From Podarcis liolepis (taxonomy: Eukaryota), in the NCBI GenBank assembly GCA_965112155.1, contig OZ218098.1: DNA of 64,000 nt. One strand, written 5' to 3'. How positions within the stretch are numbered: position 1 is the first letter of the stretch; each line of letters begins with the position of its first letter. The position numbers and the translations under genes were made by a program. The notes beneath the pieces are model-generated. The model had not been told where the DNA came from, ran no database searches, and saw nothing but the letters and a program-made list of their open reading frames with translations. Positions 1 to 64,000 of this stretch are shown piece after piece.

Positions 1-3000
1 CATGCACATTCAGGTCAAGTTACAATCTTGGAGACTCAGTTCCCTAACTGTAGAGCAGCGCTCCCAAAAACTGAATGGGGTTGTGTTTCTTTTGCCATCA
101 TCACAGTGTGTTTTTTTTAATGATGCTGCAGTCTTGGTAATCTTCTAGATTTTTATTCTGTTCTGTAATGCAGGTGTGTTCAACATATTGTAAACTTCTG
201 TCTTCCTATAAGGAAATGATTCATGCTTCAGATACAGTGGAAAGTGTTTGCTGAAAGTGCCTAATTATATAAGGTATAAGAGCAATATTCATTTTTAAAA
301 ATATTGTTTAGGTCTACAACTAAATGTATGTTTTGTTAAATGTCCTAAGGAATGCCTAACTTATGGTTCTCATGCAGTATGTGACTGCAGAATGATGTGT
401 CATTTACAGAATGATGTGTCATCCTGTGAAGGTTCTTGCTAGTGAAATGTGCAGGGGAGAGTAATTTTACCCAGTTTCCCCTGCAGCCATCCCTCACCTC
501 AATAGATCAGCTTGTTAGGGGCATGGGAGCAAGGGCTGCAGTGGGAAAGGAGAAGTTGTAAGAGATCAGTCACCCCTTCTGCCAACAGGAACATTCAGTG
601 AACATATGAGCCTGCTAGATCAGGTTAATGACTATGGGGGCTCTGAAAGCAGGACCTGAACACATCAACGCTCTACCCACTTGTGATTTCCACCATTCAG
701 AGTGCAGGCTGGTTGCTGCTGAGCTTCTAGTAGCCACTGAGCAGACCTCTGCCCATGGAACATTCCTGCCCATGGAAAGAAACTCATGGTTCAAACCTGT
801 AAAAACAGCCACAATAAATCCTCTGCTGCTTTTTTCCACTCTTCAAGATAGCCAAGAGCAGTTCTTCAAACGATACAGTTTTTCTCCCTACCACAAGTAC
901 CTGAAATGTCCTCCCTGTATTGTGGAACCATGTCAAGCTCATGTTGATAATGTGAGAGAGAAACCTTTAGCTTGAAAGGATGGAGCTTCCACCTATACCA
1001 CAGAAATGGGCTTGATCTGAGTCTTTACAGGAGCACAGTGAAGCATCCCAACTATTCCATGTAAGCCATTCATATGGAAAATGTAACACAGATACATATA
1101 CAGAAAAATGTTCAACCTCTGTCTAACTGAATCTGTGGACATACTAAACAAGCTGAATTCTAAGGATCCTCAGTGTCAGAAAGTGGCTGGGCTGCACGCC
1201 TATTTATATATTTTACTGCTAAAGCAATATGAATTTTCACCTTTAAAAAACCCACTCACATTTTGACAATGACTTCTCTTCCTAGGGAAGTGAATAAACA
1301 TGAAGTGGTTTTTAAAAGACAACAACTGTCTAAATCAGATATTCCTTAAAAGCTGCTATTAGTTCTATGTAACATTATGCTAATATGCAACTACAACCTA
1401 AGAACTGCTAAAGAGTTTCTTCCTGCACACAATTATATTGAAGAATCCAATTATATGTTTAAATAATGACCTTGTGCCTCTAGGCCTAAGCAGTGCTTTG
1501 TCCTTCTTTACTCACAGAACAGTTTCTTCACTTACCAACACAACCTATTGAAAAAAGTTCAATTACATTTATGAGCTATTGAATTCTGCCTCAGTGTTTG
1601 GCTACTAATATCTGACAGAAAGATTGCTCACATTTACTATATATGTGACAAGCATTCTCCTTAATAAATACGCTGTATTTTGTTAAGCAAAATCTATTAA
1701 GTAGTGTCTGACAAATTTATAATTATTTAAATATGTATGTTGGCCAAGTACCAATATCATGAGGGTGCCTCTGCCTTTTAAGAGTAGGGCAGAAAGGAAA
1801 ATGTACAGCTTCCTTCTTCACTGCACCACTCTGAAAGACAAAACTGTAGCTGGTGAAATTCAGCCTTCTTTACAATGCTTAAAGGCACAGGTCCTGGTAA
1901 CTGGGGTGGCAGTCCTTGTAAGGGCTGGGTGACAACCTCCCTCCCTCATATTTTCCTGGCAGCAGCACTCTCCCTCCCTGTGTGAGTTGTTTGTCGCTGC
2001 AGAGCAATGTAGGAGTGATTGGCTGATCCACCTGTTTGTGGGTTGTTGTTTTTCTGCCTACTCCATACCCCACAAGTGTCTCAGAAAAACCAGGACATCC
2101 CATTTGTTTCATGTGAGAGCACAGTTCCTTACAGGTGATGCAGTTGTGGAGATGGTGTACCAAAGGCAAACACAAGTTTAAGAAAGCCATGGAAACAAAA
2201 TACAAATACACATTTCTGTAGCACACTTCCCTCTGAATTATACTTGTTCTGATTGCATCCAAAAGTGGTTGATAAAAGCTGTCTCTTCTGTACCCTACAT
2301 ATGACTGAAACAAAAAAAAAGAAAGATATTGCATTGCCTTTCTTTTATCTTGCTTGTCAGCACTGGACCATCCCTCTGGTTCTGGAAAGCCTTTCATTTT
2401 CAAGGGCTCAGGGACAATACAGCATTCTCTGGTCATGTGTATCTCCAGTTTCTATGGTAGAGTTGGAGCCATTAACACATTTGCTGGCCTTAGCCAAAGT
2501 ACTGGGTTATAGCCATAGGCTCTCTGTCTACAAAAGAGGGATTATGAAAAAGGGTGAAGTCACCTACTTTGGGATGGAGGAACTCAAGTGGTAGAGCAAG
2601 TCGTCTTAAAGTGTTGGCCTGGGGAGGGCTGGGATTTATCCCTATACTTCCCATTTACTTCAGTTAGGCTAACGGGGGGAGGGGGCGGGATTCAGAATAT
2701 TGTTTTGTTTTTAATCTAAACATACACACAGAGAGAGAAGAGGTTATAGCAGGCTCCAGAACACCTCACATGCCTGACCATGTATTTGTTGAGATTATAT
2801 AATACCGGGTGCCTCATATACCTTATGCAGGTCTACTATGAGTTATAACATTACCAGGGGGCAGAAGGGACATTGCGATTTGGAGCATTAAAATGTCTCC
2901 ATATATGCTGACAGTGATAGACCTTTAACAACTAACCTATAGTAAAATATTGTTTAATGTCAAAATAAATACACCTACACCTACCAGGTTCGTCTTGTGT

Positions 3001-3724
3001 TTTTAAATGTCTCCTGGACCTTTAAGGTTTTCAAGGTCCATTAATGATAAATTTTGAAATTTTGTACTAATTAGCAAGTTTTAAAACACACACTTCAAAG
3101 CACAACTGGTTTCAAGCTCAATGTCAGGAGCATACAGTATATTACAAACTAATGAAGATAATGGGAGTTTTGTTTTAACTTCATTTGGAAAGATGAACAA
3201 AATATTATGAACAGAATACTATGCCATTTGAGGTTAAAAAGTGAATGCTAATTAAGGCTCCTGTGTACCTTCTCAACATTAGATCAGTACGTAGTCCCTG
3301 TAATTACAGGAGAAACACTCACAGGAGTTAGTATTAAGCTTATGCAGATTTATAACTTTTGGCAGAATTGTTCCTTTAAAGTGTAGCAGAGAGTTAGTCA
3401 TAATTATACAAGAATTGAGCGTGGGAGAGAATAATTTGTACAGCACACTCTGCCTCAGCAAAACATCTTTGTCCTCTTATTTCAAGGACCATTGTTTTTA
3501 ATAAAGGGTGAAAACTAATAAAGAAATGCTCCCTCCATTCATTTTACTCATAAAATATAAAATCCAAGGGTAATCATGTTGAAACCAGGTTAACATACTG
3601 TATATGCCTTTCTGTTTATTTTTAATGATGTTGCAAGGTTGTATTCTTCTATTCCTGCTTGGTAGAATCCAACCTCTAGCCAGAGATCACCAACTTTTTT
3701 AGGCTCCTGGATGTATTTGAATTT

Positions 3725-4080
3725 TTGAGCAAGTGCCATTAGTACCTCCAATCTTTTCTCTCTCTCCTCCCCCAGATCAGCCACTCCACCACATACAGTC
3801 AAATATAGAAAGTCTCTCACCACCAAAGGAACACAAGTGAACAGCAGAGAACCTGCACAAGCAATGCTGACACCAAACCCTACATATATTAAGTAAAATA
3901 GAAACATCACCACCTGACCCCACCCCCACCCATCTCCCCCCCTACTCCTTTCCCCCTTTTCTTCCTAATGTCTCAACAAATGAAACTGATTTGTAAAAAT
4001 GTTACATGGAAAAAATACGAGAGACATTGCACATACTTTTGTAAATCAAGAAAATCTTTAATAAAAATACATTGAAAAAA
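3725..4080 (+). mobile_element. Possible L1-like 3' UTR with AATAAA and short A tail
   Basis: C-rich tract, then TTTAATAAAAATACATTGAAAAAA; no coding homology seen. A similar inverted T-rich tail starts at ~32788. Confidence 0.35.
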
Positions 4081-5174
4081 GTATATATAGAAAGTGTGCA
4101 CAAACACACTTTACTGTTCCAGGGTATCTGAGTAAAATGGTAACCTGACCCTTGAGAAGCACATACAGGTGAATGAGGAAGTGAGAAAGAGACACTCTTC
4201 CAACTTCCTCCTTCAGCTCTATGTCCTTTTCACAGGAGCAAAGGAAGCCACTTTCAGCACCTCATAACCAAGGGGGCAGTGAATGAAGGGGGTGGGCTAA
4301 AAGGCTTCATGGGCACCAGGGCAAGACCTTAAGGCAACAATTATGCCCATGGGAGCCATGATAGTGACCTTGTATAGCAAATACAGCTGCATATTCTTGT
4401 GGGAGCAGCTGTTGGTTATGCCGCAGATAGGGCAACAGTTATAGTTTCTCCACATATTCTGCTCCCATACTGAAGTTGGAGTAAATGCAGAATTATGGAT
4501 GGGAAGACCAAGGTGCATTAGAACAAAGATAGGGAACCTGTGGCCCTCCGGATATTGTCGAGACTGCGATCCCTGACCACAGACCATGCTAGCGGATCTA
4601 ATGAGAGTTGTAGTCCAACAACATCTGGAGGTTCACAGCCTCCCCATCAGTGGATTGAAGCACAGTACATATTTCATACATCTTAAGTAGCTGGAGGCAT
4701 GGCTAAGGCTGTGTTTTCAAGAGTTAAGGGGAAATGTTTGAGTCACAGTAGTTTGGGATACTTTTACTTAGGAGAAACATTTTTACTATGCAACCAATGG
4801 ATGGTGGGATGGGGAGCTCACATGCCCTTTGCTCAGTTGCATCACTGCTGATTGCCAAAAGGTATACAGGGAAGAAAGAGGTGGTCAGGTTGGTGTGGTG
4901 CGTGTACACCAGCAAAGGCAACATCACACTGCCTCCCCACTTGCTGTTATCAGCAGGGACACTACTGACCTGAGGTCAAAAGAGTGCAACCATCTCACTA
5001 CACTATCAGCTACTTGTCCTATGTATGTTTACTCAGATGCAAGTCTCACTGTAGTCAATGGATAATAGAAAACTGTGTATGCACACCAATTTATTCTGGG
5101 GGTGTTTTTTCCCCACATATTCAGGTATTTTGCATGTATTCCTTTCCAGTCCATCTTACTAATGAACACAAGGG

Positions 5175-5372
5175 CATACAACGGTGGAGTAGAAGATAGG
5201 CTATGACTGAGTGACCCAGGTGAAAGTCCCCACTCAGTCATGACACTCACGAGGAGAGACTCTTTCAGCCAAACAGAGCTCACAGCATTGTTGTGAGGAT
5301 AAAAGAGGGCAGACAAACATGCACACAACCTTGAGTTTCTTGGAAAAGAGTAGCCTAGAAATGTAATAATAT
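5175..5372 (+). mobile_element. Old CORE-type SINE (MIR/Squam2-like)
   Basis: Decayed tRNA-like head and CORE-like CTCACAGCATTGTTGTGAGGATAAAA. Confidence 0.5.
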
Positions 5373-8300
5373 TTTAACAGCACGCATTAATGAAACACAG
5401 GTGGGGGGAGACATTTGATGGGATCTACCATCACATCAAGATCCTTTTTGAGATGCTTTTCACATCAGTTTGTGTGCATCAGAATTAAAATATGTGAATG
5501 TACAGGGAGGTGCAGCAAACTGTCTTTACACTAATTCAGAAGTAATTTTAAGAATTCTCCATGTGTCTGTGGATGGTGCAGATATAAACAATAGTGGAAT
5601 GGATTTAAGTAGGGGAACCCACTTATTCCTCTATGTAATCTTCTGTAGAGATTTGCACCGAATGGGGTAATATAACTGTGATCTTGCACATCTTCTCCCT
5701 GTGACTGTAACTGCATACATTCATAATATATATTAATAAAGCAAGAGGGAGATTTGTAAGTATGAGAACAGACAACTCAATATTGAAGCACTGAAACAGC
5801 TTTATTTGAATTTGCCCATCTTACAGCCGCTGAGAATACTTCCCGTCAGATTGACAAGTTGAAGTTCCATGTGGCAGAGCACTGTACAGCTGGTTTTTGA
5901 ATGTTCTGCTTCTAACACCCAAGTATTAATAATGAGATTGGAGCCCAGCCTAAAAACACATCCAGCAAGAGCATTTGCTAAAACGCTTTGGGATCAGATT
6001 TTTTTTTTTTATTAAAAAAAGGTTCACAAACAAGGATTAAAAGAAAAATGGCTATGTTAATAACCCTGTCTTTATTGCATCGGCACAGAATAAGCCCATT
6101 TTTGGTACACCTCAACTGTCTGTTAAACCACAGCAATTCTGTTTTAAAGTTGTTCCTGCATTTACTGACATGTTACGAAAGAAATAAAGCAACATTTCTC
6201 TTAGATGTGTGCATTCAAAAGCAACCCTTGACTAGTTTGTAGGTGTCTGGAAAATCATTTCCATAATTTTTATTCATGGTGTTTTCCTTAGTGGAATTCA
6301 AACTAGCTTTAGAAGAAGAAGATAAACAAAGACATAATCTATGTGTGAAAGGGCTTGAGTTATGCGGCAAAGGCATCTTGCTGGTATAACATCTGTCTGC
6401 TTCCCTGTACAGTGTGTTTTCATGTCTGACAGTGCAATGCCTCTCACAAGCATCAGTACATTGTTTGCAGGAGAGATGGTTTGATTTGAGCAGGCTATAC
6501 TGAAGATAATGACACTAGAGACAAACAAACTAATAGTTCCCAGTTAGACAGCTGTACAACCCATCATCAAAAATCACCAGTCGCCAGCCATAGAGAGTAA
6601 TTGTTGAGTTCACTGAAACAACTCTATTAGCAACACGCCCAATTTTACTAAAACCTAACAGACTTCACTGGATGCTGCATGTATTTCTAACATGTTGGGC
6701 AAAGACATCCAAAATATCGGATATACCAATAATGTTAAAGGCCTATATTGTCATGCTGCCACTAGGAGGAATAACATGCAGTTCTGCTGCTCAACTACAG
6801 AGCCCCATGTGGCTTGGAGTTGCACACACACCAAACCAGACCCAGAGGTGATTTTTTGAGGCCCTTCTCTGACTGCCCCCACCAAATTTGGTGAGAGGTC
6901 ACTACCAGAACACAGGCCTTTTGGGCAGTGGTGTGCCAGATATGGAATGCCTCCCCAGGCAGGTTCACTAGGTGCCATATTATGGTCCTTTTGATGTTCC
7001 CAGTCATTTTAAATTGATATTTTGGTGCTTTTAAAACACTGCTTTATATTGTTTGCTGCTGGTGGCTTTAGCTCCCCTCTTTCTGTTGTGATTATTTGCT
7101 TTTTAAAAGGAGTTCATAAATTGTATTGTTCACCATTCAAAGAATATTAAGTAACTGGGTGGTACGCAAATGTATATATAAACAAGCACGACACACTGTA
7201 ACACAGCAACAGTGAAAAAAGTTGGTGCAAGTTGATGATCCATGTCCTTTTCATTATATTTTCAAAATAATATCACAGATATTTGGCCCCACGTTCTCAA
7301 GCTGCATGGCTACCATTCTGTATACATTCGGGACCCATCCTCACCATAGCCCAGCAGAACCCTTTGCCTGGCATAGCAGCGCCCTGCATGCCCAGGAGCC
7401 CATTTCATTGCTGTGACTGTAGTATCAATGGAAGGACTGAGACCCAAGTTAGTTAACAAGTACTGACAATCCAACAGGTTGTTCTGTTGTCAAAGCTCAG
7501 CAAAACTATCTGCTGATGTCAACGCAGTGGCTGGCAGGATTTGGAAGCAAAAGTGCCATTCCTATAAGGAAGCATGTCCCCATCTGAAAGTTTAACTTTC
7601 AGTACTCTAAAAAGGAAACTGTTAATATTCTGCATTTTTAAATTATTTTTTTAAAGGAAGCTTGGTTGCCTAAAATAAACTTGTGTATTGTTTTGATTAA
7701 GCAATCGTTTTTAATTATTGTGTCATCCCTACAAGATACTATTGCTACATTGGCAAAACTTGTAAGTCATCAACAACTCATAGTTATCTCAGATACGTAT
7801 ATTACCTAGTTTGATAAGCTGTGATATTATTCCATGGCTTCTAAGTAGGCTACATAGAACTGAAAAACTTTCATTAAGAAATTCTGATATATTCCACATT
7901 ACCAACCCACTTTCTCATAGATACTAATCCCATTCTCCTCCCCAATTTCACCAGTCTCCTTTTTTATATATTTATCTAAGCCTTCTTAATGTAATCATTA
8001 CTTTCCACCACTACCACTACCACCACCACCAAGTTCATTCCTAACCATGGTGTCTTATTTTGGATATTCTGCAGCCTACCCTGGAGAACTGATGTTAAAC
8101 AATAACCATTGCCTGAATGGCTTCTGCAATCCACATAAAATGTTACATGGTGTAGAAATGTCACATCAGGCCCTCTTATGTTCCAAATCCTTTTTAGGTT
8201 GAGAATGTATGATTTGTTCAAACACGATGTGCGGATTCTTAATTTGCCCTGCAATTCTCCTCTTTTATCCAACATGACATAGTGATATGATGAGCTAGTT

Positions 8301-11059
8301 GATCCTAAGTGAATTTGATTTGGCGGGTATAATTTACAGGAATGTTGTCTTTTTAGGACTAGATTGATTGTAACTTAAACAGACATAGTACTTTATCACA
8401 TAGGACTAAAACACTAGCAAGCAAAAACTGACACATGCACACACACAAACAACACACCAAAGCAAACATTAAAGCCGTAATTTTGAATGTGTAAATAAAC
8501 AAGTGTCCACTAATCTCACATATAGTGAATATGGACCTTCACCTTACATTCTACAGAAGGTTTTCAAATGTACTTGTACACCAGATACAGTGATGGTTTC
8601 AACCTACAGTAGCTGAAATCTGGTCTGAGGCTTTAAAAGAAAGCTTGAGAGATTTTGGAATACACACCGGGGGTTGGGGCAGAAGATGCGTTTGGAAACC
8701 AAAGTCCTTTGGGGATAAGATGCTTAAGGATGATATTCCATTCACTGATCTGACAGGATCCACATGTAACTTTCAGGATTTAGTTTTGGGAGGTGGTGAG
8801 TACTTACCTGTTTTTCCCCTCGCTTTCTATCAAGTACATTTCAACTGAAGGCATTTTTGAGGGCCAAAGTGTTGCTTTTCTTTTTTGGACAACCAGGCAA
8901 TGAATTATTTATTTTTTTAAAAAAAAAATCTGCCTCACTTGTAATGTGCAGTACCTATTTACGGTAATTTTTGAGAGCCAGCTGGGAAATTGACCTAACA
9001 GGTTTTGGTAGTTCAATTACAGCAGAAACAAGGGACCAAAATAGCATAACTAAAAACCATTTGTACTTGTTCAAATGAGTTTTAAACAGGCGAGTAAACA
9101 ATTTGGTATCTGGTCTGCAAAGCACAAGAAAAAGAAAAGAAAAGTTTTCACAATGTAAATTCAATTTCCTAAACAATTACATTTTTGAATGGGAATCTAA
9201 TTAATTCCTTGTAAACTAGATATGGAAATATTCAATGCATTCTCATTTCTTGCTTGCTTTGAGACTTGCACAGTTTAGGAAGCTATCCAAGTTAATGGGA
9301 TTTGCTTTGCATCCATTCTGAAACAAGATATGCCATTTGAGTCATGCTGGCCACTAACCTTTCTGAGTTTAACAGCTATGAAGAAGAAAATATAAACCAT
9401 GCTTTGATATATATATACTTAAAACCAGCCACCACAACAAAATAAAGGAATCCTACATGTCCTTGTTATTATTATTAGGCATATGGGTAAAATAAATAAA
9501 TAAAGCAAAGCAAAGAACCTTCACCCAACTATGAATGCACTGTATCCTTTATATCCAAGCAAACTAAGACAATTTCCTTCCTGTATGGGCTCGATCCGTA
9601 AGCCAGTTAAACTGGGATACTTGGACATCAGTTGCATCGAATACTTTTAATTTTCAGTCTTTGACTTAAACGGTTTACGAATCAAATGGAAAATAGAAAC
9701 AAATATAGGACCTTTCACCTGATCCTAAACATGTTTACTTGGAAGTAAATAATGACTGAGTGCCCCCCCCCCCCAGGATGGAAGCTCTAACACTGAACAG
9801 GCATGAGATTATAGGACCACCACTTTTCAGAGCTCCTGTGCTTTTAAAAGCAGTGTGGTGGGCATAAATGCATGAAAACTTGGTGAAATTTATGAAACTT
9901 GTGGATTTCTGTCTATTTTGCATCTTTTAAAGTTGCAAGAACCCTTTCAGGAAAAAAGGTGGCGGCTCTTTTTTTTAAAAAAAGATACTCATTTGAAATT
10001 AATGAGCCTTACATGTTCCAAGTAATGAGTTTAGAGTGAGGGATAACAAATCAACTGAAATCTGGTTTGATGATTAGGCAGTAAGACTGGAACAGTTCTG
10101 TCCAACAAACATCTACTTGCTATTAATTTCACTGGAATCTGCTTCCAAATATACTCATTTGGTAGGTTTCATTGAAATAAATGGGCCTTGACTTCAGGGA
10201 GCTATATTTACTACTGAGACAGACATTTGCATAGAGTATTGGAAGGCAATCTAAGGCTACAATCCTATGTCCATTTCCCTGGCAGTAAGTCCCATTAAAT
10301 TCAATGGGAGTAAGCATGCACAGGATACATAAGCATCCTAAAGTTGAATATCCTGGATTAAGCAAACAAACTCTTGTGTTGTGTATTGCTGGACAGTTTT
10401 ATATAGTCCTGCATGAACACTGAACTGCTTAAATGAACACTGATGAAAAGGAGTGAATCCATAGGGTACTTTGAAAGCAATAGCTAGTCAATAGTTGCAG
10501 AATTATGCTGCTGAGCAACTTGTACTTTCACTAAATCCTCAGCTAGCGCTGGATAGATTTGCAGTGTGTGTGTGTCGGATTTCAGAGTATCAGAGAGATG
10601 CATCACTCACTGTTACTGCCTCTTCTTTCTGCCTGGTAGTAAAGCTATTGTTTCAGATCTATGGATAATTGCTGTCATATAAACACATCCATAGCTTTCT
10701 CCTCATTTACCTGGGAATCACAATTCCATGTAATAGCACAATTCTAAGACATGTCAACTAAGAAGCAAGTCTCACCAAGTTCAATGAGGCTTACTCCCAG
10801 GTAAGTGTGCCTAAAACTGCAACCTAAAGCCTTCAGTTGACCCAATTTCCTGACTCCTGTGTAGTACTATATGTCCTTGAGAACCTAAATACTTCGGGAG
10901 TATTCATAGCATATTCTGTTACACTTAAGCCTTTACTGATCAGTGGAGATGTAATTAGAATCTGGACGTTTTCCTGTAATGAACTGCATGGTACTTGGCT
11001 ACAATTTACAAAGTGTCAAACCAGCAGATACTCTTGATAGAAAGTTCACCTGATCTAAG

Positions 11060-11061
<2 letters not shown>

Positions 11062-11103
<42 letters not shown>
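11062..11103. repeat. (TG)n microsatellite; others at ~11332-11365, 21795-21840, 32610-32645, 34521-34596, 35240-35322, 36766-36791, 41884-41965, 58236-58273
   Basis: Directly visible dinucleotide arrays, several compound (GT)n(GA)n or (CT)n(CA)n. Confidence 0.97.
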
Positions 11104-11105
<2 letters not shown>

Positions 11106-11329
11106 AAAACAGAGCCTGTATGGCAAATGTAGATGCTTTCAGCAAAAGGACATGGCCAAGTGTCCTTATAATCCTAACCACGGCCGTTCAGAAGCAAATC
11201 CCATATGAATTCAAAGGGGTTTAGTACGTGGGGTTAGGATTGCAGCCTGATCCACCTTAATAGGTCTGACCTCCAAGACAATGTGCATAAGATTGTACGT
11301 AAATAAAGCATCCTACTGCCACATATATG

Positions 11330-11367
<38 letters not shown>

Positions 11368-11699
11368 GTAAAGGTGCAGAGGATCCAGGTGGGAGGCAGC
11401 CATCCAAAACACATTTGCTGCCAAGGAGTCCCATTGAAGGCTACAATTCTAAACGCACTTGGAAATAAATCCCACTGTAATCCACTGGGTTTACTAAGTA
11501 AATTCCTCAGGATCAGGGTGTTAATAAGCTATCCTACTCAGGATAACAGTGGGAGGCAGCTGACTCATTCAAAATCCGGCTGGATTGTATCTATGGCAAT
11601 ATTTAATTTTGCAAAACTGGCCAGGTGGAAAGGAAAGGGAACTTACTTCCATGCAAGCTATGTTAAAAATCAGGGGGTCAAGAGGAGCTTGGGAAAAGA

Positions 11700-13500
11700 G
11701 TAACCGGCTCCTTATTCGAAAGTGGTACAGGAGGAACCCCCGGCGGCCGAAAGGCTTCGTGAGCCCCAGAAAAGCGAGCGAGCGAAGTTTATGATCTGTT
11801 GCGGTCCCCCCACCCCCAGCCTGCCCGGCGCACAGCAGCCGCGCAAGAGCTAATTTGATGCGCGGAAGCATGAAGGAACTGGAGGGGTGGGGAGATAGAA
11901 ACTGGTCCTTGGAGAATGGGACCATCCTAGAAGCCTTACAGGGAGTATTTGAAGGGTGGAGGTGGAATAATAAGAATAAGAATAAGAATAATATTTAAGT
12001 TAAAGGGAGCCTGGAAGCAGAGCGAGTTCAGACCCAAGCGTGCTTTTTCAGGAGCTCTAAGGAAAAAAGCGAAAGGCGCTACAGAACCCAGCGAAGCTCA
12101 AACTCCCAGGGATGCAACACCATCATCTGCAGAGCCGCAGCCAAGTCAACGCCGCCGCCGCTGGAGAGGGAAAGACTTCGCTCTCTGGAAGGGGTGCAAG
12201 CATACAAGCATCTCTCTCCCCCCAAACCTGATCTTGATCCCAGCCGAGTGGGAGATTATAGTTATTTTAAAAACAAACAAACAAAACAAGCGAAGCGCAA
12301 GATTGTCCCAGGGGCAGCTGGTCTGCAGGAGTCTTAAGTGAAGTTTGCGCTACTTTATCCAGACACAGAGCCGTCCCAAAAAAAGAGAGAGGTGGGGTGA
12401 CACAGAAGAGGTGGCACAAATCATGCAAGTCAGACGCCTTACCTCCTTCGGCTCCCACTGCCAGGACCTTAGCAATAGGACATAATCCCGAGACGGTGAG
12501 GACGGCGAAGAGGAGAAACTCGGGCATGGTCGAGGGAGGGGAGTCTCGCGTCCTCCTGCTCCTGTTTCTCCTCCAGGCTGCTGCTGCTGCTGCTGCTTGC
12601 TGCTCTTCTTCGCCCTCTTTGGCCGCCGCCGTTGCTCGGTTGCACCCTTCGCTTCAAATAAAAAAAGAGAAAGAAAGTCACTGAGCGGCAGCAGCAGCGG
12701 AGCCGACGACGAGGAGGGTGGCAGGCAGGCTGGCTGGCTTGCAAGAGAGCAGCGCGATTGGCAAATGTCACGGGGGTGGGATTGTGCGCCAGGAGCCCAG
12801 GCTGCGCTGCCTTGCCTTGCTTCGCCTGCCCGCCTTCTCCGCTGCTTCCAGCAGGATTACGAGGTGGATGTGTGAGAGAGCCGCTTGTGTGTCTCGACTT
12901 CTCAATGCAGAGTACGTCTGATCTTACATCACGCAAGAGGGGCAGTCAGAAAGAGAGAGAGAGAGAGGAAGAGAGAGAGAGATGCCAGAGGATGGGAATC
13001 TCACTGATTAATCACGGAAGCCGCCATCCTCCAGCTTGGGTGTCCACATAAATCATATCTATTACTTAGTAAGAGGCATTTAACACAACAAGAAGCATAC
13101 CGCTTCAAATGGAAAGCCCTACAAATCAGACCGAGGCGGTCCAGCGAGGGGAGAGGAAAGTCAGCCGTGCACGGATCCCTTTGGGATCTAGGTGCGAGAG
13201 AGAATAGATCTGGGTGGAGAGAGAAGGAGAGGGAGAGCGCTCGCTCGCTCGCCTCCAGCAACAAAATCGGGAGACTGCCTTCCTTCCTTCCCGGGAATAG
13301 GAGCGAGCCGTCTAAGTATCCCAAAAGCCAACACAGGCAGGCAGGCAAGAATGGAGCCTTTGGGAAGGGAAGCAAAGTCAGCTCGTTTTTCTGGTTGGGA
13401 AATTGGCGAAATGGCAAAGGAGGGGAGGGAGCGACGGGAGAGAGAACCCAAAGTTCTCAAAGGCAGCGCTGCTGGACTCGTTGCAGAATGTTCATTTCCA
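11700..13500 (-). promoter_or_regulatory. LRP1B: CpG island / promoter and 5' leader of LRP1B
   Basis: GC and CpG density rise abruptly against AT-rich flanks. Minus-strand CCAAT at 12757-12761, GA-rich tract ~12951-12981, (GCT)n at ~12577-12603. Boundaries are approximate and the TSS cannot be fixed from sequence. Confidence 0.8.
12443..12527 (-). CDS. LRP1B: LRP1B coding exon 1 (signal peptide), MPEFLLFAVLTVSGLCPIAKVLAVGAEG + 1 nt
   Basis: Closely matches the human LRP1B N-terminus as I recall it ([28 protein letters not shown]). The ATG is in a good context (accATG), a canonical donor GAG|GTAAGG gives a phase-1 intron from 12442, and the exon lies in a CpG island. Confidence 0.93.
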
Positions 13501-15480
13501 TTGCAAATTGACAGGTAGGGTCGGGTCCTGCTGAGTGACTCAACAAAAACAAAAAACAAAAAAAGGTTTCTCACCTAGGAGAGGCCAAAACTCCAGATAT
13601 GCTTAACAGTCCAAAAAGAAGCGGCGAGAGAATAGGGCAGCTTAATTAGGATGTATTACCTCTCCAATGCAGTAAGTGGAAGCAACTGGCTTCAGATTAG
13701 TGTCAAACTGCTCTTTAAAAAGTTAAGCGCTATCTCATACAGGGCTAGGCAGATTTCAGACTTGTAGGGTCTACTCTACTAGAACCCTCAGGGCCACCAA
13801 ACGGAGACACATGAAAAGTTGGAGCTAGCTCCTCCCGTTGTGCATTATGCTAAGAATTAGGGGACTTCTAGGGTTGCCATATTTTGAAGACCAAAAAGGG
13901 GGCACATTTTCCAACTTCTACTTTTAACTATGGATTGCTATGACAACTCTCATTTTACGTACTCATAAAAAACAGGATGTGCATGCTGGACCCGGTAATT
14001 TGTAATCAGTACTAAAACCAGTGCATTTTCACTGCACCACCCACACTGCCACCTTGACCCTCCCAGTAAGCAGCAGTGAATCACCTGTTGGGAGGGCAGG
14101 TAAGCGTCTCCAACCCATGACACCATCTGCTACTGGGCAGAACATTACATTTGTTCAATTGCATCATTACTTGCTTATCCCCAAGTTACTGGGTTACTCC
14201 TAATAACATATTTTAAGATGCACTGCATAAGAGGCCAACCACACATGGTCTTCAGCATAGTTTATGTAGCCAAGGATAGCCTTGCTAAGTGTCTGGTGCA
14301 CTGGTGATCGCAACAGTTGGTTACTGTATTGCCCTTCATATGAGACTGCTGTTAAATTTGCCAGAAACCTGCAACTAGTACAGAACACAGCAGCTGGCTT
14401 AACTGAGTTATGTGCCTGACTGTGGCACGCAACACCATTGCTAAAGGAAGTGTACTGGCTGCTGCTTTGCTATTAAGCCAGGTTTAGGTATTAACCTAAA
14501 CAACATGGAACCAAGAGAATGCCTTCTCCCATACAGAGGTGACCAGTTGTTAATATAATCTGCAGAGGTCCTCCTGATTGTGCCACAGCCTCCAAACTTC
14601 CATCTGGCATCAACCAACACCCTTTCTGTGGGGGTACCTGCTCTCTTGAATGGTATCCCCATGCTAATTTTCTCTCTCTCTTTTTACCATGGCTTTTGCT
14701 ATCTACCATTAGCAGCTGTTTACTGTCTACTTGATTATATAGACATTACATTTTATTATATTGTTGTACACTGCCTTGACATGCCCATATAACAGCTGGT
14801 ATATCAATATTTTAATTTAATTGATTAAACATTGTCATGACTGCCATTCCATTGATATTTTAATGATAAATCATGGGTATCATGAAATATAATGATGTAC
14901 AATCATGACAAAGACACGGCTCTCCCCAGTTCCATTGACCTGAATAGAAACTCATTCACCTAGGTAGTTCTATTCCAAGCAGCCCTGAATAAGAACACCC
15001 TGTACCTATTTTCATTTTCAATTTATAAGGAAGGGTCAAGTGTCCTAAACTGATGTGTACAAGAAAAATGATCAAGAGCTCTCTCCCCAGGCACCTGTGT
15101 CCCCTTCCCAGTCTGCTCTGGCAGGAAACCTAGAACAGAGGGCACACAAGAAGAGAGGCAGGCAAAATTATGCTGTGAGAGCAAAAATCTTTCCACAAAC
15201 AGAATGGCCTCATTGGATACAGTCCCTTAGATGAGGAAACTGGAGACTCATGCAAATAGTGCATTAGATAATTTTGCATATGCAAGAGATATTGACAAAG
15301 AAAATGGCTTAGAAATGGAAGACACAACCTATTCTTGTTTGAAATGAATAACATGTGATAAGTAGACTAGATAGAAGACTAGTTTAAGAAACTCATCATG
15401 TGGCTTTGGCCAAGTCGCATCTGAGTTACTGTTATATGCATCCTAAGTATGCCTAAGGGGGGGAAAGCACCTTCATATTA

Positions 15481-15789
15481 GGGCTTATCCTTACCTTTCC
15501 TCTGCTCTTTCCAGACACTGTCCACACTTAAAGCTCTGTGTCCAAGCACACCTCCCTCCCTCCATTTTTGCTCTAGAGCTTTCCCCATGAAAACTTTCTC
15601 TTTAAAGTTCAATCAGAGCAAATGGCAGTCTGCTGAAAACCCAAATTGACGTTTGAGTGCTAAAGAGTGGTTTTTCATGGGGAAAGCTCCTAGGCAAAAA
15701 AGCATACGACGACGATGCTTGGACACAGAGCTTTTAAGCACAGGCATGTGCCTGGAAAGAGTGGACAAAAAGTAAGCATGGATAAGCCC
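15481..15789. mobile_element. PIF/Harbinger-like palindromic MITE
   Basis: TTA|GGGCTTATCC...GGATAAGCCC|TTA, with internal inverted arms AAAGCTCTGTGTCCAAGCA/TGCTTGGACACAGAGCTTT and GAGCTTTCCCCATGAAAA/TTTTCATGGGGAAAGCTC. Confidence 0.85.
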
Positions 15790-16735
15790 TTAGTCTTCAT
15801 GACACATGTATTCCTTAATTTTGATGAGGTTTGAAGGGTCATGTGGTGTTTCAAGGCCCCACTCCAAAGTTTAATGAAAAGTTGATGCTTTTATTTTTGC
15901 AGCTTGTGTAGTCAATTTTATCACTATTGGAATGACTGAGATAGCTGGAGAACTAGGTACATCAAGGTGATCTTTTAAATATCCTGCTTAATATTTTAGT
16001 TACTCTGCATGTCTGTAGATGCTTAGACCAGAACCATGCAAGTGCAGAAGAGCAATATTTGCACAGTATGCAACTTATCCACTTTCTTAACATAACTACA
16101 AATAATATTAGAGGTCAATAGTACCCTATAGGTTTACAAAGCCCCTCCACAAGCCTCATTTTTTCATTTTTTCATTTTTTGGATTACCAGTAAAACTGTT
16201 GTCGTCATTGTTCTCTCCCCCCCCCCCCATCAACAGCTCTTTGCAGAATTACTAATTTTGCTTTTTGGGTCATTTTGACCCCAATTACAATGCTCTTTCT
16301 CACTGCTTTGTGCCATCTGAGAACATTGCAGCTGATGAACAATGCCATTCAGTGGAAGATGTCCAATAAGAAAGTATATCATCCAAATCATCAAAGCAGG
16401 CATAAAATTGTGGCTGTTCTCCAGTTCCAAAATATTGTATGCTTTATGATGCTAACATATATAAGAGGAAGGAAGATGATGTTCCAGTAGCTCAAAATCT
16501 AGGACAGATTGTGGTTGAGAAACTAACTACACATTTACAGGGTTCTGGACTAGCTGTAATAACTGGTGACCTTTTCAGCAATGTGCCACTAGTCTTCTGT
16601 TGGCACACTGCGGGGGGGGGGGGATGACGACACACCAAGCAAATAATAAATTACCCTAGCATTCTTTATCTACATATCTCAATATACCAACAGCAGCACT
16701 TTTGCTTTTTAAAAAAGATTAGCTAGTAACATAGT

Positions 16736-16870
16736 CAGGGTACCCCAAAATTGGGTCTCCAGCTGTTTTGGACTACAGTTCCAATCATCCCTGACCACTG
16801 GTCCTGCTATATAGGGATGATGGGAGTTGTAGTCCACAAAAAGCTGGAGTGCCAAGTTAGGGAAACCTTG
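16736..16870. mobile_element. Palindromic MER5-like non-autonomous DNA element; related copies at ~4530-4650, ~46540-46660, ~58400-58533
   Basis: Inverted arms CTCCAGCT...GGACTACA...ATCATCCCT / AGGGATGAT...TGTAGTCC...AGCTGGAG. Confidence 0.7.
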
Positions 16871-17789
16871 TACTAAATAAAGGAAGGGCAGTGGTCTTCC
16901 TTTCTTCAGTGCTGCAGTCTCAGACTACAGAGCCAAGCCTGATATCATTCTTGGTATAATAAGACTAAAGGTGCTATTACAGACACCTATGCTTATATAA
17001 TCACATAATACAAATAAATTTAGTATTTCTTATTGAATACAGCATTTAAAGGATTCCAGTTGTATTCTGAATCTTCTGGATCTGTGGCAGTGTTATTGTC
17101 CCTGTTTGGACCTGGCTTGGTTACTTACTTTGAACCCAGATAAGCTCAAGTTCCTTAACTGATAACTGGGCTACATTCAACTGCATTTCCAAAAAAGTGT
17201 CCACATACACTTTCATGTGCACAATCAAAATGGTGGTTGGAAGTTCATGATGGTACGGACATTCAAAAACTCATCACTGACTAGTAGACCTGGTTCTAGA
17301 GTTGGTAAATCTTGAGTTGGGTCTAGGGACATAGCCATTTTGCCTGGGATGTTGAGAGGCCCAGCTTCAAAACTGGTAGAGCCTAAAACTATTGGCACCA
17401 AGAAGAGCAGTTGCTGGGAATCACTAGTTCAGAGAGTGCTGTTGTGCTCAGGTCCTGCTTTCAGGCTTCCCAGAGACACCTGGTTGGCCACTGTGAGAAC
17501 AGGACGTTGGGCTAGGTGGGTCACTGGCCTGATCTAGGAGGCTCTTCTTGTGTTCTTATGTCATCTCTCTTGGCAATTAAATGACAGTAAATTACAGCAA
17601 CAATGTGCTTCATGTAACCATTTTGCTTGTTCACCTCATGCAGTTGTGAAATTTGGAGATTGTGCTTATGCTGCTTTACTATTTTGTGCCATGGCCACAA
17701 GTTTTAGGAAAGTTGTTAAAGGTAAATCACAACTGATTAGTATTGCACTGCTATATAATGGCTATATATGTATGTTAATTGAACAATGT

Positions 17790-18133
17790 CAGACCCTCCA
17801 AGTGTCCCTGTTTTCCAGGGACATCCCTGATTTGGAGAAGCCATACAGGTTTCTGATTTGATCCCAGAACGTCCCACTTTTCCTTAGGATGCCCCTATTT
17901 TCATTGGAGAAATGTTGGACGGTATAGAGTTATCTGACCCCCAACCTGTCTGAAGGCAATCCGGTATAGGGATTTTTTAAAAAATGATTAATGTTTTATT
18001 ATGCTTTTATATATGTTGGAAGCTGCCTAGAGTGGCTGGGGCAACTAGTAAGTTGTGTGGGGTATAAAATAGTAAAATTATCATTATGGAATGGGATGTC
18101 CCTATTTTCATCGGAGAAATGTTGGAGGGTACG
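17790..18133 (+). mobile_element. Composite TIR element (CAGACCCTCCAA...TTGGAGGGTACG) containing a LINE 3' tail
   Basis: TIRs, CAATGT on both flanks, and an inverted homologous copy at 54925-55264. Confidence 0.75.
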
Positions 18134-19728
18134 CAATGTGTTTTATGTTTTTTAAACAAAAATCAAAAAAAACAACAACCATGGAGTCAGTTAGCCTGCA
18201 CACACTGGTCTTGTGACTATGTGCATTGTGGGATATTATGGACCCTGATGATTTATTTGCTTCAATATACTAAAAAAAAAGGAAAAAGGAAAACATGTCA
18301 ATGAAGACATGTTTTTTTCTACTTATAAATAGAGTCATGCTTACCACCAGAACTCAAATGTTTTATTTTTATGGCTTTCTTTGGATACATTTGAACCTGA
18401 AACACAAAACTAATTGATTTGGTCTTTTTTTTCTATTGCTGAAGATTCCTCTATGTGCTAATCCTTTTACAGGTAACATATATCATCACAATGATCATCC
18501 ATGCTGTGAATATAGAGAAGGATGATCAAAGCCACACACAAGAGATGCCTATAGCATGAGGAATATGCAATTTGCTTATTGGCAAACTAGAACAAATCAA
18601 TCTTGTACTGAAGAACTGCTTTTACTAAAACATATTCCCAAACATCTAAAGCCTTATTACTGTTTGGTTTCCCCACTGTTTTTGTTTTTTCCCTGTGTAT
18701 TATTTCGATGATAAAATAGCTCAAATTGTTAACATTAGAGTAAAAGAGTATTTGAAAAACCCATTGATCTTGCTTTCTATATTACACATATGTATTAATA
18801 TGGGGGGGGAATCATTTAGGGAAAAACAGCTTAAATGAAAGTCAATGGAGTATTTACAGGAAGTCAGGTGTCAATACACAATATGCTCCAGGAATTATAA
18901 ATAAAAATGCAATTATGCGTAAGTAATCATTTGTCAAACAACCATCCATAAATGAAGCATGGTTAAAATAGTGTCATAAGGAGATGGTAATTATCATAGA
19001 AGCCTGGTTTTAATATATAGGCCATCGAACAAATAAAAGTTGACCTTTATTAAATCACTTTCCCCCTCAATTTCATTTCCATTAAACATTATTCACTATG
19101 AAGTCACATCTATGTAATGAAACGAAACTACATTAACTATATAGATCAGAAGTGCAAATATGTTTGAATAATGTCCATTTTAATCTTTTCACCATTAATA
19201 AATCAGCACCTAAACCCTATAAATTGCCTGATGTGCCTGGCAAACATGGGTGACTTTGACTGTTCATACATTGTACTAAAGCTGAACTTTATGTGAAGTA
19301 AGCTGGTTGCAAATAGAACATATCTTATGTTAATGATAAATCAAATTAGATATTTAAGTGTTACTGAAATATATCAATTAGGAAAAACTAATAACCAGTG
19401 GTAACTTTGGGCTATAGATAGCCAGTCACCACCAGCATACTTTCAGGCAACGCCTAATACCACCATAAAAGTAACAGAAACATGCTGGAGAGCTGGGTTG
19501 TATTTAAAGTACATTCCACATTCTGAAAAGGAAACTCATTTTAATAGATATATATTTTTTAAAAATGAAACTAAAAAATAAAATAAACACTGTAAATTTT
19601 AAGAAATAAAAGCAAAGTTCAGTTTACTCCATCAGTTGTGCAAACTTTGGCAGTCAAAAGAAACCCAAAGGAAAATCCAAACTTCATACAATATTCTCCA
19701 TTTGCAGGCACACAGTTTAGGCTCTACC

Positions 19729-19882
19729 CACTGACGGAGGAAGAGGAGTGCAGGGAAAGCGCACCGTCCCTGGCAGCGCGATCCTGGTGGGGTTCCATCA
19801 CGGCTGCCCCCCCCCCGCACTGGGTGCCCTGCCCCCGCCTGCTCTCCGCCCCCCGGTGCCGGAGCATGAAGCTCCACCACTG
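19729..19882. mobile_element. GC-rich hAT-like MITE (154 bp)
   Basis: 8-bp TSD GCTCTACC/GCTGTACC; imperfect TIR CACTGACGGAG/CTCCACCACTG. Confidence 0.8.
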
Positions 19883-20215
19883 GCTGTACCTACACACCTT
19901 AGAAAGAAAATTCCACGAATCCATTGTTAGTTGGCCGGCAGCCACAAAGGACAAGTTCAGCAACTTGAATTATATTTGTAAATTTATCAAGCATCTTCCA
20001 AAGTGGTGGCTGAACAAACCAGAAAAATGATTCTCCAGAATGCCATGGATTTTTAAATAGTCACCTATAATATGAATTGGTCTTCATTTATTTGTATAGA
20101 TAACATTCCTCAAACTATTTATTTTGGAATGGTTCCATTTTGTTCTTGTTTTAGTGATCTAGGGATGGAAAAGTTCATGACCACCTAGACTAGAGCTCAT
20201 TCATATAAAGGTACT

Positions 20216-20409
20216 CAGTGCCGGCCCACCCATGAGGTAAGATGAAGCAATCGCCTCAAGTGGCTGGATCCACAGCGTCAGCAGATCCTGATGTACATTT
20301 TCATTCCTTGCTCCTGATACAGATCTTCACTCACCCCTTCTTCCCTGGCATAGGGTGAATGCCATTTTGCAGTTCGCCTCAGGTGGCAAAATGTTTTGGG
20401 CTGGTCCTG
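20216..20409. mobile_element. Degenerate hAT-like MITE
   Basis: Imperfect TIR CAGTGCCGGCCCA/TGGGCTGGTCCTG and an internal CGCCTCA(A/G)GTGGC repeat; TSD decayed. Confidence 0.55.
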
Positions 20410-21792
20410 CAGTATCTTTTGACTCAGACATTGGCAATTACCAGTTAGACCACGGAAAAGAAAAACAGGTCCCTTGGGGTTTTTTGTTTATTTGTTTGTT
20501 TGTTTGTTTTTGGTCTTTCCTTCCATGAAACAAATAATCAGTACATTCAGCTCTTGACAGCACTGACCTTCCAGAAAGAGTGAGGGATACGAAAATACAC
20601 ACTATGGACATGCATACAATCTTGTTGGTATCAGCTATCAACCAATAGTTGTGCAGAGGTTAGCTGTATATGTGGCAGAGTTTAGAAAAAGCATAACAAG
20701 AAAGATATGAGAATCTACCTCAGGATACTGTGACCTGATACTTTCCATTTCTTTCTTGTGAGCAACAGTAATGAGATTTGCTGGAGAGTATTCCTCTAAA
20801 GGGGGTTGGGAAACTGTCAATGGCAGAAAGTGCTTTTTATAGCCTTGTAACAAAGATTATAATTAAATAGAAAATTAACAAAGAAAACTAATGAAGAACA
20901 GAGGAATCAAAGCTACAAATGCTGTTCAAAACTAGTTTGTTCCTACACTGCATTATAACTCCTTCATCCTAATTGGTGTTATTAATACTGACAAGTTAAA
21001 TAAATGAATTCATCAAGCTATAGAATATCATGAAATCTCTTATTGAGATAAATTAACAAAGCCGAACCAATCATTCTAACTCAACTAGTTTAAAGCAATA
21101 CAAGAATATTAATTATCACCCAGAGTTAATTTTACATTAGCAATTATGGAACTGTTTTGATTTGCTTATTGAGAAATCAGTTCTATTGTATTATTTTGTT
21201 TTGCTGGCTGCATTATGCTGCTAACTAGCGATTCACCTGTTACCTGTCAGGTCACACTTTGAGAAGAAAGACAGTGGTTGTACATATCAAAGTTACTGGA
21301 CTGTGTCAAAGGGGTGATGTATGCAGCTTCTGACAAGGAGAAGTTGGCCTGTGAAGCCAAGTTGCTAGGGAATGATATTGGCAGCATTTCTGGAAACAGC
21401 CCAGTGTCCTGCCCCATCCTTCCAGATATTAAAAAAGTTGCTAGGCAGCAGCTGACACAGGATGAGAAGGGTAAGAACAGCACTGAAGGGAGATAAATGT
21501 GGCGGGGGGTGGGGAGAGACTTCACTTGAGCTCTAAGGTTTCACTATGTATATATATTCTGTGTAAAGCAACCATCTCAAAATGACCAACTCAGAAAAAC
21601 ATTTGCTATGGGATTTTACTGATGGCATGATGTAGACATAAAACCCATATAAATGTGTTGTGATGAGCTGTTAATGTGCATTGGCAACAGCTGCTGACCA
21701 ACTTCTGCAGGACTTTATTGGAATTTGCATTATGAGAAATAACTGCCGATCCTTAAGGATAAACTCACATCTCCCATTTGATTTGCTCATTT

Positions 21793-21845
<53 letters not shown>

Positions 21846-24520
21846 TCACAACAATTTCTGAACTTTGGGAACCCAGCAGGATGAGTGCCAGTCATTTGAC
21901 AATCACTGATTCGACTTTTTTAAAAGGATTTATACAATAGTTTAAGAGGTAACAGTTCGCTAGCAACAGGGAAGCACTTCAAACCGCTCCTGTGGTTAAT
22001 GCCTTCAATATTCTAGCTGGTTAAATGGCCCAAAGTCCAGAAAAAGAACTTTGCAAGTTCTGAAAGTCATGTTCCCCTTTTAAGCTTTTAAGCAATGGAA
22101 GACTGGGAAAAACTGTGACAGCTTTATTTGCAACATATCGAAACAACTCATACTGATGAGTAAGTGTTACCATGTACAAATCCCAGGGTAACTCCTCCAC
22201 CATCCTCCAAGGAATTGTTCAAATCACAAACTAAGAAGGACAGTGAAGATGTCCTGTCTAAACCTCCAAAGAGCTCCAAAAGATTCACAAAAGGCTACCT
22301 CACTCACAACATGAAAACAACCTGCTATTCTCATAAATACCCATTTGCTGACATTTTAGGTCCAAAGTTTTATATAAACTCAGTAGCCTCTGGCTATAGT
22401 ATGGGTCATACCAAACCTTCATTACTAACTTAAATTACTCATCTTGGAAAATGTTTCCATACAATCATGAAATATACTACTATTTAAACCCAATTCTATG
22501 ACCCAGTATTTCACACACCACCTTTTCCACCAACTATATTGGTCTTGCATAAACAGGGCCAAAAATGAAACAGTCTGAGCAGGATCTTACCGTGAGCAAC
22601 TTCCTGCTGCTGCTTGCTCATCTTAAGCAACTTCCTGCTGCCCATTTTCCACCAACCCCCCCCCAACTATTCTCCCCACTTCATTCTTTCCCCTTATACA
22701 GGGAAAAGTAGCTGCATGTAATTTAGAGTGAGGGAAATATTTGGAAGGGGAAGATTAAGCAACACTTTCCCTTCCACTGCTTCTTCAAGATATTCTCCAT
22801 CCCAAAGATGCTTTTCATCTGCCTGCAATATCTATTTTGTTCCTCAGCTGTACCACACAGAAATATCTTAAGTAACACTAGAAGAAAAGTATCACGACAT
22901 GCACAGTCTCCATTATAAAAGGGTCAACAGACTATTGCACATGACTTTCCTGTCAATAAGGGGGGCGGGGGAGAGAGAATGTCTGTTGGAGAGGAAGAAC
23001 CAGGCATCTTTGCCCCACTTAGAAGAGCTAGGATGTTTCTTTAGCAGCAGCAGACACCCAAAGCAGACTGAAAAGGTTGATCTTTAAGTCCCCGCCACAA
23101 GCTAATGGGCTAATAGTTTCTTTAAAGGAAAGTCTGTGTTTTGAAGTGTTTTTAAAATCCACATACTGGTGTGAGTAAGAAGTCAATAGCACAGAGAGAA
23201 CAGATCAGTATAAAGTTCAGTTTGAAGTCATCGCTGTGGAACTTTTAAAAATTTCATCAGTTCTTGCAGGACACCAAAATGCACATAAGTGGTTGCTTTA
23301 GAAAGTCTCCAATTGACTTGAAAGTTAGGATATTTCCTGCATAAGAAATGGAGGGAGAGGGGCTGTGCTTATTCTTCCCAATAATAGGCAGCTTTTAAGG
23401 TAGCTGCATTATCTAATAGGGAATTGTATAAACAGTGTCCCCCCCCCCCAGAAAAATGGGAGAAGAGAATAAGAAATTAAATGGCAACAACACACATACA
23501 GATGGCACTTTGTATCAAATTATTTCTACTGGTTGACACCATGTATATGGTTGTGTTAGTTGCCAGTGTATTTCCAGGCTAAATTCGATGTTCTTTAAAG
23601 CCCTAGGAAATTTGGGGCCCCACTTCCCAAATGAGCCTTCCCAGGTTGTGAGGACACTCCTCAGAGAGCCCCCTCCTACAGAAATTCTAAAGGTGGCAAC
23701 AAGACTTCTGACTGATTACCTTCCCCTGGCCTACGGAATGCTCTTCTCAGGAAAGCTTGCCTGGCCCCCACTTTGCAATCTTTTCAGTGACAGGCAAAAA
23801 ATTAATTTTCCAACCCCAGACATTTTTGCAATACTAACAGTTTTACTTGCTTTTAGTATGCTATACGTAACACACACACCCCTCCTCAATCTATGCCTAG
23901 ATATTGTTTATTGCAGTTGCCACACCTTTGAATGTGGGTTCTCTGTGTGTTTTTCCAAGTTGGTTCACAAAGAACGGTAGTGCTGTTGTTGAGTTTTTGT
24001 GATGTTTAATCTATGCATTCTACAAACTATATTGGGATATTTTGTGTTTTGTTTCACTAAAAGTCGCCTATAAGTTATTGTATAGGCATCATGTAAATGC
24101 AATATTAAAATGAGATTCCAGGAACAGCTTAGCCTTTTTCAAGCTTTCTCTCCACACAATTCTAATTGCATGGAGGGAAAGAGTGGACCATACTCCCCCT
24201 GCCCACAAGTAGAGCCACCCCATTCTCAATGTGTTGGGGGGATTTGAAAAAGGGAGCCTGCTGTGCAGGATGGAATCTCTCCTATAACTGGACATTCAGG
24301 GGTTAATAGTAAATGGGAAGAGAAGTTTTCTGAAAGTTAACCCAGACAAAGTCCTGGTACTGGGCAGACCATCAGGCTTGAGTTTAAATCAGCTTTGTAG
24401 TTTGTGAGTACTCTAATACTCTCCTGTGAAGGTAGCATTGATACCAATGGGTGTGTTAGCTAGTTTGTCAATTATGAGACCTTGCTATGCTAATTCATAA
24501 TCTGGTGATCTCCAGATTAA

Positions 24521-24879
24521 AAAGGTAAAGGACCCCTGACAGTTAAGTCAGTCACGAACGACTCTAGGGTTACGGTGCTCATCTCGCTTTACTGGCCGAA
24601 GGAGCCGATGTTTGTCCACAGACAGTTTTTCCGGGTCATGTGGCCAGCATGACTAAGCTGCTTCTGGCGAAACCAGAGCAGCACACGGAAACGCCGTTTA
24701 CCTTCCCACTGGAGCAGTACCTATTTATCTACTCGCACTGGTAGGTTTCAAACTGCTAGGTGGGCAGGAGCTGCGAAAGAGCAATGGGAGCTCACCCCGT
24801 CGTGGGGATTCGAACCGCTGACCTTCTGATCGGCAAGCCCTAGACTCAGTGGTTTAGACCACAGCGCCACCTGTGTCCC
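24521..24879 (-). mobile_element. Full-length Sauria SINE inserted in an L2-like remnant
   Basis: On the minus strand it has a tRNA-like head (GGGACACAGGTGGCGCTGTGG...GGTTCGAATCCC B box) and an ACCTTT tail. The flanks rejoin as TCCAGATTA|GACTACTGT (SRLDYC motif). Confidence 0.92.
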
Positions 24880-27800
24880 TGGGACTACTGTAAAATGCTT
24901 TACATAGAGCTGCCCTTGAAAAGTTCTCCAAAACTCCCAACTAGTGCAAGGGATGGGAATGGGATCTGGCCAGCTTGCTGGATTCTTACTCACCCCTACA
25001 GGCCAAGTTTGACAGATGCTACCCACCTGTTAATCATCTTGCATCACAATGACATCAGGTGACCCACTTTCCTTTGCCCAGGTGGTTTGAAATCAAGCCA
25101 TGCAGGCAAAGGCACAGCACTGCAAAGCACAAAAGCAAAGATCACAGCAATGCACAACCATCAGGTGGAGGTGTCTATGAGAAGCCCATGGGCAGGATAT
25201 GAGTATTAGTGTTCTGCCACCTAAAAATTGGCACGTAGGAGTGCTGGCACAACTTGGGTGTCCTTCCACTGTTGTTTTCCAAGCAGCTGGCTTTCTGAGG
25301 CATGCTGTCCCTGATTCTGGCGCTAGGCTATAACCACCATTTGTTTTTATTTTATTTGAATATTCATAAACTATACTTTCATGGGAAATATAGCCAGGCA
25401 TAATGTGCAACATAAAAATATAATTTAGCAATAACAGCTTCAGTAAAAGCACCAGTAGCATGTCAATAAAAACGGATAGGTAAAAGAAGTCAAATACCAA
25501 ACACCTTTCTGAACACTACAGTTTTTTTTTAAAATGTCTAGAAGTAAGACTGTGCAGGAACTCCTCAGGGCAGGATCTGCCACACTAAAGGCTTGGACCC
25601 TGTTAAAGGCTGGCCACCAAAAGTGCCCCGTCAGAAGATCTCAGTGATTGAGGTGGAACATCGGGAATCATGCAGTGCTTAAGGTACTTTGGGTTTAGAT
25701 TGTTTCAGGCTTTGTGAATAAACACAAGAAACTGGAACATGGTCTGGGTGCAAACCAGCAACCGTTCCCTCAGAAAAGGAGTAACATGTTGCATTCTGCA
25801 GCTTCTGGACCAGATGTAAGGGCATCTCCAGATAAAGCACATTACAATTACAGTAATCCAGACTTAAGGTTTATAATGCATAGACCACCATGGACCTGAA
25901 CTAGTAATGGTCACAGCAGGTGTACTAGCCAAAGCTGGTAGAAGGCACTTGTAGCCAGAGAGGCCATGAGGGCCTCTAGTGACAAAGATGGATCAAGCTG
26001 TGAACCTGTACCTTCATCATGAAACCCCATCCATAACAGGCAACTGACCTATCTCCTGGCCATGGAAACCACCCACTAAACTTGACTGCTGCTATTGATA
26101 AGTTTTGTCCTCCATGGACTTATTTAATCCTCTTTTGGTGGCTTTCACCACATCATGTGGCAGGCAATATCATAGTTAAACTGTGTGCTTTGTGAAGTAC
26201 TTCCTTTTGCCTGTCCTGAATTTCCTGCTATCCGCTTCATTGGATGACTCCAGGATCAGGTGTTGAAAGTTGGACAACAATGTGTGGGCACATTGATACC
26301 CTCCTCCATCCATTTCCTCACACCATATATCATTTTATAAACATCTCCATGTCCCCCCCTTGCTTACCCTTTCTCTGAACTAAAGAGTTCCAAATCTTCA
26401 TTTTGTCACAGCGTAGCTCCTCTATTCCCCTAAGCATTTTGTTTATCCCTATCTTGCCTTTTCCAGCTCTACTGCTGTGCACCTATACACATTATTCCAA
26501 GTGTGGCCACACCACAGATTTGTATTAAGGCATTATGATACTGGCACTTTTATTTCCACTCGCTTTCCTAATGATCCTTAACACGGAATCCACCTTTTCC
26601 ACAGCTTCTGTCACTGGGCCGATGTTATCAATTACCTGAGAGGAAGATGCCGAAGAAAAGCAGGGGGACAACTGAGCCTAGGAGGAGGTAAAAAAAGAAA
26701 ATAAAACTGCAAAAACTGAATGTGTTGGGCAAAGAGACTGATTTCCTTTCTCATCCTCTCCAGTTACCCCAAATAGTAGGGATCCATTGACCTTCTGTCT
26801 ATCCAATTGATGGGAGAATACTTTTTTTTTTAGGATGACCCTTTAAAAAAAGCAAATACCCATTTGATTAGGAATGGTTCCAAGCAGCAAGCATAATATT
26901 CTATCAGCTGATGCTGAAATCTGCTGAAGAGACACAAAGTTTGCTTAGTAATCATAATCCAGTTGGTGTGAGTTAGGAAGTCAGCTGTAGCAAGCAATGT
27001 AGCCTTATTTTTTAGGGATATAGACAAATGGGCGTACATCCCATAGGGAGCTTCAGCTAAGAGGGAATGTGCCTCAGTTTGGTAGCAGAGAAACAGACCT
27101 ATAGCTCCAAGCAGCACTTCTTATCCTTTCTGTTTATTTCTCCACTTCCCCAGATGTAAGGTTTCCTTCTTCATTTCTTAGACAAGTCTTTCAAGGGGCT
27201 TTTGAGATTTTCCTTTTGAGCAAAATACACATCTGGCTGACTTGCAGTTTCCCCTATCCTGTGTAGCCTTCCATCAACATCCCAATCACCTAGTCTTATG
27301 CCAGCAGAAATATTATCAACATGAGGAAGAAAATTGGGGAGGATATGACAGAGTTCCTCTGAAGTTCTTATGACTGCTGATCCCAGAATCATATACAGTG
27401 GCGACTCCCAGGTGACCCATTTAATGAACATTCACTCTTATTTGTTTGCACAAAGTTTGTGGGACGGTTAGATGGTGATGTAGGGTGTTTATGGAGCATT
27501 ACTTCTGATCTGTTTGTGGAGAGGCTAGAAGACATTGCATCAAGCAAATATTATCCAATACTTTCTAGTTCATTTTCCCATCATTTTGCTTGCTGCAAAA
27601 AGTCTGACACTGTGTACAGAGACCTTTAAAGCACATTGGAAGCACATCGCCCCCCCCCCAATTATGGGCACTGCACTTTGCAACTCACAGAGCTACATGC
27701 AATGCTGTTTATATTTCACAGGTATTGCACTTCAGTTTAGGGCAAGAAGCATGTATTAATCCTGTAAATAAATTACTATTTTCTCCCTTTAATTCATATA

Positions 27801-28066
27801 CAAACTCTACATGATTCCCCCCCCCAAAAAAAAGGATTTATCCTTCTGGGTTATTGCGGCCCAGCATCAATATCTTAATCACCTACCTTTTTAGTTAATT
27901 AGGCCAGAAGTTATCGCTTCTGTACCTGTAATGCTTTACAAAATCCAAAATTCGTTTTACTTTAGAGGAGGATTAATAGTGTTACGTGCTGCTCAGTCTT
28001 TCATTTTATAGAAGCTGTATCCAAGTGGGTACGTAAGATTGTATAATACACTGTTGCAAAGGGTAC

Positions 28067-28498
28067 TGTAATGTGTATGGGTTGCTCATGCGTAAGTTGC
28101 CGCCTCTCCAGGCTTTGTTGCCTTGCTAAACCTTTCAGTCTGGGTAGCCCTTCACTTTGTGGCTGCCTCAGTCGCTAGCAGAATCCGTCAGTGGGCGTTT
28201 CTTAAATCTTTTCCAACATAAAAGTTGTTTGACACCCAGTCTCCTCCTACTCTCTCTGCGCGGAAGTCTTCTGTGCAGGGTGCGCGTGGGTAGCGGAGGA
28301 CCTGTGCTCTCCCCGCTGGTGTCCGGTGAAGAGTCCTGGAGCCCTCTCGCCGATTCCCCCATCAGCCCCTCTATATCCCTGGTGTTGCGCTGATTTGCTT
28401 CCCCATCTGCGGAGCTGCCTCTCTCCCTGCTGGGCCCTTCTCCAGCATCATTTGAGAGCCTTCCCTCCGCCTCTAGCTCCAATGTCAGTTCCCTGGCA
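28067..28498 (-). mobile_element. Solo LTR (432 bp), probably Gypsy
   Basis: TG...CA termini, near-perfect 5-bp TSD GGTAC/GGTGC, GC/CpG-rich island in AT-rich DNA, open frame 28497-28168. Confidence 0.8.
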
Positions 28499-30850
28499 GG
28501 TGCTTTTAAAAGAACCTTCCTCAGGCCACACAGGTTTATGTATGCTTAGAGAAGGAACATGCATATGCTGGCAGCCAGGTGCAGGGCACTGGGTACTTCA
28601 TCCTGATTAGGAATTAAAGCATATTAATCATAGAACCATCCAAAGTAAAGGAGCATCTGGTTCAAGGCTTTTATTTATTTATTTAAAAGAAATTCAATAA
28701 AGGGCACACAAAGGCAGTCTAAATTATCGTTGTGGCAACAGGATGCAGTGGACAAAATATTTCTTCCCTGACAAAATTAGAAGAAGATGAAGAAGAAGAA
28801 GAAGATCATTATGCCAGTCCTTAAGTCAGCAAGCTGCATAAAGATGATGGTGCCTTTCTGCAATCCAAAAAGTCCTAATACTCTGCATGAGACTAATAAT
28901 TCTAAGTGGATCTAATTAGAAACCTAGTTCTGCATCATCATCTTTATTTTTTTAAAAGAAATGGTGTACAGATCGCTCTGTTCTCTGTTGCTTGGAATAT
29001 AATCAAGATTCTGAAAGTCATTTGAATGTACCTTTGCAAATACCCCTTTCACGGGCAACAGTGCAAAGGCAGAGGGTGCAGTGCTAGCCTGTTTTACTCA
29101 CTTTTGCTCCCTATATAAAAGGTAATGGGAAGACATGCCCTGGGTCTGCCCCTTTCCATAGAAACATGATCTGACACTGCTAGGAGAAATGCAATTCTGT
29201 TTGTGATACTTGAGTGACCCCTATAGGATACTTCTCAAATTATTGCTTGAACTCAACAGTGCAAAAAGACTGACAAGTTTACACCACGGAAGATTGGATT
29301 GTTACACCCCAAACAAATAGAGGATTGCAGAGGATATGTTTGAGAATCCTCCACTTCTATCCTGCTTCCCCAGGGGATAGTCAATATGTATGCTTTGTTT
29401 CTCGCAGTGGGAATTTTAAAAGCATGCATAATAATGGTGAGGAGGATGATTTTTTTTAGGTGAAGGTTGTAATCTCATGCAAAGGAATGAGCCTTGAACT
29501 CATCGCAGTTTACATCTGATTAAACAGGCAAAGGACAGGACAGTATTATTATTATTATTTTAGCCTATTATAATTTTTTCATTGAATAATAATATTTTTC
29601 AAAATGCAAACAAAAATCAAGTTCAGTCTTTTTCTACACGTGCATATTTCCCAGTTTATAAAAGTTTAAGGTAAGTTATGCAAATATCCTCAGGCCTATG
29701 CAAATGCGTGCAAACTCTTCCACAGCAAGCTTCTGTTGTTTTCACCTTTTCCTCCACAACCTGCTTGTAGCTTCTGCACATATGCTTCCCCGCTCCAAAT
29801 ATCTAATGATCAGACTGTTTCAATATTTAATTTCTACATATTGACATTTTCTCACAAAACTCAGGTGCACCTATTCACCTTCCGATATGTTTTATGCCGT
29901 GTGCTGATAAGAAGAGGCTGGAAGAATCTTGAGACAGGTCCATAAATTGCACAATTGCCAATATACAGGTTAGGTTTGTTTCAGGTACTTTGTTGTTGTT
30001 CACTATTACAACTCTTTTGTGTATCCTTATTCTTAAAATTAAAAGAATAGATCATCAGAGTTATGCATGAAGAGGAGTGGGGCAATGGCAAGAGAAAATG
30101 CACAATAGCGATTCAGCCCATAACAGTTACACAAAGTGTTTCATTACTATTAAGATACTCAATTTTCCCCCCAAGGAAAAGTTGATGGTATGATTTATTT
30201 ATTTATTTATTTATTTTTACACAGCATGCAGGAAAAATAAAGAAATGTTCCATCACCATGCAGCTGCTTTTGGCAAGCAATGACCCCCCATCCCATTCCA
30301 GTTTAATTTTGTGTGTGTGTGTGTTTAATAGCTCTGGAAATCCATGTTTTTAAATTTCATGGAATGGCCGCGCATTTGCAGATATAAATTATTATTATGT
30401 TGCTTCTTCCAGGTTGGGATATGTGTGACTTGTAAATTAAGGAACAGTTTATTTCTATGGTCTATCACACACATTTCGTATTCAACTCTATCACTTTAAC
30501 CCTTTCCTATATTATCATTTCCTGTATATTTTTCTCCATCTTCTGAATTGCAGCAGGAGCAATCACCGCAGGAGTACAGCCAGAGGGAAGGAAGTGTTTA
30601 GCTCTTTCCCAACACAATGGTCCCACTACAAGTTGCTCCACCCTAAAAAAAAAACGACTGGAGCTGGGTAAAGGGTGATTTATGTCCTCCTTCATTACAG
30701 GGTATTAGAAGTTTGGAAGCTAAATTCTTGTTCCACTTCTAGCTTAAAGCAGAAAAACAATGAACTGTAGCTGGTGGTCCACAGCACATCTATGGCACAA
30801 ATGGATTACAAAATTCAGAGGCATGCAACTTTCAATGGGTGGCTGTGTTT

Positions 30851-30921
30851 TGGTTAAGAACAGTTTCGGGTTAAGAACAGACCTCCAGAACGAATTAAGT
30901 ATGTAACCAGAGGTACTACTG
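30851..30921 (-). mobile_element. Inverted end fragment of the same MITE
   Basis: GTTAAGAACAGACCTCCAGAACGAATTAAG...AGGTACTACTG|TA is the reverse complement of the start of the 36021 element. Confidence 0.75.
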
Positions 30922-32605
30922 TACATTTAAATCACTAAGATTCCACTTTAAACTGTCATGGTTCCTCCCACAGAATCCTAGGAACTGTAGTTTTTAATTG
31001 TTGTTAGGAGATCCTTATTCCCCTAACAAGCCTACAATTCCCAGAGTTCTCTGTGAAGAGACAGCGATTGTTAAACATGGAGGGCTCATCCATACTATCT
31101 TTTCCATGCTTCCCAGTCCGTCTCTGAGCACTTCTCCCCGGGGTATCCTAACAACTGTCAGCACCCTTAACAAACCACAGCTCCCAAAATTATTTGGGGG
31201 AAGCCATGACTGTGGTATCAATTTTTTAAATGTGTGGCATGACTGTGGCTTAAGTAATATTTAGGGTGACATGTATCACACATTGTACTCATTTTCTTTC
31301 CCCCCTCAAGCCTTCGTCTGCTACTCTGTTTTAAAAACGAATATTAAAGAAACAAAATGCTTCTGATTTTATGTTAGTGGTACACTATGAGGATAAATGC
31401 TACTCAAATGGCTTCCTTTGTTTTGAGCAAAACATAGTTTGCGGGCATAGAAATTGCAGCTATCCTTGCAAGAAGACCACTGAGTAGCAGGAAGTTTACA
31501 GAAAGGTAGTTATTAAAGGTAGCAGGTAGGGAAGGGCGGAAACCTCAAAATGCACAGGAATATGTTTCAAACCAAGGCATTTCAAATAAGAGTCTTAATA
31601 TAAAACAATGAAATAATGAAAACAAACAAAATAACAGGCACAAAACTTAGCAATTTTCACAAAAGACAGTAAAAAATATAAACCAGGACAACCAAATCAT
31701 GGCATTTTGATCACATTAAAGTACAAAAGAAACACACCTCAAAACCTTCTAAATAATGGATATCAATAGCAGTGCAAAGAAAAAAAACAGACAGATATGG
31801 CCTCAAATAGACAATACTTGAAAAATGCCTTGCTTTTGCTGGAAAAGGAGAGGATAAACTAACCTCTTAGTTCATGAGCTTAGTTCCTCAGCCTCCAGCC
31901 TAGCCTGCATGAGTTTGCTAGATCACTGCCAATAATGTGGTGGGAGAAACCCTGAGGAACCACAGGTGTGGCTCATATCCAGAATCTGTAAGCCTCCAAT
32001 TGCCATCCTAATTATGCCTGCAAGGAAAGGAGATTAACTCTTTAGTTGCACTGAGAGACTTCCAAGTAGCGGAATGAGAATGCAAGAGAATCCAGCTCAT
32101 TTCTGTTTTTCACGGGAGCTGTCATGATGAGCTCCAGAAGGCATCATTACACCACTGAGGTAAACAAGGAAGGAACTCCTTGAGAGAAAGTCGTAGGTTC
32201 TACGATAAGCATATCCTGTTACCTTCCGCTCTCTCCTAGCTTTTCTTCTCCCACCCACTAAGTAGTTGAAGAAGAGAAGATGCACAACTGACACACATTC
32301 ATAGTAAATGGATCTCCATTTCAGACAAATTAGGGTGGCCGGAGAGAAGAGAGGACAGGGTTGCTGCACTTTCAATGGTTGGATAGGAAAAGAAATTTCA
32401 TCAGGTGTCATTTGCAGCCACACCTTATGGACTGCCATTTTCTGCACAACTTCTGTCCTGTCCTTTTTGCAGCTGGACACCTAAGGCTGAAACTACCACT
32501 GTCACCTTTGAAAGATACACCCACACACCTCTCACTATCTTTCATCCAGACAAGAAAGCAGCATTACCAGAGTGCAAGAACAGATTTTAGCCTGGCAAAA
32601 ACACT

Positions 32606-32647
<42 letters not shown>

Positions 32648-34517
32648 AAAGCAGGACTGGGGAAGGGTGTAGCCTGGCAAGAAGGGGTGTGGCTGTGGAG
32701 AGGAGAGTCCTGAGGGATAGACAGGGAGAGTTGTGTGACTTAGAAAGAGCCCCAACAGCCATATGAGGGCTGGGTCTATACTCACTCTTTATTTTTATTT
32801 TTATTTTTATTTTTATTTTTTGCTTTTTATTGAGTTTTAAATTGGTTACTCATATACATATTCCATTCACTCTTTAACATATATTGTACACATATAAAAA
32901 CCAAACAACAATATTTCTACACTCTTTAAATGCATTTGGTTTCTCAGTTCACTTTTCTTTTCACTTATTTCACAGGTAGAACTTTGCAGCATCCTCTGGT
33001 GTCAGATTCTTAATAACGCATTATTTACATTTATCATAACCCTTTATAAACTCATTTTTAGTGTTAAAAACCACAAGTGTAGATGAGTCCCAAGACCATG
33101 GGCCTGAGGTTACCAATCCCCAAGCTTGTTCAAAAACTGTGGGTACTGAATATAGCAGTTCACAGAAGTGGATTTGAGTTATGGACTCAGGAACCTTGAG
33201 GATCTCTGTTGGTGCCTGTATCTATTGCCTCATCCAGTATATCTTATACATAGCCCTGCCTGCTTTTCCCGCACCACAACACTGTTCAGAGGTCAGAATG
33301 AGGCTCCTTCCACCCTATTGGGATTAGCCTCAGTATTCTGTTGTTGCATCAACAGCTTTCCAAGCGAACTTTCACCACACATAAAGCCAAGCTAGCTATC
33401 TGGTGTAGGGGTTGCCTGCTTTTCCCCCTGTCCTCATTTTTCACAAAATGCATTAAAATGCCATTTGTTGCTTTTCACCCATCACAAAGTCCGCTGCATC
33501 TTTCTGGGAAGGACAGATTTGCTGTTTTCCAAGAGGAACCACTAAACTTGTACTTTATAAAGTGAAGCCTATAACTCAATCTTTGCGAGTCAATGCCATT
33601 TCCAGACAAAGTGAGATCAATGAGTACAAGACGAATGATAACCCTCTTCAGTTACAATGAAGTATACAGCTCAGATCCTTTAAATCAAAGACCTAAGTGT
33701 ATAGCGGTGATATCTCTTAAGCTATGTACAGAGCCAACTCCTGAGGTGGGCACATGATTACTTTAAGGGAGATGGCAAGTGAGGGCAGAAAGGAACTGGA
33801 TAATCGATCTTGTCCTTGCACTACAAAAGGTGCTTCTAAATGATAAGGTGGGGAATGAGCAGAATCAATGAAAATTCCCATTGCCTCCATTCTACAGAAA
33901 TACCTTTAGGCAATCAGTCAAAATGCACTTCACACATGTGAGCCTGCAAGCTGAGGTAACATCCCCATCACAGAGAGAGGCTCTGTCAGTTCAAAGTTTG
34001 TCTTGTCTACTCAGAGCTCAACCCACAGGGCTCAGCAGCAGTCATATAAGGGAGATAGATATGCTCCTTGCCCCTGCCCCCCAAGTTTGACATTGTGTAG
34101 TGTGCAAAAGAAAGACAACGTGGAAGTGAACATAACTTTTTCTTCTGCCAGTGCAATTGCCCTCAAGAGACGAAGGAGGAAGGACCTATTTGCAGCCTCT
34201 CAGATGTGATATTTGGCTTTGGAATGAAGGCAACATCTCAATTTTAGTTAATGAAACTATATAGTTTCAGAAACCATCACAACAAAACAGCATATATATT
34301 CATGGAGTGGAGTGCTACTCATGTTTTATCTGAAGAGGGCCTTTCTGTGCTTGCTCAGTGGGGTTTGCTTTCAGGCAAAACTTGCTTGGGATTGCAGCCT
34401 TAAGCAAACATTTCCTTGTTTGTCTGACTGTAGACTAGAGATGGCAAACAGGCAGCCCCTGGCCCAGACTGGATTCATGAAGCTGTTCTTATCATGCCTG
34501 TGTGTGGTTAAAAACAA

Positions 34518-34598
<81 letters not shown>

Positions 34599-35236
34599 TT
34601 CTATACATAATGTTTTGTCTTGGTGTGGCATTGCACATAAGATCCAGCCGATAGCAACTTGGAGGCAATGTGTGATGACGAAAGGCTTGGGATGCAATTT
34701 ACATGCTGCTTACTTTGGAGAAGCTTCATGAGAGAAACAATGAAATCTATGAGGCTTTTTAAGAGTAATCTCATTTACAGTAAATGCTTTGTGCATTGCT
34801 CCTTCAGGGCCTGTTTACACCATTGCCTTTGACTATTAGGGCTTACCCATATGGGCTCTAATAACAGGAACCAGGCACACAGTTTCATTACTTATCTCTG
34901 AAGTTCTGAGGTGCTCTTTTGTCTCCCCACTGCCACCAGGATTGATAGCAACCATTGTGGGCGGTGCAGTCCAACAAATGGCTTACTGGGCTCTGTGGGG
35001 ATATCCCAAAGCAAAAGGCAAATCTCAGTTCCTCTTCTTCAAACACTTTGACATGGTGCAAGACTTAATCCTCTGAACATCACAGTCTGGAGAGAGTGCT
35101 GGGGTGGTATTTAAACAGCCTGTCATCTTTTTGAGTAGTTTATATTGAGGGTCCCATCCCCCGCTCCCAACCAATAATTATTGGGTTTTAAGACACTTTA
35201 AGACACTGGAAGTCCCATTCTGGGAACAGGAGGGTT

Positions 35237-35323
<87 letters not shown>

Positions 35324-36020
35324 TTGCTTTGCAGATAATAGTTAAATAAGTGTTAAGTATAATTGATTTAATTGACACAGAAATGGAAAATGTGTGTGTA
35401 TTGATGAACGTTTAAAATGCAAAAGGCTTATATGTTTATTTCTAACACTGAACATATTTTTATGGGCCTGGACAATGATTTCTTCCGAAAGGAGTCAGTT
35501 CTTATGTTTCCAGTCATTTCAAATGGCACAATATTAATATATGAAATAATAAGTACAATGTGAAAACTCCTGCATGCTGTCCTTCCAATGGAAATGTACT
35601 GGTGTACAGAGCCTTGAACAGCATGGGCCCAGGTTATCTTACAGACTGCCTTAGCCTGCAAGACCTGAGCCAATCCCTGAGCTTTTTGCTGCAGCATGAG
35701 TGGTGCCCCATGGACCAGAAGCATGATTCATGTCATTCAGCAGCCATACCTTCAATGTAGTGTGCCCAACTCTATTGAACTCCCACTCTGTATGCCACCT
35801 TGAGACATATAGTGAAAAGTATAAATATATCAAATAAATAAATAAATAAGAGTTTATTTATTGATTTACATACATGCATAACCTCACATTTCTAATTGTA
35901 GGTTTAAAACAAACAAACAAACAAAAAACATCCCACCTTTGATTTCAGAGTAATGTTAAAACTCTTACAAATTCACTCATGAAAATTGCAAGTTACGGTT
36001 CCTGCCTTTGTTTATATGTA

Positions 36021-36251
36021 CAGTGGTACCTCGGATTAAGAACTTAATTCGTTCTGGAGGTCCGTTCTTAACCTGAAACTCTTCTTAACCTGAGGTACCA
36101 CTTTAGCTAATGGGGCCTCCCGCCGCTGCCACACGATTTCTGTTCTCATCCTGAAGCAAAGTTCTTAACCTGAGGTACTATTTCTGGGTTAGTGGAGTCT
36201 GTAACCTGAAGCGTCTGTAACCTGAAGCGTCTGTAACCCAAGATACCACTG
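36021..36251. mobile_element. Tc1/mariner (pogo/Tigger-like) MITE
   Basis: TIR CAGTGGTACC.../...GATACCACTG, TA on both sides, internal GTAACCTGAAGCG repeats. Confidence 0.88.
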
Positions 36252-39200
36252 TATGTATATCATGTAAACATACAAAACCTGAAAAGTATTGCTTAAAAAT
36301 AAGCTTACTGTAAACCAATACTACTCTTCTCTATCCTACCCTATCTCATCCAAATTATCTAGGCGTGTGATCTTCCTTTAATGCTATTAAAGGCACAGCT
36401 ATATAAACTACCTAGAAAAGTTCAGTTATAGAGGTGCACAGTAATGCCCTTAATAAATATGGGAGAATCCTAGGTATGGGAAGCCAGTGTCACTTACTCT
36501 GGCTTAAATTAAGCTGGCATAAAGTACACCAGATCAGAGTCCAGTCACAAGTGAGGTTACTGCAGGCTGAGTTGACCTAAGCCTAGCAGAGGGAAAACAC
36601 ACCTTTAACAAAAGAGTTTGATTCGCTCTTTTTGTAAATTTTGCTGGTTGCTAGGTCATGTGACAAAGCTGAGTGGATTTAGGATCAGGTACATTCCTCC
36701 TCAGCCTGGTTCTGCTCCCACTCTCCTATAATTCTCATTTTTTAGTGATTACACCATCACAACTTGTGTGTGTGTGTGTGTGTGTGTGTGTATAATCTTC
36801 CTGTTAAAAAATGTACACACATAAATAATAAAACATGACATGACTGACAAAAATGAGTCACTGGGGGGCAGGTTAAAATATTAAACGTATTATTTCACTC
36901 TACGTAATAATGAACAGTAAACCAGTTCAATGAATTATTCAGTAAATCAACTTGGAAAGCACAGAATAATAGGAGTGAGCTAATGAGTAGTGCCTGCTTA
37001 TCTATGCCATGTTGCAAAATATGGTGTAGGTATTTCTCATCCATGTGTTGCTTCATTGGCATATTTCATACACCGGCATAACTTCCTCCAGTTGTAGCTC
37101 AACTGCCTGATCCCTGGCTGACACAAGGTTGGGGACCAACAATGCCATACCTCCAATGCCATGAGCTGAGAACCTGCTGGCTGAGCTCGATATCCCCCAC
37201 ATCCTAACTAACTCTAGCAGATCCAGGGTTAGGATTGTGCCCAACGTAAATAAATAAATAAGGAGAAACTAAAATGGCTGCCTTCTCCTTTCTATTTCAA
37301 CACTGGTTAGGCGCTTTCTTGTGCCTTTTCATAGATTCCCCCAATTCTTCTCTTCTGTAGACACCCCTCTAAATATGTGCTATTCCTGTGCATACGTTCA
37401 TAACTCTGACATTTACTGGCTAGAACATCACAAGGGCACATAAGCGATGTGACTGCAGCCTGGAACTTTTCTCAAAAAAGGTCTTTCCCCAGGCTTTTCC
37501 AAAGGGTTTCTTTATTAATACTTGGCATGAAAAGATCAATATATGTTACTGTAAATCCCAATAGCTTCATCTTCATGCAGATTCACCTCTACTACAATCC
37601 TATAAATTGCTGTTTAGAAGTAAGCTCTGTTGGGCTTGCTACAAGGTAAATGCATATAGGACAATAATCTCTGTGTGTGTGTGTGTGTGTGCGTGCGTGC
37701 GCGCGCGCATACACACACACACACACACACACAAGCATGCTATCAATATGTAAAACGGTTATGAGGATAGCCTCACTTTTGTTGAAGCTTTGAAAAATTA
37801 CCAGCAGACTCCAAGTTCAGATGCTAAATGGGACAGGCTTAAGATGGAAATCAACATGCCAATTTCCCTTCCCCCAGAGTATGAATAATTCTATTCCTTC
37901 ACTAATCAAACCACACAGATAAATTCCAGATTGGAAGAGGATTCGCTTCACATTTCTTCCACATGCTGAATTCCCATTGTCTGCAATCAGGGTTGTTCAC
38001 AAACAACACCAGCTATCCTGTCAGCCTGCCCACAGGCAAAACGCATGGAGAATGAGTACTATTTAACAAAATCCTGGCAGCCCGGTGGACTAAATCAGAT
38101 CCAGGGAAGGGGAAACGCTGGCCTCTCTCCCAATGCTACAGAATGTCAGTGCTGGCAACTTGTTCCATGGTTACATCTCAGCAGGCTTCCAGATTTACTT
38201 TTCAGGCCTAGCCAAGTGTTCACCTTAATACATAGTACCACTGCCGAAGAGATAAGTAACTGTCTCCCACTGCAGAATAAGATGTGCTTTGTCGAACAAC
38301 TGTTCTACATGCTTTGATCCCCCTAGAGAAGCAGCAGCAGTGAACAAATGGAATGGGCACAAGCTTGGGCAGAAGCCCTGGAGAACAACCAAGTTCTGTC
38401 CACCATCAGAAGCATTCCCTTTTAGACGCTGGCATGCCTGCATAACCTCCTTCCTGGAGGACCTTGCAAAAGCATGTCTGTTCCATGACATATTGTCATT
38501 GGGCAACCATTCCCCCCCCCCATTCACCCCAAACTTTGTAGAGAGAAGCTTTTAATTATGGAGCATATGGTCATCTTTGCAGCCTACTGTTGGTGAAAGC
38601 AGCCATACTGGCTTATGCTGAAAATTCTGTGTGGAGGAGGAATGCAGAAGGAGACAGAAGTCTGAATGGCTCCTGTGGACTCAGTTATACAGCTGCAAAT
38701 AAAACGTTTTAGATGTGTTGCAAAGTGCTACATACAAATGTGACACTAGATGACGAAAGTGAGCTATGCCGAATTCAATGTATTTTTCATAACTTTTTTT
38801 AAAAAAAGCATCTTCACAACGTTTTTTATATGTGTATAGATTCCACCTGTGTCTACCATCAGCATCGCTTAAGTAGCACAAAGGTGCTTTCATGTTTATT
38901 TATTCTCTCTCTTTGATTTCTCCCAGGATGTACTTCATGGATGCAGGGGAAATGACAGTCTCTCTCATTTTGATCTGACTGCTATCAGCAGCAGGGAACT
39001 TTCTTTTTAGCTGAGAGGCAGGCTTGACTTTCTCACTGTTCTAATGGTTATATTGCTGCTGGCTTTACAATTGTTTTCTCCCAGCAGTTTAATTAGTTTT
39101 ATATGAGCATTTTGCTGGATTGTGAGATATTATCCACTGCTGTTTTAAACCGCTGTACTTTATCGAAAAGGAATATTGTAGTTTTGTGTTTAACTTTTGT

Positions 39201-41881
39201 GTACTTTTGTCCTGAAAGGCAGCCTAAGAAATTTAGCTGTTCTCCCGCCTTCTTCTACAGCTTGCAGCTATAGACTAGGGGTGCTTTCTTCCAGACCGTC
39301 ACTCTTTTCAGGTGGGATTAAATCACATGCCAGAAAACTCACATCGTGCAAGTATAGTTGACGGTGAGCCCTTGATCAACAAACCTGCTACCTTTAAAAG
39401 AATTGACTTTTTGTGATAAAAGGAGGGGGAAATGCACTGAAAAGTGTGCAATAGCACTTGCACTGCAACATCATCTACCTTCTCCATAACCAAATCAGGG
39501 TGGATGCACATTAAACAGCCAACGTCATCTAATTTCTCTGCAGGTGAATCAAGATGAGAAAAGGTTGTCTGAAAGTGTCCTAGGAAACTGTACTTTGATT
39601 ATCAGTTTCACTACAAGCTAGGGAATATGGTCAGACAGTAGGCCACTAAAGGAAGCCTCTAGACTATCACTGTTTTGCAGGAGGGATCAAATTGCAGCTA
39701 AAGCTCTCTATATGCCTGAGTTGCCAAATTTCCAGGAATTCCCAGACATGTCCTCTTTTGGAGGCCCTACATGCCCATCTGAGGAGAATTTTACATTTTA
39801 AAGAAAATGTCCTAGATTTGGTTTTTTATATTAAAGTGTTGTTGTTTTTTGTGGGGGAGGCTATGGTATGTGTGTGGGTGACCCCAGCTCTGGCATGGGC
39901 AGCTCAGGCTTGATGGTGGTGGTGATGCTATTGGGTGATTGCCCTAAAAAAGCTCAACGACCTTTTGTGTCCAGATTTTTACCTCTTGAAATATGGCAAC
40001 CCTCCATTACCCTAGCACAGCAAATCCACTTAAAAGAACCAGGACTTTTTGCACATAGGAAAGTGATAGGAGATTGCACTGGGAAAGGGAGGAATGAATG
40101 CAAGATTAACAGGAAGATGTAAAAAACATTTCTCAAGCAAATCGTGATGAATGCTCAGTAAACACTGGATGTAGACTAACTTCCACGTAAGCTTTATGTG
40201 AGCGGATCAGCGGGTCGATCAATGAGCAGGTTGTCTAGAGTAGCCCTAAAAGACCATGACATAAGTCATCATCCCAAATTAATCACCTAGTGGTATTAAG
40301 TAAACAAGTTCATTCACTAGGAAGTATCTAGTATCAGCCATATTGTGAGAGTGTGGGATACAGATTAGATAGTTTGGTTTGGCTGATCTAAACATGAAAT
40401 AAGCACTTCATTTTGTAAGAGGCTGAAAGATTGCCATATCCCACTGTCTGCAGCCCTCTCTAGCTCAAAAAGGTTGTAAATAAACTCTCTCAAAAGAGAG
40501 TTTAACTCTATTATTTGTGCATGTTGCTTCTGAAATATACATAATGAGTAACTTGGGAACCAGAATCAGAATCGACAAAATGATGTTTTCCCAAGCTATT
40601 TAATCTCATAGTCTGCATTGGAACCTTCACCAACTCCTCGGGATTGCTTAATGAGTCATGCATAGAGAGAATAATCCTGACACTTTTGGGGGAAATGCAT
40701 ACATAAACCAGTCAGCCACCAACTGAATATAAATACATTTGTGTTCATATAGTTTTGTTTGACTTTGCATCTCTTAGCCTAATTCAGAACATTCACTGTC
40801 AGACACACAGTTCAGGAGCCCTGAAAGCAATCAGGAATGTATCATTTATTTATGGATCCCTTTTCACACACACCTTAACATTTAAACATTAAGGAAAGAA
40901 ATGCCATCTGAGTTTATTTTTGATGTTTCACCCTGTGTAATTAAAAGGATGTTTGTGAACCTTTTTTGAAAATTAGAGTTATGCAAGCTTTTAAGGTTAT
41001 CATTTGCTTCAGACAGAATCTCTGTGATGACAAGGTTGTTTCAACCTGCTGTCTGGCCAGATCTTGTTTTGAGTTTTCTTCATCTTCTTCTTCTTTATGT
41101 GTGAGAAAGCATTTTTGTGGCATTCAAAATTGTTGGCAAGTTCTGGAATTCACACCTGTCTTAGGGCAAAAAGTATAAATTATGCATCCTGAGTTTTTGC
41201 AACATCAACTAACACTGAATGAAGACACACTTCGTTAAGTTATGACTTAATCAGGCAGGGTAGGCCTTTGTGCCCCAGGCTCTGTTTCACCTCTGCAGTT
41301 CACCCAGAGAAAGAAGTACAAGCTATTTTATATAAAAACCCACAAACAAACAGAAGCCAGAATAACTCTTCACTTTCTTGTTTCTATGTTAGCCACGCTG
41401 CCTCCTATCAATCAAGCCTCCTACTTTTCTGAATCACATAACCTGTGGCAAAGAGCCTCAAAGAATGGCCGCAGCTCCTTGCAAAGGAAAATAAAAGATC
41501 AATAATAACCTGAAGCTTTACTTGCTAGCTGTGCATGTGGGGGAGGGAGAAAAAGACTTGTTTTCTCCCCCTATTAGTCATCGTGAAGGTAATTTCCCCC
41601 TTTTTGAGTGTGGACAAGAATGCAAACAATTAAAAAGAAGTTATCAACAAAGTTATTGCCTCACTAGCACTGGAGTTCACAAAGGCTTTCATTAAAAGGG
41701 GAAGAGGTAGACAAGCTATTGGGTACGAGATTATCAGCTGAAGGTAAGGTGCAAAATGAAATGAAATAAATCCAGGTTAATATGAATTAATTTAATACGA
41801 TTAAAATGAAATTTAGATTTTAGAACTACCAGAGACCCACAGCCTGCTTACTTCATATTGGCTATCTGACTAGGGCAGGTA

Positions 41882-41968
<87 letters not shown>

Positions 41969-43051
41969 GAGATTTCATCCTCTCATTCATTCCTGGCATC
42001 ATTGCCCCCATGTTTCCATACCCTTCCCATGTCCTTGATTGTGTTGTCTTTCTAGTCTCATTAGCAATGCGCAGTTGTTCCCATCCCTGGACCCTGGCTA
42101 ACCTCCCCACTTCCAATCTTCTTTTATTTACAGAACTTCCTGTGCTTACCTTGTTGGCTATTCCAGCCCTTTCCCCCATCCTCCACCTCTCAATTCACAA
42201 ACCACGTGGGTGAGGTGAACCCCAAGAGCTGTGGGTTGGTTTTCCACTTGGGGGAGGGAGAAGGAGTTCCCACTTGGAAATTCTTGCCAAAGGAGGCTCA
42301 ACTAGCCCTATTACTCTTGACATTCTTCCAACAGGCTCTCCCCCCCCCTCCAAGACAGACTATAGTGAGTTCAGTACAGATGTTCTGCCAATGCCAGCTG
42401 TCTGGAACTATTCCCACATTGCACTGAAGGAGTGTAGGGGTGGGAAATGGATGCTTCAGGGGCATGTTTCTACCTCGTAAACACCAGAGAATACCAAGGA
42501 AGGAAGACATAAGGAGGAAGGAGTCAACAGAGGAAGACAGCATGGGAAGAAAAGGAGCAGAAAGAAATACCGGAGAGGAATGATTGTAACAATAGTTAGT
42601 AATTAGGAACAAGGAGAGAGATTTCTCTCAAATACAATTTTTCATTTGACTGCTTCTCTCCTGCATCTGAGCTGGTGCCAGATGTATTGCTTTCCTTTCC
42701 TTTGGACCACATCAGTGAGTTATCTGGGCAGCCCTGGACCTCCATACACACTGTCCAGTCTTATGCCCCAGAGAGGTCACTTTGGAGCTGCAAACACAGC
42801 TCCTCTTCCGTCTCATCAACACAGACCTTTATCTCCACTACATCTAGACTTTGGATGAACATATTCTTGTGAACTTGCTGATCATTAGTAGAATGCTTGC
42901 CCTTTGACTGTGTGAGGACATGACCCTCTCAGGAGCTTCAGAATGTGGAACAAGAGAACGTCAAGTGGGGATTTAGCTTGTGCATCCCCACCCAACTCTA
43001 GCAAAAGAAGGAAATTGCAACAAAGACAGGCAGGAAAACAAGGAAGTCACA

Positions 43052-43192
43052 ATTAGTGGGTCGGTGATTCATCACCTAGACATTGTGTCCAGTAAAGCTA
43101 AACTGTATCAGCCAGATGGGGTCCATCTTACAGATGTTGGAAATAACATCTTCCTGTCTTACCTGAAGAGGGGCCTCCAAGAGGTGCTTCTC
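43052..43192 (+). pseudogene. Fragment of a TE-borne SGNH hydrolase/esterase (Ngaro-like or LINE ORF1)
   Basis: VIHHLDIVSSKAKLYQPDGVHLTDVGNNIFLSYLKRGL contains the SGNH block V DxxH motif. The N-terminal catalytic blocks are absent. Confidence 0.65.
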
Positions 43193-45870
43193 GATGGGGA
43201 AAAGGACAGACATTTGTCCCCTTTTGTGGCTGTTCAAGTGAGCTGTTCAAGGGGAGTAGTTGTGCTTCAGCCTGATGAATCCCTTTAGGCACATTTCTGG
43301 GTGATGGGCTGGCCCTGAGGCTTACTCTTTGGGCTCTGAGGTAGGATAAGAGCCCCCCTGAGGCTAAACTGCTTCTTTGACCTGAAGCTATGGGGCCTTG
43401 GGGTAGGGTGTGTGGAGCAGCATGTGGCCTGGCAATGGGAGGCAGGTTGGGAAGCCATGCCAGCAGTAGCAGACTTTGGGCTTTCAAATTTCAGCAGTGC
43501 CCTATGTGACACCAAAATTCAGGGGACCTCTACCTCTCGTCTTCTGTTCTAAGTCATTGTTTCAGGAAGCCCTGTGGAGGCCTCTCGGCTCAGTGCCCAG
43601 TGCAGGTGAACTGGTTGTATTCCCCTAAATCTGCCTCTGATGCCTATGTTTCCTGCATATTGGTTTTTTTGGGTTGCCCTAGAGGCTGCAGTTTGTTCAT
43701 GTTTGCGCCTGTACCAATGGCATTTTCCATATGCAGGGGTATTTTGTGGGTTTTATTTTTAAATTAGTTATACCACTTTGTAACTAAACTAAGTTCAACT
43801 GTCTGTGCAACTTTTTAAAATGCAATATGGTAAAGCACATGAACCAGGCCTTTGAAGAATTTGTAAGTAAACCAATCTGTACGTTATCAGATGAGTGGTC
43901 TTTTCCTATATTGGGGGAAGAGGGAAGTTTTGTAACTCACAGGGGCATGCTTTAAAGGTCTAGCAGCCTATATTTCCATGTTTTACTTTGCTGCATATTT
44001 TGGGAGTTTAAATCTCTATGGTGGTTCTCTCACCAGAGTACTTGCCCCAAACTTGGATCTTGGCATCCAGAAATTCTCATTCCTCTGTATGTATCTTTTC
44101 TGTGCACCAACAATTGAGCCATCAGGTCACAACATATTCTTGTGCCCCTGGCTCCTCTCTTACCAGATGATCAGCAGTAGTAAGCCTACTGTAAAATTGT
44201 GTGAAGACATGACCCTCTCAGTAGCTTCAGAATGTGAAACTAGAGAATGTACATCTCCACCCAGCTCTAGCCAAAGAGGAAAACGGCAACAAAAACAGGC
44301 AGGAAAGCAAGAAAGTGACTTTATGTCAGAGCAGTCATATTGTCCTCCTATTGCGGGGAGAAGAAAAAGAAAACTACAGGAAACCAGCCAGAACAGCAAG
44401 GAAACCTCTTTTATATATAATAGATACACATCTATTCTATTCTAGCTTCAAACAGAGCTTTGTGAATCTGTGACACTTGGTGCATGTAGAAAGAACTGAT
44501 TGTGAAACAAAAATAAGATACAATATACATCTATTAGAATAAACAATATGACAAATGAGATATAATACAAGAAAAATGAATAAAATCACAGTAAAGAGCA
44601 AAATGTGTTACAGATTGGAGCTAGAAACTGAAAACATATTTGAAATATAAATGATTACTAGCTCCCAGGGTTGAAATGCCTTTTGGTATATTAGCTTTCA
44701 ATTTCTGGAACACAGTTTTTAATCATTGCTAATTGTTTCCAAATCTTATTTAATGATTCTTTCTTCTTCCTTTTTAATGCCTCAAATTTGACTTCTAATG
44801 TATAACAAAAGTAATTTTAGCTATTTTCAATGCACATAACAGCAGTATATCAGGGATATTTATTTTAACTTCATTGAGATGAAAGATTATAGGTTCTAAG
44901 ATAATTGAAATTGAAAATCTCTTTGATAATCTTATCTGCCATTTCCCAAAACTTCATTGTTCTCCCACATTCCCACTCCAAGTGGTAAAGTGTCTGCATT
45001 CCAGCATTTGAGTAAGAAACCTATTGATTGCAGACCAATGCAGTATGTGGCACACCTGTTGAGAGAAGAACGTACAGCCACATCCCTAACGATCATGCCT
45101 GGGTTCAATCCAAGGTGAGAATCCACATTGCCCACGCAACATTTTTTATTGCATTGTGTGGAGAAAGTGGATAGAGCAAGGTTTTTCACCTTTTCAAAAT
45201 ACTAGAAACCAGGGCCATGCAATGAAGCTGAATGTTTGAAGACAAAAGAATATATATTTTTTGCACAGTACATTTAACAACAACAACAACAACAACAATA
45301 ATAATAATAACAATAATAATTTGCATACCACCCTTCATCTGAAGATCCTAGGACAATTCACAGCAGAAAAATACAAAATAAGAATACAAAATTATGGATT
45401 TTGTTTCCAGATGAACTAGTGATGGACCTCAACTTTGACAGCTTTAAAAGGGGATGAAACAAATCCATGGAGGAAAGAATCACTGGCTGCTCGCCTTGAT
45501 GGCTGTGTGCTACTTCTGGTATTGGAGGAGGTATAGGTCTGAACAGAACTTGCTGAAGAGCCCATTAGGGAGGGTGCCACCATGTTCATGACTTGCTTGT
45601 AGGCTTTCCTTAGTCATCTGGTGGGCCTCTAGGAGAACAGGATGCTGCGCTAGATGGGCCTTTTGTCTGATCCACCTGGGGACTGCTTATAGTTTTATCT
45701 GGTTCCACGGAGGGCTACTATTCAAGATGCACAAGGGTAACAGTTCTTTGGTCAAATGGAAATACTTGTATCATGTTTTGTTTCGTTTTCTTCCAGTATT
45801 AATAATACAATCGTCTTCTATGTCTGACTCTCAGGATCGAAGAACCCCCAGTTCAGAATAGGCTGTTGTC

Positions 45871-46277
45871 TGTTGAAGACCTGCCAACAGAGAGGGAGGA
45901 AAAAGGGGAGGGAGACAATGGAATGCAGGCAGCCGGGGAAACAAGCAGACAGACAGTGGGTGGAAGTTCATGCGATAGAGCGAGGGAACTAACGGGGAGT
46001 GACAGCTTGTCAGAAGGAGGAGGGGAGCCTGTGAGCTTCAGAACCTGCAGGAGGGGAGGGCTCCAAGCAAGGGAGCAGGAAAAGCAGCGTCATAAAAAAC
46101 GGACGCACTTCCATTTCTGTTGGAGACGGAAGAAGAACGAAAGCGAAACTTCAGTCGAGTCATTGTGACTATGATGAAAGCTGCTCAAAGAGAGAGCTCC
46201 CAAGTTTCTGTGTTTTGTTTGGCAATAAACCAACCTTTTAATTAACCGGACTCGTGTGTTATCAGCGGCCACTCACA
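45871..46277 (+). mobile_element. Probable solo LTR (~407 bp)
   Basis: TGTTG...TCACA termini, purine-rich 5' part, AATAAA near 46224, open frame 45872-46168. The TSD is degenerate (TTGTC/CTGAC), so the left boundary is uncertain. Confidence 0.6.
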
Positions 46278-47364
46278 CTGACTTTCTCACTGCTCTCCTC
46301 AATAAGGGCACTGATGTGCTATGAGTCTTACCAAATGAGTTCCCCTCCTCCAGCAAAATAATTGGAGCCATGTGATGAGATAACAGAACAAAAAGGAAAG
46401 AAAACACACACCTACATTATTTACCACCTTGGTCCCCCCCACTCCTGCTCTGACATACCCCCACACCCTGGAATTAGCTCTGAATAAGGAAAACAAATTC
46501 CCCAAGAGCATCATTTGGCAGCAGATCACTGTTTGGTTGACCTATGGCTCTTTAAATGTTGTTGAACTTCAACGCCTATCATTGCTCATCATTGGCTTTC
46601 CTGGGTGAGGCTAATGGGAACTGGAATCCAGTCACAACTGCAGGACCACAGGTTCCTCATGGTGAAAGAGCAACCCAAAGTACCCTGAATGTGTTGGTAG
46701 GCTGATAGGTACTATAATTCTAGAATGGGAGTATGGGGACCAGGGGTAGAAATGCATACACTCCAGAAATGTCAAAGATACCACTCTATAACCTCAGCCC
46801 CCAACTCAGGTTGCTTGCACGCATCTGCATGTCCACACAAATGCATGTGCCAACACAAAATTCTATGTCTAGGTGCCTTTGGCTCTGGGTGGTATTATTT
46901 TTCATTTGATAGGGCCAATAAACTTTTGGATAAGAAGTTGGCTGTAGATCACAAAGCAGATGAAATAGTGCACATATTGGCAAAAATGGGGAGGAGGGGA
47001 AGCTGTGCTGATGCCAAGTTTCTAATTATTTTCAGCCACTGCTCCCTGTTCCTGCAACTCTGTTCTTCATTTATCGGATTTCCTTCCGTGATCAGGTTTA
47101 AGATGTGAAATTGAAAAATATATTGGAAAAAGTGTAGTTGGGAGGGTGGAGGTGGATGTTCCTTCCTTATTAAAAAGAATATCAATGAAAAAACACACAC
47201 ATGAATTACACCCCCATGCTTATAACAAAGCAATAAAGTCCTCTTAGCATGCTTCCAGAGATTGCATCCCTCCAGGGCATATTGTAAGTGAAAGGTGCAC
47301 TAATTATGCATGTCCAACACATGGAAGTCAGATGAGGACTTTGCCTGCTGCTACTAATCCAAGC

Positions 47365-47379
47365 TCCTGCCAACCTAGC
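47365..47379 (+). mobile_element. Left piece of a 5'-truncated Sauria SINE interrupted by the Gypsy element
   Basis: TCCTGCCAACCTAGC continues as AGTTCGAAAGCAC... after the element; preceded by the SINE TSD TACTAATCCAAGC (47352-47364). Confidence 0.85.
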
Positions 47380-48012
47380 TGTGCTGGTCCCGGGGGTAAG
47401 GTACCGTGGGTGTAGCAGAGTCCACACGAAGAGGGGCAAGGTCCGAGGCAGAGAGCCGGGCGGGGAACAGGTACGCTGGAACAGGAGGCTGTGCAGGGAA
47501 CAGGAACACCGGATGGTCGGGAACAGGAGGCCGAGCAGGGAACAGGAGTACCGGATAGTCAGGAACAGGAGGCCGAGCAGGGATCAGGAACACAGGAAGG
47601 TCCGAAGCCAACAACGACGTTGCTCCCGCAACCTGGGGCTGGGCTGACTGGGCTTTTATCCTCTTCTAAGGCCAGGGGCGGTCCCGGCCCCCAGGAGCCC
47701 CGCCTCCTCTGGCCTTAAGGCGAGCACTCCTCCTGGGGGCAACCAGTTCCCTTCGCCTCTCTGCCCTAAGCCTCTGCAGATCAGGAGAGGCCGAAGGGTT
47801 ACTGGGCCCTGGAGGAGGCTCACCTGTGGCCACTGAGTCGTCAAGCCTCTCTGGGGCCAGAAGGGTTTCACCTGGGGCCAGCTCCTGATGCACTGCCACA
47901 GGTGCAGGTTCTTCAGCATCTAGGCCTTGCCCCAGTTCAGCCGGCCCTGGAGTCTTGTGCAGGCTGGGATTCCTCTGTTTCATCCTCCGAATCGGAATCC
48001 CAGGCCATCACA
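47380..48012 (-). repeat. 3' LTR (633 bp)
   Basis: Direct repeat of 52394-53026, immediately preceded on the minus strand by a polypurine tract. Confidence 0.98.
47666..47983 (-). CDS. Putative U3-encoded protein (105 aa), acidic/Pro-rich with basic C-terminal region containing PRRSARLK; identical copy at 52680-52997
   Basis: ATG with A at -3; the ORF fills U3 and stops 5 nt before the TATA-like box; it is in the +1 frame relative to the pol tail. Translation is not demonstrated. Confidence 0.45.
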   Translation of the reverse strand: MKQRNPSLHKTPGPAELGQGLDAEEPAPVAVHQELAPGETLLAPERLDDSVATGEPPPGPSNPSASPDLQRLRAERRRELVAPRRSARLKARGGGAPGGRDRPWP

Positions 48013-51000
48013 CCATCCCCCCTCCCAGGCCCCCCCCTCAACCGAGGGTCCGGACCCGGCTTGCCGGGGTACGTCGCATGGAACTCTCGGAGGCAGGCAG
48101 GTGCGTGGACGTTGGCCGCTGGTTCCCAGGAACGGTCCTCCGGTCCGTACCCCTTCCAGTCAATGAGATACTGCAGCTTTCCCCTGCGGTATCGGGAGTC
48201 CAGGATGCGTTCCACCTCGTACTCAGGCTCTCCCCGAACCAACACTGGCTGCGGTCGGGGACGGTTCGGGTGGAACTCGTCGGGTGGGGCCACCGGACTC
48301 AAAAGGGACCTGTGGAAGACCGGGTGAACCTTCAGGGTTGCGGGTAACCGGAGACGAAATGCCACAGGAGAGACTTGGTCTACGATAGGGAACGGGCCGG
48401 TGAAGCGGGCGTCCAACTTCCGCGAAGGTCGAGAGGGGTGGAGGTGGCGAGTGGAGAGCCAAACCAGGTCACCGACGCGAAGTTCCGGCCCCACCTGGCG
48501 GTGGCGGTCGGCCTGGGCTTTGTACGCTTCCTTGGCCTGGTGCAGTTGCTCCACCAAAAGCTGTTGCTGGGACTGGAGCTCTTGAAGCCACTCCGTCACC
48601 GCCGGGACCGCGGACGCCGGCAGCACCTCTGGAAACAGCCGTGGATGATAACCATAACTGGCCTGGAACGGGGTCTGCTGGGTGGACGCATTCACCGCGT
48701 TGTTATAGGCGAACTCTGCCAATGCCAGGTGGTCGACCCAGTCATCCTGCTGGTAGCTGCAGTAACACCGGAGGTACTGCTCCAGCACCGCGTTCGCCCG
48801 TTCCGTCTGGCCATCGGTCTGTGGGTGGTAGGCTGACGAGAGGCAGACCTCTGTCCCGAGGGTCTGGTGTAATGCTCGCCAGAACCGGGATGTGAACTGA
48901 ACGCCCCGGTCGGACACCACACGCTCAGGTAGGCCATGCAAGCGGAAGACATGCTGAAGGTACAGCTGAGCAGTTTCCTTGGCTGTGGGTACAGATGGAC
49001 AGGGAGCGCAGTGCACCATCTTGGTGAAATGGTCGGAGAAAACCAGAAGGCAGGTACAGCCACGAGACGAGGGTAAGTCCACTATAAAGTCCAATGAAAC
49101 CGTGTGCCAAGGACGCGGTGGAACTGGCAATGGCTGAAGTAGGCCGGGGGGTCGCCCGGTAGGTCCCTTGGCGCGCCGGCAGACATCACAACCAGCAACG
49201 TAGCGAGCCACGTCAGCCTTCAGGCGGGGCCACCAAAACTCTCGACTGACCAGATGGGTGGTCCGATACCGTCCAAAGTGCCCCGCTGCTGGGGCATCAT
49301 GGGCCATCCGGAGAACCTCCAGCCGTAGTGGCCCTGGCGGGATGTACAGACGACCGTGATGCAGCAGAAGGCCCTGATGCAGGACCAGTCCCGGATACTG
49401 TGGGCTGGACCCTTCAGCCAGCTCCCGGAGCCGATCCTGGGCCCAAGCGTCGACCCGCTGCTGTTCCCGCACCCGAACCTGCAGTGGCTGCGCCTCCTGG
49501 GTGGCCAGGAATGCAGCCGGAGGTAGGATCGTGGTGGGTTCTGCTTGCTGTACCGTGTCTGCGTTGTCTTCAGGTTTCCGGGACAGGGCATCCGCCTTCT
49601 GATTCTGAGAGCTAGGGATGTAGCGGATCCGGAACTGGAACCGGGAAAAGAACAACGCCCACCGGATCTGTCTTTGGTTCAGCTTGCGGGTGGTCTGGAG
49701 GTACTCCAGGTTCCGGTGGTCGGTTCTCACCTCCACCGGATGTCGTGCCCCCTCAAGATGGTGGCGCCAGACCTCAAAGGCTACCTTGATGGCCAGTAGT
49801 TCCCGCTCCCACACAGTATAGTTACGCTCCGCTGGTAGGAGCTGGCGGGAATAGAAGGCACAGGGTAAGAGTGGCGCTTCAGGCCCAATCTGTTGAGACA
49901 AGACGGCACCGAGAGCCGTACTGGAGGCGTCGGTCTCCACCACAAAAGGTCGAGAGGGGTCAGGATGTTGTAAGATTGGTGCCCTCTGGAAACAGGCCTT
50001 CAACCCCTGAAACGCCTCCTCTGCCTCCTTGTCCCAGGAAAACGGCGTCTTTGGGCGCAGTAGCCGGGTCAACGGGGTGGTGCGATGAGCATAATCAGCG
50101 ATGAAGGTCCGGTAGTAATTGGCGAACCCCAGGAAACGCTGTAGGTCCTTGCGGTTCCGGGGTGCCGCCCATTCTCGAACCGCTGTCACCTTCCCCGGGT
50201 CCATTTGCACCCCATCTGGAGAGAGCCGGTGACCAAGGAAGTCCACAGTCCGCTGATGGAACTCACACTTGCTGAGCTTTGCGTACAAACGGTGCTCACG
50301 CAAGCGCTGCAGCACGGTCCGGACATGTCCCTCATGGTGAGCCGGGTCACGGGAGTAAATCAGTATGTCATCCAAATACACCACCACGTACTTGTCTAAC
50401 AAGTCCTGAAACACGTGGTTGATGTAGCGTTGGAACACAGCAGGCGCGTTGCACAAACCGAAAGGCATAACCAAATATTCGAACTGCCCGTACCGGGTCC
50501 CAAACGCTGTCTTCCACTCATCCCCGGCTCGGATCCGAATCAAGTTGTAGGCCCCTCGGAGGTCCAGCTTGGTGAACACCTGTGCCCCTTGCACCCGCTC
50601 CAGCAGCTCCGAGATAAGGGGTAAGGGGTACCGGTCTGGGACGGTAATTTTGTTCAGGGCTCGGTAATCATGGCAAGGGCGGAGTTCCCCACATTTCTTC
50701 TTAACGAAAAGCACTGGTGCCGCGGTAGGCGAGGTGGAAGGCCTAATGAACCCACGCTCCAGGTTCTTGCGCAAGAAGTCCTGCAAAGCCTCGCGCTCTG
50801 GCTCTGTTAGGGAATATAAGCGACTCACTGGTAAAGGCGCTCCGGGTTGGAGGTCTATGCCGCAGTCAAAAGGCCGATGCGGCGGCAGCTGGTCTGCCCC
50901 CCGTTCCTCGAACACGTCCTGGTAGTCCTGGTACACGGCTGGGAGCGTGGGTGCTGCCTCCTCTGAGGGCGCGGCCGCCAGCGTTCCGGATTGAGCATGG

Positions 51001-51449
51001 GAACATGGGTCTGGGAAGTGCACGGTCCGTTTGACCCAGTCAATTTGAACGTTGTGGGCTTCCAGCCAGTCCATCCCGAGCACCAGGGGGAAGCGGGGCA
51101 TAGAAGCAATGTCCAAAGTTCGCAACTCCCGGTGCTGCTGGAGACACAGGACCAGGGGCTGGGTCTCCTGAGTAACAGCACCTGAACGCAGAAGTCGTCC
51201 GTCAATCGCTTCCACCTGGACCGGTACTGGCTTGTTCCGAAGTGGCACCTGATGATGGGTGGCAAAAGCAGCGTCCATATAGGAGTGGGTTGCCCCTGAA
51301 TCTACCAAAGCATGGGTGAGGATCCAGGGCCCCCCTGGAGGGTATAAACGTACCGAAACCATAAGATGTTGCAAGTCCATTGGTGCGGGCCCATTCTGTA
51401 CGGTTTGGGACCCCCGGTAGCTAGGGCCATCAGCTACTGGGGTTGGCGG
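47937..51449 (-). CDS. pol: Pol (protease, RT, RNase H, integrase, chromodomain), expected as a Gag-Pol fusion via -1 frameshift
   Basis: ALVDSGAT protease; LPPHR and YLDDILIYS RT; ETDAS and ERELLAI RNase H; HHCC and D-D-E (SLDF/SDRG/QTERAN) integrase; GPF motif; chromodomain EYEVERILDSR...YLIDWKGYGPEDRSWEP. The frame is open from the slippery site through the ORF-track Met at 51380 and runs 76 nt into the 3' LTR. Confidence 0.97.
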   Translation of the reverse strand, partial: PPTPVADGPSYRGSQTVQNGPAPMDLQHLMVSVRLYPPGGPWILTHALVDSGATHSYMDAAFATHHQVPLRNKPVPVQVEAIDGRLLRSGAVTQETQPLVLCLQQHRELRTLDIASMPRFPLVLGMDWLEAHNVQIDWVKRTVHFPDPCSHAQSGTLAAAPSEEAAPTLPAVYQDYQDVFEERGADQLPPHRPFDCGIDLQPGAPLPVSRLYSLTEPEREALQDFLRKNLERGFIRPSTSPTAAPVLFVKKKCGELRPCHDYRALNKITVPDRYPLPLISELLERVQGAQVFTKLDLRGAYNLIRIRAGDEWKTAFGTRYGQFEYLVMPFGLCNAPAVFQRYINHVFQDLLDKYVVVYLDDILIYSRDPAHHEGHVRTVLQRLREHRLYAKLSKCEFHQRTVDFLGHRLSPDGVQMDPGKVTAVREWAAPRNRKDLQRFLGFANYYRTFIADYAHRTTPLTRLLRPKTPFSWDKEAEEAFQGLKACFQRAPILQHPDPSRPFVVETDASSTALGAVLSQQIGPEAPLLPCAFYSRQLLPAERNYTVWERELLAIKVAFEVWRHHLEGARHPVEVRTDHRNLEYLQTTRKLNQRQIRWALFFSRFQFRIRYIPSSQNQKADALSRKPEDNADTVQQAEPTTILPPAAFLATQEAQPLQVRVREQQRVDAWAQDRLRELAEGSSPQYPGLVLHQGLLLHHGRLYIPPGPLRLEVLRMAHDAPAAGHFGRYRTTHLVSREFWWPRLKADVARYVAGCDVCRRAKGPTGRPPGLLQPLPVPPRPWHTVSLDFIVDLPSSRGCTCLLVFSDHFTKMVHCAPCPSVPTAKETAQLYLQHVFRLHGLPERVVSDRGVQFTSRFWRALHQTLGTEVCLSSAYHPQTDGQTERANAVLEQYLRCYCSYQQDDWVDHLALAEFAYNNAVNASTQQTPFQASYGYHPRLFPEVLPASAVPAVTEWLQELQSQQQLLVEQLHQAKEAYKAQADRHRQVGPELRVGDLVWLSTRHLHPSRPSRKLDARFTGPFPIVDQVSPVAFRLRLPATLKVHPVFHRSLLSPVAPPDEFHPNRPRPQPVLVRGEPEYEVERILDSRYRRGKLQYLIDWKGYGPEDRSWEPAANVHAPACLREFHATYPGKPGPDPRLRGGPGRGDGVMAWDSDSEDETEESQPAQDSRAG
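48013..48026 (-). promoter_or_regulatory. Polypurine tract GGGAGGGGGGATGG
   Basis: Purine-rich run abutting the TG of the 3' LTR. Confidence 0.9.
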
Positions 51450-51455
51450 TTTCCC
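51388..51455 (-). promoter_or_regulatory. Programmed -1 frameshift signal: G GGA AAC plus H-type pseudoknot
   Basis: Heptamer at 51455-51449 in the gag frame; 6-nt spacer; stem 1 CCCCAGUAGC/GCUACCGGGG; stem 2 GGCCC/GGGCC; pol is in the -1 frame. Confidence 0.9.
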
Positions 51456-52330
51456 TGCGGCTGGCGTTTCTCAGGGCAGGACCGAGCGAAGTGTCCACTT
51501 CCGCCACAGTAAAGACAGAGATTTCCCTCCCGACGCCGCGCCTTCTCTGCGGGGGAAAGGCGTGGCCGCACTGCCCCGAGCTGCATAGGCTCCTCCGTTA
51601 AATCAGTTGTGACCGTGGGGCTGCCGGAAAAAGCTGGTGCCGTGAACTGGGAGTGTCGGCGACCCCGGGCCTGACGACGATCCTCCAACCGGTCGTCTAT
51701 TTGTAGACTCCGTTGAATGAGAGTGTCCAGCGTGGTGGGGCGTTCCATTGTGGCCAACTGGTCCAGTACCTCGTCCGAAAGCCCTTCGAGATACTGGTCC
51801 CGCAGTGCCGAGTCATTCCAGGTCAAGTCCTGTGCCAACAGCCGAAACTCCGTGGTATATTTGGCCACCGTGGACTTGCCTTGTTTCAAACGCCGAATCG
51901 CCCGGTTGGCTTGACTCTCTTTCTGGGGGTTGCCGAACGCGGCCTCCAAATGATTGCAAAACCCCGTATAGTCTGCCAGCAAGGGGGAGTCTTGCCTGAG
52001 TAGCGGCAACGCCCACTTGGCCGCCTGGTCCTTTAACAAACTAATCAAAAAGTGCACCTTGGTGCGGTCGTCAGGAAAGTTCCGGGCTCGCCCCTGAATA
52101 TACAGCTTGGCCTGGGCCAGGAACATGGGAAAGCTGGCCGGGGCTCCATCAAATTTCTCAGGCAAAGCCACTGGGTACTTGCCCGGAGCCGGGGCGTCGG
52201 CCCCAGGAGCCGGTAGGGCTTCCAAGCGTTGCTGAAGTGCCACAACCGCGTCGCTGAGCTGCTGCACGGTGTGAGTCAAGGCCTGGTTCTCCTGGGCCAA
52301 AGCCCCCAGTGCAGCTGCCTGTTCAGCCAT
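51434..52330 (-). CDS. gag: Gag (298 aa), PEG10/sushi-type capsid plus CCHC zinc knuckle
   Basis: gccATGg Kozak context; N-terminal coiled-coil-like segment; capsid motifs LPEKFDG...FPDDRTKVHFLISLL...WA; EPMQLG motif; CLYCGGSGHFARSC (CX2CX4HX4C). Confidence 0.97.
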   Translation of the reverse strand: MAEQAAALGALAQENQALTHTVQQLSDAVVALQQRLEALPAPGADAPAPGKYPVALPEKFDGAPASFPMFLAQAKLYIQGRARNFPDDRTKVHFLISLLKDQAAKWALPLLRQDSPLLADYTGFCNHLEAAFGNPQKESQANRAIRRLKQGKSTVAKYTTEFRLLAQDLTWNDSALRDQYLEGLSDEVLDQLATMERPTTLDTLIQRSLQIDDRLEDRRQARGRRHSQFTAPAFSGSPTVTTDLTEEPMQLGAVRPRLSPAEKARRREGNLCLYCGGSGHFARSCPEKRQPQGNRQPQ

Positions 52331-52381
52331 GGCCTCTGGCTCTTCCCGAACGCACCCCTACGAAGGGGGAGTGCGGGTGTG

Positions 52382-52391
52382 GCGGGAGCAA
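52382..52391 (-). promoter_or_regulatory. Self-priming primer-binding site (TTGCTCCCGC)
   Basis: Begins after a 2-nt spacer downstream of the 5' LTR, lacks TGG, and is exactly complementary to minus-strand GCGGGAGCAA at 52643-52634 inside the LTR. Confidence 0.85.
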
Positions 52392-52393
52392 AC

Positions 52394-53026
52394 TGTGCTG
52401 GTCCCGGGGGTAAGGTACCGTGGGTGTAGCAGAGTCCACACGAAGAGGGGCAAGGTCCGAGGCAGAGAGCCGGGCGGGGAACAGGTACGCTGGAACAGGA
52501 GGCTGTGCAGGGAACAGGAACACCGGATGGTCGGGAACAGGAGGCCGAGCAGGGAACAGGAGTACCGGATAGTCAGGAACAGGAGGCCGAGCAGGGATCA
52601 GGAACACAGGAAGGTCCGAAGCCAACAACGACGTTGCTCCCGCAACCTGGGGCTGGGCTGACTGGGCTTTTATCCTCTTCTAAGGCCAGGGGCGGTCCCG
52701 GCCCCCAGGAGCCCCGCCTCCTCTGGCCTTAAGGCGAGCACTCCTCCTGGGGGCAACCAGTTCCCTTCGCCTCTCTGCCCTAAGCCTCTGCAGATCAGGA
52801 GAGGCCGAAGGGTTACTGGGCCCTGGAGGAGGCTCACCTGTGGCCACTGAGTCGTCAAGCCTCTCTGGGGCCAGAAGGGTTTCACCTGGGGCCAGCTCCT
52901 GATGCACTGCCACAGGTGCAGGTTCTTCAGCATCTAGGCCTTGCCCCAGTTCAGCCGGCCCTGGAGTCTTGTGCAGGCTGGGATTCCTCTGTTTCATCCT
53001 CCGAATCGGAATCCCAGGCCATCACA
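52394..53026 (-). repeat. 5' LTR (633 bp)
   Basis: Direct repeat of 47380-48012 with no difference seen by eye; ORF-track translations in the two copies are identical. Confidence 0.98.
52668..52674 (-). promoter_or_regulatory. TATA-like box GATAAAA of the LTR promoter (copy at 47654-47660)
   Basis: AT-rich element in a GC-rich LTR, 31 nt upstream of the predicted transcript start / self-primer at 52643. Confidence 0.65.
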
Positions 53027-53031
53027 CTAGC

Positions 53032-53257
53032 AGTTCGAAAGCACGTCAAAGTACAAGTAGATAAATAGGTACTGCTCTGGCGGGAAGGTAAATGGCATTT
53101 CCGTGTGCTGCTCTGGTTCGCCAGAAGCGGCTTAGTCATGCTGGCTACATGACCCGGAAGCTGTATGCCAGCTCCCTCGGCCAATAAAACGAGATGAGCG
53201 CTGTAACCCCAGAGTCAGCCACGACTGGACCTAATGATCAGGAGTCCCTTTACCTTT
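53032..53257 (+). mobile_element. Right piece of the Sauria SINE
   Basis: GTAGATAAATAGGTAC...GGGAAGGTAAA...CCCTTTACCTTT tail, homologous to 24521-24879; followed by TSD TACTAATCCAAGC (53258-53270). Confidence 0.92.
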
Positions 53258-53402
53258 TACTAATCCAAGCAAGAGAATCCTAAAAGGCAAAAGAGCCATC
53301 ATTTTGCAAAACCAGTGATGACTGCACTAGCTTGTGATGGAAAACTTCCTTCAGCTTGAATTGGAATAAATAACTCCATATTTGTGATCCATATTCATGA
53401 TG

Positions 53403-53571
53403 GAGGAAGCATTGTAGTTCAGTGGTAGAGCATTCAGCCCCCAACATCTCCAGGCAGGGGTGGAAGAGACTGTAATCGGACACTGCGGAGAGCTACTGTC
53501 ATTCAGCATGGACAATACTGAGTAGAGGGACCAATGGTCTCATTCAATATAAGGCAGCTTCCTTGGTTCCT
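53403..53571 (+). mobile_element. Degenerate Squam3-like SINE
   Basis: GTAGTTCAGTGGTAGAGCAT head and GGACAATACTGAG...AAGGCAGCTTCC tail, homologous to 63571-63767. Confidence 0.68.
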
Positions 53572-53849
53572 GGCTTTCTCGATGAGCAATTGGAGCAAAA
53601 ACACTTTTCTGCTACCAATAATGCTCTGTTGGTGCAAGTGTCCCGATGGTGCCATGTATATACTATATGCATGTTCACTACATTACTTTCTGGGAATTCT
53701 GTTTGCCATCCCATCACTAGCCAATCCAAATAACTTTATTGTACTAGCCATTGGAAATTCCATGCATCTCCCACCCAACCCAATACCTGATAATAAGGTT
53801 TTAGATTAACAGAAGCCATGGAAAACCTTTACCTGGAAGAGATTTGAGC

Positions 53850-54071
53850 NNNNNNNNNNNNNNNNNNNNNNNNNNNNNNNNNNNNNNNNNNNNNNNNNNN
53901 NNNNNNNNNNNNNNNNNNNNNNNNNNNNNNNNNNNNNNNNNNNNNNNNNNNNNNNNNNNNNNNNNNNNNNNNNNNNNNNNNNNNNNNNNNNNNNNNNNNN
54001 NNNNNNNNNNNNNNNNNNNNNNNNNNNNNNNNNNNNNNNNNNNNNNNNNNNNNNNNNNNNNNNNNNNNNNN
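53850..54071. other. Assembly gap (222 N)
   Basis: Run of N. Confidence 1.
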
Positions 54072-54924
54072 CATCTCTATAGCTATGGGATGCTATTTAA
54101 TTTCGATGTTTATTCTAGCTTTAAATTCCCTATCTACAAGTACTTTTTGTCCAAAAACATCCCTTCTTTCACAACTCTTTAAATAACAGAGATGCAATAG
54201 GCACACAGCCTTCACTGCTTGGAAGTGCAGTGACAGGGAATACTTCAACTGTTGAATTTCTGCCCATCATGCAGGAACCCCTGCCAGGAGAAAGCCAGCA
54301 AGAAAAGCGCAGAACCCTAAGGGTAGTACTTTGCACAGGGTACCATTTTGGCTTCTAGGGAAGAAATGTCATTAGGTTTATTAAAACTCAATTTTGGCTT
54401 CCCTAGGAATTCCTTAAATTTAATCTGAGACGGAATCTTTAAATTCTCTTCAAATACACTTTGCAGGCAATTTCTGATGGCCCCCTATAGCTCCAGAATA
54501 TTGTAGTACCCCTGTATTAAGTTCAGGCCAGGAATCATGTTTTTTCATGGGTTCAGGAAGCCCTACTCTGCCCTGCCTGGCACCTATTCAAACACTCTTC
54601 TGCCTAAGACTGCAAAGAACCAGGTTGACTATAGCCCTCTTCAGACATTTGGCTCTCTACACATAAGGGTTTAAAGTATGTAGAAGGGCAGGAGGACACA
54701 TGTAAAGTCCACCTCTAATGTGATGTGCAGGGGTTCCTTTGGGACCTTCACTCACTGAGCATGAAGGTCTGAAGGGAGCTTCTAAATGAGTTCAATTAAA
54801 CACATGTCAAAGCCCCATTCAGAATGTCATGCTCAAATATATAAAGGTCTAAGAGAAGCCCACATGTGTGCAGAAAGTGGGGTAGGGCTTGGATGTATGC
54901 CCCCTACCTTTCCACTCAACTTCA

Positions 54925-55264
54925 CATACCCTCCAACATTTCTCTGATGAAAATAGGGACGTTCCATTCCATGTCAATTTTAATATTTATACCCCACACA
55001 TCTTACTGGGTTGGCCCAGCCACTCTGGGCAGCTCCCAACATATATAAAAAACATAATAAAACATTAAACTTTTTTTAAACAACCCTTCACTATATAGGA
55101 TTGCCTTTAGATGGCTCAGGCATTGGATAACTCCACAACCACCAACATTTCTCCAGTGAAAATAGAGACATCCTAAGGAAAATATTCCAGGATCAAATCA
55201 GACACCGGGATGGATTCTCTAAATCAGGGATGTCTCTGGAAAATAGGGACACTTGGAGGGTCTG
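54925..55264 (-). mobile_element. Second, inverted copy of the composite TIR element
   Basis: Reverse-complement colinearity with 17790-18133, including the internal LINE tail. Confidence 0.75.
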
Positions 55265-56109
55265 ATTTCCAGTCTTCCATTTCCATGAGGTAACAACAAA
55301 TTGCTTCTCCTAAAAACACACCACTATTCCTTGTTCCCCTTTAAAAGGCCAGACATATCTTCAGAACCCTTTTTTATTATTAAAGAAAAGACAAGACATT
55401 GCATAATTTTATGTATATCTGAAATGCATTACTATTATATGTGTATTAATATTCTGTAGAACTCAAGGGGATAGACATTTCTCCAGGCACTCTCCAAGCA
55501 CTGCCCTGTTTAATGGCAAAAACACCAGAGGCCTTTAACGCATCAGGTGTATTGATACCATGCCATAGGGTCATAAATATTTACATTCCTTCTCTCAGAG
55601 CTGAATGTAAACTCCCTTTCCTCCTTATATTGTTGCATCATATGCTATGAGATTTTGAGCACATTGTGTTGTTTTCTTCTTCCTTTTTCCCAGTGACTAC
55701 TAGGAGTCTTCTAAATCAAGATTTATTTATTTTGAGGGGCAAATGTTTATGAAATGGTTTTAAAAATACATGGGGCATTTGAAGTTATATGCCATTTACT
55801 TCAAGTTAACATCATTGATCTATCATAAAATCCACAGGATCTTAAACGAAAGCATTGGGGTATTTTCATGCCAGATTTTACCCTAGAGATTTTAATAGTA
55901 TCATAAAATAGAAGAGCTTTGATTTATGTACACATAGCCCATCAAAAGCACACAGCTGTGATTTTATAAGGACTTTTATTATTTTTCCTGACTGTGATCC
56001 ACATACTCTATAAGTAATTGTATATTAATAAGCCTCTAGGTCTTTTATATGTTTCTATTATATTTATTGCTAAATAAGAAAGTGTGAATTCTGTTGGCAT
56101 TTTCAGATA

Positions 56110-56970
56110 CACAGGGTGCTTCTAGATGGGAGCCCTCTAGCACAACCCATTGATAGGTCCCCCTTCCCTGGACAATTGCAATCTGCCTTTCATACTGCAG
56201 CAGAGATTGTGGTCCTTTTCTCAGCTTGCATAACCCCTTTCTCTGTATTTACTGCTGTCCTTGAGGCACAGGCTGCTTGGGCAATGCAGGGTGCCTTTCA
56301 CCAGCTTAGGCTGGTGGCCTATTTAGATAAGGATAAATTTGGCTACAGTATTCTGTGCTCAAGGTTGGATTATTGCAATGTGCTTTACGTGAGGCTGCCC
56401 TTGAAGTTCAGAATGTTAGCTGCTGGACTCTTGGCAGTTTCCAAGGAGAACAGATCACATAACTCCAGTTCTATTCCAACTATACTCGTTGCCTGAATTC
56501 CAAGCCCAATTCCAAGTGCTGGCTTTGACCTTTAAAACTCTTTACAGCTCAGGGCCCCAATATCTTCTAGAATGCATCTCCCAATATGAACCTACTTGGG
56601 CCCTTACATTTTTATCTAAGGTCCCCGCTCCAAGGTCAACTCAGAGGATGGTGGCAAGGGAGAAGACCTTTTCAATTGTGGCTCCTCGTCTGTGAAATGC
56701 ACTCTCCAGTGAGGTCTGCCTGGTGCTTCCATTGAGATAAAGACTTATATTCCCCCCCCCCCTCAGCCTTTGGATAGACTGAGATAAGGGTGTTTGTTAT
56801 TACTGTGCCTCCAAAGCTTCCTGTGGCTTTTTGGGGAGGAAGGGGGTTGTTGTTGTTGTTGTTTATTCTGTTTTGTTGTATGCTATAGTTATTCATGTTT
56901 TTAACAGTGCCATAAGTCATTTGGATACCTTTGGTTAACAAGTGACTAGCCAGTCTAATAAATGATAATA
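56110..56970 (+). mobile_element. L2-like LINE 3' remnant (decayed ORF2 C-terminus plus 3' UTR)
   Basis: Motifs SRLDYCNVLYVRLPLK, FQVLALTFKTLYSSGPQYL and FSIVAPRL*NAL, and an AAT-rich tail. Similar remnants at ~6560-7160, ~23540-23830, ~24380-24950, ~35560-35850 (+) and ~25340-26090 (-). Confidence 0.8.
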
Positions 56971-58233
56971 ATGGTGATCCTGTCCATATCAGAACATGAT
57001 CAGATATAACCAGGCTTCAACTTGATTGTCCCTGTTTTATTTCTCCAGCTTCAAAGATCCCTTTTTCCTGAGCATGTGTGTGTGTGTGTGTGTGCGCACG
57101 TGCGCGCGCCTGCATGCATGCACACTTTTATTTTAATTAGCAGAATTGTACTATATTGAAATTCTTAAATGGCGCTGTATGCCTTCCCCAGTGCTATTCC
57201 TTGCACAGCACAGAGCCTGCTGCAATTCTCCTGCTGCGTTGATTGCACAGTTGAATCTTGCATTCAAACCCATCCACTGATACTGGACATCTATAGGACA
57301 GTGGCTGAGAGGATGAGAGTGGACCTGTGATTTCTTGGCACCTGTTGCAATGGTACCCCATGGGTATGAAGGGGGGGCAAGCCAAGGGCATACACAAACT
57401 TGGTGCTGATTATGCCTGGGGACACAATGAAAGATTATTATTGCATATAAGCAAGCACATAGACCACCTCCATCTTTTCCATAAGGTGACTGTGGTTTCA
57501 CTGACATGCAAGACATACTAGAATTCATAGCAGCGCATTTCTAATAGAAGGGAGCACCAATGCACACTCTCCCCCAAGTCTCACTATCATGCACAACGCA
57601 GCCAAGTCCCAATCTAGAAGGGGAATCTCTGTGCACAATCTTGTTTCCATCTGCAGAGTACTCTTGGTAATGTACTTTTAGAAACAATTATTGTCAAACC
57701 TACAGGGGAAAACAGCAGCTAGGTTTAAGAATCCACTTATCTGCCCCAGGGAAGCTCAAGGAAATGAATAAAAACATCCACAAGAATTTACTATCGCCGC
57801 AATAGTAGAGGTAATTGGGCTGACTTTAGGACAGGATAAGTAGTTTAAAATAAAGCTTTATATGATGAAAATCCTGGGTCTTTTTAAAGGACCTATTTTT
57901 GATGTTAACTCTAATCTTTGGACATGTTCCATAAATTCATGCAGTTCACTTGTTACTGTAGCTGTTACTGTATTTGAATCTAACCCATTTCCCCTCTGTT
58001 TGTATGATCAACCTAACCTACTATGGAAGCTGAGGCTGGTGTGAATGGAGGTGGGCGTTATGAGTTCTTAGGCCTGTAGGATGAAAACGGGTGCATAAAT
58101 GAGTAAGAGAGAGCTTTGATTTCCCTATGCTAAATTGACAGTATTAATGCATTTGATAAAATACAAGGAAGCAAGCTTGCTTCAAGATGTGACAACTTAA
58201 AATTTTGTCCCATACTTAAGGCTATGTTAAAAG

Positions 58234-58275
<42 letters not shown>

Positions 58276-59461
58276 TTTTGTAATGGTTCAAAGGGACTTG
58301 AAAATTGCCCTGAGGAGAAAGGACCAAAAAGCAGAAAGCGTTGATGGACTCCAAGCTGGAGTACAAAATCAGTTCTCAGTTTATGGAGCCTTTGCATCAG
58401 CCTTCTTCAACCTGATGCCCTCAAGATATTTTGGACCACAACTTCTATCAGCCCCATCCAACAAGGCCAGTGTTCAGCGATGATGGGAGTTGTAGTCCCA
58501 AACATTTTGAGGGCATCAGGTTGTGAAAGGCTGCTTTGCATGGTTCTAACATTTGAGAGAACTTGCTACTGCACAGCAGAAAAGAGAGGACCTGTAGATA
58601 AGACCTTCCACCCATAGTTCACAAGGTGTTAAAACACAAATATTTCAGAAATAGAGACACCAGCCAATTCTATATATACCTGGATTTTCTGCGGGACTCC
58701 CTGGATACCAATTGTGTGAGTTGCTATTGACTCAAAAATAGGGCCATTTCATAACATATGAATAAGCTCTAAGAGCAGCTAGTAGAAGATGCTTCTGAGA
58801 CAAACTACAAGTGACAGGACTGTTGTGGTGTGATTTATCCATCCCTACCTGTCATCCCAAGCTTGAGGCACACTCTGAGCATGAGCAGATGTGAGGTTTT
58901 AACATGCTCTAAGCTCCTTTCTTTTCTCCAAGAATACTCTCATAACTCTTCCATTTAGTACATGTGCCCCCAAGCCAAACTGTATTCTACCTTTGGCTTG
59001 TGGGGCAGCAGATGGTATCTGTGTCACCGTCTGAACAAGCTGAAAATTACAGAGGGTTTTTATGGCCAAAACCAATTTGATCAGAGCCTTTCTCAGCTTG
59101 CCCATCCATTCTGATTACAGGATTTCCTGCGGTCCTGTTTGAAAGCTCTGTTGCACCAATGAAGAGTAATAGGCTATGGCCTCTCGGTGGCTCCGGGAGC
59201 TTTACATTGATTAGGAGGCCTGTAATTCTGCTTGTGTGGTCTCTAGGAGTCAGAATGCTTAAGTACATAGGGGACACTATGGTCACAGAAGAATGGGAAG
59301 GGTATCCAAAACAGCTTCTTTCAGTGTATGGTGTTGCATTTGTTAAAAGCACTGAAATGGTAGAACAAAATATATTTCTGTGTTTGTCTAGACTCTGCAC
59401 ATTTTGTTGTTTGTATGTCTAGAATCCATGGAACTCTTTTGATGCATCTCTGGCCTAGTTA

Positions 59462-59702
59462 CAGTGGTACATCAGGTTAAGTACTTAATTCGTTCTGGAG
59501 GTCCGTTCTTAACCTGAAACTGTTCTTAACCTGAAGCACCACTTTAGCTAATGGGGCCTCCTCCTGCTGCCGCGCTGCCGGAGCCCGATTTCTGTTCTTA
59601 TCCTGAAGCAAAGTTCTAACCTGAAGGACTATTTCTGGGTTAGCGGAGTGTGTAACCTGAAGCGTATGTAACCTGAAGCGTATGTAACCCAAGGTACCAC
59701 TG
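59462..59702. mobile_element. Second copy of the same Tc1/mariner MITE
   Basis: Colinear with 36021-36251; TA TSD and CAGTGGTAC TIR. Confidence 0.88.
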
Positions 59703-59769
59703 TATAGGGAAACAAAAATATTATTGAGATGCACAAAAAATAGGCAGACCTCACCTGGAGTTCTGTACC

Positions 59770-60215
59770 CAGTTCTGGGCATTGTGGTTTAAGAAATATC
59801 TTGACAGACTGGAACATGTCCAGAGGACAGCAACAAAGATTGTGAGGAACCCTGGAGACCAAGTCTCATGAGGAAACTGGAGTGTGTTTAGTATGGAATA
59901 GAGAATTAGGAAGTAATATGATATTTATCTTCAAATGACTGAAGGGCTGTCATATAAATGATAGCACAAATTTATTTACTGTTGCCCCAGAGCACATGAC
60001 CCAAACCAATTAAACATTAGGAAGAACTTCCTGATATGATGAGATGTTTGGCAGTGGAACAGGCTGCCTTGGAAGGTGATGAATTCTCCCTTGTTAGATG
60101 CTTTTAAGCAAAAGCTGGAATGCCATCTCTCAGGGATGCTGTAGCAGTGGTTTTCCTGCATTGGCAGGTGGTTGAAATAGATGACCTTTGAGGTCCTGTC
60201 CGACTCTAAAATTCA
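59770..60215 (+). mobile_element. CR1 LINE 3' remnant
   Basis: Decayed [10 protein letters not shown]...ETKSHEE motif, then AACATTAGGAAGAACTTCCTG and GATGACCTTTGAGGTCC 3' motifs. Other CR1 pieces at ~600-780 (-), ~17400-17560 (+), ~26100-26640 (-), ~45200-45700 (+). Confidence 0.78.
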
Positions 60216-61187
60216 CCTCAAAATGCCTGTATGGTAGAATTGTGGCAGTCTTACTTTGGCACATCAAAAATAAACTGAAAACAGTTTGTCATTGCCTGCT
60301 CAAATGTGACAGTTACTATGTTTTGGGGAACTCTATTTAGAATCCAATCCCATAGCTGTCTTCCTGGGAGTAAACCCACTGAACTCAATGGGACTTATTT
60401 CTGAATGACACACATGCACCATTAATAGCCACATTAGGTATAGAATAAATACATTGTCATGGAATGTGAAAGCATTTCTCATCAAATGCATGCAACTTTC
60501 CTTCTGGAGTCCCAAGTAGTAGGATCTTCCTCCAAACACACCCAAAAGTGTCTTTTTGTTTGACACACAATCTGTATGCCAAAAGTATGCCAATCTGGAT
60601 AACAGCTCATGGGCACTAAATGTCAATCCTTTTTCTCTTTCATTAGCTAAAAGCTTCTGCCCGTTATCCCTGTCTCACAGTCACTAAATTGAAAACAAGA
60701 GAAATTTTACTGGAAACCATTTCTCGTTGGGTCTTGTATCCTCTCAAGTGGGTTCCTGCATTAAAAGTTGTTGCCAGGCTAAGAAGTTCAAAGCTCTGCA
60801 AAATGCGTCAAGCGACTTCAAGAAGGGTCCCGTTCACCATTAAATTAAATGATTTGAAGTCCGAGGATCAAAACCCAATTCTGCTGTGGCCTTTGCCTTG
60901 AGCAAAGTAATTATTACTCTGTGATTCTACTACAGAGAAGAAACTGAGTCAGGGTTGGAAGGGGTCTTCAGAGGTCATTTAGCCCAACGCTATGGGCAGT
61001 GCAGGAAACCCTGTACTCCTGCATTCCTGGTAACCGTCAATCTGCCCCCTATTTCAAAACCTTTAACAAAGGAGAATATGGGAATAGTAGTCACCAGCTT
61101 CATGGGCTCTTCTTTTGGTGTGAGAAGAAATACAGTTTAAAAAATTGCTACTCTCTCTGAACTGTAGAGCTGGTGTGGTCACCTGAA

Positions 61188-61238
<51 letters not shown>

Positions 61239-61385
61239 TTTTTATTATTATTTATACCCTGCCCATCTGGCTGCGTTTCCCCAGCAACCCTGGGCGGCTT
61301 CCAACAAAATATTAAAATACAATAGTCTATTAAACATTAAAAGCTGCCCTAAACAGGGCTGCCTTCAGATGTCTTCTAAAAGTCT
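61188..61385 (-). mobile_element. LINE (L2-like) extreme 3' end with adjacent (AAT)n array
   Basis: Reverse complement of ...GTTGGAAGCCGCCCAGGG...CCAGATGGGCAGGGGTATAAATAATAAT; the same tail occurs inside the composite TIR elements. Confidence 0.7.
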
Positions 61386-63570
61386 GAAAGTCTAAATAAT
61401 AAAACTCCTATGTTACTACAGTATAACCAAGAACAATCTCTCTTATTCTCTGTGACAGATGGAAATGTTTCGACATTCAAAGGAAACATTTGGTATTTCA
61501 TCTTTACTTTGCATACCATCTTCTCATGGCTCAAAAGGTTTATGGCACTGTGTCATATTCTTAGAGGCTTCTTGGTTTGAGAGCTAATGTGTTCAAGGAA
61601 CTTAGGTACCTGCTTGGGAAAGCAGTAGGAAATGAGATAAAGAGTTGTGGGTTTAGGAAACAGTTGTGCCCTCTGAACAGAACCACAAGCAGGGATGAAT
61701 ATGGTGAGGGAAAGCACACAACACACCCTATAATATTTTAAAACATTTGTAAGGACACTCTAGATAACTGTTGTTTTTCCATGCCTGTTTTATGCACCGA
61801 TAGCTGTTTGCTGGTGGCTTTCCAGGATTGGTGCAGAAGTGTGTTCCAACTTTTGTCACCTTCAGAAGCTCTTATTGTGAGAATAGCTAAGTGGGTCATT
61901 TGGTGGGGGGGGGGTGTCAAAGAATGGCACTATTTATATCTGGGGACCAGGTATGCTCCAGATATTTAGTCCTCTTCTTCAAACATGAATAAGCTGCAAT
62001 TTTTAGATAACCTCTTTTATTTTGCTTCAGGGACTGGACAGATAAAGTTTGGGTCTTAGCTTGGGGCAGTAGTGGTGAACTTCGAAAAAAAAGTTGTTAT
62101 TACATTTTTGTCCCTTTCACAAACAGCCTCCTAAGGCCAGAAAACATCCAACTAGTTTTAAATCATAGTTTGGAAAATTTAGGAGCACATAAGAGTAGTA
62201 GGTAGGTAGGTAGGTAGGTATAGCTTCAGTTGCCTAAATAACATTGACAGAGCCCCCTACTCCCTCATTTCTTTGCTGGTCTGGTGAATTTCTGACCTTC
62301 CACAGAAGCATTAGAGTTGCCCAGAGGTGAGATCATTGATGTGAGCAGTCAGTTATTGCAGTGGGTTTCAGTATTTGGCTGTTCCATCTTGGATATTTGT
62401 TCCGTACATCCGTTAACAACTGCCCATTTTAAGTACTCAGGACTTTATACACAGAGACACCATAAAAATGTTACATCTAAGACATCATAGACAGTCTACA
62501 GGCCCAGAAGCAGAAAACACTAACCTAACAGAAAGAGCAGGTATCATTGATGCATGAGCTTTAAAAATTTAGACCATTTAGACAAGGCTCCTTCTACCAC
62601 CTCTCAGATGGCACCTCTGCATTTTCAAGCCACAGAGGAGCAATTGTTAGAAGCACAACTATTCTGTAGCCGGGGGGGGGGGGGGAATAATTTTGCTGGA
62701 TACATTCCCACATTCTTCAGCACAGATGTATAAATGCAACATCAGCTTCGCATAATGAGTTTTTCAGATGAAATTTCATTTTAAATGAATTAAGCAAACA
62801 CGATAGCCCTTACCTTCAGTTCTTTAGTTTGATTAAATTCAGATTGCTTTATCCTTCCCTTATAAATCACGTACTTATATTGCTAGAGATTGTTATCTTT
62901 AGGATTCATAGTAGGTAATGCCAATATGTGGAGGATTGTCTTAGACTAAAGGATGAATTATTTTTGAGAGAAATGTAGGTGGTTTGAAAGATGGGTTGCT
63001 TTTTTGTGACACCAGTGTATTCGTCTCCTTTGGCATCTTGTGAACATGTTTTGGTAAAGAACTTGGAAAGATTTTGCATTGTTTCAAAACCAGACAATGC
63101 TTGTTTAGCTAAAGTTTGCAGTGGGACAAAAGGAAGGTGCACTGTGGGCTAAGGGTGGCTGAATCTCTCAATTGCAATTCTCCTGGTTTCTCATTACATT
63201 CACTTCTCCACATCTCCATAGCAATTTTCAATTTTTCATATAAAACAAAATCCTCTTGAAAATTCATCAGTATTTCACTATGAATTTATACTAATAAACA
63301 CATTTCATAATGCAATTTCTCCCAAATTTAATGTGTGTTATTTTCAATAATACATGAACATTTATGCACTTCCCCCCCTAAGTATTTACAGTTTTGCCTA
63401 TATTGTTTGGCTAGAGAAGTACATTGCAAAAGTGTGCATTTTGAAAGATAGCTGTGCTTCAGTTCATGTATTGGTATAAGAGTGAATCAGAGAGTTTCTC
63501 ATTAAAATGTAAACAAAATTGAAAGTAACCTCCATCCCTGTTCTGCATCTTCCCAGCTAAAGTGCAGATC

Positions 63571-63767
63571 AGAAGACTCATAGCTCAGGGGTAGAACATC
63601 TGTTTTGCACGCAGAAAGTTCCTGGTTCAATCCCTGGCATTTCCAAGTAGGGCTAGGAATGTCCTTCAACTGAAACTCTGGAGAGCTTTTGGCCCATTAG
63701 TGCAGGCAATACTGAACTAGATGGATTAGTAGTCTGGCTCAGTACAAGGCAGCTTTTCATGTCCCTA
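63571..63767 (+). mobile_element. tRNA-derived SINE (Squam3-like)
   Basis: A box TAGCTCAGGGG, B box GGTTCAATCCC, and a 3' body shared with 53403-53571. Family name assigned from memory. Confidence 0.72.
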
Positions 63768-64000
63768 AAATTCAGCTAGCCAGTGCATTTTGTACTTTCT
63801 GAAAGTTTTGGTGCAATTCTTAACTCAAAAAGGATGGGCATGTATTTTAAAATGCATGTTTTGAGAGAACATAGTTTGAAATATATATGTTTAAATAATA
63901 TTGCAATGCAAATTTGAATGATGGCATCCACATCCATCCCACTCAATCACATATTTATATGAAAATGGGGTGAAGTGGGCTTATAGGGGAAAGGGGCCAG

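Follow-up and report, generated by a model that had tools for sequence, protein, structure and literature searches.

A U3-encoded integrase tail with a candidate HMGN-type nucleosome-binding motif in a lacertid chromovirus family

We propose that pol reads through U3 of the 3' LTR in a lacertid chromovirus family, and that the integrase tail encoded there probably carries an HMGN-type nucleosome-tethering motif. In intact members, translation runs from LTR nucleotide 2 across ~350 nt, up to a stop before a TATA-like box, and appends a tail of 111 to 117 residues after the integrase chromodomain. The motif near the end of this tail, RRSAR(L/I), may hold the H2A-H2B acidic patch by an arginine anchor of the HMGN type; combined with the chromodomain, a reader of histone H3 tails, it would give a bivalent tether of the integration complex to nucleosomes. 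The tail-coding DNA would have a double role, being also the U3 promoter region.

The DNA that we analyzed is a 64,000-nt stretch of Podarcis liolepis (assembly GCA_965112155.1, contig OZ218098.1), here called the window. It contains a full-length element (Table 1) that is a chromovirus (Ty3/gypsy, Metaviridae) by its LTRs and target-site duplication (TSD), its gag-PR-RT-RNase H-IN order, and its chromodomain. The element is flanked by a 5-bp TSD, GCTAG (47375-47379 and 53027-53031), and is a very recent insertion. Its gag ORF overlaps the pol frame in a frameshift-like arrangement. Window pol has ~99% identity with P0001, a protein of Podarcis muralis whose precomputed Pfam domains are RVP_2, RVT_1, RT_RNaseH, Integrase_H2C2, rve, and SH3_Tf2-1; P0004 and P0010 carry the same set. 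The chromodomain at the integrase C terminus was recognized in P0133 (PF00385 Chromo, E = 8.5e-16), and the window encodes the same stretch. As originally predicted, the pol frame does not close at the purine-rich tract but carries on into the 3' LTR, in the phase that starts at LTR nucleotide 2 (T/GTG ATG GCC..., VMAWDSDSEDETEES; the slash follows the first LTR nucleotide).

Table 1. Features of the chromovirus and of two candidate solo LTRs in the window
Feature	Position	Strand	Details
Full-length Ty3/gypsy chromovirus	47380-53026	-	gag, then PR-RT-RH-IN-chromodomain pol
5' LTR	52394-53026	-	633 bp, TG..CA
3' LTR	47380-48012	-	633 bp, 100% identity to 5' LTR
gag ORF	51434-52330	-	298 aa, CCHC zinc knuckle
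pol ORF	47937-51380	-	1147 aa; ends with IN, SH3-like domain, chromodomain
Polypurine tract, crossed by pol ORF	about 48013-48043	-	
First 24 LTR-encoded tail codons, pol phase (VMAWDSDSEDETEESQPAQDSRAG)	47940-48011	-	Acidic Ser/Asp/Glu cluster
Point where window copy leaves frame of intact relatives	47947-47949	-	
105-codon ORF, next phase	47666-47983	-	Residues 12-105 are the remainder of the tail
Identical copy of 105-codon ORF in 5' LTR	52680-52997	-	
HMGN-like motif RRSARLKA	47711-47734	-	P before, R after
5' LTR copy of HMGN-like motif	52725-52748	-	
TATA-like GATAAAAG	47653-47660	-	6 nt past tail stop codon (47666-47668)
42-nt tandem repeat	47478-47602	-	Three copies; presumed R/U5 part of LTR
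Candidate solo LTR	28067-28498	-	TG..CA; flanks GCACC/GTACC (4/5 match)
Candidate solo LTR	45871-46277	+	TG..CA; AATAAA at 46224; flanks match 3/5

In the window copy, this phase ends after 24 LTR codons at a TGA (47937-47939), and the remaining 93 codons of the acidic-to-basic frame sit one phase over, in a 105-codon ORF whose residues 12 to 105 are 97 to 99% identical to P0001, P0127, and P0132 and 79 to 81% identical to subfamily 2. The original prediction gave a ~100-codon frame to each of three LTRs, this one and two candidate solo LTRs; both solos are open, but the frame of the window element is split, because its remainder is a separate ORF in the next phase. Intact relatives read ...QESPPPGPAEL... 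without interruption; the window copy agrees with them in the pol phase as far as ..AQDS and in the next phase from GPAEL onward. The length difference responsible, at ~47948, is not a multiple of three and is present in both LTRs; therefore, the window copy's own pol would lack the motif. The break is older than, or simultaneous with, the insertion of this copy. That a copy with a broken frame could insert so recently means that the tail is dispensable in cis, which counts against our explanation. The tail stop lies just before the TATA-like box, which we infer to mark the U3 promoter; coding thus fills LTR nucleotides 2 to 347, nearly all of U3.

The unbroken frame is seen in relatives that are database gene models, a source that favors open frames and in which at least two entries (P0294 and P0008) are chimeric. 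Six Podarcis muralis UniRef proteins from three subfamilies (P0001, P0127, P0132, P0133, P0134, and P0230) read ...GDGVMAWD...QESPPPG(P/L)AELGQG... uninterrupted. In five of these, one unbroken frame leads from the IN-chromodomain across the whole LTR-encoded tail, ...PRRSARLKA... included, to a shared stop; the sixth, P0230, shows the same pol/LTR junction, followed by the tail's first half. PPP is not encoded in any frame of the window, so the relatives are real unbroken copies and not models that bridge a frameshift. The LTR boundary itself (T/GTG ATG) is set by the window's two identical LTRs and TSD. The P. muralis tail is 111 to 117 aa long, with PRRSARLKA(R/K) at its C-terminal end; database proteins of a sister family in Anolis have an equivalent tail of 92 to 97 aa ending RRS(A/L)RIAA(K/R), complete in all 12 that reach the junction. 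Two further families, represented by P0010 and P0158, share the junction phase (GDG/VV and RDS/VV) and an acidic-to-basic tail; their LTRs start V-V, without an ATG there, and the basic (Arg/Lys-rich) ends of their tails lack RRSAR. Most other chromoviruses terminate 24 to 50 residues past the chromodomain. The idea that U3 doubles as coding sequence is thus borne out for the family of the intact element, as an integrase tail in unbroken proteins, but is unproven for the candidate solo LTRs, whose ORF lengths are within chance expectation.

The tail begins with an acidic Ser/Asp/Glu stretch, continues through a Pro-rich middle that evolves fast, and closes with a conserved basic end. Between Podarcis subfamilies, identity is 93% over the integrase and chromodomain versus 83 to 85% over the tail, which has a single in-frame 6-residue indel and whose last ~40 residues before the end are almost invariant. 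Among 11 Anolis proteins, the integrase is 96.6% identical versus 74% for the tail (minimum, 57%), with one in-frame 5-residue indel. In these database proteins, the tails evolve faster than the integrase yet remain open, with indels in frame. The basic end consists of a short predicted helix and, after it, PRRSARLKA(R/K); an AF2 model is confident for the SH3-like domain and chromodomain and gives the tail pLDDT <50, except for the helix directly before the motif.

Judged by sequence, the conserved tail end is a predicted HMGN-type nucleosome-binding motif. Motif arginines make the contact with the acidic patch in HMGN (RRSARLSA), tardigrade Dsup (RRSSRLTS), and yeast Dot5 (RRSARIAT) (PMC12487698; PMC12871379); three of these arginines are essential in Dsup and Dot5 (PMC12871379). 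The window's RRSARLKA has this core, with arginines at positions 1, 2, and 5, and matches the HMGN motif at 7 of 8 positions; Anolis RRSARIAA matches that of Dot5 equally well (7/8). Five Podarcis and 12 Anolis proteins keep the RRSAR-type motif (as RRSLRIAA in two of the Anolis copies), RRS(A/L)RIAA(K/R) is retained in all 11 Anolis proteins with the three arginines unchanged, and RRSAR(L/I) is exact in both families, although their tails are otherwise 26% identical. Among 294 proteins examined, RRS[AS]R[LI] occurs exclusively in these tails, 9 to 19 residues from the C terminus; its frequency in composition-shuffled tails is ≤6e-5. As in HMGN, Dsup, and Dot5, the core motif lies within a disordered region; the carrier differs in being a retrotransposon integrase, with predicted binding. 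The original prediction of a chromatin-binding module accordingly gains a concrete basis in the intact element's family, but is unproven for the candidate solo LTRs, whose ORFs show no similarity to known tails.

The tail ORF matched no Pfam family at E values up to 10, HMG14_17 included, which rules it out as an HMGN family member and leaves it HMGN-like at the motif level at most; a PDB sequence search with the tail likewise returned no match. The resemblance to HMGN is limited to the 8-residue motif, outside which the tail has no homology to these proteins, a point against our explanation. AI complex models are reported to be of low confidence even for HMGN2 itself (PMC12487698). Our literature search found no paper connecting an HMGN-like motif with an integrase.

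Other readings of the U3 frame have to be weighed against this one. The tail could be a real part of the integrase with a basic end that serves as a nuclear localization signal or nucleic-acid-binding patch, the HMGN match being coincidental. RAERRREL...PRRSARLKAR does resemble a bipartite basic cluster, the ends of P0010 and P0158 are Arg/Lys-rich without RRSAR, and the HMGN match is short and has no profile behind it. A generic localization signal would tolerate more change, however, than is seen in a motif that is exact in two families with such dissimilar tails, that keeps the three arginines essential in Dsup and Dot5, and that in Anolis is so close to Dot5; we therefore regard this reading as unlikely. 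Still less probable, in our judgment, is that pol simply runs on to the first stop and that the tail is translated but neutral, its conserved blocks being DNA-level U3 promoter or enhancer elements. The tail evolves much faster than the integrase, its conserved end, 50 to 80 nt upstream of the TATA-like box, is where one would expect promoter elements, and the frame-broken copy did transpose; yet all junction-reaching proteins are free of stops and have only in-frame indels at 57 to 74% amino acid identity, and the conserved block spells a known protein motif.

The original prediction also allowed for a separate accessory protein, positioned like nef or sag, which would start at the ATG at LTR nucleotides 5 to 7 (MAWDS...) and would not be an integrase tail. 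That in-frame ATG is found at the LTR start in both Podarcis and Anolis (VM...), and gene model P0294 begins at it, but in P0294 that frame is joined to gag, which suggests an annotation chimera. Moreover, the frame is joined to pol in every unbroken protein, P0010 and P0158 have VV instead of VM, and the element's own transcription starts downstream of U3 in the 5' LTR, all of which make an accessory protein very improbable. We continue to favor an integrase tail with an HMGN-type motif.

The two candidate solo LTRs have the open frames described for them: phase 2 is open for 109 codons in the 28-kb segment (28171-28497) and for 98 codons in the 46-kb segment (45872-46165). Both frames go from acidic to basic, end in CW plus a basic cluster (..PRRESRRRLGVKQLLCWKRFKKRP.. 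and ..CRRGGLQAREQEKQRHKKRTHFHFCWRRKK.., respectively), and have 8 to 9 acidic residues in the first third and 10 to 13 basic residues in the last third, a layout like that of the verified tails. The three LTRs are without significant nucleotide similarity, as had been stated; the two solos are weakly above shuffles when compared with each other (z = 2.2; 6/300). In 3,000 dinucleotide shuffles, the longest sense ORF equaled or exceeded the observed one with P = 0.33 for the intact LTR, 0.12 for the 28-kb solo, and 0.15 for the 46-kb solo; shuffled controls match the observed lengths, and length by itself is unremarkable for an ORF in sequence this poor in T. A single-sequence ORF of such length is expected by chance in this composition, which also counts against our explanation.

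We consider it an even question whether the solo frames are chance products of T-poor, purine-rich sequence, with real coding U3 confined to the intact element's family. In favor of chance, 12% and 15% of the shuffles reach the observed solo lengths, antisense runs of 73 to 88 codons are open as well, the solo frames continue open for 16 to 23 codons upstream of the proposed LTR start, the TSDs are imperfect, and the 64-kb window holds no second copy of either segment. A protein search with the 28-kb ORF found no homologue, and the two solo ORFs have no detectable homologue, no similarity to known tails, and a mutual E value of 0.66. Against chance stand the tail-like layout and the fact that both frames are already open at LTR nucleotide 2, in the phase that four related families conserve (P = 0.017 for the 28-kb solo and 0.019 for the 46-kb solo, with boundaries set post hoc). 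The two segments may be LTRs of other families built in the same way. A broader reading, which we find doubtful, is that U3 of many unrelated squamate LTR families, both solos included, is an exchangeable coding cassette that gives integrase a nucleosome-tethering tail, disordered and going from acidic to basic, with RRSAR(L/I) as an HMGN-type acidic-patch anchor. If that were true, LTR turnover would be a means of altering integration-site preference, and the vertebrate-restricted HMGN motif would be tied to mobile elements, with capture in either direction.

The integrase chromodomain of chromoviruses has a role in heterochromatin targeting. Chromodomain targeting is described for MAGGY, Tf1-type elements, and plant chromoviruses (PMC3605345). 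These belong to the same element class and have a C-terminal integrase chromodomain that recognizes chromatin; the family studied here and its Anolis sister family differ in adding 92 to 117 residues past the chromodomain, U3-encoded in Podarcis and presumably so in Anolis, with a predicted second, HMGN-type motif. A targeting domain in the Ty5 integrase binds Sir4. The C-terminal tail of MLV integrase binds BET proteins (PMC4027182). In both cases, a short peptide at or near the integrase C terminus directs the integration complex to chromatin, but the partners are host adaptor proteins, whereas the tail described here is predicted to bind directly to the nucleosome core. Among retroviruses, a U3 with coding sequence is familiar from the HIV nef overlap and MMTV sag. 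There too, U3 is both promoter region and protein coding; however, nef and sag each form a gene of their own, expressed from its own mRNA, and the frame described here continues pol. Acidic-patch binders include the chromatin-binding sequence of prototype foamy virus Gag, KSHV LANA, and hCMV IE1, and the foamy virus Gag tether affects integration-site choice (PMC9040877). By analogy, ours would be another mobile genetic element tethered to nucleosomes by a short arginine-anchor peptide, although the viral motifs have other sequences and reside in Gag or episome-maintenance proteins rather than in an LTR-encoded part of integrase. A review of acidic-patch binders names no retrotransposon (PMC9040877).

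The authors of a cryo-EM study have called the list of proteins that carry a functional HMGN-like motif an "untapped realm"; if our explanation is true, a retroelement would join that short list (HMGN, Dsup, and Dot5). To our knowledge, there are few systems in which the chromatin target choice of LTR retrotransposons is understood: Ty1, Ty3, Ty5, Tf1, and fungal chromovirus chromodomains. Annotators should neither discard a long open frame in a squamate LTR as a matter of course nor accept it on the strength of one copy. With the tail in U3, ~350 nt have to be promoter region and coding sequence at once, an unusual double constraint that could account for the rapid evolution of the tail's middle and for its fixed end. 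An integrase with both a chromodomain and an HMGN-type anchor would, if confirmed, represent testable bivalent nucleosome tethering by a vertebrate retrotransposon.

A full-length Ty3/gypsy chromovirus lies in the window, and its 100% identical LTRs, together with a 5-bp duplication (GCTAG) flanking both ends, argue that its insertion is very young. Its pol product is ~99% identical to P0001, a UniRef protein of Podarcis muralis. At 51380-51440, the pol frame (PPTPVADGPSYRG) is already open beside the gag end (..GNRQPQ, then stop), which is the usual frameshift arrangement; the gag and pol frames are merged into a single protein in the P. muralis database models P0132 and P0134. In the presumed R/U5 of each LTR, a 42-nt unit occurs three times in tandem (85% matches; 47478-47602 and 52492-52616).

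Features of the intact chromovirus and its LTR-encoded tail
Feature	Coordinates	Strand	Details
Full-length Ty3/gypsy chromovirus	47380-53026	-	LTRs, TSD, gag, pol
LTR pair	52394-53026 and 47380-48012	-	633 bp each, TG..CA; 100% identical
gag ORF	51434-52330	-	Upstream of pol, frames overlapping
pol ORF	47937-51380	-	1147 codons; ends in integrase, SH3-like domain, chromodomain
105-codon ORF	47666-47983; identical copy 52680-52997	-	Remaining acidic-to-basic frame, next phase
RRSARLKA motif	47711-47734	-	Encoded in window

As the original prediction held, pol crosses a G-rich polypurine tract into the 3' LTR in the phase starting at LTR nucleotide 2 (T/GTG ATG GCC TGG..., VMAWDSDSEDETEES). The acidic-to-basic frame of about 100 codons that was expected in this U3 does exist, but it is split: phase 2 closes after 24 codons, at a TGA (47937-47939), and the rest lies in the 105-codon ORF. 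P0001 (1240 residues, versus 1147 for the window pol) goes on as ...GDGVMAWDSDSEDETEESQPAQESPPPGPAELGQGLDAEEP...RRRELVAPRRSARLKARGGGAPGGRDCPWP, which corresponds to the 24 pol-phase codons of the window LTR followed directly by the 105-codon ORF. The same unbroken reading occurs in P0127, P0132, P0133, and P0134, while P0230 shares the junction and the initial half of this tail, the LTR-encoded stretch after the integrase chromodomain; together these six P. muralis relatives represent three subfamilies. In tblastn comparisons, the window aligns to these relatives in its pol phase as far as ..AQDS and, from GPAEL on, in the next phase. The three prolines (PPP) that they carry at the switch are encoded in no frame of the window, so the window copy differs in length at about 47948 in a way that breaks the frame; for the same reason we rejected the idea that the database proteins are models artificially bridging a frameshift. 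The break occurs in both LTRs and so either was already in the template RNA or came about as this copy was reverse-transcribed; the copy's integrase, as read from its sequence, would be without most of the tail.

We compared tails among gene models, which favor open frames: identity between Podarcis subfamilies is 93% over the 330 residues preceding the LTR and 83 to 85% over the tails, and among 11 proteins of a sister family in Anolis carolinensis (integrase ~60% identical), it averages 96.6% over the upstream 400 residues and 74% (minimum 57%) over the tails. Each set contains a single indel, of six residues in Podarcis and five in Anolis, and both are in frame. A complete tail of 92 to 97 residues with the same end point is present in 12 of the 12 Anolis proteins that reach the junction (GDS/VM...). 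There is almost no change among the Podarcis subfamilies in DSVATGEPPPGPSNPSASPDLQRLRAERRRELV(A/S)PRRSARLKA; blocks conserved in Anolis include DE(E/D)ENL, LHLQE, and RRS(A/L)RIAA(K/R). Thus, the tail appears to change fast, like an LTR, while keeping frame.

Although overall identity between Podarcis and Anolis tails is only 26%, both have RRSAR(L/I), 9 to 19 residues from the C terminus. The pattern RRS[AS]R[LI] arose in 6e-5 of trials with composition-shuffled Podarcis tails and in 0 of 200,000 with Anolis tails, and among 294 fetched proteins it was confined to the tails of these two genera. Vertebrate HMGN proteins bind nucleosomes through a conserved motif, RRSARLSA, which has functional counterparts in Dsup of tardigrades (RRSSRLTS) and Dot5 of yeast (RRSARIAT); in cryo-EM, the motif arginines are anchored in the H2A-H2B acidic patch (PMC12487698; PMC12871379). 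Pfam and PDB sequence searches with the tail ORF detected no wider HMGN homology, and an ESM Atlas search gave no match. The AlphaFold2 model of P0133 is confident for the SH3-like domain and chromodomain and of low confidence for the tail; apart from a helix immediately preceding the motif, the modeled tail is presumably disordered.

The original prediction extended the coding U3 to two candidate solo LTRs. Their frames are as it described: the one at 28067-28498 (-) is open for 109 codons from nucleotide 2, and the one at 45871-46277 (+) for 98, each with an acidic first third, a basic last third, and an end in CW plus a basic cluster. Also as described, the three LTRs have no clear nucleotide similarity; they are not alignable beyond chance, so we rejected a single family, and the two candidates resemble each other weakly above block-shuffled controls (z 2.2). 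Because their layout and junction phase fit those of the tail, the candidates may represent other LTR families built in this way, a reading that we hold tentatively and with somewhat less than even confidence. Its main rival is that the open frames are due to chance. ORF length against shuffled LTRs, the comparison proposed with the prediction, gave no evidence for the frames: of 3000 shuffles that preserved dinucleotides, 33% (intact LTR), 12% (28-kb candidate), and 15% (46-kb candidate) gave a sense ORF at least as long as the longest one observed. T content is 14 to 20% in the three LTRs, and antisense strands also contain runs of 73 to 100 codons. Frames open in phase 2 from nucleotide 2 were rarer in shuffles (P = 0.017 and 0.019, respectively), although the candidate boundaries had been set post hoc. 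Upstream of the proposed LTR start, each frame runs on for another 16 to 23 codons without a stop, and the duplications at the flanks match imperfectly, at 4/5 and 3/5 positions. A protein search with the 28-kb ORF found no homologue; neither candidate is similar to the verified tails or significantly to the other, neither has a second copy within the 64-kb window, and their Arg-rich ends (PRRESRRRL.. and CRRGGLQAR..) fall outside the RRSAR pattern. The claim that U3 doubles as coding sequence is therefore supported for the intact element's family, where the tail is continuous with pol in relatives, and stays tentative for the solo candidates, whose ORF lengths lie within those of shuffles.

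Elsewhere in the window, two direct repeat pairs (42879-43050 and 44168-44319; 80 to 83% identical, ~1.27 to 1.29 kb apart) represent a segment that is either dispersed or duplicated in tandem. Compound (GT)n(GA)n microsatellites occur at 34521-34599, 41890-41968, and 32612-32645. A GC-rich island at about 12000-14000 (52% GC versus ~40% nearby) has no convincing ORF and may be a CpG-island-like promoter region; a run of 222 Ns at about 53850-54070 is an assembly gap or masked.

Pol proteins of two further families (P0010 and P0158) have the same junction phase (GDG/VV and RDS/VV) and acidic-to-basic tails of ~105 to 125 residues, without RRSAR; most other chromoviruses found, mainly fungal or metagenomic, end 24 to 50 residues past the chromodomain. 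A tail-region search with P0001 returned only the same protein cluster and P0294, and among the many chromoviruses from an exhaustive representative search with P0133, comparable tails were limited to P0158 and P0230. Metagenome and viral contig scans yielded only distant chromoviruses with short tails. P0294, a Podarcis model joining the 5' LTR frame (MAWDSES...) to gag, is an annotation chimera, as is P0008, in which a "TM9SF2 isoform X2" model from Rhineura has been joined to a chromoviral integrase. In distantly related chromoviruses, most of them fungal or metagenomic (P0042, P0070, P0095, P0099, and P0106; locus L004), the short pol tails often have PRRSS(A/V)..R(K/R)GG just before their end, at a site adjoining the purine tract; RR[ST][AS] was observed 7 times in such tails versus 1.8 expected (1/1000 shuffles), in sequences that are interrelated.

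Text searches retrieved no paper linking an HMGN-like motif with an integrase; literature containing both RRSARL and "retrotransposon" concerns other subjects, judged by titles. A review of viral acidic-patch binders covers LANA, IE1, foamy-virus Gag, and the foamy-virus intasome, and names no retrotransposon (PMC9040877).

In intact members, the 3' end of pol occupies U3 nucleotides 2-347, and 6 nt separate the tail stop codon from the TATA-like GATAAAAG that follows it. Since the U3 of the 3' LTR belongs to the genomic RNA, the tail would be translated as the C terminus of Gag-Pol, and hence of integrase. In the most likely reading of its function, RRSAR(L/I) would act as an anchor on the nucleosome acidic patch while the chromodomain reads a histone H3 tail, the two together holding the integration complex on nucleosomes; the tail's Ser/Asp/Glu-rich acidic start may modulate this tethering, and the U3 DNA encoding the tail would have to double as promoter region. 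The main rival view is that the basic end serves in nuclear localization or nucleic acid binding. The tail is a variation on already known things: chromoviral targeting domains, arginine-anchor tethers, and coding U3.
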